A DNA stretch of 62,758 nt. Source: an uncultured Gammaproteobacteria bacterium (lineage in GTDB: Bacteria > Patescibacteriota > Patescibacteriia > VMEV01 > CAYQCH01). The position numbers and the translations under genes were made by a program. The stretch is taken from NCBI GenBank assembly GCA_964352335.1, contig CAYGRO010000008.1, positions 1 through 62,758 of the forward strand, written 5' to 3'. This document shows positions 1-62,758 of the stretch, piece by piece. Within the stretch, counting starts at the first letter, position 1, and the number at the start of each line of letters is the position of its first letter. The notes under the pieces were generated by a model. The model was not told the DNA's origin and did not search any database. It saw only the letters and a list, made by a program, of their open reading frames with translations.

Positions 1-20
1 GGGTTAGGGTGGGGGTATGT

Positions 21-1064
21 TTAAAACCTCAGCTTCGGATCAGCGTCAATCATCTCTGGCGCCTTCTCCCCTGCTCGTTGCCATTCGAAATACGTTGCTA
101 CGGCAATCATGGCTGCATTATCTGTAGAAAACGCTCGATCGATGATCACTGGTGTGACACCTGACAACTGACTACTGACTACTGACTCAAGTGTTTCTCG
201 TAATTCAGAATTGGCTCCAACACCACCTGCAAGTAAAACAGTTTTTGAAGAATACGTTTTAGCAGCTTTAAGTGTTTTGTAAACTAAGACATCTACAACT
301 GCTCGTTGAAACGATGCTGCGATATCTGCTTTTTGCTCATCAGTTAATTCTGTATCTGGAGTGAGGTCTCTGATTTGATATTTTACCGCGGTTTTTAATC
401 CACTAAAACTAAAAGCAAAATTGTCTTTATGCTTCATTGGTCTTGGGAAATCAAATGCTTTTGGATTTCCTTGTTTAGCTAATGCATCGATTTTTGGACC
501 ACCAGGATAACCAAGCCCCATCATTTTTGCCACTTTATCAAAAGCTTCTCCAGCAGCATCGTCGATTGTTGAACCGATAACTTCATATTCTCCAATAGAT
601 CGCACCAAAATAATTTGGGTATGCCCACCAGAAACAGTTAAAACAACCATAGGAAACATCTCTGGTTTTGGTGGATAAATATTATGTCCAATAAATGGAG
701 AAAGCACATGCCCTTCTAAATGATTCGCACCAATAACCGGTTTATCCCAAGCATATCCTAGAGTTTCTGCGGCAGTGATTCCCACGAGTAAAGATGTTTT
801 TAAACCAGGGCCACGAGTGACACCAATGAGGTCAATATCTGAACCATCTCCAGATGGTGTAGATTTTAAGGCTTCTTCAATAACAAGATGAACTCGTTCG
901 GCATGATTACGAGCAGCTACTTCTGGAACAACCCCACCAAAAGCTTTATGAATCCCCATTTGTGAAGAAATCACATTAGCAAGAACATCGATTTTATTTT
1001 TATCGATATCGACAATAGCTACAGATGTTTCGTCGCAAGACGATTCGATTGCAAGAATTCTCAT
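21..1064 (-). CDS. tsaD: tRNA N6-adenosine threonylcarbamoyltransferase TsaD (Kae1/Gcp family)
   Basis: 347-aa ORF. N-terminus MRILAIESSCDETSVAIV plus the GPG and NHLEGH motifs are typical of TsaD. Confidence 0.93.
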   Translation of the reverse strand: MRILAIESSCDETSVAIVDIDKNKIDVLANVISSQMGIHKAFGGVVPEVAARNHAERVHLVIEEALKSTPSGDGSDIDLIGVTRGPGLKTSLLVGITAAETLGYAWDKPVIGANHLEGHVLSPFIGHNIYPPKPEMFPMVVLTVSGGHTQIILVRSIGEYEVIGSTIDDAAGEAFDKVAKMMGLGYPGGPKIDALAKQGNPKAFDFPRPMKHKDNFAFSFSGLKTAVKYQIRDLTPDTELTDEQKADIAASFQRAVVDVLVYKTLKAAKTYSSKTVLLAGGVGANSELRETLESVVSSQLSGVTPVIIDRAFSTDNAAMIAVATYFEWQRAGEKAPEMIDADPKLRF

Positions 1065-1114
1065 AGAGGGGTAAGGTACACTATTTTAGGTGGTTTGAAA
1101 AGGGTTGGTTACGG

Positions 1115-1247
1115 GAACCCTCCCGCCCCTGAAGGGGCACCCTCCCTTTCCAAGAGAGGGGGTCTGCATCACAATAACGTTTTTCCTCCCTAGAAAAGGG
1201 AGCCTGCCTGCCGGCAGGCAGGGATGTCCGCCTGGACAGGAGGGTTC
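1115..1247. repeat. MITE-like nested-palindrome element, family 1, copy 1
   Basis: Termini gaaccctcc / ggagggttc are inverted. Internal hairpins are ccctccctttccaagagaggg and the 20-bp palindrome cctgcctgccggcaggcagg (1203-1222). Same architecture as 11627-11776 and 36828-36977. Confidence 0.75.
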
Positions 1248-1257
1248 ATGTGACTAA

Positions 1258-2604
1258 CTACAAATCAAAACTATCTCCCAAGTTTGGAACAATAGTATCT
1301 AACCCTGCTTCTGTTAAGTCTTTCGATAATGATTCAGCAGCTTCTTCATCTCCTTGGACAATAAAGACTTTTTTAGGATGTTGTTTAATATGTTCTAATG
1401 CAAATGCTCTCAATTGGGTTTTATCAGCATGGGCACTGAAGGCTGTAATTTCATGTAAATGTGCGCGAGCAGGAATAACTTTGCCATGAATTTTGACGGG
1501 CTTCCCTTCTCTCATTTGCCGGCCAATAGAACCTTGCGCTTGGTAACCGACAATCAGTAATGTATTTTTTGCATCTGGTAAGTACATTTTTTCATGATGT
1601 AAAATTCTGCCAGCTGTGCTCATACCATTTCCAGCAATAACAATCTTTGGAGATTTTACACTTGCAATCGCTTTTGATTGATCGACGGTTTCTGTAAATG
1701 TAAGTTTTGGAAATTCAAAAATATCATCTCCGCTATTTACTTGTGCTTTTACTTCATCATTAAAATATTGTTTATGCTTTCTAAATACCTCGGTCATTTT
1801 AATGGCAAGTGGACTATCTAAGAAAACAGGGATTTCTGGGATCTCCCCTGACTCAATCATATTGTTTAAATAAAACAAGACAATTTGAGAACGTTCCAAA
1901 GAAAAACTAGGAATCATAAGTGTCCCCTTTCTTTCGATTGTTTCAAGTACAATTTCTTTCAATAATTTTGAACCGATATGAGAAGGATCATGTTTTCTAT
2001 CTCCATAAACAGACTCCATAACCAAATAATCTACTTGACCAATAATTTCTGAAGGACGAATTAATGGAGAAGGATCATTTCCTAAATCACCTGTAAACAA
2101 GATAGATTTACCATCTGCTTCGAATTTATACATTGAGGAACCAAGAACATGACCCGCATTATAGATTTTTACTTTTACTCCAGAACCTAAATCTAAGTCA
2201 TCATGGTAATTATGTTTTGTATAATATTTTTCTGCTTTTAGAACATCATCCATGGTAAAGAATGGTTCTAATTCTTTTTTCTCTGATTCTCTTTGAATAA
2301 TCCCAGCTGAATCGATTAAACTAATTTTTGCTAAATCGATTGTTGGCCCTGTTGCGATAATTTTTCCTTTAAAACCATCCCGAACTAATTTGGGAACACG
2401 TCCAATATGGTCAATATGGGCATGGGTTAAAAAAAGATAATCAATTGTCGCGGGGTCATATTTAAAATCAGTATAATTCCACGCTTCTTCTTGCTCCGAA
2501 CCTTGCTGCATTCCACAATCGACTAAAATTTTTAATCCATTTACTTCTAATAAATGATTAGCCCCCGTTACAGATTTTGCCCCTCCGTGGAATGTTAGTT
2601 TCAT
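1258..2604 (-). CDS. MBL-fold beta-CASP RNA-metabolising hydrolase (RNase J/CPSF-like)
   Basis: 448-aa ORF with the HAHIDH metallo-beta-lactamase motif (LFLTHAHIDHIGRVPKL) and a length and layout typical of beta-CASP proteins. Confidence 0.8.
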   Translation of the reverse strand: MKLTFHGGAKSVTGANHLLEVNGLKILVDCGMQQGSEQEEAWNYTDFKYDPATIDYLFLTHAHIDHIGRVPKLVRDGFKGKIIATGPTIDLAKISLIDSAGIIQRESEKKELEPFFTMDDVLKAEKYYTKHNYHDDLDLGSGVKVKIYNAGHVLGSSMYKFEADGKSILFTGDLGNDPSPLIRPSEIIGQVDYLVMESVYGDRKHDPSHIGSKLLKEIVLETIERKGTLMIPSFSLERSQIVLFYLNNMIESGEIPEIPVFLDSPLAIKMTEVFRKHKQYFNDEVKAQVNSGDDIFEFPKLTFTETVDQSKAIASVKSPKIVIAGNGMSTAGRILHHEKMYLPDAKNTLLIVGYQAQGSIGRQMREGKPVKIHGKVIPARAHLHEITAFSAHADKTQLRAFALEHIKQHPKKVFIVQGDEEAAESLSKDLTEAGLDTIVPNLGDSFDL

Positions 2605-2695
2605 AAGATTCAGTGTTTCATTGTTTCAGTGATTCAACATCACGTGCAACAATGAATAAATGTTAGTAGTCAGTTGTTAGTGGTCAGTTGTAATA

Positions 2696-3148
2696 TTACC
2701 CTCCAATCGCTTCTTTTCCATGCCCACCGTGTGTTCCAGATTTTTTCATCTTCATTTTATTGCAAACTGTTTGCATACTCCATTTTCCTGGTCCAGTTGT
2801 AGATAATGCTAAAACGCTGGCAAAAATAAGTAAATCTAATTCAAGACCAAGCAATCCATTACTTAAATTGACAAAGAGAATAATGACTGCGAATTGTAAG
2901 GCAATAATATAAGAAGCTATTTTATTAAAACAACCTAATAAGATTGCAATCCCACCAATAAATTCGATCAAACCAGAAATTAATAACATTGCAGCTGGTG
3001 CTGGTAATACCGTCGATTCAAAAAAGGCTAATAATTGGGTCGTATCCCCAAAAAGTTTCATCGCACCATGATTAATTAAAATGATTGCCAAAACAACTCT
3101 TAAAAGAACAATTCCCCACGCTTTACAGTTTTCGCAAAAAAAACTCAT
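2696..3148 (-). CDS. DoxX family membrane protein
   Basis: 150-aa multi-TM ORF with a DoxX-like N-terminal helix (LRVVLAIILINHGAMKLFG). Confidence 0.65.
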   Translation of the reverse strand: MSFFCENCKAWGIVLLRVVLAIILINHGAMKLFGDTTQLLAFFESTVLPAPAAMLLISGLIEFIGGIAILLGCFNKIASYIIALQFAVIILFVNLSNGLLGLELDLLIFASVLALSTTGPGKWSMQTVCNKMKMKKSGTHGGHGKEAIGG

Positions 3149-3391
3149 ATAGAAACAATGCTTATTGTTAAGACTTTATTTTACCAGATTAATGCGATTT
3201 AGATGAATAACTTGTGATCAATTATTCAGAATCCCCCTATTTGCCACTGTTATTGACTAATTACCTGATTTTTTCTATAGTATTCACACGCCTCACAGCA
3301 GGCCGTTTTCTTTTATTCAGATGTTTTTGAATAAAAGAATCCCTCATCACAATTGCGGCATAGCCGCGTGCTCGCACAGCGAGTTATACGC

Positions 3392-3466
3392 GGCCCCATC
3401 GTCTAACGGTTAGGACGCCAGGTTTTCATCCTGGAAATCGGGGTTCGATTCCCCGTGGGGTCACCA
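3392..3466 (+). tRNA. tRNA-Glu (anticodon UUC), CCA encoded
   Basis: Folded by hand: acceptor ggcccca/tggggtc, D arm gtct/ggac, anticodon stem ccagg/cctgg with loop ttTTCat, T arm cgggg-ttcgatt-ccccg. Confidence 0.92.
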
Positions 3467-3516
3467 AAAAGAAACTAGTTCGAGCACTCGAGAAGGGTTG
3501 TATCGAATTCCAAAAA

Positions 3517-3541
3517 GGACTACGAAAGTAGTTTCTTTTTG
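3517..3541 (+). terminator. Rho-independent terminator after tRNA-Glu
   Basis: Hairpin actac-GAAA-gtagt followed by ttcttttt. Confidence 0.5.
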
Positions 3542-3741
3542 TTATGAAAGTAAATATAAGATATTGATTATACTTTAAAATTTGTTCACACAAGGGGTGG
3601 CTCTTTTCTTGTTTTTTCATCTCAGCATCAAGGTGCAATCGTAGAAAAACAATACTCTGGCGATTGCTCAAAGAGAGCATCTTGTGAGGGAAAACACATG
3701 ATCTTACTTACATTAACAAGATATTTATACCTTAGCATATT

Positions 3742-3787
3742 CTAAAAATTGAAACGACCCTCCGCCACCTAAAGGTAGCGGAGGGTC
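3742..3787 (-). terminator. Terminator of GC-rich cassette A
   Basis: 10-bp GC stem gaccctccgc/gcggagggtc, followed on the minus strand by a T-rich run. Confidence 0.6.
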
Positions 3788-3824
3788 AAGGAGTCAAGAA
3801 GCCCACGCCCTCTAGGAGCGAGGA

Positions 3825-4607
3825 TCAGGACTTCCGAGGAAGCACGACCGACGACACGCAGAGACTGCTGCCCCCGCAGTAGTCGTTGTAGCGGTTGATG
3901 TGGAGGCCGACACGGTCGATGCTGCAGACATCTACCCAAAAGCCGCACGACGAGTTGGAACTAGTGCGGACATAGAGCGTCTTTAACAGGCGCTCCCCGT
4001 TGACGAGGAAGTGCAGGATGATCATGTTGATCACCTGCCTTGCCGACGGAACCTCGTCCGAGTCGGGAATGAGCTTCATCTGCTCATTCCACGTCTTCCT
4101 CCTGGAGCTGTCCACGGGCGTCTTGCGGATGAGTCGCCAGCACGCCTTGTCGGTCTCCTGAGCGAATGCCTCGCTGTTGAACCAGTCCTGCGGGTAGAAC
4201 AGCCCATTGCGAGCCTTCTGGCGCACGTTGAGGATGCTCAGGCCGATGTCGGCAACGAGGACGTGCGTTTCGGCACATGCACGCAGGGTCTCCTCGGAGA
4301 ACGGGATCTCAGCGAGGGTAGCCAACGGAATCTCACTCACATGCCCGAAGTGCTGGACGACCTCGGGCAAGCCGAGGAAGTTCGTCCTCATGATGGCACG
4401 GGCGGCCTTCTGGCTCTCGGTCTCTTGAACCTCAACCACGATTCCACCACGCCGCCAGAACGTCACGAGACGCTGGCGGAAGTCGGGATCGTCGATCGGT
4501 GTTTGCAGGTCATCGAACGTCAGACCTGCGTCCATGAGGCGACGCATGCACTCAGCGGTGCGAGCAATCACCTTACTCGGGTCGGGGTGGGCAACGGTGC
4601 TAGCCAT
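3825..4607 (-). CDS. hypothetical protein (GC-rich cassette A)
   Basis: Long ORF in a high-GC segment. Start moved to the ATG at 4607 (MASTVAHPD), which is preceded by AGGAGG at 7 nt. No family recognised. Confidence 0.7.
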   Translation of the reverse strand: MASTVAHPDPSKVIARTAECMRRLMDAGLTFDDLQTPIDDPDFRQRLVTFWRRGGIVVEVQETESQKAARAIMRTNFLGLPEVVQHFGHVSEIPLATLAEIPFSEETLRACAETHVLVADIGLSILNVRQKARNGLFYPQDWFNSEAFAQETDKACWRLIRKTPVDSSRRKTWNEQMKLIPDSDEVPSARQVINMIILHFLVNGERLLKTLYVRTSSNSSCGFWVDVCSIDRVGLHINRYNDYCGGSSLCVSSVVLPRKS

Positions 4608-4764
4608 CGCTAACCTCCTAATACGAAATGCTATCCGAGTCGCTCGGATCACACGACAAGCCTCCCTATCCGCCTCTCTGGCGTAAACATGAGACAAGTG
4701 GACTGATTGTCACCTAGGGTGGCAAACATAACACTTACCTGATATAAGTAGTTTATGACTTAGA

Positions 4765-4793
4765 AATATGGCACATTTTAGCTTAATTGTCAA
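4765..4793 (-). promoter_or_regulatory. sigma70-like promoter for cassette A
   Basis: TTGACA, 17-nt spacer, CATATT on the minus strand, in AT-rich DNA upstream of a leader of about 160 nt. Confidence 0.4.
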
Positions 4794-4890
4794 ACGAATT
4801 CCAAGAATGAGATATTGGCCCCCCCCCTCTGTATTTCAACTTCTTTTACAGATATAATAAGTTTATCAATCTAACTTTAACCTCACCCCT

Positions 4891-5289
4891 ATGCTAAAAA
4901 AACTTCTTTCTAATAAAAAAACAATTGCTTATTGGTTCTTTACTCTTTGGATGTCTTTAGGTTTAACATCTGCAGGAATTGTGCAGTTATTACGAATGGA
5001 TTTTGAAGTAGAATTTATTGTAAACCTTGGTTACCCTATTTATTTTTTGACGATTCTAGGGCTATCTAAATTACTTGGAGTTATTGCTGTGCTTATTCCT
5101 AAATTCCCGCTTTTAAAAGAATGGGCCTATGCGGGATTTGTTTTTACCATGCTCGGTGCCATTTATTCAGAAGTTGTAACTAATTCTCCATTTAGTGAAA
5201 TCTTCCCACCAATATTAATGCTCATTCTTATTTCACTTTCATGGTATTTACGACCAGCAAGTAGAAAAACTTGTAGCAAATGTGCATAG
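4891..5289 (+). CDS. DoxX-like (DoxX_2) membrane protein
   Basis: 132-aa, four-TM ORF with LGYPIYF and LKEWAYAGF motifs. Hairpin terminator at about 5325-5350. Confidence 0.65.
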   Translation: MLKKLLSNKKTIAYWFFTLWMSLGLTSAGIVQLLRMDFEVEFIVNLGYPIYFLTILGLSKLLGVIAVLIPKFPLLKEWAYAGFVFTMLGAIYSEVVTNSPFSEIFPPILMLILISLSWYLRPASRKTCSKCA

Positions 5290-5435
5290 ACTTAAAGATT
5301 GCATTCTCTTGTAAAAACACTCCTATGCGAGTGTTTTTCTTTTTTCTTAACAAAATCAAAAGGCCTCTACTCTTGAGCAATTATTCCACTTAGCAAAGCG
5401 GTTCAATTACTTTCAAATAGAGGCCCTTGTCGTCG

Positions 5436-6338
5436 CTAGCTTGCCTGAACGCCGAGTTCAGCAAGCCGGCTCTTGTGCACGATGAGCGTCTCGTAGTCGA
5501 TGAGGGTCGTGCTTGTGGGGGGCTTGGGGTTGATGCGTTCGAGCACCCCAGTCTCTTGGTGGACCTTGAGATAGACGAAGCCAAGCTTGAGCGAGATGCC
5601 CAAAACCGGAGTGTCGTCCCAGGGGGTTCTGTAACCGGGCATGAGCATGGCAGCCCCGACCTCCCCCTTCCAGAGTCGAGCCATACTGATGCCAATGCTT
5701 CCACCAACCACATCGAAGCCGTAGAAACGCTTCGATTCTTGTTGGGAACATTGGGCGTCCAAGAACCACAAGGCGCCAAGGGAATGACGACCAGGCACAT
5801 CGCGAAGCAGTATATGCTGCGAGAGCAATGTACGCTCGGGGTCGACGACCAATCGCTCTTCGTGTCGGAACTCGCTGATGCGATGCACCTTCTCCGACTC
5901 GGGGCGATAGTAGTAGATCTCTTGTGTCATCACATCACCGATGACAACACCAATGACCTCTTCCCCTACCACCAAGGCGAGCATGGTCCCAATGCCATGT
6001 GATTGCTTGCGGGCAAATGCCTTGGTGCCATCCAATGGGTCGACCGTGAAGTATGCCCCATCGGCGCGAAGAGACTCGACCTTAAGGTCATCTTCTTCGG
6101 CGAGAATGCCATAGCCTGGAAACCACTCTTTCAGCAGCCGAATGCAAATGTTCTGCGCGGCCCCATCTGCCGTTGTGACCAAGTCGTTGAGCTGACCACC
6201 ATACCCAAGTTTGGGCTTGGCTTCGAAGCTTCGACGCTGGTCACGGATTTCTTGGATTACCCTTCGGATAATCTCTTTCATGCCCGCCCCAATCATGCCT
6301 GGGACAAGCGGACCGTAGTCTTTTTGTTTCACTGTCAT
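5436..6338 (-). CDS. inositol monophosphatase / CysQ-family phosphatase (GC-rich cassette B)
   Basis: IMPase signatures ILAEEDD, VDPLDGTKAF and PWDDTPVLGI in a 300-aa high-GC ORF. Confidence 0.8.
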   Translation of the reverse strand: MTVKQKDYGPLVPGMIGAGMKEIIRRVIQEIRDQRRSFEAKPKLGYGGQLNDLVTTADGAAQNICIRLLKEWFPGYGILAEEDDLKVESLRADGAYFTVDPLDGTKAFARKQSHGIGTMLALVVGEEVIGVVIGDVMTQEIYYYRPESEKVHRISEFRHEERLVVDPERTLLSQHILLRDVPGRHSLGALWFLDAQCSQQESKRFYGFDVVGGSIGISMARLWKGEVGAAMLMPGYRTPWDDTPVLGISLKLGFVYLKVHQETGVLERINPKPPTSTTLIDYETLIVHKSRLAELGVQAS

Positions 6339-6371
6339 GCAACCTTCTCTTTCTTTTTTTCATGACAAAAA

Positions 6372-6400
6372 ATTGTACCAAACCTGTCTGTAAAAATCAA
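6372..6400 (-). promoter_or_regulatory. sigma70-like promoter for cassette B
   Basis: TTGATT, 17-nt spacer, TACAAT on the minus strand, about 30 nt upstream of the SD gaagg and the ATG. Confidence 0.45.
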
Positions 6401-6498
6401 CTAATCTCTTCTATTTATTCTATTAATTGCTTTATAAAATACCCCAAACAAAAAACTGCTATTTCAGCAGTTTTTTATTTTCTTTTAAAGAAAGTAAA

Positions 6499-7176
6499 TT
6501 ACAATACTACTACCATTTCTACTTGATCATCACTTACTGTTTGTAAAGTAAATGTATACCCCCAGTGTTCTTGTTCTTTTTCTCTTACACTTCCTAATGT
6601 AACTGTTCTCACATCATCAACTGGGCTGATAACATCAAATGTTACTCGATACTCCCCTTCCCAAATACATTGAACATCTGGCGAACATTGTTGATCGTCA
6701 ATTGAAGTTAAAGTAAGCACCATTCCATTGGTAAACATTACACGTTCATTGAGATTTATTTTGAATGGCTCATTATAGTTTACAGATTTGTCTAAACTTT
6801 CATCAAATTCTGGACAAGCAGCAAATGTGCAATTAGGACCAGTTCGACTTACATAAGAACCATCTGGACATCGAGAAGCATCTTGCATACAAAATACTTG
6901 GTCATCATCTTCATCTTTCGATCCGAATTCAAACGATAGTCCATCATCTCCTCGCTCAAAATAAGTTTCACCATGTTTTGCAGCATTCGAGAGAAAAAAT
7001 CCTCCTATAGTGAACACAAAAATCAAACCAATAAGCATTAAGACAGCTGAGACTATGAGATTTGCAACAAGATAGTGACCAAAGACACCAAAGCAGCGTT
7101 TTATAAAACTATCAGAAATAATCCATCCTTTATAAGAATAGGTGTCTGTCGATTGTTTTTGTTCAGTTTTATTCAT
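6499..7176 (-). CDS. hypothetical membrane-anchored protein
   Basis: 225-aa low-GC ORF with one N-terminal TM helix and a Cys-containing extracytoplasmic domain. Confidence 0.6.
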   Translation of the reverse strand: MNKTEQKQSTDTYSYKGWIISDSFIKRCFGVFGHYLVANLIVSAVLMLIGLIFVFTIGGFFLSNAAKHGETYFERGDDGLSFEFGSKDEDDDQVFCMQDASRCPDGSYVSRTGPNCTFAACPEFDESLDKSVNYNEPFKINLNERVMFTNGMVLTLTSIDDQQCSPDVQCIWEGEYRVTFDVISPVDDVRTVTLGSVREKEQEHWGYTFTLQTVSDDQVEMVVVL

Positions 7177-7238
7177 AATAATAGAGATTAATAATCTTGT
7201 TGATTATAGCAAAATAAGGCTATTTAGGTAGTTTTGTA

Positions 7239-7267
7239 TTGACATTGTGTTAATAATATAGTAAAAA
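7239..7267 (+). promoter_or_regulatory. sigma70-like promoter for cassette C
   Basis: TTGACA, 17-nt spacer, TAAAAA, upstream of the SD aggagg. Confidence 0.35.
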
Positions 7268-7314
7268 ACTTATTCATGGATTCAGTCCGTTTATACGAAA
7301 GGAGGACAAAAACC

Positions 7315-8184
7315 ATGAATTTTCCGTTCCAATTGGTGATCAGTTTGATCGCCGCTATCGACTCAGGTCGAAAAGCAGTGATCCCTGATCACGAGCTGGC
7401 TGAGATCCCGCCCGAACGGCGGGTCGAAAAGCCAGCGGCAGCTTCCCTCATCTTCCCTTCCAACTGGGAAGACTACCTCACCAACCTGCGCAACTTGCCC
7501 ATCCTCTTGGGGGTGAACAAGTTCCGTGGATGGCTCGAGGTCCTCGGAGGCGGCCTCCAGTCCGTCGAGGAAGAAGCCATGGATGCGATCATGGGAGGCG
7601 CTAGCTTCGCCAACCTGATCGACCCGAAGAACGAGAAGCCCACCAACTACGGTGGCGCGTTCTACCACATCCAGGCCCAAGAACTTCTCGTGCGCGGGCA
7701 GATGCGTCAGCTGGTCTACAACACCCGTGGTGGTGACAACGACCAACTCGCCGCATTGCGCGAAGTCATCGAGGAAGGCATCGTCAACGGTGTGGCCATC
7801 ATCAGTATGCTCCCCAACGCGGTCAATGTCGGCGTTCCCTTCAGCCCGTTCAACCTCAACCTCCGCCGTGTGTTGGAGAAGAAGTTCCCAGGCATGTATG
7901 ACGGATCCGAGACCTACGCGCAAATTGTCGCACAGCGAGGCTTTCTCGCCACCGTCGACGTAAATGCGCCCGACCTCCCCAAGTTCGCTGACAACACTGA
8001 GATCAGTGGTCTGAGGTGGGTCACCCTGGCCGAGCTCTTCGAGCTTGCCAAGGCAAAGGCTGGCCAAGAGGCTGACCTTTCGCCGAATGTGCAGGACAGC
8101 GTCTTGCGCAATACTGTTCCACTCCACTTCATGAAGTGGTTCGTTGAGTGGCTCATCGCTCAACAACGGGACTTCTCCTGGTAA
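7315..8184 (+). CDS. hypothetical protein (GC-rich cassette C)
   Basis: 289-aa high-GC ORF. Start at the ATG at 7315 (MNFPFQLV), preceded by AGGAGG. No family recognised. Confidence 0.7.
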   Translation: MNFPFQLVISLIAAIDSGRKAVIPDHELAEIPPERRVEKPAAASLIFPSNWEDYLTNLRNLPILLGVNKFRGWLEVLGGGLQSVEEEAMDAIMGGASFANLIDPKNEKPTNYGGAFYHIQAQELLVRGQMRQLVYNTRGGDNDQLAALREVIEEGIVNGVAIISMLPNAVNVGVPFSPFNLNLRRVLEKKFPGMYDGSETYAQIVAQRGFLATVDVNAPDLPKFADNTEISGLRWVTLAELFELAKAKAGQEADLSPNVQDSVLRNTVPLHFMKWFVEWLIAQQRDFSW

Positions 8185-8338
8185 CAGACTCAACCGCCAA
8201 TCTTTAGGCAACTGAGACTGGGTAAGAGGGTGTAATGATTTTCCCGACTACCACACCAAGAGAAATAAACTAGTTTTAGACTCTATAGAAAAGCGGCTAC
8301 ATCCATTCATGGGTGCAGCCGCTTTAAAACGTCCTTTT

Positions 8339-9484
8339 TTATTTTTGCAAAAAATTCCATTCGAGTATTTCAGTTTCTCCTTCATAAGGATCATCTCCAT
8401 TTGTAACATCTTCATCAAAGTTTGGATACTCTACAATACGCAACGTTTCTTTATCTAGGAATTCTAGGTCTGCGGAATTTTCTAGAGAAAAGATTTCATT
8501 TGCACCCATCATCCAACCAAGTTCAGCATTGCGCATATATTGTTTATACTCTTTTCCTTCTGCTAAATCATAAATATAAACGGCACCAAAAGCAGGGTCT
8601 CCTTCCCAGTTTTCATGAGCAAAGGCAATAAGTGGCTCATCTTCAAATGTATAAATTTTACTTACACCCCGAACTCCATCGTAATGCATGCCAAATAATG
8701 GAACTAATTCCCAATTAGTTAAATCGAAGAAATTTATACCATATTCACCAAGCCCTATAATAAATCTATTAGCAACTAATACAGGTTCTCTTCCCGCCCC
8801 AGTAGAATTATCCAATTGCTCTGCAATAGAACCAGGTAACGTTAAATAAGTATTATTTACTAATACTGTTAAAGCATAGGAATAAAAACCTTCATCACCA
8901 CCAGTGCCAGGCTGAACAAGTAATTCAACTCGTGAAGAATATAAATGATAATCGCTATAAACGGCATTTGATAATGCTAAACAAGCGATTTCTTTATCTA
9001 ATTGTAAATAGTCTTGTATTAATTGATACTGTTCAATAGTTAATTGTCCAATACCAATAAGTTGATCACTCGCGATATCTGCCACCCAAATTTGATTGGC
9101 TTCATCTCTAAAAAGATTTTTAATTAATTTTCCGCCTGTATCTAGATATTCTTCACAACCCAAAATAAATGTAGGATCTGAAATTCCGATCTCAGAATCG
9201 ATAAACGCTTTCCAAATCACTGGATTATCGGCAATGCTTGTTTCTCTCACCGTAATATCTGTGACAGTCAGTTGTTCTTTAAGCGCTTCTGGAATAGTCA
9301 TTTTATCTGTATCATTGATATCGTTGAAGTCAACCTCGTTTTTTTGTACTTGATTATTTACAAGTTGATCCAATTGTGGTGAAACGACAACTACCGTATT
9401 TTGTTTTTGAACAAAAGACCAAATAAAAAGAATTCCTCCGCCTAGAAGGATAATCGCAAATACAGCTGTGATAAACTTTTGCAT
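8339..9484 (-). CDS. hypothetical signal-anchored protein
   Basis: Low-GC ORF. Start moved to MQKFITAVFAIILLGG, which gives an N-terminal TM helix and removes the overlap with the divergent hsp20 gene. Confidence 0.6.
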   Translation of the reverse strand: MQKFITAVFAIILLGGGILFIWSFVQKQNTVVVVSPQLDQLVNNQVQKNEVDFNDINDTDKMTIPEALKEQLTVTDITVRETSIADNPVIWKAFIDSEIGISDPTFILGCEEYLDTGGKLIKNLFRDEANQIWVADIASDQLIGIGQLTIEQYQLIQDYLQLDKEIACLALSNAVYSDYHLYSSRVELLVQPGTGGDEGFYSYALTVLVNNTYLTLPGSIAEQLDNSTGAGREPVLVANRFIIGLGEYGINFFDLTNWELVPLFGMHYDGVRGVSKIYTFEDEPLIAFAHENWEGDPAFGAVYIYDLAEGKEYKQYMRNAELGWMMGANEIFSLENSADLEFLDKETLRIVEYPNFDEDVTNGDDPYEGETEILEWNFLQK

Positions 9485-9568
9485 AAAAACTTCTTGTAAA
9501 GAATTACTTGTCTCTACAATGTAATACACATTCTTGTTCTCCGCAAAATTATGGTATAATTTTATTAT

Positions 9569-10045
9569 ATGAGTGATACATACTTTCCTATTGAAAATGA
9601 TCTGTCTTGGAAGCAAATTGCCCAAGAAATAAAGCAGAACGAATCTGCTCGTGCTTTAGAATTATCAAAGGAATTAGAAGAACACCATTCTGAATTAGCT
9701 AAATTGTCACGAGAAAAAGAACATGGTCAATTAGCTTTAGATATTCACCAAACTCCTGCTGATCTTATTTTAGAAGCACCAATTGCAGGTGTTCAACCAG
9801 AAGATTTAGATATTAGTATTCATGACGATGTCTTAACCATCAAGGGAACAAGAAAACGTCATAAAGAAGTGAAAGAAAAAGACCTTATTTATCAAGAATG
9901 TCATTGGGGAGAATTTAGCAGATCTATTGTTTTACCTTTCGATGTCATCTCTGATCGTGTAGAAGCTGAGTTAAATGAAGGTATTTTAACTATTCGATTA
10001 CCAAAAGCGAGCTCATCTAGAAAAATCAAGGTAAAAGGGAAATAG
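9569..10045 (+). CDS. Hsp20/alpha-crystallin small heat-shock protein
   Basis: 158-aa ORF whose C-terminal half has the alpha-crystallin pattern (LTIKGTRK ... AELNEGILTIRLPK). Confidence 0.82.
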   Translation: MSDTYFPIENDLSWKQIAQEIKQNESARALELSKELEEHHSELAKLSREKEHGQLALDIHQTPADLILEAPIAGVQPEDLDISIHDDVLTIKGTRKRHKEVKEKDLIYQECHWGEFSRSIVLPFDVISDRVEAELNEGILTIRLPKASSSRKIKVKGK

Positions 10046-10047
10046 AC

Positions 10048-10278
10048 GTGAACCCACCCTCGTCCAACCCGCATTACTGATTGAACATTTCCCTCCCTTT
10101 CCTAGGGAGGGTTTTTTAGTTCCTTGTCATTCCCGCGCAGGCGGGAATCTCATCAATCTGGCAAAGAACAAGAACTCACTCAGCTATTAGTTAGTTTTAT
10201 ATTAGAGACTTATACTTTATTGTTAACTTTGGGATTCCCGCCTGCGCGGGAATGATAAGATATAATGGTGGGGTTCAC
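10048..10278. repeat. MITE-like nested-palindrome element, family 1 variant
   Basis: Termini gtgaacccacc / ggtggggttcac are inverted. Inner inverted copies of attcccgcgcaggcgggaat sit at about 10128 and about 10233. Confidence 0.65.
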
Positions 10279-10333
10279 GAGCCGTTGACAAAAGTAACTA
10301 TTAACGATAAACTCCCCTATTCACAAAAAACCT

Positions 10334-10573
10334 ATGCCTGAACAAATCGACCATCAATACGTACAAAAAGCTATTGTAAAAAAGATCAACTCAGAACAAG
10401 CTGAGCTAGAGTTGGTTGATGGTCAAATCCTTCTCTGGCCTAAAAATCTTTTACCTTCTGATCTAAACATAGGAGATACTGTTCGTATCTTAGTACATGA
10501 TAAAAAAACAGAAGAAGAGGAACGTAAAAAATTAGCAAAAGCATTACTGAATGAAGTGATGCATTCAGACTAA
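10334..10573 (+). CDS. hypothetical small protein
   Basis: 79-aa low-GC ORF with a Lys/Glu-rich C-terminus. Convergent with the DHH gene, with a 4-nt overlap. Confidence 0.45.
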   Translation: MPEQIDHQYVQKAIVKKINSEQAELELVDGQILLWPKNLLPSDLNIGDTVRILVHDKKTEEEERKKLAKALLNEVMHSD

Positions 10574-11538
10574 ATGATTTTAATCCCATCTTCAAATTCT
10601 TGAATCCGCCCATCGACTGTAAACCCGGCGGATTTTTTATGCCCACCGCCCCCCATTGATGTTGCCAATAAAGCGAGGTCAACATCATTATGGTACGTTC
10701 GCATACTTGCTTTTACTTTCCCTCCGTCGCGTTCAGAAAAAACAATAACGGCGCGAGCATCGTTTAATTGACTCAAATAATTCGACAAGCCATCTATTTC
10801 TTCTGGGTCTATTCCTGTTTCAATAAAATCTTGACGTAGAATATAAGTATAAGCAATTCCTTGTCCTGTTTGTTTAATGCGAGACATAATTGTCCCCCAA
10901 AACTTCATTACAGAAATACTTTTATTGGCGATAGTTGCTCGATGAATTTCTGGAATCGATGCTCCTTTTTTAACAAAATGTGCAGCCATTTCTAAAGCTT
11001 GTTTATTTGTTGCAGCATTTGAAAACCCTCCCGTATCTGTAAAAACACCCGTCATAAGGCAGATTGCCATTGATTTTGTAATAGCAATTTTATTTTCTTG
11101 TAAAAATTGATAAACAACTTCTGCGGTAGACGAAGCAATTATATTTACTAAGTTCACATCTCCAAATAATTTATTACTTGCATGATGATCAAAGTTAATA
11201 ATCTTTGGCTTCTTTTTCATGCAATCAATAAAGGTTTGTACTCCAGCATATTGCAAGTCTCCAGAATCACAAGCAATGATAAGATCCCACTCCTCTTCAA
11301 ATAGCGCTGGATCATTTTTCACAAGATGGGTATTTGGCAAAAATGATAATTGCTCTGGGACTTTATGTAAACAAAAAACATTCACAACTTTCCCCTGTCC
11401 CTGTAACCAATCTAAAAGTGTTAATGACGAACCAGATGTATCTCCATCAGGCTTTTGATGAGCCACAATTAAAATACGCTTTGATTCATTCATCAATTCA
11501 TAGGCTAATCGCAAATTTTCTGGACTCAATGTATTCAT
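10570..11538 (-). CDS. DHH/DHHA1 phosphoesterase (NrnA-like oligoribonuclease/pAp phosphatase)
   Basis: Motifs HQKPDGDTSGS, NFDHHASN and GGGH are present. Start set at MNTLSPENL, preceded by the SD ggggaagagg. Confidence 0.82.
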   Translation of the reverse strand: MNTLSPENLRLAYELMNESKRILIVAHQKPDGDTSGSSLTLLDWLQGQGKVVNVFCLHKVPEQLSFLPNTHLVKNDPALFEEEWDLIIACDSGDLQYAGVQTFIDCMKKKPKIINFDHHASNKLFGDVNLVNIIASSTAEVVYQFLQENKIAITKSMAICLMTGVFTDTGGFSNAATNKQALEMAAHFVKKGASIPEIHRATIANKSISVMKFWGTIMSRIKQTGQGIAYTYILRQDFIETGIDPEEIDGLSNYLSQLNDARAVIVFSERDGGKVKASMRTYHNDVDLALLATSMGGGGHKKSAGFTVDGRIQEFEDGIKII

Positions 11539-11626
11539 ACCTCTTCCCCGTAGAACGGACACTGCCCGCTTTTTTTTAAGTGACATGGAAGTATAGGGCA
11601 TATTTTTGGAGGCGTCAACAGTTCGG

Positions 11627-11776
11627 GAACCCTCCCTTGCTTGCCCCGCTTTGCGGGACTACGCATGTCCCTCCCTTTTCAAGAGAGGGGGGCTACATTG
11701 TAATAACTAAAAATCCCTCTCTTGAAAAGGGAGGGAAATGTTTAGTTCGCGAAGCGGACTGAACGAGGGAGGGTTC
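11627..11776. repeat. MITE-like nested-palindrome element, family 1, copy 2
   Basis: Termini gaaccctcc / ggagggttc. Contains ccctcccttttcaagagagggg and its inverted copy. Confidence 0.75.
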
Positions 11777-11781
11777 ACATT

Positions 11782-12129
11782 CTATAAATCAAATAATTCC
11801 ATTTCTTTATCAATCAATCTTTCTATTTCGTCTGCTTCTTCTGGTTTTGTATCTAAAACAAAATCTAAAATTGGAGAATATTTCATTTCTAAATTTTTGT
11901 GTACTTCTAATTGTATGTGATTTTTTTGCTTGCGAATAATCGGCATTACATCATGCGCTGATTCAAAAGGCAAAATAGATAAGTAGACTTTGGCATTTTT
12001 TAAATCTGGGTTCACATCGATTCGTGAAACAGTTACCAAATGATCCATAGGCAATTCTAATTCACGAGCCATTACTTCTCCTAAGATTTTTTGCAATGTT
12101 GCAGCCACTTGTTCTGTACGTTGAGACAT
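11782..12129 (-). CDS. rbfA: ribosome-binding factor A
   Basis: 115-aa ORF directly downstream of infB, with an RbfA-like N-terminus (RTEQVAATLQKILGEVM). Confidence 0.85.
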   Translation of the reverse strand: MSQRTEQVAATLQKILGEVMARELELPMDHLVTVSRIDVNPDLKNAKVYLSILPFESAHDVMPIIRKQKNHIQLEVHKNLEMKYSPILDFVLDTKPEEADEIERLIDKEMELFDL

Positions 12130-12135
12130 AGAAAA

Positions 12136-14154
12136 TTAAAGATTTTTCTTTTTAGTAGTAACAATATAGATTCTTAATCTATCTTCTTTTTCTAAAACTA
12201 TTTTACCATTAAATCCAAATCCGCAATCATTCCCTTTTTCCACATCAGTCACAGACTCTTGAGCAATGCGCAAAGAATTAATTTCTCCTTCTCCAAGCTC
12301 TACTCCTTCTCTAAAAACTCTTGCTTTTGCATTAACGGCGATTTTTCCTTTTAGCACTTTACCTCCAGCAATTGTTTTATTCCCATCTGTATTAAAAATG
12401 GCTAATACTTCTACTTCTCCAACCTCTGTTTCAATAACTTCATCACCAAGCATTTCTTCTAGTTGATCTTTTACATCATTTAATAAGTCATAAATGACTT
12501 TATATTCTTTGATCTTTACTCCTTTATCTCTTGCTAAAGATTCTGCATTTTGTGTTGGCTTCACATGAAAACTTAAAATAGTTGCATTTGAAGATTCAGC
12601 TTGTTGAATATCTGATTCAGTTACATTCCCTAAACCTTTATTGGCAATTTTTAAACGGACTTCAGGATGATGAATTTTTTCCAAGGATTCAGAAATCGCT
12701 TCTAATGAACCAAGCATATCTGCTTTTACAATAACATTGTATTTCACTTTATCATCGTCTTCATCGTCCTTTTTATTAGAGGTTTGTGCAATAGAAGCAA
12801 CATGGTCTCTAACAAGATCTTGGTAAGCAATTTTTTTCTTCAATTCTTTTGGGTTTTCTGTAATAAGAACAATATCCCCTACTTTTGGAGAAACTTTAAA
12901 TCCTAAAATCTTTACAGGAGTAGATGGACCAGCTTTTTTTACATCTTTTCCATTCCAATCTTTCATTGCACGTACACGCCCATACAATGTTCCATTAATT
13001 CCCATATGACCACCAGCTTTTAGTGTTCCATTTTGTACAAGAATTGTGGCAACTGGACCTTCTCCTTTATCTACATGAGATTCAATAACGGTTCCAACAA
13101 CAACTCCATCTGGATTTGCTTTAATATCTTCTTGTTTTTCGTCGGCAAGTAAAACAACAAGATCTAATAAATCATCAATCCCTACCCCAGTTAAAGCAGA
13201 AATTTCTGCAGTAATTGTTTTCCCACCCCATTCTTCTGGAGTTAAATTTTGGGCAGCGAGATCCGATTTTACTCGATCAATATTTGCATCTGGTTTATCG
13301 ATTTTATTGATAGCAACAATCAAAGGTAATTGAGATTGTTGGATAATTCGAATTGCTTCAATTGTTTGCGGCTTAATAGAATCATCTGCAGCCACAATTA
13401 AAATAGCGATATCAGCAATACGTGCACCACGAGAACGCATGGCTGTAAAAGCTTCATGTCCTGGGGTGTCAATAAAGGTAATTTTTTTCCCTTTCTTTTT
13501 AACTTGGTAAGCACCAATATGTTGAGTAATACCACCTGCTTCTCCATCTACGACATTTTCTTGTCTGATTGTATCGAGTAATTTTGTTTTCCCATGGTCA
13601 ACATGACCCATAACAACGATAACAGGCGCACGGTCTTCTGTTTCTTCTTCTTCATCAATAATATCTGAAACCGTTTGTTCTTCTTCTGTTGTCTCTGCTT
13701 GATTTTCTACTTCTTCGACAATATCAATACCAATATCATCACCAATAATTTGGGCGGTATCAAAATCAATCCGTTCATTTAATGAAGCAAAAATACCAGC
13801 TTTCATTAATGTTTGAATAATATCTGGTACAGGTGTCTCTGTACGTTCAGCAAATTCTCGAACAGTAATAAATGATGGAATTTTAATTTTCTTTTTTAAT
13901 GGTTCAGCAACTGTTTCTGACTCTTCTCTTGCAGCCTTACGAGTATCTTTTTTTTCTTGTTCAGCCAACTTTAATTTACCCTCATACATTTTATTCATGA
14001 GGTCCCATTTTTCGATAATTTCTTGCGCCATTTTTCCTTTAATCTTGATCGCACGTTTCCCAATTGGGTAACCCATTTCAGGTAAACGCTCAAGAAGATC
14101 CTTGGTTGGGATCTTAAGCTTACGCGCAAGCTCTGTTACATTAATATCTCTCAT
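12136..14154 (-). CDS. infB: translation initiation factor IF-2
   Basis: 672-aa ORF with GTPase motifs [13 protein letters not shown] and NKID and a conserved C-terminal domain. Confidence 0.95.
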
Positions 14155-14196
14155 AAGGGTATAAAAAGAGGCTCTAAAAAGCCTTAAAGTATTTAA

Positions 14197-14225
14197 AAAT
14201 TACCGTAAAATAAGGATTTTGTCAA
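14197..14225 (-). promoter_or_regulatory. sigma70-like promoter for infB-rbfA
   Basis: TTGACA, 17-nt spacer, TAATTT on the minus strand. Confidence 0.4.
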
Positions 14226-14260
14226 TTTTAAACCCCAGGGATTGTGTATCTACCTGGGGT
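14226..14260 (-). terminator. Terminator of GC-rich cassette D
   Basis: Hairpin accccagg/cctggggt, followed on the minus strand by ttaaaatt. Confidence 0.5.
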
Positions 14261-14287
14261 TGCTAGACCGTTTTAGGGTCGTGAATC

Positions 14288-14611
14288 TCAGTTTTGGGAG
14301 GGATCATGCCCATCCGCTTCCTTTGCGTTCAAGATCGTATTGAGCGCAAGAAAGAGCAATTCGCTCTCGGTGAGCGGGTTTGCAATGACCACGAGTGGGT
14401 CTTGCTGATAGTATTCACTCAGTGGCGACTGGTGAATACTCTGAAAAAGAGTTAGGGCCTCATTTTCAGAAATAGCACCGAAGCTTTGTAACGTCTGTAG
14501 CAAATCGATGGCTTCATCAGCTGAGAAAAACGCCGAAGAAACTGACTTCCCTACTTTGATATAGCCCGTAGGGCCACTGGCTGTCTCGAAGACAACAAAT
14601 TGAATACCCAC
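14288..14611 (-). CDS. hypothetical protein (GC-elevated cassette D)
   Basis: 107-aa ORF with a GTG start preceded by the SD gaaggaagg. No family recognised. Confidence 0.55.
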   Translation of the reverse strand: MGIQFVVFETASGPTGYIKVGKSVSSAFFSADEAIDLLQTLQSFGAISENEALTLFQSIHQSPLSEYYQQDPLVVIANPLTESELLFLALNTILNAKEADGHDPSQN

Positions 14612-14652
14612 GAGACACCTTCCTTCTATTTTTGTAGCGGACGAGAAAATCT

Positions 14653-14681
14653 ATAGTACCTCTCAACACAAACCAAGTCAA
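14653..14681 (-). promoter_or_regulatory. sigma70-like promoter for cassette D
   Basis: TTGACT, 17-nt spacer, TACTAT on the minus strand, directly after the stop of the upstream gene. Confidence 0.45.
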
Positions 14682-14683
14682 TA

Positions 14684-15919
14684 TTAATGACTATGCGTAT
14701 GCATTGGCTTTATCTCTACATTTCGGTCAACTGGATCATTATGAAAAATTCGAGCTGCGATATAAGTTGTAATTGGTACTGCTAAAATAAGAGCCGAAGA
14801 ACCAATTAGCGTTCGCATAAGTTCTTCAACGATAAATTCTGAATTTAAATTAATCCAAAGTGGAAAATCTACTTTTGTAAAAATAAGCATCAATGGCAAT
14901 GAAGCACCAACATATGCTAAAGCCAATGTATTTATTAAAGAAGCAATATGTTCTTTTCCTACTGCTGAACCTCGTTTATATAATTCTTTTACTCCTAGTT
15001 TTGGATTTGCTCGATGAATTTCTGCAACGGTTGCAGATTGTGCCGTAGTCACATCATCAAGAACACCAAGTGCACCAATAATAATTCCGCCTAATAATAA
15101 ACCTTGTAAATTAATATCTTTAAAAGGACCTTGTAATAAACTAATTGCTTCTTCTGAACCTAAACCAAATAATTGTGTAAAAGATACAACAAATGTTGCG
15201 AATAATGCAGATATAGCCAAAGTAACGCTTGTCCCAACCATGGCAACATGCGTTCGTTTATTAAATCCATGTGCCAAGTACAATGCAACGAATAAAATAA
15301 TAAATGCACCAATAACACTGATAAGTACAGGATCTCGACCAGCAACTATTTGAGGCAAAATGAATTTGATTATAACGAAAATACTAAATACCAAACCGAC
15401 TAAAGCAGATAAACCTTTTTTCCCAGCGAAAAGAAAAGCGATGAGCACAAAGAGGGCAAATACCCATATTACAGATGGTAAACGATATGGCTCGGCTACA
15501 TAATATTGGGTTTGGTTTCCAATAACTTTTACAACGACGACTTTATCCCCTACTTCAAATTTTTGTCGATCACTATTGGATTGGGTAAATTGCCAATCAT
15601 GTTCAAATAGTACTCCTTTTTCATCTCCAGAAATGATTTCAACAGTAATTTTTTGATATGGCTGAGCAAAAGAGCCAATAGTGATAATATCGTCTTCTAA
15701 AATTTCTTTTACCTTACCTCGAAAGTATTCAGATTCAAATTCTATTGCTTGTGGATCTTCGAAAGCAAACTCATCTGGGCTAATTTCATCTGGATCAAAA
15801 GTAAATGATTCCATGGTTGGATCATTTTGGAGGTCTTCTAGGTTGACTGTTTCTTGAGCAAGAACTGGACTTGCAAACAGACTAACGAGAACAATAATTG
15901 CTATAAAAAACTTTTTCAT
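14684..15919 (-). CDS. YibE/F family membrane protein
   Basis: 411-aa ORF with a signal peptide, a soluble N-terminal domain and a multi-TM region containing the GVLDDVTTAQ motif. Confidence 0.65.
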   Translation of the reverse strand: MKKFFIAIIVLVSLFASPVLAQETVNLEDLQNDPTMESFTFDPDEISPDEFAFEDPQAIEFESEYFRGKVKEILEDDIITIGSFAQPYQKITVEIISGDEKGVLFEHDWQFTQSNSDRQKFEVGDKVVVVKVIGNQTQYYVAEPYRLPSVIWVFALFVLIAFLFAGKKGLSALVGLVFSIFVIIKFILPQIVAGRDPVLISVIGAFIILFVALYLAHGFNKRTHVAMVGTSVTLAISALFATFVVSFTQLFGLGSEEAISLLQGPFKDINLQGLLLGGIIIGALGVLDDVTTAQSATVAEIHRANPKLGVKELYKRGSAVGKEHIASLINTLALAYVGASLPLMLIFTKVDFPLWINLNSEFIVEELMRTLIGSSALILAVPITTYIAARIFHNDPVDRNVEIKPMHTHSH

Positions 15920-15961
15920 AAGAGGATAATATCTGTTTAGAAAAATGAGAGGACTTTCAAG

Positions 15962-16258
15962 TTAATACCAAGGAAGGAAAAACCGTATGACATCTAACCA
16001 AAAATCATCATTATTTTTATAATCATAGGTAAGTAAGACCAAAAGTACAATAAGCAGAAGATAAATCCCAATATCAAGCAATACTGAAAGAAGAAAACTC
16101 ATCAATGGATGTTGAAAAGGAAAGATGAGCTGAATATTCACGAAAATAAGTGGTAATAAAACGAAAAAAAACAAGAGAAGTATTACTGAAACCACTTTCC
16201 GAAAAAATAATTTCTTTTTATCTTCTTCCGAATGAATAGTTATTTTATTCTGTTTCAT
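15962..16258 (-). CDS. hypothetical small membrane protein
   Basis: 98-aa low-GC ORF with 2-3 hydrophobic helices. Confidence 0.45.
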   Translation of the reverse strand: MKQNKITIHSEEDKKKLFFRKVVSVILLLFFFVLLPLIFVNIQLIFPFQHPLMSFLLSVLLDIGIYLLLIVLLVLLTYDYKNNDDFWLDVIRFFLPWY

Positions 16259-16295
16259 CTGTGGTTATATTAGCATGCTCTAATGAATAATCAAT

Positions 16296-16329
16296 AAAAA
16301 AACTCCGCCATAGTTGACGGAGTTTTTTT
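16296..16329. terminator. Bidirectional hairpin terminator
   Basis: An A-run, then stem actccg/cggagt, then a T-run. Confidence 0.5.
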
Positions 16330-16403
16330 GTCCCACGAACTTGCCTGGTGGCTTATTCATGGGAATGGAACGGCTATCTGGAAATGGCCGCACCACTTAC
16401 CGA

Positions 16404-17807
16404 CTAGTGCCGGCGATCCCAAGGATTGCGCTTGGGCTTGTGACGGACCTTGTCGCAGATCGTCATGCTCTTCTGGCGTGCGAGCACGAATGAGGCAAAC
16501 AAGTCGATCTCGCGAAGAGTTTCGTCGATGGGAATGTAGAAGTAGTCCGAGAAGACTACCTCACACAACCAATCTGCGTACTCCAAGCAAAAGGGACATT
16601 CTCGCTTCAGCAATTCCACGACGACCTTGAAGATCTCCTCACGGTGAGGAAATAGCAAGTCCAGCAATCTCCTGAAGACCCTCTGCGTGATCTTGAGAAG
16701 ATGCCCGCGCTCGTAAGCGTTGGCAAGTCGTGAGAAAAGCTCTTCAGCGGTCGAAGAAGAACTGACCCACTCGAGGTCACGAAACCCCTGAGCAGTAGCC
16801 TTGGCTTCTTCGAACAAGTATTCGAAGCGAGCCAGCTCCGTCTCGTAGGTCGCCCCCGGTTGCAATGAGGCACTAATCGCACGTGCGAGTCTGGCGGGAT
16901 CCTTGATCTGCGCTTCCTTGAGGTTGCGCAGGATGGTTCCCGGCTTGATTCGCTTGCAGCGACTACCGATGAGCGATGTGTAGTAGTCACGTAGATTTTG
17001 CTTTTCTTCTTGTACCTTTGACTCAGCCGATATCTCAGCAACGAGACGTTGGTAATCGGCAGCCTGGGGAGCTGAGAGCTCGATTTCGTATCGGACTTCT
17101 TCGAACCGATAGTAGGCATTAATCAATTCTGCCTCCTTGTTGAGTAGATCGATTGCCTTCTTGGTGTCTGTCACCATGAGATGACGAATCTGCTGGAGCA
17201 CGCCCTCCGCCATCTGTTCTTGACGATGAAGAAGTGTCGTCTCCAGCTTGAGACGAAGTTCTGCAACCTGCTCACCACCAGCCTCAACGACAAGTGGGTC
17301 GGCCGAACGAATGATCTCCAGAGCTTGCACGATATCACCGAAGACGAACTCACTGAAACGGCTGAAGGAAACAACCGCGTGAATCTGATTGAGGAAGTAC
17401 TCAACTTCCCCTGCCATCTGGCTGAGCTGAGCACGATGACCAGCATCAACCAGCACTTGCTGTTTGATGATTTCCTGTGCGAGCTTTCGCACCGCACTTG
17501 GCTTGATCGGCTCAATACCAACCAAAGCCTTGGAGTTACGCCAGGCTTGCCGTGCCTGTTGCTCAAACTCACGGGCTCCTTCGAGATCAGCTCGCTGCAA
17601 AGCAGCTAAACCATATTCGATGTTCTTATCGAATTCGAGTTGGAATCCATGAAGCTTCGCCAAGAGCCCTAGATCAACGGAACCAGGCTCATCATGAATC
17701 TCAGTTCGATGCGCCTCGATGGAAGCAACCATCTTCTTCGGGCAGGGCTTTGCACTCTGCATGCCGTGCTTGCTCTTCTTCTTTCGCTTACTCTTCGAAC
17801 GACTCAT
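16404..17807 (-). CDS. hypothetical alpha-helical protein with Lys-rich N-terminus (GC-rich cassette E)
   Basis: 467-aa high-GC ORF. Start set at MSRSKSKRKKKSK, preceded by the SD gagagagg. No family recognised. Confidence 0.7.
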   Translation of the reverse strand: MSRSKSKRKKKSKHGMQSAKPCPKKMVASIEAHRTEIHDEPGSVDLGLLAKLHGFQLEFDKNIEYGLAALQRADLEGAREFEQQARQAWRNSKALVGIEPIKPSAVRKLAQEIIKQQVLVDAGHRAQLSQMAGEVEYFLNQIHAVVSFSRFSEFVFGDIVQALEIIRSADPLVVEAGGEQVAELRLKLETTLLHRQEQMAEGVLQQIRHLMVTDTKKAIDLLNKEAELINAYYRFEEVRYEIELSAPQAADYQRLVAEISAESKVQEEKQNLRDYYTSLIGSRCKRIKPGTILRNLKEAQIKDPARLARAISASLQPGATYETELARFEYLFEEAKATAQGFRDLEWVSSSSTAEELFSRLANAYERGHLLKITQRVFRRLLDLLFPHREEIFKVVVELLKRECPFCLEYADWLCEVVFSDYFYIPIDETLREIDLFASFVLARQKSMTICDKVRHKPKRNPWDRRH

Positions 17808-17934
17808 GAGAACCTCTCTCATTGAAATTGGAAAGACCAACCACCTATTTCTAGGGGAAGCCACAATCGTATGGCCTTTTTTATTGCTAAAATAAGCAAT
17901 TTTTAAGGATCTACGATTATTAGAAAACCATTGC

Positions 17935-17963
17935 ACAATAACATTTTTTATTGTTCTTGTCAA
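17935..17963 (-). promoter_or_regulatory. sigma70-like promoter for cassette E
   Basis: TTGACA, 17-nt spacer, TATTGT on the minus strand, followed by an AT-rich leader of about 125 nt. Confidence 0.45.
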
Positions 17964-17974
17964 TAGCTATCAAT

Positions 17975-18010
17975 TGTAAAACAAAAACCCTAGTCTACAA
18001 GAGAACTAGG
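17975..18010 (-). terminator. Terminator following the tRNA-Leu 3' fragment
   Basis: Hairpin cctagt/actagg, then gtttttgtttt on the minus strand. Probably the original tRNA-Leu terminator. Confidence 0.5.
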
Positions 18011-18017
18011 ATCTTTG

Positions 18018-18040
18018 TGGTACCCGGGGCGGGACTCGAA
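18018..18040 (-). repeat. 23-bp direct repeat of the tRNA-Leu 3' end (att-like)
   Basis: tggtacccggggcgggactcgaa is identical to 20005-20027. Confidence 0.9.
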
Positions 18041-18517
18041 ACCACCTAGACCGAAATCGGAACTTGGCTGAACTCGGCGATTCTTCGCTAAGGCTAGCGC
18101 GAACTGAGGACGCTGGGAGACCTCTCTACTCTCCAGGAATACCCCGCTTTCGTCAGCTCTTGGGCAACCGGTGGGCAACAATATCTACCCAGACTGGATG
18201 GTGTTCCTCCTTGCCAGCTCCTATGCCAGACAGTCAGCAGACGTTCTCGACTGCTGGCTGCTCGCCCTTATGAAGCAACTCCAGCAAGGTCGCGGGCGGG
18301 CGAAGTGGGGCCTCATTGCATACGGTTACGCCCCTCAACGGGTCGAATGTGACACTCTGGGAGAGGGGGGGGGCGGCGTTGACACCCACCTGGCCGTACA
18401 TGTATGTTGTGGTAGGATCGTAGTGACTTGCCGAAGATGCACTGGTAACACGTCTGTGAATGATTGGTGTCCCGCCTGCAAAGAGAAAGCTTCCCTTTGC
18501 AGGAAGGCACCCCAATC

Positions 18518-18871
18518 ATGCACTCTTCTCAACCGTCCTCCGATCAAGCGTCCCCTGAGTTCGGCGTAGGCCTGCCAATTGAACTCCTCGCCTACTACTT
18601 GGCAGTAGCAAGCAAGAGCAATCGGACAATTTTCCACGCTGACAACCGTAAGATCACGTTGGAAGCGATTCTCACTTACTACCCATATCTCGTCGGAGAC
18701 GCAAACCCCTGCACGAGCTTTCATCCTGGGGTGCAGGCATGGGAGCTCGCAAGCTTTGTAAACCTGCACCGCCGCCATGTAGCGCCTCGCGAAGTAGCTT
18801 CTTCTCGAGACCCGCGAATCGTCTGGAGCAGCGCACTAGAGATAGCGCATCGCCTCCCTCCACGTCCCTAG
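18518..18871 (+). CDS. hypothetical protein inside the tRNA-Leu-associated element
   Basis: ATG preceded by aggaagg. Hand count over 73 codons gives GC1 42, GC2 30, GC3 46. A strong terminator follows. An antisense ORF in the exact mirror frame competes with it. Confidence 0.35.
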   Translation: MHSSQPSSDQASPEFGVGLPIELLAYYLAVASKSNRTIFHADNRKITLEAILTYYPYLVGDANPCTSFHPGVQAWELASFVNLHRRHVAPREVASSRDPRIVWSSALEIAHRLPPRP

Positions 18872-18898
18872 GCAGCCACGCTACCTCCGGCCCCCGAT

Positions 18899-18943
18899 AC
18901 ACCCCCTGCTTCTCACGAAGTAGGGGGTGTTTTTTCGTTTTTT
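18899..18943 (+). terminator. Rho-independent terminator inside the element
   Basis: 9-bp stem acaccccct/agggggtgt, followed by tttttcgtttttt. Confidence 0.7.
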
Positions 18944-18958
18944 CTCTCGGCTATCACA

Positions 18959-19341
18959 CTACTTCGTGGGATCTGAGTCGCCGTAGAGCCAAACCTCCCT
19001 CGGCAGAGTCCCGGGGCTGTCAGCGAACGTTCCACTAGCCGAAACGGTGAAGTCCTCAACAACGGCGAAGTCGCCGAAGGAGTCGGGGGAGTATCGGCGC
19101 AGTCGGAGATGCTCGTCTCCCGCAACGGTCGAGGACTTCGCCCCACAGAACGCATTACCTCCGATCTCAGCGGCCTGCTAGGGTAACCCGTGCTCAGCAC
19201 GCCAGACAGGGGCAGCAAGACTCGCTTGGCTCCGTTCTCGTCGCGACCTTCGGGCCCCAACTCCAGCGTCACCAGCACCTTGCGAGGCGTCCGACGTCCC
19301 TGTACAATTCCGATAAGAGAGGGGATATCTTGGATCGCAAC
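18959..19341 (-). pseudogene. frameshifted ORF remnant
   Basis: Two protein-like reading segments (..VLVTLELGPEGRDENGAKRVLLPLSGVLSTGYP and QAAEIGGNAF..VEDFTVSASGTFADSPGTLPREVWLYGDSDPTK*) lie in different frames. There is no ATG or SD. Confidence 0.3.
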
Positions 19342-19521
19342 TCAAACCCCAGACACTGCACAGCAGGCGGGCGCCCGAGCATCGGAATTGTGACGGCTCT
19401 AGCCAACGAAGAACGGTGCGTGCTTGGAAGGCCGGGATTCGAGGTTAGGAATTGAGTGAGTGAGGCTTAGTGTTGGCTTGCAGATTCTCTGCGGGCCTGA
19501 CTGAGCCTCACGGAGTTGGAA

Positions 19522-19737
19522 ATGAATAGCATACAAGACAATTCGCAGCAGCAGCGCCTCCTGTTCAGCAGGGATCGCGAAGGACGCCCTTTGTATCTCT
19601 GGAAGCCAAAAGGAGCTGGGCTTGACATTTACGTCGGGCGGATCAGGTTTGAACGTTCGTCAGAAGACAGCGAGAAGGACATCGAAGAGGTACTTCCCTT
19701 GTGGCACCGTATTCTACGGTTCTTTACGGGGATCTGA
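19522..19737 (+). CDS. hypothetical small protein inside the element
   Basis: 71-aa ORF with GGAG 6 nt upstream of the ATG and a terminator about 100 nt downstream. Confidence 0.3.
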   Translation: MNSIQDNSQQQRLLFSRDREGRPLYLWKPKGAGLDIYVGRIRFERSSEDSEKDIEEVLPLWHRILRFFTGI

Positions 19738-19835
19738 TCTTCCTCCGGCGCGGATAGCAGACAACATAGCTGAGTAGCGGTCCGCCGCCACAATGGCCGA
19801 CGATCTGCGTCCAAGCGGATCGTCGCGAAGCCTGC

Positions 19836-19874
19836 GAGCACCTCCTTTTCGGGGAGTGCTCGTTTTCCATTTCC
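19836..19874 (+). terminator. Rho-independent terminator inside the element
   Basis: Stem gagcacctcc/ggggagtgctc, followed by gttttccatttcc. Confidence 0.5.
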
Positions 19875-20004
19875 TGGTTTTCTCCTCCCGATACTCTGCC
19901 GGCGCCGCGTTAGCGCCTGGGCAGTCACGCGTTTGACTTTTGGGCAACCGGCGGGCAACCAAATTCTCAGCAATAATAAAAGCCCCTTAAAAAGGGACTT
20001 TTAC

Positions 20005-20089
20005 TGGTACCCGGGGCGGGACTCGAACCCGCACGTCCAATGGACACAAGATTTTAAGTCTTGAGCGTCTACCATTCCGCCACCCGGGC
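20005..20089 (-). tRNA. tRNA-Leu (anticodon UAA), CCA encoded
   Basis: Folded by hand: acceptor gcccggg/cccgggt, anticodon stem caaga/tcttg with loop ctTAAaa, a long variable arm, T arm gcggg-ttcgagt-cccgc. Confidence 0.92.
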
Positions 20090-20096
20090 TTGTGTT

Positions 20097-20128
20097 ACAA
20101 CTAACCTTTGACAACTAACAACTGACTT
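20097..20128. repeat. Left 32-bp inverted repeat flanking the four-helix-bundle gene
   Basis: acaactaacctttgacaactaacaactgactt. 29 of 32 positions are complementary to 20528-20559. Confidence 0.85.
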
Positions 20129-20130
20129 GA

Positions 20131-20505
20131 CTACTGACTACTCTTTAAGAGGTGTTTTCTGAAAGCTGAGAGTTGGTCAATTATTTTAGTGGCTTTTGTA
20201 AGATAGATAATGTGCACTTGTGTGTCAATGTATTTTAGATCAAGCGCGACATCTAAACAGGCAATTACTTCATTAAGTGAAGTTAATGACCTATTGAGAA
20301 ATAACGCAAAGTCTTTATCGGTAGACCTATCTGCTCCTTCAGCAATATTGAGCACAACTGATAACGTAGCCCGCTCTATTTGAGAACCAAGAATATATCT
20401 TTCATCTACAGGAAATTTTGATTTACTCAATTTTTTAATCTGCTTTAGGAAAACCCTCGCATTTTTGTAAACAGGAAAGTCTCTAAACCGCAAAGAAGTA
20501 CTCAT
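20131..20505 (-). CDS. four-helix-bundle protein (23S rRNA intervening-sequence protein family)
   Basis: 124-aa ORF with the family pattern FPVYKNARVF ... QIERATLSVVLNIAEGADRSTDKDFALFLNRSLTSLNEV. Confidence 0.85.
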   Translation of the reverse strand: MSTSLRFRDFPVYKNARVFLKQIKKLSKSKFPVDERYILGSQIERATLSVVLNIAEGADRSTDKDFALFLNRSLTSLNEVIACLDVALDLKYIDTQVHIIYLTKATKIIDQLSAFRKHLLKSSQ

Positions 20506-20527
20506 ACATCCTTGGGACAGATTATAA

Positions 20528-20559
20528 AAGTCAGTTGTCAGGCGTCAAAGGTTAGTTGT
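20528..20559. repeat. Right 32-bp inverted repeat flanking the four-helix-bundle gene
   Basis: aagtcagttgtcaggcgtcaaaggttagttgt, the reverse-complement partner of 20097-20128. Confidence 0.85.
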
Positions 20560-20578
20560 TCAATATTCAAATCTCCAA

Positions 20579-20653
20579 TGGGGTGCCTAGAGGGAATTGA
20601 ACCCTCGATAAAGGCACCACAAGCCTCTGTGTTACCACTACACCATAGGCACC
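20579..20653 (-). tRNA. tRNA-His (anticodon GUG) with encoded G-1 and CCA
   Basis: Folded by hand: acceptor gtgccta/taggcac, D arm gtgt/acac, anticodon loop ttGTGgt, T arm gaggg-ttcaatt-ccctc. An extra 5' G lies opposite discriminator C. Confidence 0.9.
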
Positions 20654-20824
20654 CCGCTAGAGATTTATAAACAAAAGCCCTGCCCTTTTGCTCTGCAGCA
20701 AAATTGAACAGAGATCATGTGCAGATACTATAATCAGTTTTTTGATTTGAGTCAATATCAAAGTAGAAAGCCCCATCATAGACGACAAGGCTCTCTTGTC
20801 CATCCGATTTGGGGCACTAGAACG

Positions 20825-21238
20825 TTACGCACCTTTAATCCAGAGGCTAACCATGGGGGTTCCCTTTGCCTTAGGCGAAATACGGATGAGTCTCTCGGTC
20901 TGAAGCTTTCGAAGATAGTGCTTGATCAGCGACTCTTCGAGCCCCATATCTCTGGCGAGCTTTGCAACGGACCTATCGCCGTCATGCGTTAGAAAACGCA
21001 AGATCTCGCATGCGGTATGGCCGTTCACGTCAACGGCCCTCGCGCCTTGTTTCTTGACCCGTGCATGTTCGTCGTCGATGTGGTCGTGGCTAGTGAGCAA
21101 TTCCTTGACGTACGGAAGTTCATCAAGGTGATCACTGCAGTAGGGTTTTTGTTCGCTTGGTCTTTTAGCACACCCAGAGTGTGAACACCGCCCTGAACGA
21201 CGACGCCCTTCTTCTCTAGGAATCTCAAGATATCGCAT
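20825..21238 (-). CDS. hypothetical DNA-binding-like protein (Cys/His motif plus C-terminal winged-helix-like region; cassette F)
   Basis: 137-aa GC-elevated ORF with CSHSGCAKRPSEQKPYCSDH near the N-terminus. The C-terminal LARDMGLEESLIKHYLRKLQTERLI resembles a wHTH recognition region. Confidence 0.55.
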   Translation of the reverse strand: MRYLEIPREEGRRRSGRCSHSGCAKRPSEQKPYCSDHLDELPYVKELLTSHDHIDDEHARVKKQGARAVDVNGHTACEILRFLTHDGDRSVAKLARDMGLEESLIKHYLRKLQTERLIRISPKAKGTPMVSLWIKGA

Positions 21239-21341
21239 GAGGATCACTCTCTTTCCTGTTAGAATACCGATCCAGAATTACCAAGTAGATTATACCAAAT
21301 AATTCTCAACCTCCCTCTTCGCTTTTACAAACGAAGAGGGA

Positions 21342-21761
21342 TTAGTCCTCTGAATAGTAGAGCTGGTTGTTTTTGAAAACGAAGAAGCGCTGTTCTGGCC
21401 ACGCTTGCGAACGCCTCTTCCATTGAAGGAGAAAAAACAACTGGTAATCTAGTTGAAAGTGCCTCGCCAGTTTCATCTGGTAGGCGCCACTGTGTAAACT
21501 ACCAAGGTCAATCCCTTCTTGCGTATAGATATCAAACCCGTTTCCAGGCAAATCCACAGAACGCAAGGCAGTGACTTTACTCATCTCTAGAGGAAAACGG
21601 AATTGCAAAATGAACGCTTGCTCATCTACGAACCATCTCCCTACCATGCCCTCTCCCAGCTCGACCTCATGCCAGTTGGCTGGGTCTTGTTGAGGAGGAA
21701 GTGAAGAACACCCCATCGCCGATACAACGACGAGGAGAAAAAGAGTCGTGATCCGACGCAT
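21342..21761 (-). CDS. hypothetical lipoprotein (cassette G)
   Basis: 139-aa ORF with the signal peptide and lipobox LLVVVSAMGC. Confidence 0.6.
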   Translation of the reverse strand: MRRITTLFLLVVVSAMGCSSLPPQQDPANWHEVELGEGMVGRWFVDEQAFILQFRFPLEMSKVTALRSVDLPGNGFDIYTQEGIDLGSLHSGAYQMKLARHFQLDYQLFFLLQWKRRSQAWPEQRFFVFKNNQLYYSED

Positions 21762-21905
21762 AATCGCTCCTTATGTTGTTTGGCGAGTAGTATTTTATAG
21801 CAAGAAAAAAGTTACAAGTCAATGAAGTAGTCATTTACCTCCCCTGCCTACCTTCTAAAGCTAATGAAGGGGCAAAGAAAAGTATGTAAAATAAAAAAAA
21901 CCTTG

Positions 21906-21979
21906 TGTACCCAGATGGAATCGAACCATCAACCTACAGCTTAGAAGGCTGTTGCTCTATCCAATTGAGCTATGGGTAC
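21906..21979 (-). tRNA. tRNA-Arg (anticodon UCU)
   Basis: Folded by hand: acceptor gtaccca/tgggtac, D arm gctc/gagc, anticodon stem acagc/gctgt with loop ctTCTaa, T arm gatgg-ttcgatt-ccatc. CCA is not encoded. Confidence 0.9.
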
Positions 21980-22075
21980 ACAAGGTTTTCTTTTTGTATA
22001 ATGTGCAATCTAACTTTCACAACAAAGATAATAAATGCTTGTTGTATTGAAATCTATTCTAACCACACTCTTGTT

Positions 22076-22137
22076 GCTTAGAAGCCTGCCTGCCGGCAGG
22101 CAGGGCTGTTGCTCTATCCGATTGAGCTATGGGTACA
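22076..22137 (-). pseudogene. tRNA-Arg(UCU) 5'-half pseudogene interrupted by a 20-bp palindrome
   Basis: Copy of tRNA positions 1 to about 40 (one substitution) with cctgcctgccggcaggcagg (22085-22104) inserted between the anticodon stem and loop. No variable region, T arm or 3' acceptor strand follows. Confidence 0.8.
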
Positions 22138-22254
22138 CAAGAGATTCAATTTGTATGCCACCCAGTTTCCTGGAAAAGACAGTATTCAATCTGTATCAAA
22201 AAGGCTGGTGAACCAGCCTGTAGAGAATGTATCGAACTTTTTGGCTTGGGTCAA

Positions 22255-23766
22255 CTATTCTGACTTTTTCTCTTTTCTTGCTTGTTCCTTTTTCTCAGTT
22301 TGCTCATTCACTTTTTTAGCTTCTTCTTTGACTCCTTCGTCTTGCCTACTTAATGCCAAAGCCATCGCTTTATCGTTTTTAACTGGGAAATTAATCGCCA
22401 TTTGGGTTCCAACATCTTTAATACTATCGACTAAAATTTCCCCTTGCATTAATTCAATCAATTGTTTGGTAATCCATAAACCAAGACCAGTTCCTTTAAT
22501 ATGTTCGGTTTGTTCTGTTTTAACGCGGTAGAATTTTGTAAATAATCGTTCACGTTGTTTTTGGGTCATTCCTAAACCAGTATCTGCGCATTTTATTTCG
22601 ATGATATTTTCTTCTGGTTTATAAATGGTTGTAATTGTCACAGAACCCTTTGGAGTATATTTAATTGAATTACCAATAATATTTACCAAAATTTGTTTTA
22701 AGCGCCCCGCATCTAATAAGAGTTTTGGTAATGGTTCACTTGGTTTTTCGTAGACAAATTGTAAGTTATTTTGATCAGCTTGAACTTTTAATTCAGCCAT
22801 TACTTGTTCAATAACTGGCTCAACTTGCAAAATTTCATAATTGATTGTTAAACGACCTTGTTCAATACGAGAGACATTTAATAAATCTTCAACAAGATCA
22901 TTTAATCGATCGGCAGAACCAAGCATCATGGCAACTTTTTCATGAGCAAGATCAGGAATTTCTCCTAAGGAACCCTCATTCATCATCGATAAATATCCAC
23001 GCAAACTCGTAATCGGAGTACGTAATTCATGAGAAGCCATTGAAATGAACTCATCTTTAAGTTGTTCTACTTCTTTTAATTTTTTTGCAAGAACCGCGTA
23101 TTGGAATAACCGTGTATTTGCAATCAATAATAACATCACAATAACAACAGCCAGTGTCAAAATAAGATAAGACCGAATCAATGTTTGCCGAACAAGTTGA
23201 TCGACAATATCTAAAGACATATTCAAATTTAACAAAGCTTTTTTCTCTCCATCTACCCCAATAAGTGGAATTGTCACCGACCAAAACCGTTCTTGTAAAT
23301 CATCAAATAAACGTGTCGCCAATGGGTCATCTTGGCTCAATACGGAAGCATTTGTTAAGTTAGCAATTGCTTGTTTCTGATGCCAAGCAATAACATTAAT
23401 AAGCACATCTGTTTTTTGATCTATTTTTTGCTCCTGTAAACTTGCAATATATCTAAAATCTTCACCATCTGGAATTAAAATATCTGCAATACGAATATCG
23501 GGATTCAATTCAGCTACTCGCTCTAAAGAAACTTGTAACTTTTCTATATCATCTAAATCTTCTTGCAAAGCACCATTAAATACTTCAGCTAAACTTAAGG
23601 CTTGTCTTTGTAATTGAATATCAATATTCCCCTTAAACGAATTGGTAATCCATACAGTATTTGCAACGATGGCAGACGGAATTAAAATAATTAAAAGAAC
23701 AGCATAGATAATTTGCCAATACCTTTTTAACTCTCTGATATTTTCTTTTATATTTATTTTGGGCAT
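22255..23766 (-). CDS. sensor histidine kinase (orphan)
   Basis: 503-aa ORF with an N-terminal TM, the H-box SHELRTPITSLRGY, the HATPase motifs NSIKYT and GTGLGL, and a Lys/Glu-rich C-terminal tail. Confidence 0.9.
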   Translation of the reverse strand: MPKINIKENIRELKRYWQIIYAVLLIILIPSAIVANTVWITNSFKGNIDIQLQRQALSLAEVFNGALQEDLDDIEKLQVSLERVAELNPDIRIADILIPDGEDFRYIASLQEQKIDQKTDVLINVIAWHQKQAIANLTNASVLSQDDPLATRLFDDLQERFWSVTIPLIGVDGEKKALLNLNMSLDIVDQLVRQTLIRSYLILTLAVVIVMLLLIANTRLFQYAVLAKKLKEVEQLKDEFISMASHELRTPITSLRGYLSMMNEGSLGEIPDLAHEKVAMMLGSADRLNDLVEDLLNVSRIEQGRLTINYEILQVEPVIEQVMAELKVQADQNNLQFVYEKPSEPLPKLLLDAGRLKQILVNIIGNSIKYTPKGSVTITTIYKPEENIIEIKCADTGLGMTQKQRERLFTKFYRVKTEQTEHIKGTGLGLWITKQLIELMQGEILVDSIKDVGTQMAINFPVKNDKAMALALSRQDEGVKEEAKKVNEQTEKKEQARKEKKSE

Positions 23767-23786
23767 GCGGTTTAGAGTTTCCCAAA

Positions 23787-23888
23787 TACCTCACCCCGGC
23801 CCTCTCCTACATAGGAGAGGGAGGTATGGATATTAGAAATTTTTTGATACTTCCCCCTCTTAGGATAGGAGGGGGTTAGGGGGAGGTA
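23787..23888. repeat. MITE-like nested-palindrome element, family 2, copy 1
   Basis: Termini tacctcacccc / gggggaggta. Internal hairpins are cctctcct-acat-aggagagg and ccccctct..aggaggggg. Confidence 0.6.
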
Positions 23889-23891
23889 ATT

Positions 23892-26800
23892 TTAGCTAAA
23901 TCCTTTTTGAGCTCTTAAGTAGTAGAAGAACATTACACCACCTAGTAAAACGATTAGTAGCCCACCTACTAAATAATAGGCTAAGAAAATATTCGAATCA
24001 TCTTGTACTGTTAAATTTGCATTTAAGAAATCTTCTTCATTTACCGCTTTCGCTTCTTGCACGAAGAAACTTAGGGCACGAGACTTCTTTACAATCTTCC
24101 CAGTATCATTAGTAACGGTTGCATAAACATCATGTTTACCGTCTACCAATGGATGAGTAAAGTCATACTCCCAATCACCACTTTGATTTGCTTGTACAGT
24201 TACTACCACTGGTAATGATGAGTAGATATATAGAGTAACAAAACTATTCGGCTCGGCTTTTCCACGAATATTTAAGTTTGATTCATTTTCTAATACATCT
24301 AATGATGTTACTCCATCTACCGTAATGGTTTCTGCTATAACCCCAGCAAACCTTGGTTGATCTAATGGGCGATTATTTAAAATCGCGATATCTGTTGGCG
24401 CTGTTGTTATTGATAATAATCCAGGACCATTAGGGTTAAATCCATTTTTGACTTCTTCCCCATCTGTAAATCCATCATCGTCAGAATCGGGATTATTTGG
24501 ATCTGAACCATAACGTAATTCAGCATCATCAGATAAACCATCTCCGTCTTTGTCGATAACAAGTACAGCGTCTACTGTTTGTTCCACAAAACGTCGAATA
24601 TTTGCGGGTGGTTTTGTAGATGGTGAGATTAAGAAATTACTTTGTCTTGCTAATTTAGGATTAATTGGCAAGATTTCAGATAATGGTTGAGAGAGATTTT
24701 TTTGTGCTTGACCTGGTTTACTAAAATCTCTTTCTGTTGATGTTCCATCATTAAATTCAATATGACGAGAAACAATATCATTCAATTGACCAGCAACAGC
24801 CTCTTGTTCTCCTTCATCTAAGATACGAATAGAACGAGTCGTTAAATATTCTTTACATTCAGCTTCAGTTTTAATACCAACAACCTGACATTCAATTGCA
24901 ATCTGTAATACTTGCCCATTTGAATCTACATTTTCTAAAACCTGTGTAGGAATTATTTCTTCTGGCCGAGGTTCTGTTAATGGAGTTGAAGGTGTTGGTG
25001 CTTGAATAATAACTGGAGCTGTTTCAGCAACTAAGTTAAATGTTCTATTTGGTAATGTTGCTTGTTGCCCACCTTCTGTTACGATATTAGTTTTCAAAAT
25101 TACAGCACCAGCTTGAATACCAGCAGTATTCCAAGTAGCTTCATAGAGATTTTTTGCTTGATTGAATTTACCAGTAACAATTTTTGTACCATTAGCAGCT
25201 GTTTGTAAATTAAATGTTACCGACTTAATTGCCCCACTAATTTGTGCTTGAATCAAGACAATTCCACTTGTTGATTGTCCATTGGTTGGTCGCACAATGC
25301 TTCCACCAGTAAAGACATTTTCTTCTACAGGTGCAGGATTATTAATTGTCACGGTAATAGGCCCTGCATTTAATGTAGCACCGTCGTCTTGTGCAGTTGT
25401 TACCATTCGCAATGAATAACTTCCATTTAGGTGTTTTGTTGTATCTAAAAGATAATGCCAGATGCTATTTCCATTATGTTGAACTGGTTTAAACGCTTTC
25501 GTGCTAATACCTGCTAAAACATTTTGACCCGCAGTATTTACGAGTAAAACTGTTGGCTCAGCAATAGCTTCACTTCCAGTCATGATAACGAGAGAATTTG
25601 ATCCTTGTAATGATGTATTCACGGCTGGCTGTGTAATCGTCAAACTCGCAGGAGCATTTGGTGGTACCGGCGCTTCATTTGTACAGATAGCAGAACACCC
25701 ATCTCCACTCACATTATTCCCATCGTCACATTGTTCACCTGTATTAAGCGTTCCATTTCCACAAGAAGTTGGTGGCGTTGGAGCGGGATTTACTATAAGA
25801 CTAAATGTTTTTGTGGCTGTTCGATTAGCAGAATCTGTAACAGTAAAAGAAAGATTATATGAACCTACTGTTGTTGGAATACCTGTAATCGCACCCGTAT
25901 TTCCATTGATTGAAAGTGATGGTGGAAGAGCAAATCCAGAGGTAACAGACCAAACAAGTGGTGTTGTTCCTCCAGTTGCAGAAATTGTTTGACTATAAGC
26001 AATACCAAGCTGAGCTGATGGTAAAGTATTTGTGGTAATTACTGGTGGTGTCCCAGTTGCTTGGTTATTGATTGTGAATCCAACAACATCACTGAAGACT
26101 GTTTCTCCATTAATGGTTCCGAAAAGAATCACAGAATAGTCTCCATTTGGGTAGGTTGTGGAGTCGAAAGAAGATTGGAAACTAATAGAATCTCCAGATG
26201 AATTCACAGCAGAAATTATATCTTGTGCTGATGAAGCCCCAGGTGTTATTTGAAAGTTAACATTACTAGCTACAGAAGAAGAACTTCCGGTAAATGAAAC
26301 ATTCGTTCCAGAAACAATTTGACCCTGATCAGGATTACTCAATGAAAATGTGCCTTGAATGGCAGTGGTATTTTGAACATTTACCTGAATAGAAGTGCTC
26401 GATGTTTCTTCACCGTTTAAACTTGCAACACCAACAATTGTGTAAGCACCATCAGGCAAAACTGTTGAATCTAAACTATGTGTCCACTCATCTCCTTGTG
26501 AAGCATTACCTTGAAATTCTTGAACAGAACCTGATTGAGAAGTAAATCGAAACAAAACAGATTGAGGAGCAGGATTGACGGCAACTGTTAGATCTTGATT
26601 TCCAGTGATGGTAGAATTTGCTGAAGGTGACCGCCAAATCACATCTAACACAACTCCAGACAGAACAACTATTGTTGTAGATTGAGTTACCTGACTACCG
26701 GTTTGAGGATTTACAGCAATCGCATCGATTTTGTAATCAGCAGCTTCAGTGAGTAAAATTGAAGACGTAAAATTAGTAAATGTAGGGTCTACATCCGCAT

Positions 26801-27077
26801 TTTTTGTAACAACTACACCACTTGTCTGATTTGTGATAACAAAGCTCAGTTGCGTCACGGGTGAAGCAGTAGTAGCTGATAAACTGACTATGTCACCTTG
26901 TTGAAACGTTTGTGAGGCAGAAGGTGAATTGATCGTAATAAAAGGTGCTGTTTGAGCTGCTGTAATTCCAGCAGAAGCCAATAAAAGAACAGCTGAATGG
27001 AACATTAATGTTAGTGAAACTAAAAATGCTCCCCAAAAACCGATATGAAAATTATAGATATGATGTCTACCCCTCAT
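23892..27077 (-). CDS. large cell-surface protein (Ig-like repeats, Cys-rich repeat, TSP3-type Ca-binding repeats, C-terminal TM anchor)
   Basis: 1061-aa low-GC ORF with a signal peptide, repeated beta-sandwich-like segments, CGNGTLNTGEQCDDGNNVSGDGCSAIC, DKDGDGLSDDAELRYGSDPNNPDSDDDGFTDGEE and a C-terminal hydrophobic helix. Confidence 0.8.
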   Translation of the reverse strand: MRGRHHIYNFHIGFWGAFLVSLTLMFHSAVLLLASAGITAAQTAPFITINSPSASQTFQQGDIVSLSATTASPVTQLSFVITNQTSGVVVTKNADVDPTFTNFTSSILLTEAADYKIDAIAVNPQTGSQVTQSTTIVVLSGVVLDVIWRSPSANSTITGNQDLTVAVNPAPQSVLFRFTSQSGSVQEFQGNASQGDEWTHSLDSTVLPDGAYTIVGVASLNGEETSSTSIQVNVQNTTAIQGTFSLSNPDQGQIVSGTNVSFTGSSSSVASNVNFQITPGASSAQDIISAVNSSGDSISFQSSFDSTTYPNGDYSVILFGTINGETVFSDVVGFTINNQATGTPPVITTNTLPSAQLGIAYSQTISATGGTTPLVWSVTSGFALPPSLSINGNTGAITGIPTTVGSYNLSFTVTDSANRTATKTFSLIVNPAPTPPTSCGNGTLNTGEQCDDGNNVSGDGCSAICTNEAPVPPNAPASLTITQPAVNTSLQGSNSLVIMTGSEAIAEPTVLLVNTAGQNVLAGISTKAFKPVQHNGNSIWHYLLDTTKHLNGSYSLRMVTTAQDDGATLNAGPITVTINNPAPVEENVFTGGSIVRPTNGQSTSGIVLIQAQISGAIKSVTFNLQTAANGTKIVTGKFNQAKNLYEATWNTAGIQAGAVILKTNIVTEGGQQATLPNRTFNLVAETAPVIIQAPTPSTPLTEPRPEEIIPTQVLENVDSNGQVLQIAIECQVVGIKTEAECKEYLTTRSIRILDEGEQEAVAGQLNDIVSRHIEFNDGTSTERDFSKPGQAQKNLSQPLSEILPINPKLARQSNFLISPSTKPPANIRRFVEQTVDAVLVIDKDGDGLSDDAELRYGSDPNNPDSDDDGFTDGEEVKNGFNPNGPGLLSITTAPTDIAILNNRPLDQPRFAGVIAETITVDGVTSLDVLENESNLNIRGKAEPNSFVTLYIYSSLPVVVTVQANQSGDWEYDFTHPLVDGKHDVYATVTNDTGKIVKKSRALSFFVQEAKAVNEEDFLNANLTVQDDSNIFLAYYLVGGLLIVLLGGVMFFYYLRAQKGFS

Positions 27078-27141
27078 AAGATAAATAAGTCAAGATAAGT
27101 ATTTATATTATAACATAAAAATTAAAACTCATGGAAATGAA

Positions 27142-27172
27142 GAAGCCCAACCGTTAATGCCGGTTGGGCTTC
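27142..27172 (-). terminator. Hairpin terminator of cassette H
   Basis: 12-bp stem gaagcccaaccg/cggttgggcttc. Confidence 0.5.
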
Positions 27173-27207
27173 GAATGTTTTACATGCCTGGAGAGGCATG
27201 CCCACGG

Positions 27208-29529
27208 TTAAGGCGTGGAAACGCCGTACTGTGTGGGACCGCCGCCGCTTCGACCGAGGTTGTAGGGCAGCAGAGCGCTAGTCGTGTCCGTGAAGGAGTG
27301 GTAGTACTTCGAGCTCACGCTGGGGCTCGAGACCTTCATGTCGACGACTTGCCGACCGACAGCCAGAGACACGTAGCTCGTAGCAGTCACGGAGACTGTC
27401 TTGGTAGCTCCACCATCGAACGGGATGATACGGAATTCCGCACCAGCTCCGCCCTGAACACCGAGAACGAATGCATTCATCCCAGGAGCACGGACCATCT
27501 CAACACCAAACTGATTGGTGCCAAGCGCCACACTCCCAAGGAAGTTGTAGCCGTTTGCGGGGTCATGGAAGGTATAGGAGCTCTCTCCTTGACGGATCAC
27601 CACAACGCGCAAGTCGTTGTTTTGGTCGCGGTATCCTTGAACACCGAGAACCTTGTTGGTACTTCCACCAGTAGTCTGTCGGGTTCCGACCTGCGGAGAC
27701 ACTCCCGTGCCGATGACGTAGACCCGGTGATCAGTGCCAGGACCAACCACACTCTGACCAGCCATCTCGACCCGGTACACGCTGTTCTCGAAGTCGAGGT
27801 ACATGCACGTAGCCTGAGGGGCGAACTGACCGAGGTCGGTCACGCTGTACACGCCGTTGTCCAGGCGAACCTGGAACAGTTTGCGCACCGTGCCACCAGC
27901 AACGATGAGGGCGTACTCGACGCCATCGGCGATGACCGTGTGGAGACCACAGACGTTCGCACTGCCAGCAGGAAGCTGCTGAGTAGCGACGTTGAAGTGG
28001 ACCTGAGTCTGGACCTGAGTCATGTCGTGGTTGAGCATCCACAGACGGTAGAAGCCCGAGGGCTCCTGCGTCAGGAATACCGGCCGACCGTTCTTGGTCG
28101 TCGTCATGAGCGAAGGCGACTGGTTCGTAGCCGGCGACGTGTTGATGTTGGTGCTAACCGCAGCCACACCTCCAGTCGCATCGACCTTGAACAGGTGAAC
28201 CTGGAACCCGGTGAAACCGAGACCCCAGACCGTCTTGCCGTCGTTCATGGCAGCGAACGAGCTTGCGGCAGCCCACTTGTGGCCGATCCCGGCGTAGATC
28301 TGGCGAAGGTTGTTCGCCTGACCGACAGCGTTGAGATCGTAACCCTGCATAGTGCCGTCGAAGTTGGTCGTCGTGTCGTCACCACCGTGCACCACCGTGC
28401 TACCGGTAGCGTGCGCATACTTGAGCGTCGGACCGACTCCTGTGACCTGAGCCTGCTCGAGCATGACCGTCGGGTTGTTCTTGTCGTACGCAGCCAGCGT
28501 GACAGAGAACGTCCCGGGGGTGCCCATCTTCGGGGCGTGGAACAGCAGGTGTCCGTCGTCGTTGATCATGACGGGGTACTCGACCCCGTTGACCCGCGCC
28601 TTCAGAATCCTGTTGACCATGTCCTTCTTGAAGTTGAGCCCACGGAGCTCGATCAGCTCGTTGCTCACTACCGTGAACACGTTTGCCTCAGTCTCGTTCC
28701 CGACGAGCGGGATACCGAGATTGGCCGCACCGATGATGGTGAGCGGATTGCTCACCGGCGGGTTGGTGCTGTTCACCGTCACCGTCGCAGTCGCGGTTCC
28801 GACGTTGCCGTCGGAGTCCGTGAGCGTCAGCTTGACGTTGAACGTGCCAACCGAGGTGTAGCTGTGGGTCGCCGAACCGCTGGTAGTGCTCTCGTTGGCG
28901 CCGTCGCCCCAGTCAATGAGACCGGAAACGTTGGAGCTGTCCGAGTCGTCGACCGTCCACGAAGCCGTGGTGGTCAGCGATCCAGTACCGCTGGTCACGC
29001 TCAGACCGAAGTTCTGGGCCTGCGGGTTGTCCTGCACCGTGATGGTGTACTCAGGAAACTCTGCGGACCCAGCTTGTCCGGTGACTCGGAAGACGTACTT
29101 GTACGCCCCCCCTTCGTTCGGCTTGTCCCACGTGATCTTCACGTTGAACAGGCGCGTCGCGGTCGATCCCGGAGAACCGGGAACCGTGATGCCCGCAGCG
29201 GTCGACTCCGTGACAGTGATCTGGAAGTCACCGGAGTTGAGCTGGGTGGGGTTGTTGCTGTTCTGGATGATCGAGACCATCCCAGCGTTGAGCGTTTCGG
29301 CCGAGTCCATCTCGACCTGGAACGTGACCTCGACCCCCTTGGGGGTACTCGAGGACACAACCGTGTCCTGGACCGAGCCTACCGCCTTGGGCTTGGTGGT
29401 GTTGCTGGGCGAAGTGCCCCCTCCACCACCACCTCCGCCACCGCCGCAACCTGCGGCGAAACTGGCGAGACCCATCACTACCGCGATGGATCCGATGGAC
29501 CAAAAGGCCCCACTCTTCTGACTCTTCAT
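27208..29529 (-). CDS. PKD-domain lipoprotein (GC-rich cassette H)
   Basis: 773-aa high-GC ORF. Start at MKSQKSG with the SD aggag. It has the lipobox LASFAAGC followed by Gly10, the PKD signature IDWGDG..THSYTSVGTFNVKLTLTDSDG, and a beta-rich C-terminal part. Confidence 0.8.
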   Translation of the reverse strand: MKSQKSGAFWSIGSIAVVMGLASFAAGCGGGGGGGGGGTSPSNTTKPKAVGSVQDTVVSSSTPKGVEVTFQVEMDSAETLNAGMVSIIQNSNNPTQLNSGDFQITVTESTAAGITVPGSPGSTATRLFNVKITWDKPNEGGAYKYVFRVTGQAGSAEFPEYTITVQDNPQAQNFGLSVTSGTGSLTTTASWTVDDSDSSNVSGLIDWGDGANESTTSGSATHSYTSVGTFNVKLTLTDSDGNVGTATATVTVNSTNPPVSNPLTIIGAANLGIPLVGNETEANVFTVVSNELIELRGLNFKKDMVNRILKARVNGVEYPVMINDDGHLLFHAPKMGTPGTFSVTLAAYDKNNPTVMLEQAQVTGVGPTLKYAHATGSTVVHGGDDTTTNFDGTMQGYDLNAVGQANNLRQIYAGIGHKWAAASSFAAMNDGKTVWGLGFTGFQVHLFKVDATGGVAAVSTNINTSPATNQSPSLMTTTKNGRPVFLTQEPSGFYRLWMLNHDMTQVQTQVHFNVATQQLPAGSANVCGLHTVIADGVEYALIVAGGTVRKLFQVRLDNGVYSVTDLGQFAPQATCMYLDFENSVYRVEMAGQSVVGPGTDHRVYVIGTGVSPQVGTRQTTGGSTNKVLGVQGYRDQNNDLRVVVIRQGESSYTFHDPANGYNFLGSVALGTNQFGVEMVRAPGMNAFVLGVQGGAGAEFRIIPFDGGATKTVSVTATSYVSLAVGRQVVDMKVSSPSVSSKYYHSFTDTTSALLPYNLGRSGGGPTQYGVSTP

Positions 29530-30055
29530 TTCAATCTCCTGTGACCTTCCGGTCGGATCCACGCGTTTACGGCGCTCGGCAGGGAGGAACATCCTCCCCT
29601 TCACCATCTTTAATTTTAAGGAACTTAATAACGTGATATACACGCGTCCACCCTATAGTGTACTCCATTTTAGGGATTTCGACACGGCAATCAGATCACA
29701 ATAGTATATTTTCGATGTTTTGTCAATATTTTAAGGCTAAAATTAGCACTGAATTTAAACGAACCTCCTTCCACTAAAGTAAAGCCTGTTTTTTGACTAA
29801 AGTTAGTACAAAACTGAGTGTTTCTTGTCGTCAAATAAAGACAACAGTAATAATAGGACAAAAAACCTCCTGATATCGTCAAATCCCAAGCCCTTTCTAT
29901 CAAAAATGTATACTGAATAACTGTGGATAAACTGCATATAATAACTGAATTATTTTTCACATCATCAAAGAGAATCTTTTTGTTGTCGAATTGTATGAAC
30001 TTTATTAAACTGTAATTTACAAAGTTAAAAAATAAATAACTAACTTATTCAAGCT

Positions 30056-30994
30056 ATGGAAGATGTACATAAAATGATTATCATCGGATCTGGACCTTCT
30101 GGATTAACTGCAGCAATTTATGCGGCTCGAGCAGAATTAAAACCAATCGTTCTTGCGGGTAAAGCACCTGGAGGACAGTTAATGATGACAACCGAAGTAG
30201 AAAACTTCCCTGGATTCATCGACGGGATTATGGGGCCAGACTTAATGACCAATATGATTAAGCAAGCTCAACGATTTGGTACCGAGCTTGTTTATGAACA
30301 AGCAGTCTCAGTAGACTTTAGCTCTTCCCCATTAAAAGTATCGACAGAAAATAATGACTACCTAGCTGAAACAATTGTTATCGCTTCTGGGGCCGATGCT
30401 AAATGGTTGGGATTAGAAAATGAAACACGACTTCGTGGAAAAGGAATTTCTACCTGTGCCACTTGTGATGGAGCATTCTTTAAAGAGAAAAAAGTTTTTG
30501 TTGTTGGCGCAGGTGACTCAGCTATGGAAGAAGCAGACTTTCTTACAAAATTTGCAAGCCATGTAACAATTCTTGTTCGTGGAGATAAAGATTCTATGAA
30601 AGCTTCTAAAATCATGCAACAACGTGCGCTTAATAATGCAAAAATTGATTTTCTTTTTCACACAGAAGTTAAAGATGTTTTAGGTGCAGAAAAAGTAGAA
30701 GGACTTCAATTGTTTAATAATGAAACTAATGAAGTAAAAGAAGTTGAGGCAGATGCATTATTTGTCGCAATTGGACATAAGCCAAATACAGAAATTTTTG
30801 ATGGAAAACTTTCTATGGACGAAATTGGCTACCTAGAAAAAACGGATCCTCGTTCTACAGCTACTCAAATTGAAGGTGTCTTTATGGCTGGTGACGTACA
30901 TGACAAAAGATATCGACAGGCAATTACTGCCGCTGGTCTTGGTTGTATGGCAGCATTGGATGCAGAGAAGTATTTGGCAGCAAAAGAATCATAA
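30056..30994 (+). CDS. trxB: thioredoxin-disulfide reductase
   Basis: 312-aa ORF with the FAD motif GSGPSGLTAAIYAARA and the redox centre CATCDG. Confidence 0.93.
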   Translation: MEDVHKMIIIGSGPSGLTAAIYAARAELKPIVLAGKAPGGQLMMTTEVENFPGFIDGIMGPDLMTNMIKQAQRFGTELVYEQAVSVDFSSSPLKVSTENNDYLAETIVIASGADAKWLGLENETRLRGKGISTCATCDGAFFKEKKVFVVGAGDSAMEEADFLTKFASHVTILVRGDKDSMKASKIMQQRALNNAKIDFLFHTEVKDVLGAEKVEGLQLFNNETNEVKEVEADALFVAIGHKPNTEIFDGKLSMDEIGYLEKTDPRSTATQIEGVFMAGDVHDKRYRQAITAAGLGCMAALDAEKYLAAKES

Positions 30995-31078
30995 AAAAAA
31001 TTGCAAAGCTATAAAAATAACAAAACTGCAAAATAGTATTTTGCAGTTTTGTTTATTTGCAAGTTTGCAACATTCCAC

Positions 31079-31549
31079 TTACCGATTTACCGTAATTGTT
31101 TCTACTAATTCTGGGTCGCAGGCACCGACAAAAATTTTCCCGCTCGAATTTACATTTACATAATAGTCTGTATTTGCTGGAGAACCAGAAGAAGGATCTG
31201 TTGGGATTTCTTCTAAGTAAGCATCAACTAAATCGTCTTTTAAATCTAAACACTCAATTTCTGCACGTGCCGCTCCACAAGTAAGATCACAACCAGTGCT
31301 ACCACTCCCTAGAACTTGAATTGTTTCAGGGTTTGAATCAATACCAGAAGGCAATTGATTGTCATTCATTGTTTTATATTTGAGTACACCATTTAAAATA
31401 GCAACTACCTCTGAACGACGAATATTATCACGATCTTGTGAGACTCGAGTAAATGGGTCTACAGCAATCCAAATAATTGATCCTAAGATAAGGAGAAGAA
31501 CAATAATGATAAGCACTTCTATTTTTGTAAAACCTTTTTGATTTTTCAT
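31079..31549 (-). CDS. type IV pilin / pseudopilin with prepilin-type N-terminal methylation motif
   Basis: N-terminus MKNQKGFTKIEVLIIIVLLLILG fits the G/FTxxE class III signal. Confidence 0.8.
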   Translation of the reverse strand: MKNQKGFTKIEVLIIIVLLLILGSIIWIAVDPFTRVSQDRDNIRRSEVVAILNGVLKYKTMNDNQLPSGIDSNPETIQVLGSGSTGCDLTCGAARAEIECLDLKDDLVDAYLEEIPTDPSSGSPANTDYYVNVNSSGKIFVGACDPELVETITVNR

Positions 31550-31610
31550 AGCTCCACTTTATAAATTGATAATGTAATAATACCGTCAATTCTTAAACCA
31601 TGCAAACAAT

Positions 31611-32633
31611 CTATTCAATAATTGCACCTAGTGCAGGAATAAGTTGATGGTATTTTTTTATTTCTAATGCAGGAAAGAACTGTGCCCAACTTCTTGAGAC
31701 ACGTAAGTCTAAATTTAATTGAGTAGAAAAATATTCTCCCACCCCAGGAATAAGTGACCCTTCCCCACAAATAAGTAATGCCAAGTTTTTATCATGATGA
31801 AGTGAGCTTAATGTTTTTAATTGCCTGGCGTCCTGTGTCATTTCTTTTAACCAGTTATGAAAAACTTGTTTAATAACTTTTTCTTGCTTGCTTCCATGAA
31901 TGCGCGATCCAAAATGCTGTAAAACAAGTCCAACTTGTTCTAAGGTTAAACCTGCTTTAATTTGTAATGCCTGCACAAGCTGATTCACACCAGAGGCAAT
32001 TGTTTCTGATTGATAAATTCCATAGGCGTCCATCAAGGCAAAGTCTGTTTGATCTTGACCTAAATGAATCCAAAGCAATGGCTCAGCACTTTTCCCTCCC
32101 ATAAAATAAAAGGCGCTGGCTGCTTGTGCTGAACTAGAATAAGTTTGAATTGTTAAACCTATTTCTTTGCAAGCATCAAAGTATCGTTGATAATCTTTTT
32201 CGGCAAAAGAATACGAGCTATGTACCCAAGTAGATAGGTCTTGATCCATTGAACCATGCATTTTTCTTGTTTCAACTTGTCGATGGATAAGATTTAACAT
32301 TGCTTGATTAAAAATAGCAGGGGAAAAATCTGTATTTGGTGTTTTTACTGTAGCGATATGGTGCTGAACCAATTCTTCTGGAAGAACAAAATGGCAGTTT
32401 GATTCTGTAAATACCCCATGACTAGGGTTTTTGAGTAATTCTTGTAAGGCTTGTTCAAAAAGGCGTGGTTTAATCAGTTTTCCTTTTTGAATAATTCCTT
32501 TTTCCAAAGAAATGGCTGACCAAGCCTTTAAGGAAACTTCTGTATGGACTCGCTTCCCCCTTTGGACAGCGAAAATACTGTCATCTCTGACAGCAATGGC
32601 TAAACGAGCAGAATTTGAACGTTTTTTAAACAT
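31611..32633 (-). CDS. PilM-like pilus assembly protein (actin-like ATPase fold)
   Basis: 340-aa ORF adjacent to the pilin gene, with the loose PilM layout (LAIAVRDDSI..., LLICGEGSLIPGVGEYF). Start set at MFKKRSN. Confidence 0.45.
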   Translation of the reverse strand: MFKKRSNSARLAIAVRDDSIFAVQRGKRVHTEVSLKAWSAISLEKGIIQKGKLIKPRLFEQALQELLKNPSHGVFTESNCHFVLPEELVQHHIATVKTPNTDFSPAIFNQAMLNLIHRQVETRKMHGSMDQDLSTWVHSSYSFAEKDYQRYFDACKEIGLTIQTYSSSAQAASAFYFMGGKSAEPLLWIHLGQDQTDFALMDAYGIYQSETIASGVNQLVQALQIKAGLTLEQVGLVLQHFGSRIHGSKQEKVIKQVFHNWLKEMTQDARQLKTLSSLHHDKNLALLICGEGSLIPGVGEYFSTQLNLDLRVSRSWAQFFPALEIKKYHQLIPALGAIIE

Positions 32634-32708
32634 GGGATAAGTATAACATAGAACCCTTATCAAAATAGAAGAGAATTGTTATACTGTGAATAATTGATAC
32701 ACAGAAAA

Positions 32709-35444
32709 ATGCATTTAGAAAAAATTGAAATTCAAGGATTTAAATCGTTCGCAGACCGGACGATTTTAGAATTCCCAAAACCAACAAAAAACCGAAATAG
32801 TGTGACTATTGTTGTTGGACCAAATGGATCTGGTAAATCAAATATTGCTGATGCCATCAAATGGGTATTGGGAGAACAAAGTATGAAAAGCGTCCGTGGA
32901 AAAAAATCCGAGGATGTTATTTTTTCTGGTTCCGAAAAACGTGGTCGTGTTGGATTTGCTGAAGTTTCTCTCTATTTAGATAATAAAGATAAAACAGTTG
33001 ATATTGAATATGACGAACTCATTTTAACTCGTCGCTTATATAGAGATGGAAATTCTGAATATTTAATTAATAAAAACCCGGTTCGATTATTAGATCTACA
33101 GCTCCTTTTAGCAAAAGCCCGATTTGGGGCAAAAAGTTTTTCTATTATTAGCCAAGGAATGATTGACTCTGTATTGCTCTCTACCCCATTAGAACGAAAA
33201 GCTTTTTTTGACGAAGCCGTTGGAGTAAAAGAACATCAAATCAAAAGACATCAATCTTTAAATAAATTAGAACGGTCAGAAGAAAACTTGCACCAAGCAG
33301 GTTTATTATTAAAAGAAATTTCTCCTCAATTGCGATCTTTAACAAGACAAGTACAAAAACTAGAACAAAGAGAAGAAATTCAAGCTGGTTTACGAAATTA
33401 TCAACAAGAATACTACCACCGAATTTGGACACAATTACAAAAAAGCCAAAAAGACCAAAGTGGTATTATTGCAGAACTTCAAACACAGTTAAATGAATTG
33501 AATGCTCAATTAAAAGAAAAACGCATTCAATTAGAAGAAATTGAAAAGTCAGAAAGTCGTTCATCGCTTTTTAATGAATTACAACAAAAACTCCAAGATA
33601 AAAACCAAGAAAGAAATCGTCTTTTACGAGAAATGACTGTTTTAAAAGGACGACTCGAAGTAGATTTAGAAAAACAAGGTCAATTAAATTTAGCTTGGCT
33701 GTATAGACAAGAAGAAGAGGTTACTTCTCGATTGAGTGAAGTTCAAAAAGAATTGGATTTATTAAAACAAGAACATACTTCTCTTGCTGACGAAAAGAAC
33801 ATTAAATCAGATCAATTAAACGTGCTTACGAAAACAATTTCTGAACAAAGCCAAAAAATTGATCGACTCAAAACTGATTTAGAACAAGCCGCAACCAAAG
33901 GACCACTTACTTTGATTGGAAAGCGATTGAAAGAACTCTATATGCTCTTTCAAAGGTTTGGTGCCAAATTACAAAAAGCATCTGCCGAAGATTTAGACGG
34001 ACTCAAAAGCCAAAGTGAACAAATGCAAGCTCAATTAAATGAGTTAAGTGATCTTGTAGCTCGAGAATTAGATGGAGTGCAAAAAGAAGCTGATGTAAAT
34101 ATTTCTGAATCACAAGAACTGTGGAACTTACAACAGGAATTAACCACACTTACGGAACAACACGAAAAACTTGCTCCAGAAATTTCTCAATTGCAAGTTC
34201 AGGTTCAAGTATTAGAAGAAAAACTACGCCTAAAAGAGCGAGACAATGAACAATTACAATCTGAGCTTGGTAGAATTAAAAATGACCTGTCTACACAAAA
34301 AGCGGCCAAAGACGGGAAACTCGATGAAAACAAATTAATGGCTGACCAAGAAAAGCTCCAAACAAGTATCAATGCTATTGATACTGAATTAAAAGTGATC
34401 CAAGAAAAAGTTGGAAAATTCAATTCAGAAGAAGAACAAAAGAAAAGCCGAGTTTTCCAATTAGAACGTGAATATCAAACGGTGCAACAACAAGTTAATA
34501 CCGTTCAAAATAAACAACATACTATTCAAGTAGAATTAGCTCGAACCGAAACAAAATTAGAAGAGTTAACAAGAGAAATCGTTAAAGAATTAGACGAAAT
34601 TACCGTTGTTACAAATCGCCCAGATAAAACTGATACCGATTTAGAAAGCCTCCCTACCGAAAGACTTTTCTCTCAAATTGAGAAATACAAATATCAATTG
34701 GAACTTATTGGAGGTATTGACCCAGAAACAGTGACAGAATACGAAGAAGTGAAAAAACGTCATGACTTTTTGAGCGAACAAATTTCTGATCTAGATAAAA
34801 CTATTTCTCATTTAGAAGAAGTGATTCAAGAATTAGATAAAACCATTGTTAAACAATTCGATTCTGCCTTTAGTAAAATCAATAAAGAGTTTGAACGTTA
34901 TTTCCAAATCCTTTTTGGAGGTGGACGTGCTAAATTGATTAAAATTTTGCCAGACGACGAAAACACATCTGATCAAAAAGAAGAAGGTGATGAAGAAAAT
35001 CCTGAGCAAGCAAATGTTGAGGAATTATTGAATGATCCAAACAATATTAAAAAGAAAACCAAAAAATATCGACGAAGTGATATTAAGGGAATCGATATTT
35101 ATGCATCTCCTGCTGGGAAAAAACTTTCTACCATTGCCATGCTTTCTGGTGGAGAACGATCATTAACATCTTTGGCATTAATCGCAGCCATTATTCATAA
35201 TAACCCTTCCCCATTTGTTTTAATGGACGAAGTTGATGCCGCTTTGGATGAAGCCAACTCTGTAAGAATGGCGAGAGTACTAGAAGACCTTGCTTCTCTT
35301 ACTCAGTTTGTGATCATTACACATAATCGAACTATCATGAATATTTCTGATATGATTTATGGAGTAACCATGAAAAATGATGGTGTGTCTAAATTATTAT
35401 CTGTAAAATTGGAAGAGCTTGATAAACATAGTACTCGGTTGTAA
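32709..35444 (+). CDS. smc: chromosome segregation protein SMC (short form, 911 aa)
   Basis: N-terminus MHLEKIEIQGFKSFAD with the Walker A GPNGSGKSN, a long coiled coil, the signature LSGGERSLTSLA and the Walker B FVLMDEVDAALD. Confidence 0.9.
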   Translation: MHLEKIEIQGFKSFADRTILEFPKPTKNRNSVTIVVGPNGSGKSNIADAIKWVLGEQSMKSVRGKKSEDVIFSGSEKRGRVGFAEVSLYLDNKDKTVDIEYDELILTRRLYRDGNSEYLINKNPVRLLDLQLLLAKARFGAKSFSIISQGMIDSVLLSTPLERKAFFDEAVGVKEHQIKRHQSLNKLERSEENLHQAGLLLKEISPQLRSLTRQVQKLEQREEIQAGLRNYQQEYYHRIWTQLQKSQKDQSGIIAELQTQLNELNAQLKEKRIQLEEIEKSESRSSLFNELQQKLQDKNQERNRLLREMTVLKGRLEVDLEKQGQLNLAWLYRQEEEVTSRLSEVQKELDLLKQEHTSLADEKNIKSDQLNVLTKTISEQSQKIDRLKTDLEQAATKGPLTLIGKRLKELYMLFQRFGAKLQKASAEDLDGLKSQSEQMQAQLNELSDLVARELDGVQKEADVNISESQELWNLQQELTTLTEQHEKLAPEISQLQVQVQVLEEKLRLKERDNEQLQSELGRIKNDLSTQKAAKDGKLDENKLMADQEKLQTSINAIDTELKVIQEKVGKFNSEEEQKKSRVFQLEREYQTVQQQVNTVQNKQHTIQVELARTETKLEELTREIVKELDEITVVTNRPDKTDTDLESLPTERLFSQIEKYKYQLELIGGIDPETVTEYEEVKKRHDFLSEQISDLDKTISHLEEVIQELDKTIVKQFDSAFSKINKEFERYFQILFGGGRAKLIKILPDDENTSDQKEEGDEENPEQANVEELLNDPNNIKKKTKKYRRSDIKGIDIYASPAGKKLSTIAMLSGGERSLTSLALIAAIIHNNPSPFVLMDEVDAALDEANSVRMARVLEDLASLTQFVIITHNRTIMNISDMIYGVTMKNDGVSKLLSVKLEELDKHSTRL

Positions 35445-35465
35445 AAAATTTGTTTAAAAAATTGA

Positions 35466-35503
35466 AGAGGCCCCGAGCAGTTTCCTGCTGGGGCCTCTTT
35501 GGT
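35466..35503. terminator. Bidirectional hairpin terminator between smc and cassette I
   Basis: Stem agaggcccc(g)agcag/ctgctggggcctct, followed by a T-run. Confidence 0.6.
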
Positions 35504-35531
35504 TGTTCTCTGGAGATGAGAGAACGCGTGG

Positions 35532-36119
35532 CTACACGACGGAGGAGATCTCCTTGCCCTCGATGAGCCAGGGGATGAGCTCCTCGCCGATGATCGCGAT
35601 CGCCTCGGCCGTTGCCTGTTCAGGGTTGTAGTGATGGTACTCGAACTCGAAGAGGTTGTTGAGGACGGTCTCCTTGAAGATGAACTTGTCCTGGAGGTTG
35701 TAGCACTCCTTGAAGCAGCGCGCCAACTTCCAGCCGCCATGCCACTGGGAAGCGCGAGTGCTGATGGAATTCCACAACCCCTCGTTGAACTTGGTCTCGG
35801 CCGAGCGAGCGATACCGAAGAGGACATGCCTCCCAAGATCGCTTTCGGGGTTGGACGCCTCCCACTGTAGGAGCAACCGCTTTGCGATGATGAGCATGAT
35901 GCGACGGATCGCGTCATGCCCCGGGTCAAGGCCCTTGATGACGTCACCGATGACGGCCAATGGCATATGAGCGAGGGCCTTCTCGAGTAACCGTACCCCC
36001 AGGCACTCCTGAGCTGGACGGAAGCCGAAGTAAGCGGCGAGCCAGACCTTGTTGAGGTCGACCTCCCCCTTCTCGAGCTTCGTCCCGATATCCTCACCAG
36101 TCATTTCGATCAAAACCAT
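35532..36119 (-). CDS. hypothetical protein (GC-rich cassette I)
   Basis: 195-aa high-GC, helix-rich ORF with the SD ggagg. No family recognised. Confidence 0.7.
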   Translation of the reverse strand: MVLIEMTGEDIGTKLEKGEVDLNKVWLAAYFGFRPAQECLGVRLLEKALAHMPLAVIGDVIKGLDPGHDAIRRIMLIIAKRLLLQWEASNPESDLGRHVLFGIARSAETKFNEGLWNSISTRASQWHGGWKLARCFKECYNLQDKFIFKETVLNNLFEFEYHHYNPEQATAEAIAIIGEELIPWLIEGKEISSVV

Positions 36120-36166
36120 GAAACACCTCCAAATGGACGTTCTCAGCCAAATTTAGCTGACGAGTT

Positions 36167-36231
36167 TTTATAGCAGTAATTTCACTCATTGTCAACCATT
36201 TATTGACAATATCGCCCTAAAATGATTAAAT
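36167..36231. promoter_or_regulatory. Back-to-back divergent promoters (cassette I and rpsP) sharing a TTGTCAA-N7-TTGACAA inverted repeat
   Basis: Minus strand: TTGACA, 17-nt spacer, TATAAA (36167-36195). Plus strand: TTGACA, 17-nt spacer, TTAAAT (36203-36231). Confidence 0.5.
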
Positions 36232-36346
36232 ACTGCTACTCACATTTCCCTGCTAGTTACAGGGATTTTGGCCTAAAAACCGTCATTGGCCGAGTAACCG
36301 CGCTTCTCACTTTAAGAAGAAGGGCGGATTCTAATAGTAGAATGCT

Positions 36347-36775
36347 ATGTTAAGAATTAAATTATCTCGACGAGGTAAAAAGAAACAGCCTATTTTTCGA
36401 ATCCTAGTGATCGAAAAACAAAAAGATCCATGGGGAGATTTTCTTGAAAACGTAGGAACTTATAACCCACGTTTAACAGAAAATGCAGTGACTTTAAAAG
36501 AAGACCGTGTTAAACACTGGCTTTCTGTAGGAGCACAACCAACCCCAACCGTTCATAACCTTTTAGTAGACGCTGGAATTATTACTGAAAAGAAAGTACG
36601 TGGTTCAAATTTAGGATCAGCGTATAAGAAAAAGGTAAAAGACGAAGCTGAAAAAGTGAAAGAAGAAGCATTAGCAGAAAAAGAAGCAGCTGCTGCAGCC
36701 AAAGCTGAAGCAGAAGCTCCAAAAGAGGAAGCCCCTGCTGAAGAAGCTCCAGCGGAAGAAAAGAAAGCTGAGTAA
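36347..36775 (+). CDS. rpsP: 30S ribosomal protein S16 with Ala/Glu/Lys-rich C-terminal extension
   Basis: N-terminus MLRIKLSRRGKKKQPIFRILV. The 142-aa length comes from a low-complexity tail. Confidence 0.9.
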   Translation: MLRIKLSRRGKKKQPIFRILVIEKQKDPWGDFLENVGTYNPRLTENAVTLKEDRVKHWLSVGAQPTPTVHNLLVDAGIITEKKVRGSNLGSAYKKKVKDEAEKVKEEALAEKEAAAAAKAEAEAPKEEAPAEEAPAEEKKAE

Positions 36776-36787
36776 TAATCGCAAATT

Positions 36788-36822
36788 AAAACAACCTCGC
36801 TTATAGCGGGGTTGTTTTTTTG
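36788..36822 (+). terminator. rpsP terminator
   Basis: 11-bp stem aacaacctcgc/gcggggttgtt, followed by ttttt. Confidence 0.65.
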
Positions 36823-36827
36823 TTCCT

Positions 36828-36977
36828 GAACCCTCCCGCCCTACCTGCGCTGAAGCTACGGCAGGGCACCCTCCCTTTTCAAGAGAGGGGAAGCTACATG
36901 ACGGTATGTTTTTTCCTCCCTAGGAAGGAGAGCCTGCCTGCCGACAGGCAGGGATGTCTGATAGGACAGGAGGGTTC
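36828..36977. repeat. MITE-like nested-palindrome element, family 1, copy 3
   Basis: Same termini and module order as 1115-1247. The palindrome cctgcctgccgacaggcagg lies at 36933-36952. Confidence 0.75.
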
Positions 36978-37005
36978 CTGTGACGAAAAGAAAAGCCGGG
37001 GCCCC

Positions 37006-37698
37006 TTACGGAGATCCCGGCTGAACGAGCGGAAGGCGCTTTTGCGCATACCGAACGATGTCTCTGCAGTAGGTCACCTCGTGTTTTTGAGGCAACTCTA
37101 TTACAAAGCGGTCTTCTTTTGGTGGGAGAATACGTCGCGCACCACGAAAGTTCCGGGCTAGCCCCAAAAACTTATCAAGATCGGTCTCAACCACCTTTTT
37201 TCTTTTGGCACTAGCTTCGATTACGGTATTCAAACCCGTTGCAATGCCAACATGTCCAACCCCTTTGTCTGGATCATGCTCAAAATAGTTCTGAGGCCCA
37301 GTAGTGAAGATCAAGTCTCCACTCTGAAGAGAGTCCAGGTCGACTTCTTGACCACAAGCCCGCTGGTCAATGGAAGGGCGTGGTAAGCTGATCCCAGCCT
37401 GAGCGTACACCCACTTCACGAAGCTCGAGCAATCAACGACTGTCGGAGCATCGTGTATAGAGGCCTCTAGTTTGTAGACCGAGAGTGTATGTATTCGTAT
37501 ACGAGCTTCTTGCTCAGGGTCAGAGAAAACATGTTTGAAGCCGAGCTCATGGATGATGATATCGGCAAGAGCATCCCTGTCGCAGGGAAAGTTGTCACAC
37601 CAGCGCAAATCGATCATCGCACGGTTTCCTGCAATCGGGTAATTCTGCACGTCACACCTCATGGTTGAAATATGAGGATAATCAAAAAGACTATCCAA
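37006..37698 (-). CDS. NlpC/P60 (C40) family peptidase without signal peptide (GC-rich cassette J)
   Basis: Catalytic-core pattern DCSSFVKWVYAQAGISLPR ... GDLIF ... VGHVGIATG..VIEA. The N-terminal 90 aa are unassigned. Confidence 0.72.
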   Translation of the reverse strand: MDSLFDYPHISTMRCDVQNYPIAGNRAMIDLRWCDNFPCDRDALADIIIHELGFKHVFSDPEQEARIRIHTLSVYKLEASIHDAPTVVDCSSFVKWVYAQAGISLPRPSIDQRACGQEVDLDSLQSGDLIFTTGPQNYFEHDPDKGVGHVGIATGLNTVIEASAKRKKVVETDLDKFLGLARNFRGARRILPPKEDRFVIELPQKHEVTYCRDIVRYAQKRLPLVQPGSP

Positions 37699-37797
37699 AA
37701 ACTGACTCTAATACGATTAGAAACAATTTTTAGATAGCCTTCACACCTTATAGAATATCGCTAGACCAAGTTGTAAGAGTATTCGTAATTTTCATAA

Positions 37798-39018
37798 CTA
37801 GTCTGCTATTAATTTTCTATATCCACGTTTTCCTTTTTGCAAAATATCTCCATTCTCAATCATCACTTTTGCATTTGCATCTGTTTGTACTTCGTCTCGT
37901 AAATGTACTGCATTTTGTTCAATCATTCTTCTGGCATCACTTTTACTTGAACAAAGACCACTTTCTACGAGTAAATCGACAAGCATCATTGTTTTTGAAC
38001 TTACTTTTACTTCTTCAATCTCTTCTGGCATTCCACCTTTTTGAAATTGGTCAATAAAAGCTTGTTGAGCAGGTTCTGCCTGTTCTGCCCCATGGTACAT
38101 GGTGACTAATTCACGACCAAGACGCATTTTGATATCTCTTGGATTGGCCCCATTTTTAAGTTCATTTTCAATTTCAGTAATTTCATCTGTCGTTAGCTTG
38201 GTTGTTAGAGTAAAATATTGAACTAATAATTCATCTTTCACCGACATCACACGACCAAACATATCATTTGGATCTGCTGTAATAGGGATATGATTATGGT
38301 AGCTTTTTGACATTTTTCGACCGTCGGAACCTTCTAATAAGGCCATGGTCATCACATGCTTTTCTTCATTTCGTAGCTTGCTCTTTAAAGTTCGTCCCGC
38401 CAGCATATTAAATAGTTGATCGGAACCACCTAATTCTAGGTCTACATCCATAGCGACAGAATCATACCCTTGCATAAGTGGGTAAAAGAATTCATGCATA
38501 TGAATAGGTCTTCCCTCTTTCATTCGTTTATCAAACATATCTCGCTCAAGCATTTGTTGAACGGTAAAATTTGTTGAAAGCTCAATAATGTCACCAAAAC
38601 TTAATTTGCTTAACCATTCACTATTGTATTTAAGCTCAATTTGATTTTCACCATCAAAATCTAAAATCTTGGCCGCTTGTGCTTGGTAATCTTTGGCATT
38701 TTCTAACACTTCTTCTGATGTTAAAGATTTTCGCAATTGGTCTTTCCCGGTTGGGTCACCAATCATGGCAGTAAAATCCCCTACCAAAAGAATCACTTTA
38801 TGACCCCAATCTTGTAATTGCCGTAATTTATGCAAACCAATCGCATGACCAAGATGAAGCTCAGTCCCAGTTGGGTCAAACCCTTGGTAGACACGGATCT
38901 GTTTTCCAGAAAGCAAAATCTCTTGCAGTTTTTCTTTATCAATAACCTCGCTTACTCCACGAGATAAAAATTCTTCGACTTGTGTTTTTGTTGGTTTGTT
39001 CATAATGGTGTTGGTCAA
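37798..39018 (-). CDS. tyrS: tyrosine--tRNA ligase
   Basis: 406-aa ORF with the HLGH and KMSKS motifs and a C-terminal S4-like domain. Confidence 0.9.
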   Translation of the reverse strand: MTNTIMNKPTKTQVEEFLSRGVSEVIDKEKLQEILLSGKQIRVYQGFDPTGTELHLGHAIGLHKLRQLQDWGHKVILLVGDFTAMIGDPTGKDQLRKSLTSEEVLENAKDYQAQAAKILDFDGENQIELKYNSEWLSKLSFGDIIELSTNFTVQQMLERDMFDKRMKEGRPIHMHEFFYPLMQGYDSVAMDVDLELGGSDQLFNMLAGRTLKSKLRNEEKHVMTMALLEGSDGRKMSKSYHNHIPITADPNDMFGRVMSVKDELLVQYFTLTTKLTTDEITEIENELKNGANPRDIKMRLGRELVTMYHGAEQAEPAQQAFIDQFQKGGMPEEIEEVKVSSKTMMLVDLLVESGLCSSKSDARRMIEQNAVHLRDEVQTDANAKVMIENGDILQKGKRGYRKLIAD

Positions 39019-39019
39019 A

Positions 39020-39164
39020 TACCACCCCTCGATCCCCTCCTAACTTAGCTCTCGGCCATGAGCTCGAGCCGAATGGGAGGGGAAGGAATAATATTCTTGT
39101 CTTACATATATTCTATTTTACCGTACTTCCCCCCCCTATGTTAGGAGGGGGCCAGGGGGTGGTA
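39020..39164. repeat. MITE-like nested-palindrome element, family 2, copy 2
   Basis: Termini taccacccc / ggggtggta. Its internal CCCTCC/GGAGGG hairpins fill the whole tyrS-valS spacer. Confidence 0.6.
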
Positions 39165-39170
39165 ATATGA

Positions 39171-41843
39171 TTAACTGAGTACTTCAATTTGTTGTTTGAT
39201 CCCTTGAATTTTTTCTTTCGCTTCATCCAAATTATTTTGGTCACGCTCTACAACTTCTTTAGGAGCATTATCAACATATTGTTTATTCGATAATTTTTTC
39301 TCTAGACTTACAGTGTACTTTTCTAAATCAGCCAATTCTTTTTCTAGACGTTTTTTCTCTTCGGCGAAATCGATTAAACCATCTACAAATAAATGCACTT
39401 TTGTTCCACCAGAGAGATGATAGGTCATGACTTTTTCTTCTGTAGTAAAGCTATCAACAAAGCTTAATTCTGACAATTTCGCTCTAGATGTGAATAATTG
39501 TGCGAATGCATCATTCCCATTTTCTACAATAGCTTTCATTTCATTGCTGTAAGAGATTTTAAACTCTGCACGAGCATTTCGAATAGCTGAAAGCACTTCT
39601 TGATAATGCGCATACGCTTTTTCTGCTTCTTCATCAATCATTTTTGATTCTGTAAGTGGCCATGAAGCAGTAATAAGTTGTTGATCACCAGGATTTAATT
39701 GTTTCCAAAGCACTTCGGTGACAAAAGCCGTATACGGATGCCAAAGTTTAAGAAGATTTGTTAACAGATACAGTAAAATTTCTGATTTTGTTTCATCTTG
39801 TTCGATCTTTTTATCTTCTACATACCAATCTGCTAATTCATTCCAAGTAAATTGATAAAGATGTTCTCCTGCAGCCGAGAATTTATATTCTTCAATTTGT
39901 TTTGTTGTTGTTTCAATTAACTTTTGGAAACGAGAAAGAATCCATTTGTCGGCAATGGTTGTTGCTTTTGGTGCTTGTTCAACAATTTTTGGTTCATCTA
40001 CTTGTGTAAGAATAAACCTAGCAATATTCCAAAGTTTATTTACAAAATTTCTATACCCTTCGATTTTTTCTTCATAAAGTCGATTATCGTTTCCTGGAGT
40101 TGTTCCAATAACCATGCTTAAACGTACAGCATCAGCTCCGTATTTTTCAATCATTTCTACTGGATCGATTCCATTCCCTAGAGACTTCGACATTTTCTTG
40201 CCATGTTTATCTTTCACAAGACCATGCAAGTAAACTGTTTTAAAAGGAATCTCATCTAAAACATAGCCTGTCATTAACATCATGCGAGCTACCCAAAAGA
40301 AAATAATGTCATACCCTGTTTCCATTACTGAGTTTGGATGAAACTTTCTGTCGGCACTTTGTTTAAACCATTCAACAAGATCTAATTCTGCTTTGTCTTT
40401 ATCTAATAATGTAGACCAAGTCCACAAAGCTGAAGAAAACCAAGTGTCCAAAGTATCGGGATCTTGCTTCCACTCTCCCCCTTCTGGAGCACTCTCACCA
40501 ACAAACATCTCATTTTCAGTTTTTGAGTTTTTCAGGTTTTCAGCTTTTTCTGTCTTATACCAAACAGGAATTCTATGTCCCCACCAAATTTGTCGAGAAA
40601 TACACCAGTCACGTAGATTATCAATCCAGGCAAAATAGGTTTTTTCAAATCTCTCTGGAACAAATTTTACGTCATTACTTCTTACCATATCTTGCAACAT
40701 GGATTTGAGTGAATGTTCTTGTTCTTTATAGGTAAAACATTTTTTATTTACATCAATAAACCATTGCTCCATGATTTGTGGCTCAATCACTCCTTTAAAA
40801 CGATCTGACCGAGCAATATTATGTTTATAGTCTTCATCGATAGAAATAAGTAACCCCTTCTTCTCTAGTTTTTCTACAATTTTATTTCGGGCATCTTTAA
40901 TATTCATCCCTGCAAATTCTTCTGCAATAGGTAGCAAATTTCCTTCGAGGTCGATAATTTGTTCTTTGTCCAAATTATGTTTTTGAGCAATTTCAAAATC
41001 GATAACTGAATGCCATGGTGTAATAGTCATGACACCTGTTCCGAATTCTGGGTCAGCGGATGCATCTTTAATAATGGTTGCTTTCATTGGGCCATTAATC
41101 CATTCTAGTTCAATTTCTTGTCCATGTTTATATTCTTTATACCGAGCATCATCTGGATGCATGACAACATATTTGTCACCAAACTTTGTTTCTGGTCGAG
41201 CTGTTCCAATTTCAAAGGGACCATATTTAAAGGTATAGAATTTTGTTTTTTCTTCTTTATAATCCATTTCATCGTCGGCCACTGTTGTTTGCCCAATTGG
41301 ATCCCAATTAACAATTCTATGACCACGATAAATTAAACCGTCATTATACATTTTTACAAATACTTTTTTTACAGCTGAATTTCTTGTTTCGTCTAATGTA
41401 TAGGCTTCCCTATCCCAGTCGACACTCGAACCCATTGCTCGAACTTGGTTTCTAATTGTATCTTGAGAACCAGCCACAAATTCTTTTACTCGATTTAAAA
41501 ATTCTTCTCGGCCAAGATCATGGCGAGATTTCCCTTCTTCCTTTTTTAAAATTCCTTCCACCTTAGATTGTGTGGCAATGGCCGCATGGTCTGTTCCTGG
41601 TAACCACAAAGCCGCTTTTCCTTGCATTCGGTTGTAGCGAATCATTAAGTCTTGTAATGCAAGCATGGTTGCATGCCCAAGATGAAGTGTTCCCGTTGCA
41701 TTTGGTGGAGGAAGCACAATCGTAAAAGGATCACCATTTGGGTGAACTTCTGGTTTGAATAATCCTTTTTCTTCCCAGTCTTTATAAATCTTGGCTTCAA
41801 AGTCCGAAGCATTGTAGGTTTTGTCTAATTCCATAGTTTTCAT
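39171..41843 (-). CDS. valS: valine--tRNA ligase
   Basis: 890-aa ORF with PPPNATGTLHLGH, KMSKSLGN and a C-terminal coiled coil. Confidence 0.95.
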   Translation of the reverse strand: MKTMELDKTYNASDFEAKIYKDWEEKGLFKPEVHPNGDPFTIVLPPPNATGTLHLGHATMLALQDLMIRYNRMQGKAALWLPGTDHAAIATQSKVEGILKKEEGKSRHDLGREEFLNRVKEFVAGSQDTIRNQVRAMGSSVDWDREAYTLDETRNSAVKKVFVKMYNDGLIYRGHRIVNWDPIGQTTVADDEMDYKEEKTKFYTFKYGPFEIGTARPETKFGDKYVVMHPDDARYKEYKHGQEIELEWINGPMKATIIKDASADPEFGTGVMTITPWHSVIDFEIAQKHNLDKEQIIDLEGNLLPIAEEFAGMNIKDARNKIVEKLEKKGLLISIDEDYKHNIARSDRFKGVIEPQIMEQWFIDVNKKCFTYKEQEHSLKSMLQDMVRSNDVKFVPERFEKTYFAWIDNLRDWCISRQIWWGHRIPVWYKTEKAENLKNSKTENEMFVGESAPEGGEWKQDPDTLDTWFSSALWTWSTLLDKDKAELDLVEWFKQSADRKFHPNSVMETGYDIIFFWVARMMLMTGYVLDEIPFKTVYLHGLVKDKHGKKMSKSLGNGIDPVEMIEKYGADAVRLSMVIGTTPGNDNRLYEEKIEGYRNFVNKLWNIARFILTQVDEPKIVEQAPKATTIADKWILSRFQKLIETTTKQIEEYKFSAAGEHLYQFTWNELADWYVEDKKIEQDETKSEILLYLLTNLLKLWHPYTAFVTEVLWKQLNPGDQQLITASWPLTESKMIDEEAEKAYAHYQEVLSAIRNARAEFKISYSNEMKAIVENGNDAFAQLFTSRAKLSELSFVDSFTTEEKVMTYHLSGGTKVHLFVDGLIDFAEEKKRLEKELADLEKYTVSLEKKLSNKQYVDNAPKEVVERDQNNLDEAKEKIQGIKQQIEVLS

Positions 41844-41917
41844 GGTTCATGGTACATGGGGCATGGTTCAATTCAGTTGACTTAGGTTATGGGATGTACC
41901 ATATCCCATGAACCATG
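41841..41917. repeat. Imperfect palindromic element overlapping the valS start codon
   Basis: Terminal inverted 12-mers catggttcatgg / ccatgaaccatg, with an inner hairpin gggat-gtaccat-atccc. Confidence 0.6.
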
Positions 41918-42055
41918 TATTCCCTAAAATAGGGCTTAGAATATCTGAACTCTAACAAAATTAAACAGAATATTCAATCTTGGATAGACAAGGAGGTAAA
42001 ATAGTGGTAGAGTATTCTTTCGTTCTTTTTCAAATCGTTTGATGGATAGAAAAAA

Positions 42056-42730
42056 ATGGCAAAGTCGTCCGACCGTTCCCACCTTCTCACGAAGATGTTT
42101 CTGATTCTGTGCGTTTTCTTGACCATGGCTTTCCTGGTCTTGATTCAGGCGGAGTCAAGACAGAGCGAGCAGATCGAGAATCTTCAACTCGCTGTTGCTG
42201 AGCAGAACAAGGAGATCCAGCTGCAAAACAAGCTCCTTCTACTAGTCTACGACAAGCAAGGTGAGTTGTTTTACATGGAGCGTGGGATCGCGAGTGAAAA
42301 CTCGCAATCACTCACCCCAACCTTTAGCGTGGACAATACGCTAAAAGAGCTGCAAGAGGCACGTGAACTCATGGCGGGCACGATAGACATGCCTCAGTCG
42401 TTCATCCTCAAGCAGGAAAATGGCTTGTTCAAGACCGCTGTCCACATGCTCAAGCAAAACGAAGTATGGCTCTACCATCGTCCGGTATATGAGCCATATA
42501 TAAGGTTGTTCGAAGACGACCGCCTCTACGGTATTTCGTTAAGAGCTGGAGACATCATTCAATTGCATGGTCTCAGAGAGGTCAGCGAGTATGAGAACCT
42601 AGAAACTTCTCCGCTTGCAGACCAACTAATCATCTTCCTCATCCGAGGTGAAGAGAAGTTGGTCGACTCGGCAACAAGCACTAAACTGAGCCCGACAGCA
42701 AAGCAGGTCATCAATCTTTCACAAGATTGA
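42056..42730 (+). CDS. hypothetical membrane-anchored protein (GC-elevated cassette K)
   Basis: 224-aa ORF with one N-terminal TM helix and a short coiled-coil-like segment. Confidence 0.6.
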   Translation: MAKSSDRSHLLTKMFLILCVFLTMAFLVLIQAESRQSEQIENLQLAVAEQNKEIQLQNKLLLLVYDKQGELFYMERGIASENSQSLTPTFSVDNTLKELQEARELMAGTIDMPQSFILKQENGLFKTAVHMLKQNEVWLYHRPVYEPYIRLFEDDRLYGISLRAGDIIQLHGLREVSEYENLETSPLADQLIIFLIRGEEKLVDSATSTKLSPTAKQVINLSQD

Positions 42731-42943
42731 AGCTTGCACACTCAAGACATTCGCGAGTATCGGTAATCAACAAGTCTACTGACGAACCAGTCGACATGTT
42801 GAGACCACTCCTAAATTGGAGTGCGTGCAGGGTTGTAAGCATTAAAAGCTTCCCCTGCATTTTTGGTTATCATAATCTTTCTTGCGTGAATCCAGTGTCG
42901 CAACTTTGAGACACTTAACCACCCAAGAAAACTGGAGAGAATC

Positions 42944-44353
42944 GTGGAGAACAACCACTATCGTAATAACCAAATCGCCTACCGCAGTTGCCAAGTGATT
43001 GCGGTGGCCCTCGTCGTCATCGCTTTCATTATGGGGGTGGTGATTTCGAACCCACCTCAGAGTGTGACCCCACAAAACGGGTCAGTCTCACCCGTGGACA
43101 GCAAGCTTACCCCAACCACTGCTTCGCCAACACCATCCTCATCAGCTCTCAGCTCATTGAACTCGCAGGCGATGTTCATGATGGCCTATGAGCGAAGGGG
43201 GGAAACCCAAAAGATGGTCCTCGCCCAACTAACCTTGGGCGACAAGGGTTTGGAAATCGAACCTGTCCCACAAAGTGACGAGTTTCAACTACTCGGAACA
43301 AGGATGGCAACCATTGGCCTTGTACCAATGAACCGAAGCGGAATGTTTCAATGGCTCACCCTGAATCTAAGAGAGAACAACCACTTCCTCTTTAGGACGT
43401 CCCCCAACCTGGGGGTAACAGGGCTTGAGCTAACGTTCGCAGGGACGAGAGATATCGCCATGGAAGGCGAGAAAATCTTAGCCCTCGTCAACGACAAGTT
43501 CGTCACGATAGAGGACAATAAGAAACCAATGTTCCAGCCTCTTCCTGGAGGTGGGACGCTCTCGAGAATGTTTCAGGTGCATCAAGAGGGAAAGCTGGTT
43601 GGAACCTATTTTACGCAAATAGGAGACACCCCCCATCGGGGGAATTATGTCTTCTACAAACCCTCCAACCGTGCTGAACTCATGTTGACCCCGTTGTACA
43701 TTTTCCCACAGTCGATGGCATCGCTCGGCGACAAGACCTACATCTTCGGGATCGACAAGAACCGTCAGTTCAAGATGCTCGACCTAAACATCTCTTCCAC
43801 AGATGGAGAAGTCGTAAGGTCGACCACACTCGGTATGAAGTCGCCTCCGAACAGTATCGGCGTTGGCCACGCCTTCGTGCATACCCACCCCGACTCGGGA
43901 GCTCGAATGGCCTCACTCCTCATGTGGGACGACCCAAACCTACGACGGTTCGACGTGGTGACCGGTGCGGAACTTTCACCTACCGCCCTGAACATGTTCA
44001 CTGCAGGCATAGGTTCTGGCCACGAAGCTCGACAAAGCGTACAGCTCAAGCACAAGGACAGGCACTCAGCCTTCACCATGCAGAGCCTAGATGATCAAGG
44101 TAAGCCAACGGCAAGCCTCGTCGTCGGCCACGGTAAAACGTGGAAGACCATGAATGTTCGAGGCACCACCAATGGCCTCACCGCCAATGGTCGCTGGCTC
44201 GTCTGGGACGTGCGCAATACAGAAAGCGGGGCTGACCAAGTCCTGTTCCTCGACCTCGACGGCGAGATGAACGAATTCAGTGGCTCCCTCGTTCTGGGCA
44301 AATCCAACCCAGGCACCGAGATGCCAAGCTTCCTCGCGATCAATACGCGCTAG
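42944..44353 (+). CDS. hypothetical membrane-anchored beta-rich protein (GC-elevated cassette L)
   Basis: 469-aa ORF with a GTG start and the SD ggaga, an N-terminal TM helix, a Ser/Pro/Thr linker and a long beta-rich domain. Confidence 0.65.
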   Translation: MENNHYRNNQIAYRSCQVIAVALVVIAFIMGVVISNPPQSVTPQNGSVSPVDSKLTPTTASPTPSSSALSSLNSQAMFMMAYERRGETQKMVLAQLTLGDKGLEIEPVPQSDEFQLLGTRMATIGLVPMNRSGMFQWLTLNLRENNHFLFRTSPNLGVTGLELTFAGTRDIAMEGEKILALVNDKFVTIEDNKKPMFQPLPGGGTLSRMFQVHQEGKLVGTYFTQIGDTPHRGNYVFYKPSNRAELMLTPLYIFPQSMASLGDKTYIFGIDKNRQFKMLDLNISSTDGEVVRSTTLGMKSPPNSIGVGHAFVHTHPDSGARMASLLMWDDPNLRRFDVVTGAELSPTALNMFTAGIGSGHEARQSVQLKHKDRHSAFTMQSLDDQGKPTASLVVGHGKTWKTMNVRGTTNGLTANGRWLVWDVRNTESGADQVLFLDLDGEMNEFSGSLVLGKSNPGTEMPSFLAINTR

Positions 44354-44360
44354 GAAGACA

Positions 44361-44409
44361 AGAGCAGGGTCGAGGCACCAACCGCGCCTCCCCTGCTCTT
44401 TCTTTTTGT
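44361..44409 (+). terminator. Terminator of cassette K/L
   Basis: Stem agagcaggg..ccctgctct with inner gaggc/gcctc pairs, followed by tttctttttg. Confidence 0.65.
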
Positions 44410-44442
44410 CAATAAAACTGGACATTTTATTCATACATACTA

Positions 44443-44471
44443 TTGACAATAATCTACAATCTAGCTATTAT
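44443..44471 (+). promoter_or_regulatory. sigma70-like promoter for the DHH-like gene
   Basis: TTGACA, 17-nt spacer, TATTAT. Confidence 0.45.
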
Positions 44472-44537
44472 TACTAACTTCTCTAGAAGGGGAAGCGCTA
44501 AATACAATCCTCACTATAACAGTGAGAGACTAACGCA

Positions 44538-45677
44538 ATGTCTTTAACTATCTCACAACAAATTACGCAACAACTTGAAAAAAGTCAGTCTATTTTGATT
44601 GCACTTCCTCAAGAACCAAGTACAGATGCAATTTGTGCTGCTTTAACTTTGCGTGCTGTTTTAGAATCACAAAAAAAAGAGGTGTTGATTATTTCTGATC
44701 AGTTTAAACATCCAGAGAAACTTTCTTTTATTAAATCTCTAGATAAAATTCAACCAAGTTTTGATACAAAGAAAAAGTATATTATTGAAATCGACACAAA
44801 AGCTAATCCAATGGAAGATTTAAGTTATCAAGTAATTGATGACAAACTCCAAATTGTTTTAACCCCAAAAGATAAAGGGCTAGATAAAGAAGCGATTCAT
44901 ATTAAAAGTTCAATCGATTCATTTGATTTGATTATTACCATCAATACGGTCGAATTGGCCGTCCTTGGAATAACAATTCAGGACCAACAATCTCTTTTTG
45001 AAAAAACTCCCATTATTAATATTGACCATAGACCAGACAATGAACACTATGGTCAAATCGATTGGGTCGATATTAACGCTACTTCTACCTCAGAAATGCT
45101 AGCAAAGTATTTATTTGCAGAAAAAAAACCTTCAAAAGGATTAGCAACTATTTTACTCGCAGGAATGATGGATGAAACCCATTCATTTAGAACAGCACAA
45201 GTCAATTCTGAAGCCTTAGGAATTGTGGGTAAACTTTTAGACGCTGGTGCCGACCATGAAACAATTGTTAATAATCTTTATCGAACAAAAACGGTTGGAC
45301 TCTTAAAGCTTTGGGGGCATGTGCTCTCTCACTTACAATCTGACCGTGAACATTCGCTTGCTTGGTCTGTAATTCCAGAAAGTATTTTTTCTCTTACAGG
45401 AACAGATAGACGACATTTACATGATTTAATGGAAGAAGTTCTTGCTCATAGCCCAGAAGCAAAAACAGTCGTCCTCTTTTTAGAACAAAAAGATGGAAGC
45501 ATTGAAGTGCAAGTTTCTACTATGCCTCCACTTCATGCAAAAGATCTCATTAAAAATTGGCAACCACAAGGAAGTGAGCGCATTGCATCTGCTATACTAA
45601 AAGGAGGCAATCTTGCACAAATAGAAGAACAAGTTATTCGCTTAATTAAAGAACGACTAAACTCAAAACTACGCTAA
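44538..45677 (+). CDS. DHH-family-like protein with degenerate catalytic motifs
   Basis: 379-aa ORF with the NrnA-like layout, but PDGD is replaced by PSTDA and DHH by DHR. Confidence 0.55.
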   Translation: MSLTISQQITQQLEKSQSILIALPQEPSTDAICAALTLRAVLESQKKEVLIISDQFKHPEKLSFIKSLDKIQPSFDTKKKYIIEIDTKANPMEDLSYQVIDDKLQIVLTPKDKGLDKEAIHIKSSIDSFDLIITINTVELAVLGITIQDQQSLFEKTPIINIDHRPDNEHYGQIDWVDINATSTSEMLAKYLFAEKKPSKGLATILLAGMMDETHSFRTAQVNSEALGIVGKLLDAGADHETIVNNLYRTKTVGLLKLWGHVLSHLQSDREHSLAWSVIPESIFSLTGTDRRHLHDLMEEVLAHSPEAKTVVLFLEQKDGSIEVQVSTMPPLHAKDLIKNWQPQGSERIASAILKGGNLAQIEEQVIRLIKERLNSKLR

Positions 45678-45772
45678 CTCTTACAAATCCTCCCCTTTTT
45701 TTGACGAGAACTTAAAGCTTTGTTACGATTTCTTCATTCTTTTCATTTTTTTGCCTTTCTTGACCCCAGCGT

Positions 45773-45844
45773 GCGACCATAGCTCAGCGGTAGAGCACCA
45801 TGCTTATAACATGGAAGGCGACGGTTCGAATCCATCTGGTCGCA
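45773..45844 (+). tRNA. tRNA-Ile (anticodon UAU)
   Basis: Folded by hand: acceptor gcgacca/tggtcgc, D arm gctc/gagc, anticodon stem ccatg/catgg with loop ctTATaa, T arm gacgg-ttcgaat-ccatc with one C-A mismatch. CCA is not encoded. Confidence 0.75.
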
Positions 45845-45962
45845 CATTGGAGTTAAGTGAGAATTTTGTCCCCATAGCTATTGCAGTTGCGGAGAAAAAG
45901 GAGATTTTACTTCTATCAAGAAAATTGATCATACTAGTTGCAACCACCTTGAAACGACAACT

Positions 45963-46325
45963 ATGAAAAAGTCAAAACGAATTCATGGATTTTATTTACT
46001 TCTCTGGATTCTTTTTTTATTAATCATTTTTTGGTTTCTGCAAAACTATTTCCTTTTCTTAAACAACAACTTACTTGTTCTGCTTCTTCTCGCAAGTAAT
46101 AGTTCTACTTTTTTTCTCTACGGCCTAGATAAAATGCAAGCAATTACTTCAAAAACAAGAGTTCCAGAAATAATTCTTTATCTCACCGCATTATTGGGTG
46201 GTTCTCTCGGGGCGATTTTAGCAATGAAACTCTTTCGACATAAAACGATAAAGGCCTCTTTTCAGCTTGTTTTGAGTATTTTGATCCTTATTCAAGTATT
46301 TGTACTCGTCTACTTTTTGTCGTGA
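45963..46325 (+). CDS. DUF1294 family membrane protein
   Basis: The pattern YGLDKMQA..RVPEIILYLTALLGGSLGAILAMKLFRHKTIK matches DUF1294. Confidence 0.75.
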   Translation: MKKSKRIHGFYLLLWILFLLIIFWFLQNYFLFLNNNLLVLLLLASNSSTFFLYGLDKMQAITSKTRVPEIILYLTALLGGSLGAILAMKLFRHKTIKASFQLVLSILILIQVFVLVYFLS

Positions 46326-46388
46326 TTTTTTCTTAACAAAACCGTTAAGAAGAGTTATACTATCTTTGATACTCTTTATTTATTTCAG

Positions 46389-47294
46389 ATGAAACCCTCT
46401 TCTTTTTTTCGAAAATCAACTCTCAAAGGAATAGTAATTTCCCTCTTGTTTTTAGTTAATTGCTCATCACTTCACGCAGTCACATTGGAAGAGTTAAGCG
46501 GCTATTTTCTCCTTGGGGATGAAACACATTCAGAAGCTTGGTATGTAAACCCTGCTGATCAAACAAGTTACTATTTAGGGTCATTAGATACAGCCTTTTT
46601 AGAATTACCAACATATGCAATCGGAATTTCAAATTCAGATTTAGCTAAAATCCCCATTAATGGAAGTGAAGAAACTGGGGATATTGAATTTAAACAAGCA
46701 ATGGCAGGTAAACTTCTTTTACAAGTAGAAGCAAGCGGTGAGCTTTGGTATGTTTCTCCAACTACTTTCGAGCGCTTTTTTCTTGCAAATGCGGAGATGG
46801 CGGTTTCTGTTATTATCTCTGAAGGCGCTTATATCTCAATTCTTGATGATGACCAAACCATTGATTCTCCAAGTTCGATCCCTCTTGTGGATGAACTTAT
46901 TGATGTAAATGAAGATCCTATCGAAGATATGCCAGACTCTGAAAATGGTGGGATAAATCTATTTATCTCCATTTATGAAGAAGATGGAATAACAAAAAGA
47001 GGTTATGGAGAAATGGCATATGATAATCAAACATACGGATTACTCGTTATGTTTCCTGAAGTTAATTTAGCTTCCGACTTACTCTCTGTTTATAGAGGAT
47101 GGGTCATCAATGATGAAACAGGTGCCTATGTTTATACAGGAGAGCTTACTTATGACTCTGGATACTGGATAAATGATTTTGAGCAAGATGTGGATTTATC
47201 GAGCTATACTCACTATGTCCTTACAAAAGACCCAATTCTTGCTGTATCTCCTATAAATACAATCTATGAAGGGTATTTCGAACCTCTTTCATAA
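46389..47294 (+). CDS. hypothetical secreted protein
   Basis: 301-aa low-GC ORF with a signal peptide. No family recognised. Confidence 0.6.
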   Translation: MKPSSFFRKSTLKGIVISLLFLVNCSSLHAVTLEELSGYFLLGDETHSEAWYVNPADQTSYYLGSLDTAFLELPTYAIGISNSDLAKIPINGSEETGDIEFKQAMAGKLLLQVEASGELWYVSPTTFERFFLANAEMAVSVIISEGAYISILDDDQTIDSPSSIPLVDELIDVNEDPIEDMPDSENGGINLFISIYEEDGITKRGYGEMAYDNQTYGLLVMFPEVNLASDLLSVYRGWVINDETGAYVYTGELTYDSGYWINDFEQDVDLSSYTHYVLTKDPILAVSPINTIYEGYFEPLS

Positions 47295-47325
47295 TAAATA
47301 AAAAAAGGCTCAAATGAGTCTTTTT

Positions 47326-49119
47326 TTATTTGTTATTCTTTTTTAGGTTTGTCTTCTTTTTTAACTCTTTCTTCTTTTTTTTCTCATGTGATTGATTTTT
47401 ATCATCATCAATTTCATGAATTTTTTGTTCAATATATTCTTCTACGGCATCTAAATCTTTTTGAATTTTTAATGAGGATTTCTTTTTTGTTTTTGTATTC
47501 ATCGTTTCAACCTCATTATGAAGATCATCTCTTAATAAGTTAAATGCACGATGAATTCCAACGAGAGCTTGGTTTGAATCATCTCGAACTCGATGTTTGA
47601 ATGCTAAAAACCGAGCTAATAAATACCAAATGATGATAATAAAGAGTATCCAAGCAATCCCCATCATCATAACAAGTAATCTAAAATTACTCTGCCAAAA
47701 TTCAGTAAACCCAGTTGGCATAACATGAATAGACACTATTTCAGATTCTGCGCTTAATGCTCCCCTTTGGTCCTGTGCTTGTAGCCAAATAGAATAATCT
47801 CCTGCACGCATTCCTTGGTCAGAAATGAAGGTTAAATTCCCTTCTCTATCACTTCTTGTAATCCAACGAATAGATGCCGTCCCTGATTCTTGCACCCAAA
47901 TGAAAATTGTTGCATTTGGAAATGCTTTTGCTTGTAGATAAAATGGCTCTCCTGATTCTAATTCTTCATGATAATCAATAATCTCAGGAGCTGGTAGAGA
48001 TTCAATCGTAAATTCCTTTGAGAGCAAAGATTTATTCCCCGCATAATCGATTGCCTCTAATTGCCCTATCAATTCTCCAGTAGTTAATGCTGGCGTTTCA
48101 TAATAGGAGCTTGTCTTACTTGCATTCCACTCTATAGGTTCTTGTCCATCGATTGAAAGTCGATAGAGTTGCACCCCAGAGGTTTTATCATTTGCAGAGA
48201 GATCAAACTTTACCCGCGGATTAGATAAATCATCAGATTGTATGATTTCTGCACGAAATTCCTGTGGAGCTTCTGTATCTACTCGGATTGCAAAGTGAGA
48301 AACTTCTCCCCACCCTGATTGATTTCTTAATTTTACATGAATGTACCAAATGCCATCAGTCAATGTTTTTTCTGCAGACGTGACTTCCCCTAAATTTGTA
48401 TTCGGTGGATTTGTAAATGGATCTTGGTCGATGAGATAACTTACTCCAGTAATACTGATTGGCAATGCCCAAGCTATTTTTGCTTCTGGTATTGCATACC
48501 ATTGTGTTTGATCTGGGTGTGTTATTGATGAAATAACTGGTGCATTTGGGGCAGAAGCTTGTGGTACAGGTTTTTCTTGTTCAGGAGCATTTGGTTCGGT
48601 AATTTCTGGAGGAGAAGTTCCAATAATCGTAAAATTAGCCCCACCAAGCCCAGATAAAATACTTGTCCCTTTTCCGTCATTGGCTAGAATACTTCCCGAT
48701 AAAAAGTTCACAGGAGCAGTTCCTGAGGATTTCGCTCTAAAATTAATGGTAATAACATTACCTGAAGCCGCCTGAAACCCAGGATTAAGAATAACCCCCT
48801 CAAATTGTATTGAGCCTGTTGCATTAGAGAAACTAGGTTCTCTCACCCATATTTGGATAATAGACCCACCGCGACTAATGCTTGTTACTTCTAATAAGTC
48901 AGTCGGAAAAGCAATAGTTCCACTTATCGCATTCATTGCTTGGTCGGGACTAGAAACGGAAACAGCAACAGCAAATGATTCTCCCGCATTAAATGTGCCT
49001 GAATTTGGAAAAAGATTTATGGAAGCTGCAAAAGTAAAAAAAGCAAATAAAAAGGAAGCAACAATTAAGATACTTGCCTTGAAAAAAGTACGGATTGAAA
49101 TGAATTTAGACATCCTCAT
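47326..49119 (-). CDS. cohesin-like domain surface protein with C-terminal TM anchor and Lys-rich tail
   Basis: Signal peptide, then NLFPNSGTFNAGESFAVAVSVSS..AISGTIAFPTDLLEV..IQFEGVILNPG (cohesin-like), beta-sandwich repeats, a TM helix and a KKKKELKKK tail. Confidence 0.75.
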   Translation of the reverse strand: MRMSKFISIRTFFKASILIVASFLFAFFTFAASINLFPNSGTFNAGESFAVAVSVSSPDQAMNAISGTIAFPTDLLEVTSISRGGSIIQIWVREPSFSNATGSIQFEGVILNPGFQAASGNVITINFRAKSSGTAPVNFLSGSILANDGKGTSILSGLGGANFTIIGTSPPEITEPNAPEQEKPVPQASAPNAPVISSITHPDQTQWYAIPEAKIAWALPISITGVSYLIDQDPFTNPPNTNLGEVTSAEKTLTDGIWYIHVKLRNQSGWGEVSHFAIRVDTEAPQEFRAEIIQSDDLSNPRVKFDLSANDKTSGVQLYRLSIDGQEPIEWNASKTSSYYETPALTTGELIGQLEAIDYAGNKSLLSKEFTIESLPAPEIIDYHEELESGEPFYLQAKAFPNATIFIWVQESGTASIRWITRSDREGNLTFISDQGMRAGDYSIWLQAQDQRGALSAESEIVSIHVMPTGFTEFWQSNFRLLVMMMGIAWILFIIIIWYLLARFLAFKHRVRDDSNQALVGIHRAFNLLRDDLHNEVETMNTKTKKKSSLKIQKDLDAVEEYIEQKIHEIDDDKNQSHEKKKKKELKKKTNLKKNNK

Positions 49120-49129
49120 TACTTAATTT

Positions 49130-50089
49130 TTATTCTTGTTTTTTCGGTATTTTGTATAAATGTGCATGTTGCCATAAGACGAGCAAAAGCACTGCTAAAA
49201 CGATTAAAACTGTTAATATTATACCCCATATTGCTTTTTCTGAATAGTGACCAAGTGGGTGCTGAGCTGGAAGTTGCACAATTCTTTCATTCCCAACTTT
49301 ATCAACAGCTTTGATATAAATATTTTTAGAAAGTGTTTGATCTTGTAATAAATGAGGGCTTACTACTTGGCTCCACTCTAGCTCTTCATTTGTATTTTTT
49401 GGGTCTACTTGCGTATCTGATTCATAGAGCTCGTAATGTGATACACCAACCCCTTTATCTTGAGTAGAGAAAACAATTGTTTTTTGTCCATTATTGAGAT
49501 TTGGGTCTTGAGTCAATATTGGAATGAAAATTTCTGGTGGTTCTGTATCATTTGCTTGAAGTACTTGTCGATTATCGTCATTAGAAGCGATACTTGTGAT
49601 TGTAAAGTTAAATGGCACATAATTTACATCAGCGGGAGTACCTAGGCCATCATGCAAAAGAACATGCATATTTTCCATCGTAATTTTACCTAAAAATGGA
49701 GATGCTGACTGCTTTCTAGAGGTATCATCTTTAATTTGGCCAATAAGCGAAAAGAGAAATGCTTTATTTCCTTCATACCCACCAGGGAAAATCCCAGCAA
49801 AACGAATACTATTATTTGATAATTGTTTAGGTGGTTCTACCCAAAAACTCACATAAGATCCACCCGTTCTAATATCTATAATAGAAACCAGCTCTTTTGG
49901 CAATCCAATCTCTCCATCAAATGCGTTTATAACCTCGTCGATACTATCAAGATAAACATCTAATTGAAAAAATCCTTTGGATGTAAAGGTTTGCGTATCT
50001 GTCTTCACATAATATCGAGCAGCAAAAGTAGGCTGAACGAAAAACAGAAAGAGAATGATACTTGTAAAAACAGTTTTAAAATAATTCAT
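49130..50089 (-). CDS. cohesin-like domain protein with C-terminal TM anchor
   Basis: Signal peptide, FQLDVYLDS..INAFDGEIGLPKELVSI..IRFAGIFPGG (cohesin-like) and a C-terminal TM helix. Confidence 0.7.
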   Translation of the reverse strand: MNYFKTVFTSIILFLFFVQPTFAARYYVKTDTQTFTSKGFFQLDVYLDSIDEVINAFDGEIGLPKELVSIIDIRTGGSYVSFWVEPPKQLSNNSIRFAGIFPGGYEGNKAFLFSLIGQIKDDTSRKQSASPFLGKITMENMHVLLHDGLGTPADVNYVPFNFTITSIASNDDNRQVLQANDTEPPEIFIPILTQDPNLNNGQKTIVFSTQDKGVGVSHYELYESDTQVDPKNTNEELEWSQVVSPHLLQDQTLSKNIYIKAVDKVGNERIVQLPAQHPLGHYSEKAIWGIILTVLIVLAVLLLVLWQHAHLYKIPKKQE

Positions 50090-50100
50090 AGATAACTTAA

Positions 50101-51114
50101 TTAACCAGTCCAGTAAAAAGCCATAATACTAAAATCTGTTAAATTAATTTGATTGTCTCCATTTAACCGTTCTGATTCTTTTGGTTCAAATTCTGCGCTT
50201 AACTCTTGCTCATACCAAAAAGCAGAAATAGAAAAGTCAATCAAGTTTACACGACAATCGCCATTTAAATCTGCATAAAAAGCACATCCGTCATCTGTCG
50301 TATTCAGCGTATCATCATTTCCAATGTCAAATGTAATTGTAGTACTATAGGTACTTACTCTTCCCTCATGAGTTGTTCTTGAATGGACTGAATATTTTCC
50401 TACAGCTAAAGGGGTGGTATCTAGTTGATAAGTATAAATCCCCTGAGTATTTGAGTTTGCGGTTACCGATAACTCCCTATTATCTGGAGTTTTTAGTATT
50501 AGTTCAACAATTGCATTTGGTGCCGTTTGTCCTGCTAATGATAGTAATTTCCCTTTTGCAACAATTAATTTATCAGAACGAATCGTTGGAGGAATGAATG
50601 CACCGGTTATATTGGTTAAAGCATCTTTTGTGATTTCAGTTGGAAATGTAACAAGGGTAGAACGAACAGTATTAATATCTTGAGAATAGAGAGAAAAGAC
50701 ATAATTCCCAGCACTTAAATCTTTTACATCAATGGTAAATTTACCCAATGCATTTGCTGGTATGGTAGAAACTATTTGCGAGTCTTTTAATAAAGTTACT
50801 TGTTGATTTGGATATCCTTGACCAGAAATAACAACATTTGTAATCGAAGTATCTCTTGGTCCAGGCCCTCCTACTCCACCCCCACCACCAGCAGGAGGAG
50901 CATTAAATTCATCTGTATCAGTGATAGAATCACAACCTGGATCATTTGGAAAATCGATTAAAGAATCTCCATCATTATCGACACCATCTGAACAAGCAAA
51001 GACTGAAATGATCTCTACTTGAAATTGAGAAGCTGGGGCAGCCAAAACAGTCTGCAATCCAAAAAACAATAGGAGAAATGAAAGAATGGCAATCGTGAAA
51101 AACCGAATATTCAT
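50101..51114 (-). CDS. secreted protein with C-terminal dockerin-like repeats
   Basis: Signal peptide, CSDGVDNDGDSLIDFPNDPGC, Ig-like repeats and two dockerin-type segments (DLNGDCRVNLIDFSISAFWY and LNGDNQINLTDFSIMAFYW). Confidence 0.7.
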   Translation of the reverse strand: MNIRFFTIAILSFLLLFFGLQTVLAAPASQFQVEIISVFACSDGVDNDGDSLIDFPNDPGCDSITDTDEFNAPPAGGGGGVGGPGPRDTSITNVVISGQGYPNQQVTLLKDSQIVSTIPANALGKFTIDVKDLSAGNYVFSLYSQDINTVRSTLVTFPTEITKDALTNITGAFIPPTIRSDKLIVAKGKLLSLAGQTAPNAIVELILKTPDNRELSVTANSNTQGIYTYQLDTTPLAVGKYSVHSRTTHEGRVSTYSTTITFDIGNDDTLNTTDDGCAFYADLNGDCRVNLIDFSISAFWYEQELSAEFEPKESERLNGDNQINLTDFSIMAFYWTG

Positions 51115-51238
51115 AAATACGTTGAACCCAGAAAATAAGAACTATTCTACACAATTCTTATACTTATAATAGCAAATGATTATTAAATCGTCATTTAGTT
51201 TTTTCTCATTGTTTGTTTATCTCTCTTCCTTTGAAAAA

Positions 51239-54200
51239 CTAGATCGCAACAATTGTTAACATCATATCGATCGCATAGGTATCAGAAACTTGCTCAGCAG
51301 GAATTGTTTGAGAAACATCAATATTTAAGATATCAAAATCACAGTCTGTTTCTGCACTCCCATTAGCAGAAGCCAAAGTGATTACATCTGTTATCCCCTC
51401 AGAATATGCAGAACTACTTCCCAATGATATTCCCGTATTAGAACAGATACCTTGAGCAACAATATTTCCAACTGTAGGGTTTATAGATAATTGCCCCCCT
51501 AAATTATCTAAATCAGCTCCGTCATTTGCATTTGCTGTAGGATCATTAAAATCAAAATCTGCTAGTCCGCCATCCCAGAAAGAAGTCGTTCCACTCAAAG
51601 CAGCGAGAGATAAAGACCATTGAGGGTTTGAGGTTGTATTTGTTACTCGAATACGTTCGATAAGTGTGCTTAGTGTTCCAATACTTGTTGTATCAGCAAA
51701 ACTGACTGAGATTGGAGAAAAAATAACAGCAGGATTCGCAACTGAGTTGCCACCACCATTTACAATATCAACGCTTAGCGAACCTGGATTTGTCGATATT
51801 TCAGGTAGTATTGTATAGTTGTCGAGTACAGAACCGGTTGATTGTACAGCTCTTAAACAGTATGTCTTATTACTGGGAGAATTATCTATCAAAGAAAAAT
51901 CCCAAAGACCATTTTGACCAGCAACTATTGTAGATTGATTATTTGAAAAATTATTGCTTTCTTCATATGATTGCGGAATCTGTGTTGAACTTGTTACCGG
52001 GTCGTTTAAATTGGGAGTTAACGCGTCTCCATCTGAAGGGGTTGTATTTGGATTAAATGCAATTTCTGTTGCACCTGTTACATCTACATAACTTTCTCCA
52101 ACAAATGAATTATCACAAGTACCAACACGCTCAGCAACCTGCAATTTTAATGTCTGAGTATTAATACTTGCATCTCGATTTAAAAAATCTATGACTAAAC
52201 GTAAACGAAACTCCTCTCCAACAACACTAAGCGTTGCAGGAGTATCTTGAGCAGCAAGCGGTGTACCAACATCAGTTGAATCAACATTTCCATAAAATCG
52301 GTATGTAGATTGTACAAGTTCTGTAGGGGCAATTGGCCACTCAACAACCTCGGTTCGATATGTCCTTGTCTGACCAGTATCGCTAATAAATAATTGGTAC
52401 TGCGTAGTAGAAATTAACTGAACCCCCATGATTGGACGAGGATAGGCTGTCCCACCACCAGTAGAACGATTATTGGTAAAAATAGAGCTATTCGATAAAC
52501 TAGAAATAGTTTGACCAATATTTACATTAACCGTAGATGGTTCTGCCCCACCAGATTGAGTCCCATTTGATCGTATAACATTCATCGTTGTTCCAGTTGT
52601 TTGTGTATTTTCGATCACCCAAGCGACTGAAGTATGTAAACTTGGAGTTGTTGCTCCAGATTGAATTTGATATGTAATTGTAGATGTATTGGAAAGATAG
52701 ACCTCGTGACCAAATTCATCTAATCCCTGTTGATCACTCCCAGCACGTTTTTGTACATGTAAAAAAGCACGAGATAAATCATTTACTGGAGTAATGGATT
52801 CTGTTTCATTTGTACCAGCAGAAGAATATGTATGCTCTGATCTTTGTATAAGCCAGTTTTCCCCAACAAACTCAACAACAGCCCAACTGACTATTGCCGC
52901 ATCACCACTAGACTCGCCTCTCGTAAAATCAATCTCATCATTTGCAAAATCCCATACGGCTGTAGATAAACCTGTATTATAGTCTGTTTGCCCTGTATCA
53001 GGCGTAGCTTGTCCAGTGATAAAAGGGACGATATCACCATCTGAAACAACCCCACCTATTGCACCAGTAGAAACCGTTGTATTAGCAGTACCATATGTTG
53101 ATATCCCCACATCATGAACAATTAACTCATTTGGGCCACCACTTACACCTACGTATTCAATAACTTCCCAAACCACAAATGAAGAGCCTGTAGCAGTAGA
53201 CGCTCTGCATAACTGAAAACTTGAAGTGAGATTCGTAGCAGCATTTACATAAATCATTACGTCATCAGATGCTTGAACTCCCCCTCCAGTATTATTTCCA
53301 GCTCCTGTATGATGTGTATTTGTTATTCGAACAAATGCACGTGAATCAGCTGAAGGAGAATCATAATCTGTTCCTGCTGTAAGCGTTGTACAAACTCCCG
53401 TCAATTGATTTGTTCCACGCTGAATTCGAAAATCATTGGCAAAACCAAAACGAGACTCTTCTGCAGATACGCTTGTTGTCGGTTCTGGGTCAGTATATCG
53501 ACGGATAAGAATGTTTCGGATGCGTGCTGCATCTTGTGCAACAATAACCCCCCATTCCCCAGAAGCTTCAACATCAGTACCAGCACCATCTGTCCCTGAT
53601 TTTGTTATTGCTTGAGAAGGATAACCTATTGGCCCCATGGTAGCAGAAACATCATTATCCCAATAACGTCCATTTGTTGAATTTACCCCCCAAATAGCCA
53701 AAGCTTGTTTTCTCCATTGATTTCCTGCTATAGCTGTCGCCCCCGCTCCATCTGGAGTGTCCATTACTGTTGTTGTTCTTCCCCCTCTGACAATTGAAAT
53801 GTCTTCTGCATATCCTGCATCAGGTTCAAATGGACTATCTGCTCTATTTGTTGCATAGTAATTATTCGAAGACTCCGTTGCTCCTGAACCAGAATCAAGT
53901 GTATATCTTCCTAATACCCCTGATGACATATCATTTGGATAAGCATCTAAATGAAAAAATTCCATTTCAATATAGGCATCACGCTCAGATGCCGAAGCCG
54001 AAGGAATTCTCATTGAATTAGTCACATTATCATTTGTATCGTATTCATAAAAATCAAAAAAACCATTATATGTAAAACTATCTGTACCACCAGTTCCGTG
54101 CCACTCATCTCCTCTCCCAAGAGTATAAGATGAAAGCCTATCAGATGTAGCATCATCATACCAAAGATAGACATTTGAAAGATCTGCTAGTGTTGTATTG

Positions 54201-54628
54201 ATCGTTGAGTTTCCATAGTAAACATAATAGTTATCGTCTATCGAAGAATCTGCTATTGCAGCTTGCAATTGAAAACGAATATCAGAGCTTGCATTATTAC
54301 AGTTAATAATATGTCGATCCAATTCGACCCAAACCGAACCACTCCAATACACCATACGTAAATCATCACAATCAGTTTGCATTTTTGTCGCAGATATTAA
54401 AGAAGCTGTATCAAATAGCACTCTTGCAGTATAACCATTATACCCATTGAAAGGAGCATTCGCGCCAGTTGTTACGGTTAATCTGTTTCTGTATAGATAT
54501 GCTTCATTCCACCAATTTCCAGAAGGAGCGATTGCCTGAAGGTAATCAGACTTTGTTTCTACACGAAAAATACTTGTAAGAACAAGTATTAAAATGATCA
54601 ATAGAAATATACCTTTTTGACGATTCAT
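51239..54628 (-). CDS. giant surface protein: DUF2341-like N-terminus plus WxL-like C-terminal module
   Basis: 1129-aa ORF. The N-terminus WWNEAYLYRNRLTV..DCDDLRMVYW is DUF2341-like. The C-terminal 190 aa or so (RIRVTNTTSNPQWSLSLAA ... SQTIPAEQ..YAIDMMLTIVAI) are shared with 54632-57010 and 58345-59052. Confidence 0.8.
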   Translation of the reverse strand: MNRQKGIFLLIILILVLTSIFRVETKSDYLQAIAPSGNWWNEAYLYRNRLTVTTGANAPFNGYNGYTARVLFDTASLISATKMQTDCDDLRMVYWSGSVWVELDRHIINCNNASSDIRFQLQAAIADSSIDDNYYVYYGNSTINTTLADLSNVYLWYDDATSDRLSSYTLGRGDEWHGTGGTDSFTYNGFFDFYEYDTNDNVTNSMRIPSASASERDAYIEMEFFHLDAYPNDMSSGVLGRYTLDSGSGATESSNNYYATNRADSPFEPDAGYAEDISIVRGGRTTTVMDTPDGAGATAIAGNQWRKQALAIWGVNSTNGRYWDNDVSATMGPIGYPSQAITKSGTDGAGTDVEASGEWGVIVAQDAARIRNILIRRYTDPEPTTSVSAEESRFGFANDFRIQRGTNQLTGVCTTLTAGTDYDSPSADSRAFVRITNTHHTGAGNNTGGGVQASDDVMIYVNAATNLTSSFQLCRASTATGSSFVVWEVIEYVGVSGGPNELIVHDVGISTYGTANTTVSTGAIGGVVSDGDIVPFITGQATPDTGQTDYNTGLSTAVWDFANDEIDFTRGESSGDAAIVSWAVVEFVGENWLIQRSEHTYSSAGTNETESITPVNDLSRAFLHVQKRAGSDQQGLDEFGHEVYLSNTSTITYQIQSGATTPSLHTSVAWVIENTQTTGTTMNVIRSNGTQSGGAEPSTVNVNIGQTISSLSNSSIFTNNRSTGGGTAYPRPIMGVQLISTTQYQLFISDTGQTRTYRTEVVEWPIAPTELVQSTYRFYGNVDSTDVGTPLAAQDTPATLSVVGEEFRLRLVIDFLNRDASINTQTLKLQVAERVGTCDNSFVGESYVDVTGATEIAFNPNTTPSDGDALTPNLNDPVTSSTQIPQSYEESNNFSNNQSTIVAGQNGLWDFSLIDNSPSNKTYCLRAVQSTGSVLDNYTILPEISTNPGSLSVDIVNGGGNSVANPAVIFSPISVSFADTTSIGTLSTLIERIRVTNTTSNPQWSLSLAALSGTTSFWDGGLADFDFNDPTANANDGADLDNLGGQLSINPTVGNIVAQGICSNTGISLGSSSAYSEGITDVITLASANGSAETDCDFDILNIDVSQTIPAEQVSDTYAIDMMLTIVAI

Positions 54629-54631
54629 CTA

Positions 54632-57010
54632 TTAAACAGCGACAATTGTTAATGTCATATCAATATTATAGTCACTAGCAGCAGGTTGCTCTAATGGAAT
54701 TGTTTGACTCATATCAAGATCTGTAAAATCCCAAAAACAATTGGTATCTGCCGAACCGGTTGATGAGCTTAATGTAATAGAATCGATTACTGCCTCTGAA
54801 AAGGCCCCAGAAGATCCTAGTGACACTCCTGTGGTGGTACAACCTCCTTCTGGTGTTATTGTTCCACCAGATGGGTCAATGGTTAATTGCCCACCAACAG
54901 AATCTGTATCTCCCCCATCGCCTGCACTAGCAGTCGGGTCATTATAATCAAAATCTGTAGAAGTACTATCCCAAAGTGTTGTGTTTCCACTAGTGGCCGC
55001 AATAGTTAATGACCATTGAGGATTTACCGTTGTATTTGTGACTCGAATACGTTCAGCAGAAATACCCAATATTCCTGTTGTTGTTTGATCTGCAAAATCA
55101 AAACTGATTGGTGTGAATTGAACAACAGGACTAGCAACCGTGCTTCCTCCTGAATCAACAATATCAACCGACAAATAACCTGCAGTTGTTACTTCAGGTA
55201 TTTGAGAATAATTATCTAATAAAGTTCCATCTGCCTCTACAACTCGAAGACAATAATACTCGCCAAAATCGGTTGTATCTTGTAAAGAAAAATCCCAAAG
55301 ACCATCTTGACCAGCAGCAATCGTGGCAACTGTATTTGTAAAATTATTCGCCTCTTCATAGTCTTGATTAATAATCGTATTCGCAGAAGTAGGGTCATTT
55401 GCATTTGCTGTTAAATTATCACCATCTGCAGGTGTACCATTAAAATAAGCTATTGGTGTTGCACCGGTGACATCAGCATATGTTTCTCCTGTAAAACTAG
55501 TGTCGCATGTACCTGAACGAACAGCATATTGCAATTTAAAGTTTTCTAATCCAATTGGCACACTAGACTCTGTTACCCCAATGAGAAGCCTTAAGCGGAA
55601 AGTTTGCCCTATAGAAGTCAATAAAGGTGGGGTATTTTGAGCTGCTAATGGTGTCCCAACATTGGTAGAAGCAGCTGTTGTGTACATGCGCCAGTTACTT
55701 TGTGTATATTCAGGGCTTTGAATTTGAGAAAAATCAATGCCTTGTATCCAGGCAGCAAGAGTATCTCCTGAACGTCTTCTTTCTAATCGAATATTCGTCG
55801 CGCTTGTATATCTTGCAGAAAATATCGGACGAGGAAATGAATTAACTGTCGTCCCAGATGTATTAAATGACAATGCCATTCTTGGGCTTGTAGCAGAGTC
55901 AACCGTTTGATCTATTGTTAAGCTCGCATTATTCCCATCTGCTAAAAAACGATAATCTACAGCCAAATCTGGATGAGTTAATGCATACACCTGAAAATCT
56001 TTATCATCAGTAAACTCACTTCCTACAGCAACGGTAGATTCATTTGCATTTTGTGTAACACCATTACCAAGCGTCACAACAACCCCTTCTGAACCATCTC
56101 CCACACCATTATCTTCAGACGTTCCTGTCCCCCACACCCAAGTATTAGCTCGTGCAACTGAAGTTATTGCGACTGTGTCATATTCGCCCGCTGAATTGAT
56201 TCCATTTCCTCCATTATTCCCTGCTAGATTAACTCTCTGCACCCCCCATGCTGCCCCCCATTGAACAGCCATAACAGTACTAACAGCACCTTGCACGGCA
56301 ATCGAAGTATTATCTCTCGTCCAAGAAATGGTATTCGTAGAAGATGGTATATATTTTACCCAACAACTATTATGCCTTCCTGTTTGTGAAGCAACCGTCT
56401 CACAACCAGCTCCATTAAACCCACCCATGAGCATGACTTTAGATAAATTTGTCCATGCTACTCCCGTAGTATCACTTCCGGAAATACTGTTGCCAGTATG
56501 GGTGAGATTAACAACATCTATCAATTGAAACCCTGAATTTGTGCAATCAAGTAAACATTCAACAACAGTAACAACTCCATACCATTCATTGTTATTATTA
56601 TCACGAGAGAAATCTAATTCATCAGTTGCCCCTGATGTAGCTAAATCACCAGTACCAAATGGGTCACCAACAAGTCTCATATAGTTTTCATCAGGCCCCC
56701 TGTTTCCTCCCGTACCAGTTCCTGCGCCGTCACTCCCACGAACCATGACAAAATAGTTTGCAACCAAATCTTGGCCCAATGTCAATGTATACGTTGTCCC
56801 TGTAAAATCGGCACTTCCATCATCATCTAAAAAATACTCTGTTATGCGAAATGTTTGTTGTGAATCTGCAAGGGCAGTATCAATATTTGGAGAATAAAAA
56901 GAAGGTAAGTGAAGATTATATACTGTGATATCAGAAAACGCCCCTGCGATTAAGGCAAAGACAATAAACACAAAAAAAACATTGCGAAAAAAAGTTTGTT
57001 TCATTTTCAA
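54632..57010 (-). CDS. large surface protein with WxL-like C-terminal module
   Basis: 792-aa ORF. The C-terminal 350 aa or so are paralogous to the 1129-aa neighbour (PQWSLTIAA ... SQTIPLEQPAASDYNIDMTLTIVAV). Confidence 0.8.
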   Translation of the reverse strand: MKMKQTFFRNVFFVFIVFALIAGAFSDITVYNLHLPSFYSPNIDTALADSQQTFRITEYFLDDDGSADFTGTTYTLTLGQDLVANYFVMVRGSDGAGTGTGGNRGPDENYMRLVGDPFGTGDLATSGATDELDFSRDNNNNEWYGVVTVVECLLDCTNSGFQLIDVVNLTHTGNSISGSDTTGVAWTNLSKVMLMGGFNGAGCETVASQTGRHNSCWVKYIPSSTNTISWTRDNTSIAVQGAVSTVMAVQWGAAWGVQRVNLAGNNGGNGINSAGEYDTVAITSVARANTWVWGTGTSEDNGVGDGSEGVVVTLGNGVTQNANESTVAVGSEFTDDKDFQVYALTHPDLAVDYRFLADGNNASLTIDQTVDSATSPRMALSFNTSGTTVNSFPRPIFSARYTSATNIRLERRRSGDTLAAWIQGIDFSQIQSPEYTQSNWRMYTTAASTNVGTPLAAQNTPPLLTSIGQTFRLRLLIGVTESSVPIGLENFKLQYAVRSGTCDTSFTGETYADVTGATPIAYFNGTPADGDNLTANANDPTSANTIINQDYEEANNFTNTVATIAAGQDGLWDFSLQDTTDFGEYYCLRVVEADGTLLDNYSQIPEVTTAGYLSVDIVDSGGSTVASPVVQFTPISFDFADQTTTGILGISAERIRVTNTTVNPQWSLTIAATSGNTTLWDSTSTDFDYNDPTASAGDGGDTDSVGGQLTIDPSGGTITPEGGCTTTGVSLGSSGAFSEAVIDSITLSSSTGSADTNCFWDFTDLDMSQTIPLEQPAASDYNIDMTLTIVAV

Positions 57011-57084
57011 GGACTTATTACTTCTGTATAGGGTAGTATATCAGGCTTAAATAAAGCTTGCATCTTATAAAAATGGGGGGGGCA

Positions 57085-58338
57085 TCAAAAATCTTCTTCA
57101 GAGCTCTTATTTAGTCTTTGGTTAGAATCTTTTGATGACTTATTTTTTGGAATTGTTTTTTCCGCTTCTCCTTTTTCTTCTGGAGGGACAATAATATCTT
57201 GTCCTTTATGCAAGGTATATGGTGGGGTAAGGTTATTTGCTTTTGCTAATACTTTCCATGATACAGCATGTTTTTCTGCAATCGTTTTAATATCATCATT
57301 TGTTTTAACCTCATAAGCCACCCATGTTTTTTTCACCCAGCTTTTTCTTTTTTGTACGATAAAGATAAACGTAAAAATACCAAGAATAATCGCCAAAGTA
57401 GCTAATTCAATCAATAACGCTGGCAATGCTGGTTTACTAAAATACCAATAAGACTCTCCCGTTAATCGTTCGATCTCACCAGAGCGCGTACCAATTTCGG
57501 TTTCTGGATTGGGGTCATATTCTGCAGAAAGAGTCGCATTATACCACCCACCCCAAAAAGGTTTTTCCACTTCAAAATTTAATTCTGAGGCATCACCTCT
57601 GAGAATGGTATATTCTCCCCCATGCTGACTAATTTCTCTCCCGAAAACATTCGTTGTCTTGATAATGATATTTGTATCTGTAGAAACATTCCCGATATTC
57701 TTAATCAATGAAGTATATAAAAAACCTGGCTGATTTTTTCTTGTTTGAATTGTAAAACCAGCAAGCTCTAATTTTCTAATAAGCTGACCAGGAACTGTTA
57801 TAGCGACACGTAAACCCGTTCTAAATGATAAATGCATTCCTGCAGGTCTATCCTCATCTACTTCTCTATCATCTTTTTCTTGAATGAGAATACAACCATT
57901 TTGCTCCCCTACATCTGCATTATCTGGAACCGCAATGGTAAAATTGACTACTTCATTTGTCCCAGGCTCTAAAGTAACTTCGTTTTTTTCTAAAGTAATC
58001 CAAGAACCTACCCCTGTTTGAGTATCTAGGAGTTGTTTACAAGCAAAGCCACCAGAAGAGGAAGGTGTTGCATCTGCAGCATAGACAAGAAGTGTTTTTG
58101 TTTCTGCATCATTATTAATAACTCGAATACCATCTAGTTTTTCATCACCAGGTTCGAGTACATGTACGAAAATAGACTCTGTTCTTGGATTGTCTGCCCG
58201 AGGGTATGCTGGTCTTCCACCAGTACCTCTATATTGAACAGCTTGTGCTGGCACAACAAAAATAAAGCTTAGCGCCAAAAACAGGGTTAGTTTAAAACCC
58301 TGTTTTATAAATTTTTCTGTGGAGAAAAGATGATTCAT
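57085..58338 (-). CDS. DUF916/DUF3324-like surface-complex protein with TM helix and C-terminal LysM
   Basis: Signal peptide, then RPAYPRADNPRTESIFVHVLEPGDEKLDGIRVINND..LLVYAADATP (DUF916-like), a TM helix near residue 300 followed by QKRKSWVKK, then the LysM YEVKTNDDIKTIAEKHAVSWKVLAKANNL..LHKGQDIIVP. Confidence 0.7.
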   Translation of the reverse strand: MNHLFSTEKFIKQGFKLTLFLALSFIFVVPAQAVQYRGTGGRPAYPRADNPRTESIFVHVLEPGDEKLDGIRVINNDAETKTLLVYAADATPSSSGGFACKQLLDTQTGVGSWITLEKNEVTLEPGTNEVVNFTIAVPDNADVGEQNGCILIQEKDDREVDEDRPAGMHLSFRTGLRVAITVPGQLIRKLELAGFTIQTRKNQPGFLYTSLIKNIGNVSTDTNIIIKTTNVFGREISQHGGEYTILRGDASELNFEVEKPFWGGWYNATLSAEYDPNPETEIGTRSGEIERLTGESYWYFSKPALPALLIELATLAIILGIFTFIFIVQKRKSWVKKTWVAYEVKTNDDIKTIAEKHAVSWKVLAKANNLTPPYTLHKGQDIIVPPEEKGEAEKTIPKNKSSKDSNQRLNKSSEEDF

Positions 58339-58344
58339 GTGTAT

Positions 58345-59052
58345 TTAAGAAGCAACAACGCTTAATACCATATCAATATCGTAGTCAGAAGCCGCAGGTT
58401 GCTCCGCTGGGATTGTTTGGGTTACATCTACATCTTGTAATGTATAGTCACCAATGTCATCAGCAGCTGCTGCTGCAGTTATCAATGTAATGCTATCTGT
58501 TGCACCTTCACTAAAAGCAGATGAACCACCTAGTGTAATATTGGTTGTCACACAACTTGAACAAGCTCCTACAGCAAGTGTTCCTCCAGAAGGATCTACA
58601 GATAATTGCCCACCAAATGAATCTGCATCTGCACCATCGGTACATCCACCTGTCGTTGGGTCGTTAAAGTCAAAGTCTGTACCAGCACTATCCCATACAG
58701 CTGTTGTTGCTGAAGCAGCTAAAGAAGCTGTCCAACCACTATCTGCTGCATCAGGATTTGTTACATAAATTTGTTCTGTTGCCGTACCAAAGACACCAGC
58801 CGCACCTGGAGTTTGGCAAGTGAAACTAAATGTTAATGCTCCAAAGACTACTGTAGGAGAAGCAACTGTAACAAATCCGGCATCGACAATGTCGATAGCT
58901 AAAGTCCCAGGATTAATTGTGATTTGGAAATTAGAAGTATCTGCAGCCAAAGCAGCTCCTGTTGTTCCTAGGCTGATTGTTAAAATAAGCGAAATAACCA
59001 AAGCTGAGAATGTATTGGTTTTCGCTAAGACGTTTCTCCACACACGTTTCAT
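58345..59052 (-). CDS. small WxL-like domain surface protein
   Basis: About 235 aa, starting at MKRVWRNVLAKTN with a signal peptide (an alternative start at 59100 is possible). It consists almost entirely of the shared C-terminal module (SGWTASLAAS ... TQTIPAEQPAASDYDIDMVLSVVAS). Confidence 0.75.
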   Translation of the reverse strand: MKRVWRNVLAKTNTFSALVISLILTISLGTTGAALAADTSNFQITINPGTLAIDIVDAGFVTVASPTVVFGALTFSFTCQTPGAAGVFGTATEQIYVTNPDAADSGWTASLAASATTAVWDSAGTDFDFNDPTTGGCTDGADADSFGGQLSVDPSGGTLAVGACSSCVTTNITLGGSSAFSEGATDSITLITAAAAADDIGDYTLQDVDVTQTIPAEQPAASDYDIDMVLSVVAS

Positions 59053-59225
59053 AGCGTTTAGTCTTGAGGCAGACCCAAATAAACAGATCAACTCAAACAA
59101 GAAAAAAATAATAAAATGATTTCATTAAGATTATATCACATATCTAAAAGAAGTTATCCCCACCTGACAAAATTTCCTTTATAAAATGTTCTTTATGAAA
59201 CCGACAATAAAAAATCAACCAAATT

Positions 59226-59567
59226 TTATTGATTCGTATTTAGTTTTAGTATAAAACCCGAAGAAGAAATCGCTTTAATTTTAACAGCAGGCTCAACTTT
59301 TTTTCGTATGCGAGAAACATGCATATTTAAAGCATGACTATTCGTAGAATATTGTGAAAAAGCATGAAATTCAAGGTCTTCTTTTTTAACAAAAATACGA
59401 GAATGTAGTAAGAGATATAAAAATATTCTATATTCTGTCTTTGTCAATGATATCTGACGATTATCTATCTTGATACTTTTTTCAGACAAATCTGCGGTAA
59501 CTGAACCAATACGTAACTCTTTCTGGGAAAATAAAAGACAAAGCGCTGCTCGGATATTACTACCCAA
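59226..59567 (-). CDS. stand-alone OmpR/PhoB-type winged-helix DNA-binding protein (no receiver domain)
   Basis: ISLTKTEYRIFLYLL ... ALNMHVSRIRKKV ... GFILK matches Trans_reg_C. The only in-frame start is TTG at 59567, so the 5' end is uncertain. Confidence 0.65.
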   Translation of the reverse strand: MGSNIRAALCLLFSQKELRIGSVTADLSEKSIKIDNRQISLTKTEYRIFLYLLLHSRIFVKKEDLEFHAFSQYSTNSHALNMHVSRIRKKVEPAVKIKAISSSGFILKLNTNQ

Positions 59568-59601
59568 ACAGCGCCTCTTGTATCGACTCCAGAGCTAGGC
59601 C

Positions 59602-59835
59602 CTAGATTTCGGTCGAATTGATCCCGTCCATAGGCGAAGCGATGGGATTGTCCTCCCCCGCCCATGGCTCCTCGTTCTCAGCAAGGGCTGCTTGCTGTTC
59701 AAGCCCAAGACGGAATTCCTCCAGAGCGCTCCCCGTCAACTCGCTGGGGTCGATCAAGTCGAACCCCGAACTAGTTGCTTCTGCCTTGCGCAATCGACGC
59801 GAGGCTTTTTGATCAGAATCAGATGGTGAACTCAT
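59602..59835 (-). CDS. hypothetical small acidic protein (GC-rich cassette M)
   Basis: 77-aa ORF starting at the ATG at 59835 with the SD gagggg, downstream of the Ku-like gene. Confidence 0.5.
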   Translation of the reverse strand: MSSPSDSDQKASRRLRKAEATSSGFDLIDPSELTGSALEEFRLGLEQQAALAENEEPWAGEDNPIASPMDGINSTEI

Positions 59836-60043
59836 ATTTCCCCTCAGAAAACAAAACCGCCACTCGAAGTGAGTGTACGGCTGTGGTGTGAATGCATATG
59901 CCACTTGGCAATGTCTGTACCACTATATCAAACTCTTTCGATTTTTCTAAAAAAATCTGTGGAAAAAGAAAAGCCCAATGCTTTTCCAAACACGAGATGC
60001 GCTATCTCTTGTCTGGTCAAGCATTGGGGGTAAACGCTAGCGA

Positions 60044-61096
60044 CTACTCGCTAGTTGCGTTCGAGGTGCTGGTATCGAGCACTGCGACGGCTCGTCTGAG
60101 GAACTTGAAGAAGTACCGACCAGCTGCTGCACGAACCATGCCGTCATGGTCGACGAAGGTTTCATGCGTGTACTGCCCTCCCTCGATCTTGGACTTGTGT
60201 AGCCCCTCAAGAGAGGTGTTGAACCGGGTCTTATTGAGGTCAGCATGCCCGTCTTTGAGGACCGGGAGTGCTGCGAAACCTGCTCGCAGGTTGTCCAGTG
60301 CCTCATCCGACGCCTCAAAGTCATCGGGCATTTCCGAGATAGGCCTGAGCTCATCGAGGCTAAGCAAGTCGAAAAGCATCATCGACTTGCCATTTGACGA
60401 CGGACCTAGCAAGGCGACATGCTCGTACTCTCCCGTCACTTCCTGCTCATGCCGCAAAGCGTAGTGAACAACAAGACGCTCGCCAGTGGCCGACACATGG
60501 GCGAGCATCTCCCAAAGCGCTTGCTGGTCTTCGGTGGCCTGCCCCACGACCTGCCTGGTATTGATGTAGCGCTCATCGGCCGTCCGGTCATTGGCCTGTC
60601 GTAGACCGCGAACGACCATGTACTTGAACGCATCACGCCCATCACCAGGTTCGGAAAGGCGAAGAGCGTTTAGCTTGGCCAGCTCGTCAGGGGTTAGCGT
60701 GACCAAGTTCTTCTCACCTTTGGCGATGTAGTACTTGGTTTGAACCTCGCCGGGCTTGAGCTTGCGAGTGCAAGTCTCTTGATCGCAATAGGGCTCAGAC
60801 TCGATCTTGGTTGGGTCGAGCGCCTTCTTGCAAGTCATGTGATTGCAGGCCGTTTGCTTGGTGGGCTGAGGAGCCTTACCTCCAAGAGCAGGCCCACTGA
60901 GCGGACGATCGCAATGATGGCACAATTCCAAATAGGAGATCTTACTCCCACAGGCATCGTGCACCTCCATTTGAGCGAAGGGTTGCCGGTCTTGAACCGG
61001 ATAGAGCTTGATGTTGATCGAGGCGACACCCTCGGGGTTGTTGAGGTACTCGGCTGGATCACCGAAAATCAAAGGAAGGTTGGCAGCAGAACGCAT
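60044..61096 (-). CDS. Ku-like DNA-end-binding protein with Cys-rich insertion (GC-rich cassette N)
   Basis: By-eye similarity to bacterial Ku: SINIKLYPV..F.Q.EVHD.CGSKISY..C..C; KYYIAKGEKNLVTLTPDELAKL; ALWEMLAHVSATGERLVVHYALRHEQ; MMLFDLLSLDELRP. An extra Cys-containing segment of about 60 aa sits after the first block. Confidence 0.45.
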   Translation of the reverse strand: MRSAANLPLIFGDPAEYLNNPEGVASINIKLYPVQDRQPFAQMEVHDACGSKISYLELCHHCDRPLSGPALGGKAPQPTKQTACNHMTCKKALDPTKIESEPYCDQETCTRKLKPGEVQTKYYIAKGEKNLVTLTPDELAKLNALRLSEPGDGRDAFKYMVVRGLRQANDRTADERYINTRQVVGQATEDQQALWEMLAHVSATGERLVVHYALRHEQEVTGEYEHVALLGPSSNGKSMMLFDLLSLDELRPISEMPDDFEASDEALDNLRAGFAALPVLKDGHADLNKTRFNTSLEGLHKSKIEGGQYTHETFVDHDGMVRAAAGRYFFKFLRRAVAVLDTSTSNATSE

Positions 61097-61173
61097 GATT
61101 CACCTGTAAAGGAACAAAGAGAAAAGAAAACGCCCCAAACTCAAAGAGTCGAGACGTAGCAAATGCTTGATAC

Positions 61174-61202
61174 AGAATAGAAAAAAAAGACTGTTTTGAC
61201 AA
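61174..61202 (-). promoter_or_regulatory. sigma70-like promoter for cassette N/M
   Basis: TTGTCA, 17-nt spacer, TATTCT on the minus strand. Confidence 0.4.
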
Positions 61203-61211
61203 GTTATTCTT

Positions 61212-62180
61212 CTAGTTGATTGCAGATGAAATAGCTAAGCGAATTGCCCCCATTGCTGGCTTAACTTTAGGAAGAATAAATTTTGCTTTAGGATAGTTTT
61301 GTCTAACGAGTTTTTTAAAGCGTTTTTGTACAAGCGGGTTTCTTTGTATTACCCCACCAATAAGAACAATAGGAAACTCTTGTGACTTTTTAAATTGTAA
61401 TTTCGAGGCCACAGCTTTTAAAGAGAGAAGCAATTCATTTGCTGACTCAAAACAAATTTGTTTAGCAATTTTGTCACCTATTAATGCTTCTTCTTCTACA
61501 AATAATGCAAGTTGCCCAATATCATGTTTACTATAATCATCATTATAGACAATGGGTAATAACTCTCTGGCTGTTTTAATTTTATAGTGTTTGTAAATGA
61601 CTTTTTCTAATGTTGTTTTGGGACCTCGACCATCATAACTTTTTACTACCGCTCGCAAAGCCTTCCAACCTTGTTCCCAACCACTCCCTTCGTCAGAAAG
61701 TTTCCAGTCTAGTCCATTGGCCCAGGCTTCTTTTCCTTTTTTGTCTCTTCCATAACAGTTGGAACCTGTACCACCAATAAGACAAATACCTTCTTGGTCA
61801 GTAATCCCGCTCCAAAAACCAATAATCGTATCGTTTACAACTTGTAGTCGTTTTGATTGTTTTGGGAGATGTTTTGCAAAAGCTTTTTTCAGCAATTGAT
61901 ATGCTTGATCATGTAGTTTTTTATTATCTAAACCAGCAAATCCTGCGCCGATAGCCGTTAACTGAGTTCTATTATTCAATTTGGCTTTTTTAAACAAAGC
62001 TTGCAAACCATCATGTAAATTGTTGATGATTTCTTTTTCCGAAATTGTATGTAAATTTGTAGGGCCAGAATAATGACGAGCTAAAATAGTTTCCTGCTCA
62101 TCTGTTAAAACCATATCGGTTTTTGTCGCTCCCCCGTCAATTCCTAAAAAATAGTGTGGTTGATTTTGAAGTTTTTTCAT
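61212..62180 (-). CDS. BadF/BadG/BcrA/BcrD-type ATPase (N-acetylglucosamine kinase-like)
   Basis: N-terminus YFLGIDGGATKTDMVL plus GGTGSN and GGV motifs typical of the family. Confidence 0.8.
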   Translation of the reverse strand: MKKLQNQPHYFLGIDGGATKTDMVLTDEQETILARHYSGPTNLHTISEKEIINNLHDGLQALFKKAKLNNRTQLTAIGAGFAGLDNKKLHDQAYQLLKKAFAKHLPKQSKRLQVVNDTIIGFWSGITDQEGICLIGGTGSNCYGRDKKGKEAWANGLDWKLSDEGSGWEQGWKALRAVVKSYDGRGPKTTLEKVIYKHYKIKTARELLPIVYNDDYSKHDIGQLALFVEEEALIGDKIAKQICFESANELLLSLKAVASKLQFKKSQEFPIVLIGGVIQRNPLVQKRFKKLVRQNYPKAKFILPKVKPAMGAIRLAISSAIN

Positions 62181-62216
62181 ATGAGATTATTTTAGCATAT
62201 GAAACAGGGCTTCGCC

Positions 62217-62489
62217 TCATGGAGAAGCAAAGCCCGACTTGTCAGTCTTGTCCTTGTACTCAGAGCCCGTTCCAAAGTCTTGGTCAGACTTGAACAGCTT
62301 CTTGCACTCAGGACAGTAGTCGATCCGCTTGATGCCACCATTGATGAGCCGAGAGTCATCGTAATGCACCTCACGGTACTTCTCTTCATTGACCCAGTCT
62401 TCTTTCGTTTCCGGGTCCTTCATTTGCTGACAACAAATGCAGTAAAGAAGTTTTTCTTTTTCTTTTTCTTTTTCTTTTTCCTCTTCCAT
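62217..62489 (-). CDS. hypothetical zinc-ribbon-like protein with (EK)n tract (cassette O)
   Basis: 90-aa ORF starting at MEEEKEKEK with the SD aggaagggg. The pairs CICC and CPEC form a putative Zn ribbon. Confidence 0.55.
   Translation of the reverse strand: MEEEKEKEKEKEKLLYCICCQQMKDPETKEDWVNEEKYREVHYDDSRLINGGIKRIDYCPECKKLFKSDQDFGTGSEYKDKTDKSGFASP
62451..62480. repeat. Hexanucleotide SSR (tttttc)x5
   Basis: Five perfect tandem units that encode EKEKEKEKEK in cassette O. Confidence 0.9.
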
Positions 62490-62550
62490 TTTCCCCTTCC
62501 TTTGGGTTGACGAGTTTTTGAGAGTATCAGTTTTATCTAGCAAAAGCAAG

Positions 62551-62600
62551 GCTAAAAAGACAGAAGCTCCAGGGATCCCTTGCGGGTTCCCTGGAGCTTC
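62551..62600 (-). terminator. Rho-independent terminator of the truncated upstream GC-rich gene
   Basis: 13-bp stem gaagctccaggga/tccctggagcttc, followed on the minus strand by tgtcttttt. Confidence 0.7.
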
Positions 62601-62623
62601 GATACGCCGATTGTCTCGGACAG

Positions 62624-62758
62624 CTAGTTGAGCTGGTGAGCGGTCGGACCGACCTTGGCCTCCATCTCCTTCAGGCGCATGGTGGCCTTGAACTTGGCCG
62701 TGTAGATCTTGATCCCAATTTCGCGCGCCTGCTCTTGCTCTTGCGTCCTTCCTTCTCC
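62624..62758 (-). CDS. 3' end of a GC-rich gene truncated by the window edge
   Basis: The open frame runs to the window edge and translates ..QEQEQAREIGIKIYTAKFKATMRLKEMEAKVGPTAHQLN*. A terminator follows. Confidence 0.5.
   Translation of the reverse strand, partial: GEGRTQEQEQAREIGIKIYTAKFKATMRLKEMEAKVGPTAHQLN

Follow-up and report, generated by a model that had tools for sequence, protein, structure and literature searches.

The window, the whole stretch of 62,758 nucleotides that was analysed, is a Patescibacteria (CPR) contig, as all relatives of its TyrS are Patescibacteria MAGs. About one quarter of the contig consists of single genes much GC-richer than their neighbours. The cassettes and blocks are listed below (SD, Shine-Dalgarno sequence).

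Cassette A, 3755..4793, minus strand: GC 0.59, GC3 0.77, CPR DGR variable-protein family; hairpin terminator 3755-3788, CDS 3825-4607 (260 aa), SD AGGAGG 4614-4619, promoter-like site TTGACA-17-CATATT 4765-4793
Cassette B, 5420..6400, minus strand: CDS 5436-6338 (300 aa), inositol-monophosphatase family (Pfam PF00459, E 1e-15), GC3 0.65; SD AGAAGG, promoter-like site 6372-6400
Cassette C, 7315..8232, plus strand: CDS 7315-8184 (289 aa), ORF opening at 7276; SD AGGAGG
Cassette D, 14226..14681, minus strand: CDS 14288-14611 (107 aa, ORFan), GC only 0.47; hairpin 14226-14262, SD AGGAAGG, promoter-like site 14653-14681
Cassette E, 16296..17963, minus strand: CDS 16404-17807 (467 aa, ORFan); terminator 16296-16329, promoter-like site TTGACA-17-TATTGT 17935-17963
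Block F, 18018..20030, no strand: 1,987-bp GC-rich (0.58) element at 18018-20004, no intact ORF
Cassette G, 20770..21780, minus strand, between tRNA-His and tRNA-Arg: G1, CDS 20825-21238, ArsR-type wHTH; G2, CDS 21342-21761, lipoprotein-like, SD AAGGAG (both minus strand)
Cassette H, 27142..29726, minus strand: CDS 27208-29529 (773 aa), lipoprotein with Gly-rich linker and PKD/Ig domain; terminator 27142-27172, SD AGGAG, promoter-like site 29698-29726
Cassette I, 35467..36119, minus strand, between smc and rpsP: CDS 35532-36119 (195 aa, ORFan), GC3 0.83; SD GGAGG (-13 kcal/mol)
Cassette J, 37006..37664, minus strand, between tyrS and rpsP: CDS 37006-37650, NlpC/P60 hydrolase
Cassette K, 42056..44398, plus strand: K1, CDS 42056-42730; K2, CDS 42944-44353
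Cassette M, 59543..61096, minus strand: CDS 60044-61096 (350 aa, Cys-rich ORFan); possible small ORF 59602-59904
Block N, 62217..62758, minus strand: CDS 62217-62489, small CxxC protein, SD AAGGAAGGGG; hairpin 62566-62600; a second, GC-rich ORF with its stop at 62625 runs past the window end

Cassettes A and G adjoin tRNA genes, and a GC-rich stretch at 36825-36987 beside J, outside the J gene, is a REP-like repeat.

Composition and architecture of the blocks

All 13 segments that an earlier sequence-only reading had called GC-rich were elevated (0.468-0.598, pooled 0.546, against 0.365 outside), its hand count of 34/60 at 4011-4070 was reproduced exactly, and the GC histogram of 200-bp windows, which it had proposed to check for bimodality, was bimodal. 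Outside the segments, 900-bp windows had a standard deviation of 0.025 and a maximum GC of 0.43. A two-state HMM placed blocks at 3755-4723, 5420-6315, 7350-8232, 16330-17775, 18017-20089, 20770-21208, 27145-29605, 35467-36102, 36825-37664, 42058-44398, 59543-61094 and 62566-end; the lowest contrast was found in D (14226-14650), G2, J and N, at GC 0.47-0.50. The excess is strongest at third codon positions, with GC3 of 0.49-0.83 in cassette ORFs versus 0.18-0.28 in backbone genes (about +0.3 to +0.6), and is far smaller in spacers inside the islands (GC 0.38-0.44). Synonymous sites of the cassettes are GC-rich (A3 down to 0.05) and every codon family is shifted to G/C endings. In the backbone, intergenic DNA and fast-evolving surface proteins of low GC are AT-rich. 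At the block edges GC rises from about 0.3 to about 0.6 in less than 50 nt, in agreement with the claim that the atypical composition stops at transcription-unit borders.

Such edges bear on GC-biased gene conversion, in which diversifying cassettes would become GC-rich through frequent competence-mediated recombination in populations and biased mismatch repair. The cassette proteins evolve fast, a hypervariable DGR target is among the families, one related CPR locus (L024) carries a DprA gene (Pfam DNA_processg_A), and competence machinery occurs in CPR more generally, all of which would suit it. However, core neighbours only 100-250 bp away are unaffected (rpsP GC3 0.20), the island-internal spacers are only mildly elevated, and we know of no reported bacterial effect of this kind near +0.3 to +0.6 GC3. 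The process also leaves the SD dichotomy described below unaccounted for, and we regard it as highly doubtful.

The sequence-only reading had described each block as a self-contained unit of one or two genes with an SD and a hairpin terminator, and with a promoter upstream of A, B, C, D, E, I and N. A unit with its own promoter-like site, SD and terminator is seen in most blocks, but promoter-like matches are no commoner than in shuffled sequence and are therefore weak evidence. The products are mostly ORFans, as claimed. Cassette C is a narrow ORFan with 8 relatives among 1.84e9 representatives and a NUDIX hint below threshold; by eye, the E protein has a basic N-terminus and apparently many helix-forming residues, and K1 and K2 have hydrophobic N-terminal stretches, putative membrane anchors. 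The proposed Ku-like product was not borne out, as the Pfam search gave no Ku even at E<=10, and the recognisable families, thought to be those of high-GC bacteria and phages, have CPR proteins as nearest relatives. The cassettes are mutually unrelated in sequence, and no relatives of them were found in phage and viral collections. Outside F, neither an integrase nor direct repeats were found, and the cassette junctions have neither an integron-like nor a common motif.

Flanking duplication is confined to the tRNA-Leu block, as had been noted. Block F (18018-20004) has no ORF >150 aa. A direct repeat of 26 bp, with copies at 18018-18043 and 20005-20030 (25/26 identical), bounds it and equals the 3' end of tRNA-Leu(TAA), the tRNA lying at 20005-20089. 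No DNA similar to F was found in plasmids, phages or the loci. We read F as a decayed integrative element at tRNA-Leu, a case separate from the other blocks.

Conserved slots and CPR families

The nearest relative, L001, is an independent assembly with core proteins ~70% identical to those of the window. Synteny was compared with this relative only, for cassettes H, I, J and K2; no place in L001 was found for A, B, C, D, E, G, M and N. The L001 orthologues of these four lie between the same core genes, with protein identities of 26-41% (I 26%, J 41%, K2 32%) versus ~70% for the core. The orthologue of I is also between smc and rpsP (GC3 0.94) and that of J also between tyrS and rpsP. The four orthologues have GC3 of 0.66-0.94 versus 0.44-0.57 in the L001 backbone. 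Between the window and L001 the backbone differs in GC3 by about 0.31 and the islands by only 0.03-0.17.

The earlier reading, by which single genes were repeatedly and recently taken up from a partner or host of high GC, is contradicted, since the same genes occur at the same loci in L001 (4/4) and are again GC-elevated; moreover, families A and B belong to CPR and A is GC-rich in 47/47 loci. A chimeric assembly or binning artefact interleaving reads of a high-GC organism might come to mind for a metagenome-derived contig. But thirteen clean alternations match transcription-unit borders exactly, L001 agrees in genes, slots and compositional contrast, the contrast of family A is repeated in dozens of independent metagenomic contigs, and the cassette families are CPR-specific. 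Because independent assemblies have the same pattern, an artefact is so very unlikely as to be barely credible.

Family A is found in CPR only. Its homologues are DGR targets with bAvd and RVT_1 adjacent and an adenine-specific TR/VR pair; no RT, Avd or TR accompanies the window copy anywhere in its 62 kb, and the model of cassette A gave no C-type-lectin match against the PDB. Gene GC exceeded flank GC in 47/47 distinct metagenomic loci (p 1e-14), and regression on host GC gave a slope of only 0.27. In 19 complete DGR cassettes, GC was 0.557 in the target, 0.384 in RT, 0.386 in Avd and 0.391 in the rest of the contig. Target and RT divergence covary (Mantel r 0.42, p ~0.006), and four-fold sites are more conserved in family A (0.72) than in the adjacent RT (0.51), for which a later coalescence of A through exchange among relatives could be an alternative account. 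Polarised S->W and W->S changes stand at about 2.3:1, versus 5.6-9:1 predicted for neutral decay to host GC3. The net S->W excess implies an equilibrium GC3 of about 0.54 versus the current 0.74, which counts against the explanation we prefer; part of the excess GC may thus be decaying.

Family B homologues are Patescibacteria proteins, CPR-wide, and each has an SD. Their GC is buffered against that of the host, at 0.50-0.61 where host GC ranges over 0.36-0.56. Family B is at native composition in CPR genomes of 56% GC, which also counts against our preferred explanation, and these genomes could be its donors. A third point on that side is density: other low-GC CPR loci have strong GC elevation in just 7 of 381 ORFs, and the window is dense by contrast.

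Shine-Dalgarno use and the source of the GC excess

A strong SD is found on cassette genes and none on backbone genes, in the window, in L001 and around family A alike. The median anti-SD duplex energy in the window was -8.5 kcal/mol for cassettes versus +0.3 for the backbone (p 3e-7), with the 16S anti-SD of the lineage lying outside the window and SD presence being part of the choice of start codon for C, E, G1, H and J. Cassette starts also differ from internal ATGs of the same GC-rich DNA (p 3e-7). The split is repeated in L001, and in family A an SD is present in 97% of 66 genes, versus 0/25 RT and 0/26 Avd genes. High-GC CPR genomes have the SD split without a GC split, with SDs on many accessory genes.

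We hold with moderate confidence that the GC-rich blocks are a genuine, long-resident accessory gene class of a Patescibacteria genome under a gene-specific directional force, rather than a chimera or recent capture. Each cassette forms its own transcription unit with GC-rich synonymous sites and a strong SD, amid an AT-rich, SD-less core. In dozens of CPR genomes at least two families (A and B) hold an SD and ~50-65% GC irrespective of the baseline of the host. Normal initiation in this cell would use unstructured, AU-rich, SD-less leaders, and a GC-rich structured mRNA would load ribosomes only through a strong SD. In that case the cassettes would be a separately controllable SD-dependent translation channel or an unusually stable class of mRNA. 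To judge from these sequence patterns, the force is probably selection on transcript or translation. The comparisons do show that a gene-specific directional process holds the composition, which is no fading trace of transfer; ancient transfer among CPR lineages is possible as the first entry of some families.

A different source of the contrast would be a GC-rich ancestor of the clade, whose core genes expression-linked selection or mutation then shifted towards AT (strongly here, less in L001), with weakly expressed accessory genes lagging or sitting nearer a less AT-biased neutral equilibrium. The larger backbone than island gap between the window and L001, the SD split without a GC split in high-GC CPR genomes, the 58% GC of the ORF-less F and the net S->W flux in family A agree with such drift. 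However, the backbone is AT-rich both between genes and in fast-evolving surface proteins of low GC, which is hard to square with a GC-rich neutral equilibrium, and many CPR lineages of low GC, unrelated to one another, have a GC-rich family A. Nor is a simple lag expected, since core identity of ~70% should mean saturation at synonymous sites. We consider AT drift of the core quite improbable.

Continuing horizontal flux, from a mobile pool among CPR or from an unsampled GC-rich, SD-using reservoir (plasmids, phages, high-GC CPR), appears unlikely; alleles would be repeatedly replaced at conserved slots, and high GC and SD would be donor signatures never fully ameliorated. It would fit the accessory and ORFan products, the real integration at tRNA-Leu (F), the tRNA genes beside A and G, the high-GC CPR genomes that exist with family B at native composition and SDs on many accessory genes, the net S->W flux of family A with its synonymous identity above RT, and the divergence of cassette orthologues, which far exceeds that of the core and resembles replacement-type islands. 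On the other side, the sign is constant (47/47 family A loci, 13/13 blocks, 4/4 in L001), and family A GC (0.57) lies above that of nearly all hosts sampled (mean 0.42), a level that exchange between these hosts cannot generate. Within a DGR cassette, RT and Avd diverge together with the target but stay at baseline GC; the slots are the same in L001, where the flanks have diverged too far for replacement by homology; and integrase, repeats and junction motif (except at F) as well as viral or plasmid relatives were missing from our searches.

Comparison with known systems

Bacterial genomic islands usually have a lower GC than their host, occur patchily in related genomes and ameliorate over time, and the amelioration model for horizontally acquired genes is said to be due to Lawrence and Ochman. 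Like islands and islets, the blocks are gene-sized with deviant GC and codon usage and accessory or ORFan products, and F, with its att-like direct repeat, sits at a tRNA gene. Unlike them, the blocks are always GC-richer, are syntenic at ~70% core identity with a family-wide offset, and lack an integrase or direct repeat except at F. Replacement-type flexible islands (surface and O-antigen loci) likewise hold highly diverged gene versions in a conserved slot between core genes, but close strains exchange them as clusters of several genes, usually of low GC; here we see single transcription units, a deep split and a consistent GC excess.

DGR variable proteins are known from Bordetella phage Mtd, and CPR/DPANN DGRs were reportedly described by Paul et al. 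in 2017. As in these, family A homologues stand beside Avd and RT and have a C-terminal VR whose TR match differs solely at TR adenines, unlike the window copy, alone within its 62 kb. A DGR survey gives as GC-rich features only short segments flanking VR/TR and IMH (PMC5758913); a wholly GC-rich target gene beside RT and Avd of host GC is described neither there nor in the other literature searched.

In the bldA/TTA regulon of Streptomyces, one rare codon is read by a dedicated tRNA. The cassettes are similar as a gene subset using codons rare elsewhere in the genome, which would permit translational control; they differ in that the shift to G/C endings extends to every codon family, and no tRNA dedicated to them was identified. 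Bacteroidia translate independently of SD, with an occluded anti-SD, and rpsU keeps an SD for autoregulation. The window resembles them, judged here from gene sequences alone, in its SD-less core and minority of genes with a strong SD, but its SD minority consists of accessory and ORFan genes that are also compositionally distinct.

Composition and ribosome-binding sites of the GC-rich blocks

The window has an overall GC content of 41.1%, and its 200-bp windows are distributed bimodally. The 13 GC-rich segments that had been picked out by eye in the sequence-only reading were confirmed by calculation, with a GC of 0.468-0.598 (pooled 0.546) against 0.365 elsewhere in the window, and outside them no 900-bp window exceeds 0.43 (sd 0.025). 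A two-state HMM recovered essentially the same blocks, which cover about 24% of the bases, and at the block edges GC rises from about 0.3 to about 0.6 inside 50 nt; the weakest blocks by GC are D, G2, J and N. The excess is concentrated at third codon positions (GC3 of 0.49-0.83 in the cassettes vs 0.18-0.28 in the backbone, with cassette A3 down to 0.05), and the spacers within the islands are mildly raised (0.38-0.44). The sharp edges, the unaffected neighbours 100-250 bp away and the third-position concentration argue against a regional effect at the DNA level, and GC-biased gene conversion is therefore a very unlikely source of the excess. Adenine depletion of the sense strand by mutagenesis of the diversity-generating retroelement (DGR) type was considered and rejected, since T3 is depleted too and every codon family shows a rise of both its C-ending and its G-ending codons, which indicates a general GC3 shift. 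Simple translational optimisation to Watson-Crick-matched C-ending codons was likewise rejected, since the G-ending codons of Lys, Glu and Gln also rise.

Such a density of cassettes, about a quarter of the contig, is unusual among Patescibacteria (CPR): GC-rich islands occupy 4.9% of the bases in 35 other CPR loci, mostly as the gene homologous to cassette A, for which these loci had been selected. GC3-elevated ORFs are scarce in other low-GC CPR loci (7/381), and six of these seven have a Shine-Dalgarno sequence (SD) of -6 or stronger.

Among the backbone genes are those for TsaD, a beta-CASP RNase, DoxX, InfB, RbfA, Smc, RpsP, TyrS, ValS, TrxB and a type IV pilin-like protein, and also for large Ig, cohesin and LysM surface proteins, all of which are low in GC. 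The relatives of TyrS are all from Patescibacteria/CPR MAGs. The window's proteins are recorded with a longest contig of 62,758 bp, which makes the window a complete metagenomic contig. Exact look-ups of the window proteins returned no record and cluster look-ups no names, and the Rfam search (gathering thresholds and E<=1) found five tRNAs and nothing else in the window. One of these tRNAs and a set of tandem paralogous giant surface-protein genes, which have several 60-90-nt repeats in common and a GC3 of about 0.2, are located as follows.

45773-45845: tRNA-Ile with anticodon TAT (UAU), which is uncommon in bacteria
51239-54628: giant surface-protein gene
54632-57010: giant surface-protein gene
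58345-59100: giant surface-protein gene

The low GC of the giant genes shows that fast evolution of a surface protein does not in itself bring a high GC.

The two gene classes also differ in their ribosome-binding sites. No SD precedes those backbone genes whose N-termini are canonical (tsaD, infB, rpsP, trxB, valS and others), and the backbone leaders (28 analyzed, 20 nt upstream) are G-depleted from -11 to -1 with T at -1 in 71%, a pattern that may be a lineage-specific initiation context. These leaders are often C-rich at -3/-2 (for example ccctctATG and cacccctATG). Cassette genes, in contrast, carry AGGAGG or GGAGG 5-9 nt 5' of the start codon. The median anti-SD duplex energy was -8.5 kcal/mol at 13 cassette starts vs +0.3 kcal/mol at 28 backbone starts (Mann-Whitney p 3e-7) and vs -2.8 kcal/mol at internal ATG/GTG sites of the same GC-rich DNA (p 3e-7). 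The starts of C, E, G1, H and J were picked partly by their SD; without these five, the remaining eight cassette starts, which are unambiguous, span -3.1 to -13.1. In a CPR genome of 56% GC, many hypothetical genes carry an SD and core genes do not, so the SD split is present even without a GC split.

Synteny with the nearest relative

The nearest relative available, L001 (CAZDCG010000003.1), is an independent assembly with a baseline GC of about 50% and is colinear with the window at 27.8-49 kb. TyrS, ValS, Smc and TrxB of L001 share about 70-72% identity with their window counterparts, and each of the four cassettes of the colinear stretch (H, I, J and K2) is matched by a homologue in the same slot.

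Homologues of the window cassettes in L001
H: beside trxB; same lipoprotein and Gly-linker architecture, E 2e-10
I: between smc and rpsP; 26% identity, E 1e-15
J: between tyrS and rpsP; 41% identity
K2: between valS and the DHH gene; 32% identity

These homologues have a GC3 of 0.66-0.94 vs 0.44-0.57 in the L001 backbone, and the same SD split between cassettes and backbone is seen in L001. Between the window and L001 the GC3 of the backbone differs by about 0.31, while that of the islands differs by just 0.03-0.17. With a core this diverged, synonymous sites should be saturated, so that an import under passive amelioration would by now be expected to blend in. The sequence-only reading had raised the possibility of repeated single-gene acquisition from a high-GC partner or host, and held that genes found at the same loci with the same composition throughout the lineage are not recent transfers; as H, I, J and K2 are both syntenic and GC-elevated in L001, recent capture is not supported. 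Of the features of a recent horizontally transferred island, the atypical composition was found; a patchy distribution (judged by H, I, J and K2), an outside donor (judged by the matches of A and B) and mobility genes or, except at block F, flanking repeats were not. The presence of the same pattern in independent assemblies speaks indirectly against a chimeric assembly, in which the blocks would be foreign DNA joined to the contig, and we regard a chimera as very unlikely.

The records of L001 and of three other fetched loci (L004, L007 and L021) say 'uncultured Gammaproteobacteria bacterium', and their gene content and TyrS similarity are those of Patescibacteria. These taxonomy labels are probably wrong.

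Cassette products, repeats and block F

Cassette B matched PF00459 (inositol monophosphatase, 58.1 bits vs a curated cut-off of 27) and cassette J matched PF00877 (NlpC/P60, 57.9 bits vs a curated cut-off of 23); by Pfam, H is a PKD-domain lipoprotein, G1 an ArsR-type wHTH, and the remaining products are ORFans, which had no match in PHROGs or NCBIfam. Cassette C has 8 relatives in all among 1.84 billion representative proteins, and a word-based search with cassette I returned the query itself alone. The 'Ku-like' protein named earlier did not materialise, as Pfam gave no Ku at E<=10 for M, C, I, E, K1, K2, N1 and M2, and none at E<=0.01 for the remaining cassettes. M and C had no PDB sequence match, the structure model of M was unusable (pLDDT 31), and A, B, C, H and M had no relatives in phage and viral collections.

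No integrase or transposase was found by Pfam in the window, no paralogy was seen among the cassettes at the DNA or protein level, and flanking direct repeats are confined to block F, in agreement with the earlier observation that flanking duplication occurs only at tRNA-Leu. An insertion motif shared by the junctions, for which a MEME-type comparison had been suggested, was likewise sought, and none is common to them. Integron gene cassettes, defined as promoterless ORFs with attC sites arrayed beside intI, were considered and rejected: the cassettes here are dispersed, have their own promoter-like sites and have no repeat in common at their junctions, and the window lacks an integrase.

Several other repeats were observed. 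GC-rich REP/MITE-like palindromic units (CCCTCCCTTTYCAAGAGAGGG; AGCCTGCCTGCCGRCAGGCAGG) lie in intergenic DNA of the backbone, and they explain the 143-bp 'high-GC' HMM segment at 1102-1244 and part of block J.

REP/MITE-like units in the window
1102-1257
10086-10111
10123-10259
11664-11735
22083-22109
36825-36987
39020-39164

Other repeats and the genes they adjoin
1133-1257 and 36863-36987: the two copies of a 125-nt repeat (74% identity), tried as a template/variable repeat (TR/VR) pair within the window and rejected as a composite of REP-like palindromes
10048-10121 and 11705-11778: 74-nt inverted arms (80% complementary) of REP-like hairpins, around the DHH/DHHA1 gene at 10570-11601
20131-20505: low-GC 23S_rRNA_IVP gene (Avd-like four-helix bundle), bracketed at 20097-20559 by 32-nt inverted repeats (91% complementary) of the CAACTGAC type
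157-186 and 2662-2691: CAACTGAC-like units bordering the region 157-2691
21905-21999 and 22104-22156: duplication, about 160 bp apart and 89% identical, of the 5' half of tRNA-Arg(TCT) with 20 nt upstream; lying beside cassette G, it may be the scar of a past rearrangement

Block F (18018-20004) is flanked by a 26-bp direct repeat (18018-18043 vs 20005-20030, 25/26 identical) of the 3' end of tRNA-Leu(TAA), which is the classic scar of site-specific integration. No integrase gene was found beside the attachment site: block F contains no ORF of more than 150 aa and has no Pfam match in any frame, and its codon periodicity is weak and drifts. Searches of plasmids, phages and every fetched locus gave no DNA resembling it. 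From this sequence evidence we read block F as a probable decayed integrative element, distinct from the other cassettes. A cargo of non-coding RNA is a possible alternative: the fold z-scores were -4.6 (minus strand) and -2.7, values from just 20 shuffles, for which reason an RNA gene is not claimed, and no known RNA family was found by Rfam at the gathering thresholds and E<=1. Close to each of its ends block F has a copy of a 23-nt direct repeat, TTGGGCAACCGG[T/C]GGGCAAC (18160-18182 and 19942-19964), and a strong hairpin followed by a T-run lies at 18899-18930; the end repeats and the hairpin could be recombinase arm sites or RNA features.

That block F is still GC-rich in its decayed state, and that the islands differ less than the backbone between the two genomes, would suit a differential drift of the core towards AT, in which the cassettes would lag behind. 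The intergenic DNA is AT-rich, however, and the fast-evolving surface proteins are low in GC, and we regard such drift as quite unlikely.

Families A and B and the origin of the GC excess

The 260-aa product of cassette A has 68 homologues, and their taxon-identifying names are all CPR (one is named 'bacterium' alone). In two fetched loci (L024 and L025) the homologue adjoins bAvd and an RVT_1 reverse transcriptase (RT), and among 81 family A loci at least 34 contain Avd and at least 27 contain RT. L024 contains a 115-nt repeat, with the VR at 10656-10770 (3' end of the gene) and the TR downstream at 11064-11178, and every mismatch between them is an adenine in the downstream copy. This canonical TR/VR pair in relatives identifies family A as a DGR variable protein. 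The window copy has no TR, RT or Avd partner within 62 kb, its 3' end is not repeated elsewhere in the window, and no reverse transcriptase is present in the window. The AF2 model of A is confident (pLDDT 89.4) and had no PDB match at E<=0.001, the best being the C-terminal domain of Bd2740 (E 0.2); judged by this model, which matched no C-type lectin in PDB, family A may be a non-canonical DGR target scaffold.

A metagenome scan for family A yielded 80 loci (L026-L105). Non-identical loci that offered 1.5 kb or more of flanking sequence numbered 47, and the family A gene was GC-richer than its flanks in every one of them (47/47, p 1e-14), with a gene GC of 0.51-0.65, flanks of 0.33-0.57, and a slope of 0.27 when gene GC was regressed on host GC. 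In 19 complete DGR cassettes the target had a mean GC of 0.557, compared with 0.384 (RT), 0.386 (Avd) and 0.391 (remaining contig). Divergence of the target is correlated with that of RT (Mantel r 0.42, p about 0.006; mean identities of 0.62 and 0.63, respectively), which indicates a shared history in which a 17-point GC gap has nevertheless been maintained. When target and adjacent RT are compared over the same genome pairs, four-fold sites are better conserved in the target, both in 11 close pairs (0.72 vs 0.51) and overall (0.48 vs 0.32). A strong SD was found in 97% of 66 family A genes, with a conserved aGGAGGTgtgcg-ATG leader, and in none of 25 RT and 26 Avd genes. Many CPR genomes (L024, L026-L105) share the nucleotide sequence of this family's leader, aGGAGGTgtgcgATG. 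Polarised third-position changes in family A have an S->W:W->S ratio of about 2.0-2.3:1, an estimate that parsimony polarisation tilts towards S->W, while neutral decay to host GC3 predicts 5.6-9:1. The implied equilibrium GC3 (about 0.54-0.60) is well above that of the host and under the current 0.74, so some decay of the GC excess may be under way.

Homologues of cassette B number in the hundreds, with identities of about 50%, and their taxon-identifying names are all Patescibacteria (two are named 'bacterium' alone); the closest relatives of the family are CPR proteins, and an SD was present in every copy examined. The GC of family B is about 0.50-0.61 over hosts of 0.36-0.56.

Family B genes and host composition in fetched loci
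L106, L107: host of 56% GC (CPR), gene matches genome
L108: host of 65% GC, gene matches genome
L109: host of 42% GC, family B GC3 of 0.54 vs 0.36-0.44 in neighbours
L111: host of 53% GC, gene at the top of the local range

The native composition of family B in high-GC CPR means that such lineages exist and could be ancient donors. A donor outside the host clade, as suggested earlier, finds no place among the matches of A and B, whose taxon-identifying names are all Patescibacteria.

We conclude that the blocks are real genes of CPR families in which GC richness and SD syntax are conserved, and that, where this could be tested, they are resident and syntenic. Their GC excess has a constant sign, is buffered against host GC and is absent from co-inherited neighbours, and this combination with baseline neighbours requires a gene-specific directional process. 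A continuing flux from a GC-rich, SD-using pool would account for the accessory nature of the cassette genes, for block F and for the S->W excess; the invariant sign, the baseline composition of RT and Avd and the deep synteny speak against it, and we consider it unlikely. On balance we lean slightly towards the overall account of a resident GC-rich, SD-led class shaped by a gene-specific process.

The coupling of the GC excess with the SD suggests selection on the transcript or on translation. By default, initiation would use unstructured AU-rich leaders, and a GC-rich structured mRNA would then depend on a strong SD. The cassettes would thereby have a translation channel of their own that could be regulated, or mRNAs of unusual stability; this specific mechanism within the overall account is inferred and at best tentative. 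Further, each CPR cell might run two translation regimes, SD-independent for the AT-rich core and SD-dependent for an insulated GC-rich accessory set including DGR-diversified proteins, switchable by ribosome state or partner contact, an idea that we regard as speculative and improbable. In an extreme variant, the cassettes would be expressed in the host cell, like T-DNA genes, and would for that reason have a generic or host-like bacterial syntax (consensus promoter, SD, GC-rich codons, hairpin terminator); we regard this variant as extremely improbable.

If the pattern is general, island/HGT detectors and MAG-cleaning tools would misclassify a real functional CPR gene class systematically, DGR targets would carry a whole-gene compositional signature that could aid the search for remote targets, and CPR cells, which have few regulators and very few ribosomes, may split translation between an SD-less core and SD-dependent structured mRNAs. 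Literature searches turned up no account of a CPR gene class that is GC-rich and SD-led, nor of whole-gene GC elevation of DGR targets. Atypical composition is usually read as recent horizontal transfer, or as contamination in metagenome bins, and a survey of DGRs (PMC5758913) reported just short GC-rich segments around VR/TR and took deviant GC as evidence for transfer; the atypical genes here appear instead to be old residents, with a GC-rich SD-led syntax conserved across CPR and buffered against host composition.

Follow-up and report, generated by a model that had tools for sequence, protein, structure and literature searches.

A GC-rich segment beside tRNA-Leu(UAA)

The window analyzed here, a 62,758-nt stretch of DNA, carries an intact tRNA-Leu(UAA) gene and, beside it, about 2 kb of GC-rich DNA with little coding capacity (Table 1). 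The last 23 nt of the tRNA recur at the far end of this segment as a direct repeat, TGGTACCCGGGGCGGGACTCGAA, which is found exactly twice in the window, with 0 copies expected from shuffled sequence. On the tRNA strand the repeat comprises the T-loop, the 3' T-stem, the 3' acceptor strand, the discriminator and CCA, and it stretches to 26 nt if one mismatch is allowed. It ends ...GGGACTCGAA, such that the block of tRNA identity stops at or just after the T-loop TCGAA, as it does in the relatives described below. A sequence-only reading of this DNA had recognized the repeat as the 3' end of tRNA-Leu and its right-hand copy as part of an intact tRNA-Leu(UAA) gene, and both points are borne out.

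That reading had also placed a hairpin and T-run beyond the displaced copy. The minus strand does fold there (-16.9 kcal/mol), with UUUUUGUUUU following the hairpin; a consensus terminator scan missed it because the loop is long. A second, proximal hairpin (-14.8 kcal/mol), absent from the earlier reading, lies beside the tRNA copy of the repeat. An IS- or MITE-type transposon was considered and rejected: no inverted repeat pairs the ends, which instead share 23 bp of tRNA sequence as a direct repeat.

Table 1. Features of the segment and its borders, with positions in the window
Feature	Position	Strand	Basis
Displaced original tRNA-Leu terminator, putative; hairpin and U-run in the host-side attL flank	17975-18017	minus	AT-rich, host-like composition; fold
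attL core; displaced last 23 nt of tRNA-Leu, T-loop to CCA	18018-18040	minus	exact repeat
P-arm spacer	18041-18159	plus	distance within the family's 120-121 peak
P motif, GCTTTCGTCAGCTC then TTGGGCAACCGGTGGGCAAC; putative arm-type integrase site	18143-18179 (20-mer 18160-18179)	plus	motif search
Promoter-like site ahead of ORF A (TTGACA, 18 nt, TATGTT)	18379-18408	plus	consensus scan only
Stable hairpin, overlaps ORF A SD region	18463-18516	plus	local z-score -2.5 to -3.9
ORF A, cargo, an orphan of 117 aa	18518-18871	plus	GC-position periodicity fits frame
Intrinsic terminator after ORF A, 14-bp stem and T-run	18899-18940	plus	scan; z-score -3.4
ORF-like stretches in two frames (the earlier "frameshifted remnant")	18959-19341	minus	six-frame reading
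Stable hairpin just upstream of the ORF B SD	19459-19512	plus	z-score -4.1
ORF B, 71 aa, orphan cargo ORF, GGAG SD	19522-19737	plus	GC-position periodicity fits frame
Intrinsic terminator after ORF B	19842-19866	plus	scan
P' motif TTGGGCAACCGGCGGGCAAC, non-coding here	19940-19959	plus	motif search
AT-rich hairpin with T-runs on both strands; element-supplied, putative terminator of the tRNA after integration	about 19976-20004	both	scan and fold
attR core; 3' 23 nt of the functional tRNA-Leu, element-derived	20005-20027	minus	ARAGORN and repeat match
tRNA-Leu(UAA), intact, integration target	20005-20089	minus	ARAGORN; Rfam 59.8 bits

The interior has a GC content of 52-65%, against 29-37% in the AT-rich flanks and ~36% in the chromosome. 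The GC richness, the longest ORF of 147 aa and the presence of two plus-strand terminators (here at 18899-18930 and 19842-19856, each with a T-run) agree with the earlier reading. Exhaustive HMMER searching of 1.84 billion representatives returned 0 homologues of ORF A, and a protein search with the three candidate ORFs concatenated, which may lower sensitivity, returned none for ORF B or for 18959-19341. No ORF of the element matched Pfam or PADLOC, and AlphaFold2 models built without an alignment were uninformative (pLDDT 41.8 for ORF A and 53.8 for ORF B). The region taken earlier for a frameshifted protein remnant does contain ORF-like stretches in two minus-strand frames, but with no homologue from the protein search and no similarity to an integrase or excisionase it is no more than a candidate gene relic. 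At the DNA level, a blastn comparison found no relative of the element among 50,697 phage and 72,556 plasmid records.

We also considered whether a 467-aa GC-rich gene at 16404-17807 might be part of a larger island. This was rejected: the gene is an orphan lying outside the repeats, no copy of the terminal motif described below is nearby, and no third tRNA fragment was found at its far end.

A double-heptad motif shared with a large family of elements

Near both ends of the segment lies a 20-nt direct repeat, TTGGGCAACCGGNGGGCAAC, made of two GGGCAAC heptads 11 bp apart; no third copy occurs in the window even with 3 mismatches. The sequence-only reading had listed this repeat, correctly at 18160 but one base off at the other end (19941 for a true start of 19940), while overlooking what we propose may be its role, that of the hallmark recombination-arm motif of a family of elements. 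We refer to the two copies as P and P'. P agrees with the 19-nt search consensus TGGGCAACCGGTGGGCAAC at 19/19 positions and P' at 18/19, the sole difference falling at a position left free (N) in the metagenome pattern. The end of the T-loop is 120 nt from TGGGCAAC at 18161 (119 nt from the 20-mer at 18160), and the layout across attL and attR reads P' motif, 45 nt, core, 120 nt, P motif, which gives the reconstituted attP a motif-to-motif spacing of 207 nt.

The surroundings of both copies also conform to the family. P' meets the pattern TTGGGCAACC(G/C)G(T/C)GGGCAAC, followed by a 45-nt hairpin-bearing spacer and the core at 20005. On the other side, the flank CTTTCGTCAGCTC fits the TTT.aTCA..T that precedes the motif in the family, the P side agrees with the consensus tTT.aTCActTttTGGGCAAC, and CTTTCGTC..CTC together with the motif is 92% identical over 38 nt to the P copies of two metagenome loci, L101 and L017.

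We defined the double-heptad family from loci L006-L128; the 20-mer is present in at least 120 metagenome loci. With up to 3 mismatches, the matches listed comprise 184 occurrences in 152 distinct contexts, and in 50 of the contexts among these matches an integrase-family ORF, carrying Phage_integrase and SAM-like domains, reads through the motif. In these relatives the motif forms the 3' end of a tyrosine-integrase gene, where it is translated FGQPVGN, and a terminator and then a tRNA 3' end follow; in other integrase-less elements the P' motif is non-coding, as in the window. At 24 of the loci among the matches listed, the downstream DNA holds an intact tRNA on the opposite strand, 45-116 nt away; these tRNAs cover 11 amino-acid specificities. 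The same matches include 42 non-identical attP-like junctions, in which two direct motifs 208-299 nt apart enclose a tRNA 3' fragment.

The distance from T-loop to P falls into three sharp peaks (120-121, 130-131 and 141-143 nt) about one helical turn apart, with the window at 120. The order of P' motif, bidirectional terminator and tRNA 3' end recurs in L014, L018, L023, L030 and L080, and the attL layout recurs in eight integrated elements, seven at other loci and the eighth in a Candidatus Paceibacterota genome; among them, the tRNA 3'-end repeat measures 12-43 nt (21-25 nt in six) and stands 116-142 nt before the P motif. The earlier interpretation of the borders as attL and attR is thus strongly supported, as both ends match an attP layout common to many integrase-bearing elements. 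Throughout the family the arm motif is constant over 19-20 bp, across at least 11 tRNA specificities and DNA of 27-72% GC.

The integrases reading through the motif belong to a clade of at least 1,441 protein clusters (E ≤ 1e-40). When the 120 closest integrases are taken purely on protein similarity, G[QH]P[AVI]GN is retained in 92. Within the protein, the N-terminal ~45 residues rank with the best-conserved regions, and no Arm-DNA-bind Pfam domain was detected in clade integrases, which are <31% identical to any integrase in the 50,697 phage and 72,556 plasmid records. In autonomous family members an HTH_17 excisionase-like gene precedes the clade integrase; those inspected have defence-type or unknown cargo and are without virion, replication or conjugation genes. 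The matches listed also hold 12 integrase-less intervals with the same ends, 0.44-4.2 kb long and free of any integrase trace. One of them (L100) carries a complete Pycsar system, and an integrase-less element of ~1 kb (L014) sits at an intact tRNA-Gly in a layout like that of the window. In L030, L080 and L031, relatives stand in tandem with integrase-bearing elements. The cargo of the window element has no relative within the motif-bearing loci either.

Source names of clade members include Candidatus Paceibacterota and Candidatus Kaiserbacteria, which likely share a superphylum, Patescibacteria, with the host of the window. We found no paper containing the motif in open-access full text, and this large family of tRNA-targeting mobile elements has apparently not been described so far.

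The element lacks a recombinase and both junctions are reproducible

Two of the features by which tRNA-integrating elements are generally recognized, a repeat of the tRNA 3' end and an intact tRNA, are present; an internal integrase gene next to an att site is absent. Neither tblastn with 42 family integrases nor the family HMM, run with filters off on six-frame translations, detected an integrase remnant in the element, and family integrases and the family HMM found no integrase in the whole 62.7-kb contig. The earlier statement that the segment has no integrase therefore holds against a family-specific HMM. There was likewise no excisionase-like remnant in the element; a candidate integrase or excisionase pseudogene was rejected, its sole similarity being the heptapeptide encoded by the motif itself. 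As both the HTH_17 excisionase-like gene and the clade integrase are missing, the window holds a non-autonomous member of the family, whose movement would be possible only with an enzyme from elsewhere.

Logan contigs of ERR3534985 match the window at 100% over 16240-18203, which includes the distal junction, and over 18206-28818, which includes the tRNA junction; a 2-nt gap at 18204-18205 separates them. Since both junctions were recovered, they are not the artefact of one assembler, although ERR3534985 may be the source of the window itself. These unitig contigs cross both junctions uninterrupted, indicating that an empty-site or circular variant is not abundant in ERR3534985. For this element we found no empty site, circle junction or second copy. 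The sequence-only reading had looked to related genomes for an empty site, and we searched for one through the flanking YibE/F gene in GTDB species genomes. The YibE/F relatives reached in this way were all ≤65% identical in amino acids, with the tRNA cluster rearranged and tRNA-Leu inverted, and none provided an informative empty site.

A model for integration, and its alternatives

We read the segment at 18018-20027 as, most likely, a non-autonomous cassette in need of a trans-acting integrase, or else as the well-preserved fossil of such a cassette. That it is an integrated, integrase-less member of the double-heptad family is very likely. Whether it could still be mobilised in trans is a matter of even odds. 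It was presumably acquired recently, from a GC-richer donor.

In the proposed model, to which as a whole we assign a probability of roughly 0.7, the T-loop and acceptor end of the host tRNA-Leu(UAA) (attB) would have undergone site-specific recombination with the attP of a circular element of ~2 kb. This attP would have started with the P' double-heptad and a bidirectional terminator, continued through 23-26 bp copied from the tRNA 3' end and a spacer of 120 bp, and closed with the P double-heptad. Integration would have rebuilt a complete tRNA from the 3'-end copy and terminator of the element, displacing the original 3' end and terminator of the host gene by 2 kb. The enzyme was probably a tyrosine integrase of the one large clade described above. 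The GGGCAAC heptads, phased at 11 bp and flanking the core, may serve as arm-type sites for the conserved N-terminal domain of that clade, with two heptads per side offering four arm contacts to a recombinase tetramer; their position, their helical phasing and the conservation of the N-terminal domain are what suggest integrase binding. With both arms and cores intact, the element would excise or move only when a cognate integrase acted in trans, or when a related element landing next to it supplied one in cis. Its putative cargo would be the two plus-strand ORFs (117 and 71 aa); a hairpin and SD stand before each of them, and an intrinsic terminator behind.

Among the three readings offered from sequence alone, that of a non-autonomous element mobilised in trans fits best, while the satellite and structured-RNA readings are unsupported. 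Decay is unlikely but carries more weight. It would make the segment an immobile fossil, an integrase-bearing island at tRNA-Leu that lost its excisionase, integrase and most of its cargo, became a cis-mobilizable element (CIME) by decay and is now eroding. Low coding density, overlap of sense and antisense ORFs, apparently broken minus-strand ORF fragments and orphan cargo ORFs with low-confidence structure models all point that way and count against our preferred reading. The contig without an integrase, the Logan assembly, in which nothing points to an abundant empty site, and the documented origin of CIMEs through decay (PMC5704250) are likewise consistent with it. However, not a trace of integrase or excisionase is left, even for the family HMM with filters off, and a deletion would need to have ended exactly at the P' motif. 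The near-perfect match of both arms to the search consensus (19/19 and 18/19) and the identity of the cores over 23 bp argue against erosion as well. In addition, the 12 other integrase-less intervals with complete ends are just as traceless, and one of them has an intact defence operon.

The other alternatives are much less probable. A phage satellite of the PICI or P4 type, packaged by a helper phage, would also be small, tRNA-integrated and non-autonomous, but the element has no primase, packaging, capsid-redirecting or repressor genes and no positive for PHROG-type content, the motif has 0 matches in 2.9 million IMG/VR viral contigs, and the autonomous relatives inspected are without virion or replication genes. 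With no phage genes and no viral contig bearing the motif, the satellite sense of the earlier reading is unsupported, and we consider it improbable. We regard it as highly improbable that the GC-rich interior is instead a large structured non-coding RNA beside a tRNA whose flanking geometry is incidental. Such an RNA might account for GC-rich DNA with little coding capacity near a tRNA in an AT-rich genome, and 19000-19964 (plus strand) does fold at z = -4.5, as estimated from only 20 shuffles. In 150-nt windows, however, stable folding occurs only at four discrete hairpins or terminators adjoining the two ORFs, with values of about -2.6 to +1.7 elsewhere; the other half and the opposite strand reach z of about -2.1. 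Rfam 15 returned nothing but the tRNA, whether at the gathering score or at E ≤ 10, and no homologous sequence was found for covariation. Least probable of all is a tandem duplication of tRNA-Leu or an assembly chimera of GC-rich foreign reads with the host contig, even though the window contains a second partial tRNA duplication (the 5' part of a tRNA-Arg) and several GC-rich islands. Similarity between the copies ends after 23-26 nt on both sides, showing that their flanks are non-homologous; the separately built Logan contigs reproduce both junctions; and neither event would yield an end architecture found family-wide.

Implications of a proposed dependence on an outside integrase

What looked like an odd, gene-poor GC-rich block can now be defined as a mobile-element insertion whose ends are mapped, and tRNA-Leu stands out as a hot spot for integration in a small genome, probably one of Patescibacteria. 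The 20-nt repeat of the earlier reading has opened onto a very large integrase clade with a near-invariant, helically phased attP motif. More tentatively, the element that we read as a non-autonomous cassette may be one unit of an undescribed cassette system, in which small integrase-less gene cassettes, each with a complete attP-like site made of two phased double-heptad motifs around a tRNA T-loop core, are inserted into tRNA genes, excised and stacked by a single integrase clade. If so, then because the arm motif is the same for every tRNA target, any core-matched resident integrase could move any cassette. Through such a system, Patescibacteria with their reduced genomes, and other bacteria of soil and groundwater, could exchange defence and accessory genes in an integron-like manner, across large distances in GC content. 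Should the motif prove to be an arm site and movement to occur in trans, integration modules and their cargo could be found in metagenomes by searching for one simple signature, and genes would have a plausible way into CPR bacteria, in which mobile elements are poorly known.

Comparison with known systems

CIMEs were defined for the ICESt1/ICESt3-related islands of Streptococcus thermophilus (Pavlovic 2004 and Bellanger 2011, summarised in PMC5704250). By the definition given there, the window element resembles a CIME in keeping attL and attR without integration or transfer genes, and the tandem relatives in L030, L080 and L031 show an accretion arrangement; in the window, no neighbouring element adjoins the element. 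In contrast to CIMEs, which are described as decay products of an ICE or IME, the window element and the 12 others show no integrase relic. These integrase-less elements are also very small (0.44-4.3 kb), the inspected autonomous relatives have no conjugation genes, and the likely host belongs to Patescibacteria rather than Firmicutes.

Williams, in 2002, reportedly distinguished sublocation classes for integration into tRNA genes. Mycobacteriophage Ms6, which integrates at tRNA-Ala, is a lambda-type tyrosine-integrase element that targets the tRNA T-loop (PMC1762012). The window element shares with this type a block of identity from the T-loop to the tRNA 3' end, regeneration of the tRNA on integration, and direct repeats in both arms around the core, at ~60 and ~140 bp, that resemble arm-type sites. 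It differs in having no integrase gene, in belonging to a family whose one 19-20 bp arm motif serves so many tRNA specificities (at least 11, over 27-72% GC), and in the low identity of clade integrases to those in phage and plasmid records (<31%).

Prochlorococcus tycheposons are described as tRNA-targeted tyrosine-recombinase elements with cargo and defence genes (bioRxiv 10.1101/2020.12.28.424599). As far as that description goes, they too leave partial tRNAs, stack in tandem at one tRNA and persist as degenerate remnants in streamlined genomes. A shared double-heptad motif and complete integrase-less cassettes were not met in the parts of the tycheposon description that served for this comparison, and hosts and habitats are not the same, the double-heptad family coming from soil and groundwater metagenomes and CPR genomes.

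Integron cassettes offer a further parallel, being small or promoter-poor cargo units that lack a recombinase and each carry a recombination site; the arrays downstream of a tyrosine recombinase gene in L030, L080 and L031 recall integrons as well. However, the double-heptad site is an attP-like duplex of roughly 210-300 bp containing a tRNA fragment rather than a folded single-stranded attC, and its target is a tRNA gene rather than attI. Classification as an integron cassette was rejected, as the clade integrases score 55-83 bits against an integron-integrase cut-off of 265 bits.

Structure of the element ends

The sequence-only reading had placed at tRNA-Leu(UAA) a GC-rich element bounded by a 23-bp direct repeat of the tRNA 3' end, and this proved correct: the 62,758-bp window contains exactly two copies of the 23-mer TGGTACCCGGGGCGGGACTCGAA, where none would be expected by chance. 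On the tRNA strand the repeat reads TTCGAGT-CCCGC-CCCGGGT-A-CCA, that is, the T-loop, the 3' T-stem, the 3' acceptor strand, the discriminator and CCA; past it, three further bases are similar, with one mismatch among them. A 20-nt repeat had been reported near both ends, and we recovered both copies (P on the distal side, P' near the intact tRNA), with no further window copy at up to three mismatches. Below the distal 23-mer we likewise found the displaced hairpin with its U-run, which fold at -16.9 kcal/mol. Matching Logan contigs from run ERR3534985 end at 16240, 18204-18205 and 28818; the 2-nt gap at 18204-18205, inside the element and 25 nt past the P motif, may be a local variant or a drop in coverage.

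Positions of the element's features in the window and of three relatives within their own loci
Feature	Position	Strand	Description
Distal 23-mer	18018-18040		tRNA 3'-end repeat
P motif	18160-18179		20-nt repeat
ORF A	18518-18871	plus	117 aa; periodicity, SD-like sequence, stable hairpin just 5', intrinsic terminator 3'
ORF B	19522-19737	plus	71 aa; periodicity, SD-like sequence, stable hairpin just 5', intrinsic terminator 3'
P' motif	19940-19959		20-nt repeat
Right-end hairpin	~19976-20004		between P' motif and tRNA 3' end
Right 23-mer	20005-20027		tRNA 3'-end repeat
tRNA-Leu(UAA)	20005-20089	minus	Rfam 59.8 bits; 3' end is the right 23-mer
Locus L125	246-13640		autonomous, 13.4 kb; 1603-aa SF1 helicase/MTES_1575 nuclease, DUF2779 protein, HTH_17 excisionase-like gene, integrase
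Locus L126	5235-11269		autonomous, 6 kb; tRNA-Cys, Candidatus Paceibacterota genome, directly beside tRNA-Leu(UAA)
Locus L128	9780-11128		autonomous; Candidatus Kaiserbacteria copy

The motif family and its integrases

Scanning metagenome contigs for the exact sequence TTGGGCAACCGGNGGGCAAC returned at least 120 stretches. The 120 loci listed hold 184 motif occurrences at up to three mismatches, in 152 distinct sequence contexts. In 50 of these contexts, the motif falls in the 3'-terminal part of an ORF recognized by an integrase HMM built for the family. These ORFs span roughly 330-420 codons, match Phage_integrase and a SAM-like domain in Pfam, and read the motif as F-G-Q-P-V-G-N, about 20 residues past the catalytic ...RYAHL.... 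At 24 of the listed loci an intact tRNA (Ser, Gly, His, Glu, Leu, Cys, Trp, Met, Pro, Ala or Ile) lies 45-116 nt downstream of the motif on the opposite strand, usually with a bidirectional terminator hairpin in between; the right end of the window's element has exactly this layout of motif, hairpin and tRNA 3' end.

The motif seems to be kept as DNA, the integrase frame merely passing through it, because the P' motif is non-coding in integrase-less elements. The residues flanking FGQPVGN differ in length and sequence, and the central base is variable (CCGG vs CCCG) whether or not a copy is coding. Since the loci were collected by exact match, motif conservation among them is partly by construction, a bias that is reduced, not removed, by unselected partner copies (0-3 mismatches) and by a protein-based set: G[QH]P[AVI]GN is kept in 92 of the 120 closest integrases chosen by protein similarity alone, and most of the rest are one-residue variants.

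Architecture of the attachment sites

In 42 non-identical loci, a tRNA 3' fragment that stops at or just past the T-loop TCGAA is enclosed by two direct motif copies with a spacing of 208-299 nt. Such a stretch represents an attP or, alternatively, the point where two stacked elements meet. The distance from T-loop to P copy falls into three sharp peaks (120-121, 130-131 and 141-143 nt), about one helical turn apart. The window's distal tRNA fragment likewise stops at TCGAA, its P copy begins 120 nt further on, and joining its two ends gives a motif-to-motif distance of 207 nt, beside a 208-nt class (L030, L080). Moreover, CTTTCGTCAGCTC before the window's P copy follows the P-side family consensus, and the P-copy region is 92% identical over 38 nt to unrelated loci. 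The same attL layout recurs in seven integrated elements at other loci (~1-13.7 kb) and in one Candidatus Paceibacterota genome; in these eight, the tRNA 3' repeat measures 12-43 nt (21-25 nt in six) and lies 116-142 nt ahead of the P motif. The attL/attR geometry proposed from the sequence is thus strongly supported, as both ends match the family in P' side, P spacing and TCGAA end.

Some loci depart from this pattern. In L010, L070, L111 and L117 the sequence between motif copies is without a tRNA-like fragment and contains GAGTTATCCACAC, which includes the DnaA-box-like TTATCCACA; this suggests a sub-branch with a different integration target. In L009, L049, L050, L053 and L128, the core fragment downstream of P' reads GCGGGGGCGGGACTTGCAC and has an atypical T-loop-like CTTGCAC; ARAGORN called no tRNA at these fragments (L128 and oriented loci), which may derive from a target tRNA that is unusual or contains an intron, or from a different small RNA.

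Absence of an integrase and integrase-less relatives

In autonomous members, the integrase comes directly after an HTH_17 excisionase-like gene, and a comparison of three excisionase-like proteins showed them to be clearly related. Within the element, in agreement with the original claim of no integrase, tblastn with 42 family integrases, the family HMM run six-frame with filters off, and phmmer with the excisionase-like proteins returned only the motif-encoded heptapeptide. No tyrosine recombinase was detectable anywhere on the contig.

Integrase-less units are found elsewhere: twelve intervals of 0.44-4.2 kb in other loci are bounded by P and P' and have no trace of an integrase. In arrays, some of them come after a unit that has an integrase (L030, L080, L031). 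The ~1-kb integrase-less element of locus L014 lies at an intact tRNA-Gly and has the same build as the one in the window. In locus L100, two motif/tRNA-fragment junctions enclose an integrase-less cassette (933-3534) that encodes a complete Pycsar defense system, consisting of PycTM and two PycC cyclases, with PADLOC E-values as low as 8e-85.

The element's interior has 52-65% GC, against 29-37% in the AT-rich flanking stretches, and its longest ORF is 147 aa, as first described; both plus-strand terminators were also found. Codon-position GC periodicity is weak but fits ORFs A and B. The element's DNA matched no phage or plasmid record, Pfam and PADLOC matched none of its ORFs, a protein search with three candidate ORFs found no homologue, ORF A had none among 1.84 billion representatives, and alignment-free structure models of both ORFs were uninformative.

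Proposed mechanism and alternatives

The segment has the structure expected of attB x attP recombination: the rebuilt tRNA has its 3' end and terminator from the element, and the original 3' end and terminator were displaced. Here attB would be the part of tRNA-Leu that starts with the T-loop and closes with CCA, and attP would consist, in this order, of P' motif, terminator, core, 120 nt and P motif. The double heptads are putative arm-type sites that flank the core as direct repeats, with two heptads 11 bp apart per arm and helically phased distances. The first ~45 residues of the integrase clade (consensus ...WWvDFR....RyRkrSPEN...AYEA.LR...) are among its most conserved parts, which would suit a domain that recognizes an invariant site, and may read the double heptad; this stays a proposal rather than a finding because no Pfam arm-binding model matched the clade integrases. 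With arms and cores intact but no enzyme, the element would need an integrase from elsewhere, acting in trans, or in cis if a related element inserted next to it. A helper in the host lineage is plausible, since Candidatus Paceibacterota and Candidatus Kaiserbacteria are among the names given as sources of clade members.

Alternatively, the element could be the decayed fossil of an integrase-bearing one. This would fit its low coding density, the orphan status of its ORFs and the absence of signs of excision, but decay leaves unexplained the perfect ends, the complete lack of an integrase relic and the recurrence of clean integrase-less units in other loci; we consider it less likely. The suggestion that the segment carries a large structured RNA fared worse: no Rfam family was found in the interior, and stable folding is restricted to four hairpins or terminators beside ORFs A and B (other 150-nt windows have z-scores of about -2.6 to +1.7), so such an RNA is not favored and is unlikely. 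We also regard a phage satellite as unlikely; the motif was absent from 2.9 million viral contigs. The same holds for a tandem duplication or assembly chimera. The Logan contigs cover 16240-18203 and 18206-28818 at 100% identity, so each junction was seen independently of the window's own assembler, and as they continue across both repeats, neither an empty site nor a circular form is abundant in the sample.

Relation to known systems

The element is a CIME-like unit by the definition of CIMEs, which keep attL and attR and are devoid of integration and transfer genes (PMC5704250). Its target is the classical T-loop sublocation also used by Ms6 at tRNA-Ala (PMC1762012). Tycheposons (bioRxiv 10.1101/2020.12.28.424599) stack similarly at tRNAs with partial tRNA repeats and, like the family, carry defense and accessory cargo. 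Family integrases are less than 31% identical to anything in phage and plasmid collections, and the motif was found in no open-access paper. What appears new is the nearly invariant phased double-heptad motif common to elements with many tRNA targets and DNA of 27-72% GC, the complete integrase-less cassettes, and the presence of the family in CPR genomes.

Host and genomic setting

The contig, which encodes TsaD, RNase J, IF-2, YibE/F, SMC and ValRS, is a piece of bacterial chromosome. Among GTDB species genomes, the nearest YibE/F proteins come from one MAG (65% identity) and two Patescibacteria/Saccharibacteria MAGs (45-47%), and the host is probably a member of the Patescibacteria. The 65% relative shares the tRNA neighborhood in rearranged form; it has nothing like the element, and no empty site is readable there. 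Because GC is 57% in the element vs ~36% in the host, a recent arrival from a GC-richer donor is suggested.

Further islands of 50-61% GC lie at 16331-17810 and at ~3.8-4.7, 7.2-8.2, 27.1-29.6, 42.9-44.4 and 60-61.1 kb; none has the double-heptad motif, and their ORFs mostly lack a Pfam match. A 467-aa ORF adjoining the element (16404-17807) matches itself alone among 5.8 billion proteins. Between tRNA-His and tRNA-Leu, a 23S_rRNA_IVP-family gene (20131-20505, minus strand; Pfam 2e-25) is framed by 32-nt inverted repeats (20097-20128 and 20528-20559, 91% complementary), with related arms at 155-179 and 2662-2686; 20097-20559 looks like an intervening-sequence-type cassette within the tRNA cluster. 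At 21947-22156, the 5' 33 nt of tRNA-Arg(UCU), together with the 20 nt that precede them, recur as a second copy (89% identity) at a distance of 157 nt, and the 104 nt between the duplicates hold the palindrome CCTGCCTGCCGGCAGGCAGG, also found within a MITE-like 125-nt repeat at 1133-1257 and 36863-36987. Finally, a tRNA-Ile at 45773-45845 has the anticodon UAU, an uncommon AUA reader in bacteria.

Follow-up and report, generated by a model that had tools for sequence, protein, structure and literature searches.

What do seven adjacent genes, all encoding proteins that appear to enter the secretory pathway, build together at the surface of a patescibacterial cell? In an open reading frame survey of the window (the whole stretch of DNA analyzed, 62,758 nucleotides), seven co-directional minus-strand genes, here referred to as g1 to g7, occupy positions 59052..47326 with intergenic gaps of 6, 74, 3, 124, 11 and 10 nt and a GC content of 0.34-0.41. 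Hydrophobic N-terminal leaders were present in 7/7 proteins and a C-proximal transmembrane helix in g2, g6 and g7, so that the first-pass annotation of a closely spaced, co-directional gene set with signal peptides is confirmed; secreted or anchored status was assigned from hydrophobic segments in a Kyte-Doolittle scan. The seven genes probably constitute a surface-protein kit that assembles without covalent bonds and displays large, variable adhesin-like proteins. The explanation we favor, and hold with moderate confidence, is a Patescibacteria-specific form of the non-covalent WxL/Csc-type surface display system, supplemented with a dockerin-cohesin membrane anchor.

The cluster is conserved across Patescibacteria. 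Among 42 loci with enough downstream DNA, the core of small protein, g2 and large protein was kept in 40, at least two module-bearing genes (the module is described below) were present in 40/42, and g5-g6-g7 were kept as well in 19/42. In 71/78 loci g2 adjoins g1. Gene order and strand were identical in 22/22 complete loci from other genomes, and because the same order and strand recur in all of these, the arrangement is not a matter of chance. A lack of co-conservation in relatives had been named at the outset as grounds for abandoning the proposal of a joint assembly; the genes are co-conserved.

The small secreted protein g1 (58345..59052, minus strand, 235 aa) is the best-conserved member of the cluster, with a median identity of 59% and a maximum of 72% across classes. 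Its open reading frame (59100..58345) encodes 251 aa from a TTG, but homologues and database entry P0001 support a start at the ATG in position 59052 and hence a length of 235 aa. A signal peptide (residues 1-36) is followed by a conserved N-terminal tail, TSNFQITINPGTL (37-51), and by a module (52-235) that also ends g3 and g4. The common C-terminal module of about 190 aa that had been noticed in three proteins is real: the tails of g3 and g4 share 41-43% identity with g1, and both proteins are hit by the g1-family profile (231 bits for g3, 209 bits for g4). All of the 708 g1 homologues are from Patescibacteria where named, and none of them has a Pfam domain. In 147/150 cluster representatives the module is C-terminal; 42 of these 150 are small (≤300 aa) and 108 larger, up to 2069 aa, with 59 exceeding 700 aa. 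The module also contains a near-invariant loop, DFDFNDP...DGADAD.

The layout of this module is that of WxL-domain architecture, being C-terminal, occurring in small and large forms and adjoining DUF916. The comparison with the WxL domain drawn in the first-pass annotation holds for architecture, but not for a PF13731 match. Neither g1, g3 nor g4 matched PF13731 (WxL) in Pfam at E ≤ 1, and a Paenibacillus neighbor protein used as positive control scored 30.1 bits on that model (gathering threshold 25). Because 42 diverse module relatives were likewise without a PF13731 match at E ≤ 10, and full-length hhalign of the module against the genuine WxL family gave a probability of only 4-5%, homology between the two is not established and the resemblance, as judged from sequence, could be convergent. 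Only two short motif regions of the module could be aligned with the profile of the genuine WxL family, and they follow each other in the same order in both. The first Trp motif, GW[ST][LAV], is present in the module and scored 23.5 in hhalign against the WxL profile, compared with a mean of 12.6 and a maximum of 20.7 over 200 column shuffles, albeit at an hhalign probability of only 4-5%, and the C-terminal strand Y-x3-hydrophobic-T-hydrophobic-T-hydrophobic scored 12.2 (shuffles 7.3 +/- 1.8). In the second "WxL" motif the register is kept, with Leu/Met in place of the Trp of WxL.

The neighbor of g1, g2 (57085..58338, minus strand, 417 aa), is a WxLIP-like anchor protein in which a signal peptide is followed by a DUF916 domain (Pfam PF06030, residues 46-153, 57880-58203), a second beta domain (residues ~180-295), a transmembrane helix (residues 310-328, 57355-57411, mean hydropathy 2.59) and a Pfam LysM domain (residues 342-385, 57184-57315), all on the minus strand. 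The protein itself scored 26.9 bits on PF06030 (gathering threshold 27.3) over model positions 8-120 of 121; PF06030 and LysM were both matched in 32/32 g2 relatives (best PF06030 E 1.8e-9), several of which carry the NCBI annotation DUF916. Furthermore, tblastn reached genes in Actinobacteria and Paenibacillus that carry a DUF916 annotation. A Paenibacillus WxLIP aligned with g2 over both ectodomains (E 2e-7; g2 64-274 on WxLIP 21-245), and its gene adjoins a protein above the PF13731 threshold. On these profile and alignment matches, g2 is a member of the DUF916/WxLIP_PGBD family. An earlier assignment as a DUF916/DUF3324 partner is thus confirmed for DUF916, whereas full-length g2, its second domain taken alone and the 32 relatives all gave no match to DUF3324 (PF11797). 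The second domain of g2 aligns only with that of the Paenibacillus WxLIP, which scored 20.2 bits on PF11797. By prediction, the LysM domain of g2, which follows the transmembrane helix, is cytoplasmic, and such a location fits poorly with a simple role as peptidoglycan anchor.

The two large secreted proteins share their C-terminal parts. In g3 (54632..57010, minus strand, 792 aa) a variable N-terminal region precedes a middle domain (~430-596) common with g4 and the C-terminal module (597-792, 54635-55222); in g4 (51239..54628, minus strand, 1129 aa) a unique N-terminal part of ~700 aa precedes the same middle domain and the module (929-1129, 51242-51844). Over 438 aa the two share 50% identity (E 8e-129). 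Neither N-terminal part matched Pfam or PDB sequences, and these searches revealed no recognizable adhesin domain in g3 or g4. A close relative (L085) has a g3 orthologue of 59% identity and is missing g4, so that, with the flanking genes kept, one large protein stands there in place of two.

WxL/Csc surface clusters have been described from Lactobacillales and Bacillales, including the L. plantarum csc clusters, the E. faecium WxL loci A-C and the E. faecalis elr operon (PMC9772566, PMC10599100), and to count as a WxL gene cluster, a span of four genes must hold one or more WxLIPs together with two or more WxL proteins (PMC10599100). The same adjacency is seen in the window, where a DUF916 protein lies beside at least two association-domain proteins, the association domain here not being PF13731. 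As in the firmicute clusters, a small secreted protein composed of the association domain only accompanies large proteins that carry this domain C-terminally after variable regions, the DUF916 protein has a C-terminal transmembrane helix, and the genes, all with signal peptides, stand side by side. However, the module here differs from WxL in its lack of a PF13731 match, in the Met/Leu of its second motif, and in an acidic insertion that is Cys-bonded and resembles a Ca loop. Conservation as strong as that of g1 is not typical of the small WxL proteins of firmicutes, and g2, unlike firmicute WxLIPs, adds a LysM domain after the transmembrane helix and has no detectable DUF3324. In addition, an LPxTG partner is absent here, the host phylum is Patescibacteria instead of Firmicutes, and a cohesin-dockerin trio is attached.

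In the display system that we favor, g2 would be a type I membrane protein whose DUF916 ectodomain corresponds to the WxL-interacting protein of firmicutes, and g1 would be the shared module alone. We infer that the C-terminal module joins g3 and g4 to g2 and to one another on the cell surface, and therefore that their variable N-terminal parts point outward as candidate adhesins. A second anchor would be formed by g5-g7 in this lineage and in about half of the related loci. The layered scaffold, the giant fibre and the part in episymbiotic attachment put forward in the first-pass annotation are hypothetical.

The proposed adaptor of this anchor, the secreted protein g5 (50101..51114, minus strand, 337 aa), comprises a signal peptide, the tail ASQFQVEII (28-36), an acidic double-disulfide repeat (38-64) and a Gly-rich linker in its N-terminal half, and two Ig-like domains and a type I dockerin (278-337, 50104-50283) in its C-terminal half. 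Taken alone, g5 scored 20.4 on Dockerin_1 (PF00404, threshold 22.9) with one repeat. Among its orthologues Dockerin_1 was matched in 23/24 (best E 6.3e-9) and Big_6 in 23/24, and the g5-family profile covers both repeats of solved type I dockerins (2y3n_B, 1.9e-6; 1daq, 1.8e-4); the two dockerin-like repeats are in g5 exactly as quoted in the first-pass annotation. A TSNFxIxI motif is common to the mature N-termini of g1 and g5, and in an alignment of 24 orthologues it heads the g5 proteins. In three loci without g6/g7, short downstream g5-like genes encode a TSNF tail and an acidic Cys domain but no dockerin, and the N-terminal unit of g5 goes with the core cluster.

The putative receptors of the dockerin are two membrane-anchored proteins, and their earlier description as cohesin-like has been borne out. 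In g7 (47326..49119, minus strand, 597 aa) a signal peptide, a cohesin domain (42-148, 48676-48996) and a Pro-rich linker are followed by Ig-like domains (Big_13, 401-460), a transmembrane helix (479-497, 47629-47685) and a Lys-rich cytoplasmic tail. It scored 25.6 bits on Pfam Cohesin (PF00963, gathering threshold 24.1), and 9/16 orthologues matched this model (best E 1.8e-7). The smaller g6 (49130..50089, minus strand, 319 aa) consists of a signal peptide, a cohesin-like domain (~25-165), an Ig-like domain, a transmembrane helix (287-305, 49175-49231) and a short basic tail. The g6 protein of the window had no Pfam match itself; hhalign of its family against that of g7 gave 99.96% (E 5.7e-39), and its family profile matched Ruminococcus flavefaciens scaffoldin cohesins (5aoz, 1.4e-4). 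By this profile similarity, g6 is a paralogue of g7.

Non-cellulosomal cohesin and dockerin modules are widespread in bacteria and archaea. The trio resembles cellulosome anchoring by the scaffoldins of Ruminococcus flavefaciens and Clostridium thermocellum in the duplicated Ca-binding dockerin segment at the C-terminus of g5, in cohesin domains exposed on cell-bound proteins, and in profiles that match solved dockerins and cohesins. Unlike in cellulosomes, the trio includes no enzyme, a single dockerin protein stands against two cohesin proteins, the cohesin carriers use a single C-terminal transmembrane helix as opposed to SLH modules or sortase, and the genes are joined to a WxL-type cluster. 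In the favored display system, g6 and g7 would be held in the membrane by their C-terminal helices with the N-terminal cohesin domains exposed, and g5 would plug its C-terminal dockerin into them, its TSNFxIxI tail contacting the module/DUF916 core. Assembly is probably Ca2+-dependent, because of the EF-hand-like loops of the dockerin, a DNDGD repeat in g5 and the acidic loop of the module.

The N-terminal tail of g1 allows a further reading, a refinement of the display system and not its opposite, which we regard as unlikely. In a donor-strand-complementation fibre (pilus), g1 would polymerize head to tail, each N-terminal tail completing the beta-sandwich of the next subunit; g3 and g4 would have the acceptor module only and so cap the distal tip as adhesins, and g5 would end the base, fastened by its dockerin to the g6/g7 cohesins. 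In such a fibre g5 would have the donor tail only, and g2 could be a membrane-bound chaperone or an alternative base. Known donor-strand-complemented fibres include chaperone-usher pili, TasA, archaeal bundling pili and Pyrodictium cannulae (PMC9674648, PMC9245690, bioRxiv 10.1101/2024.12.30.630787). Like their subunits, g1 is a small conserved beta-sandwich with a conserved strand-like N-terminal tail: tail residues 39-51 are nearly invariant among homologues, yet residues 37-51 lie outside the fold of a confident all-beta AF2 monomer model (pLDDT 88.1). The high conservation of g1 and the same tail at the head of g5 orthologues also favor this reading, g3 and g4 carry the common domain C-terminally like the FimH tip adhesin, and in AlphaFold2 models by Hassan et al. 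a DUF916 strand inserts into WxL, completing its sandwich (PMC10599100). The best Foldseek matches of the g1 model were chaperone-usher pilins and an archaeal cannula subunit, and Ca-binding features are a further likeness to cannulae. However, these matches were weak (E ≥ 0.017, TM 0.3-0.49, rmsd >10 Å), with no significant structural or sequence match to a donor-strand fibre, and beta-sandwiches match promiscuously. The strand after the g1 tail (Q-I-T-I..G.L) is also internal to the module in g3 and g4. Unlike donor-strand pili, the cluster contains no usher or periplasmic chaperone gene, and no fibre of such kind has been described in Patescibacteria. In its fullest form, which we consider rather improbable, this would be an unrecognized Patescibacteria surface fibre, a chaperone-free, Ca2+-dependent donor-strand polymer of g1 with g3/g4 tips, fastened to the membrane through the g5-g6/g7 joint and DUF916-LysM. 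If true, ultra-small episymbiotic bacteria could use the g1 fibre as an organelle for attachment to their hosts.

Alternatively, the cluster could serve envelope maintenance instead of adhesin display, as an S-layer-like coat or as a scaffold associated with peptidoglycan in which LysM and DUF916 tie a structural g1 to the wall. The LysM domain in all g2 relatives, the annotation of DUF916 as peptidoglycan-binding (PMC10599100) and the conservation of g1 would suit such a lattice, but the predicted cytoplasmic side of LysM would not, and close relatives differ in how many large proteins they have and in the sequences of these, a pattern expected of adhesins rather than of structural coats. Nor is the cluster universal in Patescibacteria, PF06030 having no entry in the Pfam tables of the Southlakia proteome, the one cultured saccharibacterium checked. 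We consider a lattice very unlikely.

A miniature cellulosome-like complex tethering polysaccharide-degrading enzymes to the cell by cohesin-dockerin pairs, although suggested by the modules themselves and by the original proposal of carbohydrate utilization for Csc clusters (PMC1534035), is most improbable and cellulosome membership was rejected, as 0/7 proteins matched a CBM or a catalytic domain such as a glycoside hydrolase or carbohydrate esterase, the sole dockerin bearer g5 otherwise consists of Ig-like domains, and the g5-family profile found no second dockerin protein among all window ORFs.

Two features flank the operon. Just upstream of g1, a gene for a small winged-helix protein (59226..59567, minus strand; Pfam Trans_reg_C, 40.5 bits) encodes a possible local regulator of the cluster; it is not kept beside the cluster elsewhere, and a tblastn search of 78 related loci gave no match. 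At the other end, between g7 and a convergent gene, a hairpin with a 20-bp stem and T-runs on both sides (47292..47335, no strand assigned) is likely a bidirectional terminator that ends the operon.

The seven genes g1 to g7 form a co-directional, closely spaced run on the minus strand, as the first-pass annotation had proposed from the sequence alone. The ORFs of g1 (59100..58345), the DUF916 (WxLIP-like) gene g2 (58338..57085), the large secreted proteins g3 (57010..54632) and g4 (54628..51239), the dockerin protein g5 (51114..50101) and the cohesin-like membrane proteins g6 (50089..49130) and g7 (49119..47326) are separated by gaps of 6, 74, 3, 124, 11 and 10 nt. The g1 ORF is readable as 251 aa from a TTG codon, and its start is likely the ATG at 59052, since all homologues are approximately 233–237 aa long and a 235-aa form is present in the database. 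An N-terminal hydrophobic segment was found in all seven proteins, consistent with the leaders claimed for each. A second, C-proximal transmembrane helix is present in g2, g6 and g7; g1, g3, g4 and g5 have none and are therefore predicted to be released outside the membrane. A 20-bp hairpin (47292–47335) lies between g7 and the convergent gene, and directly upstream of the operon a minus-strand gene (59226–59567) encodes a stand-alone 113-aa winged-helix protein of the OmpR/PhoB type without a receiver domain. This protein was not found beside the cluster in the loci of other genomes, and the other flanking genes showed no conservation across the loci compared; because the flanks vary between loci, the cluster is the unit and not part of a larger island. 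The window also encodes ValRS, TyrRS, IF-2 and SMC, so the DNA is chromosomal and a mobile-element origin was ruled out.

A conservation scan using one genome per GTDB species recovered 78 loci, whose lineage labels are those of the database records (for some MAGs the record title gives another phylum). The g2 gene was present in 71 of the 78 loci, and in 58 of these it directly follows g1. Downstream sequence of at least 9 kb was available for 42 loci, of which 40 contained g2, 40 had at least two genes with the C-terminal module shared by g1, g3 and g4, and 19 had g5, g6 and g7 together. Gene order was the same in every complete locus (22/22), with g1, g2, the large protein(s), g5, g6 and g7 following one another on one strand. 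The g5–g7 extension occurred in loci labelled Falkow-, Magasanik- and Colwellbacteria, Paceibacterota and others; none of the Gracilibacteria/Peribacteria, Kerfeld-, Dojka- or Levybacteria loci examined showed it. Median identity was highest for g1 (59%), followed by g2 (about 50%), g5 (39%) and g6 (33%). A close relative (locus L085, g1 82% identical, same flanking genes) has one large protein rather than two: the g3 orthologue is apparently split by a frameshift into 686 and 95 aa (L085:9017-11318), g4 is absent, and an extra 150-aa cohesin-only ORF lies between g5 and g6 (L085:12563-13015). These differences indicate that cargo and anchors vary while the core of small protein, g2 and large protein(s) is fixed.

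Over their C-terminal ~190 residues, g3 and g4 are 41–43% identical to g1, and they are 50% identical to each other across 438 residues that include an additional common middle domain. A search of 5.8 billion proteins returned 708 relatives of g1, the best 120 of which had 58–89% identity and a length of ~230 aa; no Pfam domains were found among these relatives, and all of those with names belong to Patescibacteria (CPR; Kerfeld-, Falkow-, Peregrini-, Dojkabacteria and others). Searching 1.84 billion cluster representatives with a profile extended this to 712 module-bearing families, clustered at 50% identity. The best 150 of these divide into 42 small proteins and 108 larger ones, the longest of 2069 aa; in 147 of the 150 the module is C-terminal, and its placement at the end of both small and large proteins marks it as a widespread C-terminal tag of secreted Patescibacteria proteins. 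NCBIfam and Pfam searches with the module gave no match, and PDB sequence searches returned nothing meaningful, whether the query was the module profile, g3 or g4.

The assignment of g2 to DUF916 was upheld: the window copy scored 26.9 bits on WxLIP_PGBD over nearly the full model (gathering threshold 27.3), and 32/32 relatives matched. Residues 64-274 aligned with both domains of a Paenibacillus WxLIP (E 2e-7); the DUF3324 domain also suggested for this protein gave no direct match to a DUF3324 model. Firmicute WxLIPs stop shortly after the transmembrane helix (PMC10599100) and have no LysM domain, whereas in the CPR relatives of g2 a LysM is added after the helix in every case. The LysM domain was clear in g2 and in all 32 relatives scanned, and the order of transmembrane helix, KRK cluster and LysM (window 57184-57411, residues 310-385) was the same throughout (32/32). 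Because the leader is cleaved and the KRK cluster follows the helix, the LysM is predicted to lie on the cytoplasmic side, away from peptidoglycan.

The suggestion that the shared module is itself a WxL domain did not hold at the level of Pfam, as PF13731 found no match, even at E<=10, in the window proteins or in 42 diverse relatives. A genuine WxL family for profile comparison was reached through matches of the g2 ectodomain, which retrieved annotated DUF916 genes on plasmids; in Paenibacillus urinalis the DUF916 gene is followed by a 189-aa protein above the PF13731 threshold and then by a large protein whose C-terminus is the same. Full-length hhalign of the CPR module against the Paenibacillus WxL profiles gave a probability of just 4–5%, the sole match being 21 columns around the first Trp motif, where IYVTNPDAADSGWTASLAAS of the CPR module pairs with LRAIDDRGNGAGWAYSVAAT of the Paenibacillus WxL family, and the '-glob' mode produced a meaningless end-to-end match. 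The score of this motif (23.5) exceeded all 200 column shuffles (mean 12.6, maximum 20.7). The C-terminal strands are in register (AASDYDIDMVLSVVAS with AGTYKSVFTYTATSGI; score 12.2 versus 7.3 ± 1.8 for shuffles, reached by 4 of 150), and the CPR consensus G-S-Y-S-I-D-M-T-L-T-V-T-A carries a hydrophobic residue at the position of the WxL Trp. A second hhalign alignment had raised the idea of a CPR module without the last WxL strand; it was dropped, because the tail-only alignment and actinobacterial C-termini (GTYSATLTVTAI) match the CPR C-terminus to that strand. The CPR module profile had no significant match in the actinobacterial and Paenibacillus loci. Distant homology of the module to WxL is no more than plausible from these alignments, and a functional analogy, judged from architecture, is well supported.

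The cohesin–dockerin part of the operon was largely borne out. In g7 the Pfam Cohesin model matched above threshold, as it did in 9/16 orthologues. The cohesin-like character claimed for g6 had no direct match; it is seen through clear paralogy with g7, which spans the cohesin-like domain and the Ig-like one behind it (hhalign 99.96%, E 6e-39), and the g6 family profile matches solved Ruminococcus flavefaciens cohesins. The window copy of g5 alone scored below the Dockerin_1 threshold, 23/24 orthologues matched, and both repeats of the family profile aligned with solved type I dockerins; all g5 orthologues have the C-terminal end ...DFSIMAFYWTG in common. A cellulosome was rejected, since neither enzyme domains nor carbohydrate-binding domains were found in any of the seven proteins. 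Elsewhere in the window (23892-27077, minus strand) a further large secreted protein (1061 aa), which combines He_PIG, bacterial TSP3 and Big_13 domains, matched the g5 family profile (2.8e-12), apparently via Ig-like domains and not the dockerin.

The core comprises a DUF916 protein and at least two proteins with an association domain, in agreement with the operational definition published for WxL clusters. It differs in the association domain itself, in the LysM added to the DUF916 protein, in having no LPxTG partner, in the attached cohesin–dockerin anchor and in its host phylum, Patescibacteria. WxL proteins are reported to be >91% firmicute (PMC9772566), and in the literature searched no paper tying WxL or DUF916 to Patescibacteria was found. 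SEML1_0315, a 'dockerin' protein that is essential in Southlakia (PMC10633639), was considered and set aside as a lone 927-aa gene and not a g1–g7 cluster; the Southlakia proteome has no PF06030, cohesin or dockerin entries. DUF916 genes paired with WxL-like proteins were also observed in Actinobacteria, on an Arthrobacter plasmid (L002:5251-6828) and in Embleya (L084:3285-6912), one partner being a small protein with 20.4 bits on PF13731 and the other a 788-aa protein with the C-terminus GTYSATLTVTAI; WxL-type clusters therefore occur beyond Firmicutes in more than one direction. A large part of bacterial diversity belongs to Patescibacteria, which are believed to live attached to other microbes. 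Little is known of how they present adhesins besides type IV pili. The g1–g7 cluster offers a concrete study object, a conserved, phylum-wide surface module in which a single C-terminal domain tags a repertoire of variable surface proteins, and that domain is a handle for picking candidate host-binding proteins or adhesins from metagenomes. It also takes the WxL/DUF916 principle of surface assembly beyond Firmicutes and shows it genetically coupled to a cohesin–dockerin pair, two systems until now treated separately.

An AlphaFold2 model of g1 from a shallow alignment was unusable (pLDDT 57); a more diverse alignment yielded a confident all-beta model (pLDDT 88, pTM 0.76). Residues 39-51 (TSNFQITINPGTL) are nearly invariant and lie outside the predicted fold. 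The motif (A/S)xTSNFx(I/Q)(T/E)I occurs right behind the signal peptide in both g1 and g5 orthologues (g1 tail, residues 37-51, window 58900-58944; g5 tail, residues 28-36, window 51007-51033), and also heads three short g5-like proteins without a dockerin (L016:17551-18180, L038:17339-18136, L059:9311-9856). This common motif suggests that both tails may dock as a strand on one receptor in the core. Foldseek with the g1 model gave no match at E<=1e-3 in PDB and BFVD; the best matches were chaperone-usher pilins and an archaeal cannula subunit. These matches are weak (E >= 0.017, TM <= 0.49). Together with the tail motif and the AlphaFold2 models reported by Hassan et al., where the WxL sandwich is completed by a strand from DUF916 (PMC10599100), they would make a donor-strand fibre a reasonable refinement of the display model; we regard such a fibre as unlikely, much more interesting as it would be if true. 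Acidic features in the module loops (DFDFNDP...DGADAD), the DNDGD repeat of g5 and the dockerin all point to an assembly that is probably Ca2+-dependent.

Two further features of the window were recorded. A tRNA-Ile with a UAU anticodon is encoded on the plus strand at 45773-45845; this anticodon is uncommon in bacteria, where AUA is mostly decoded by a modified CAU tRNA. GC-rich patches (0.56–0.57) occur at ~18000-20000 and ~28000-30000 in a window otherwise of 34–40% GC, the latter containing a PKD-domain ORF (29643..27208, minus); a long ORF antisense to it (27157..29544, plus) overlaps this gene.
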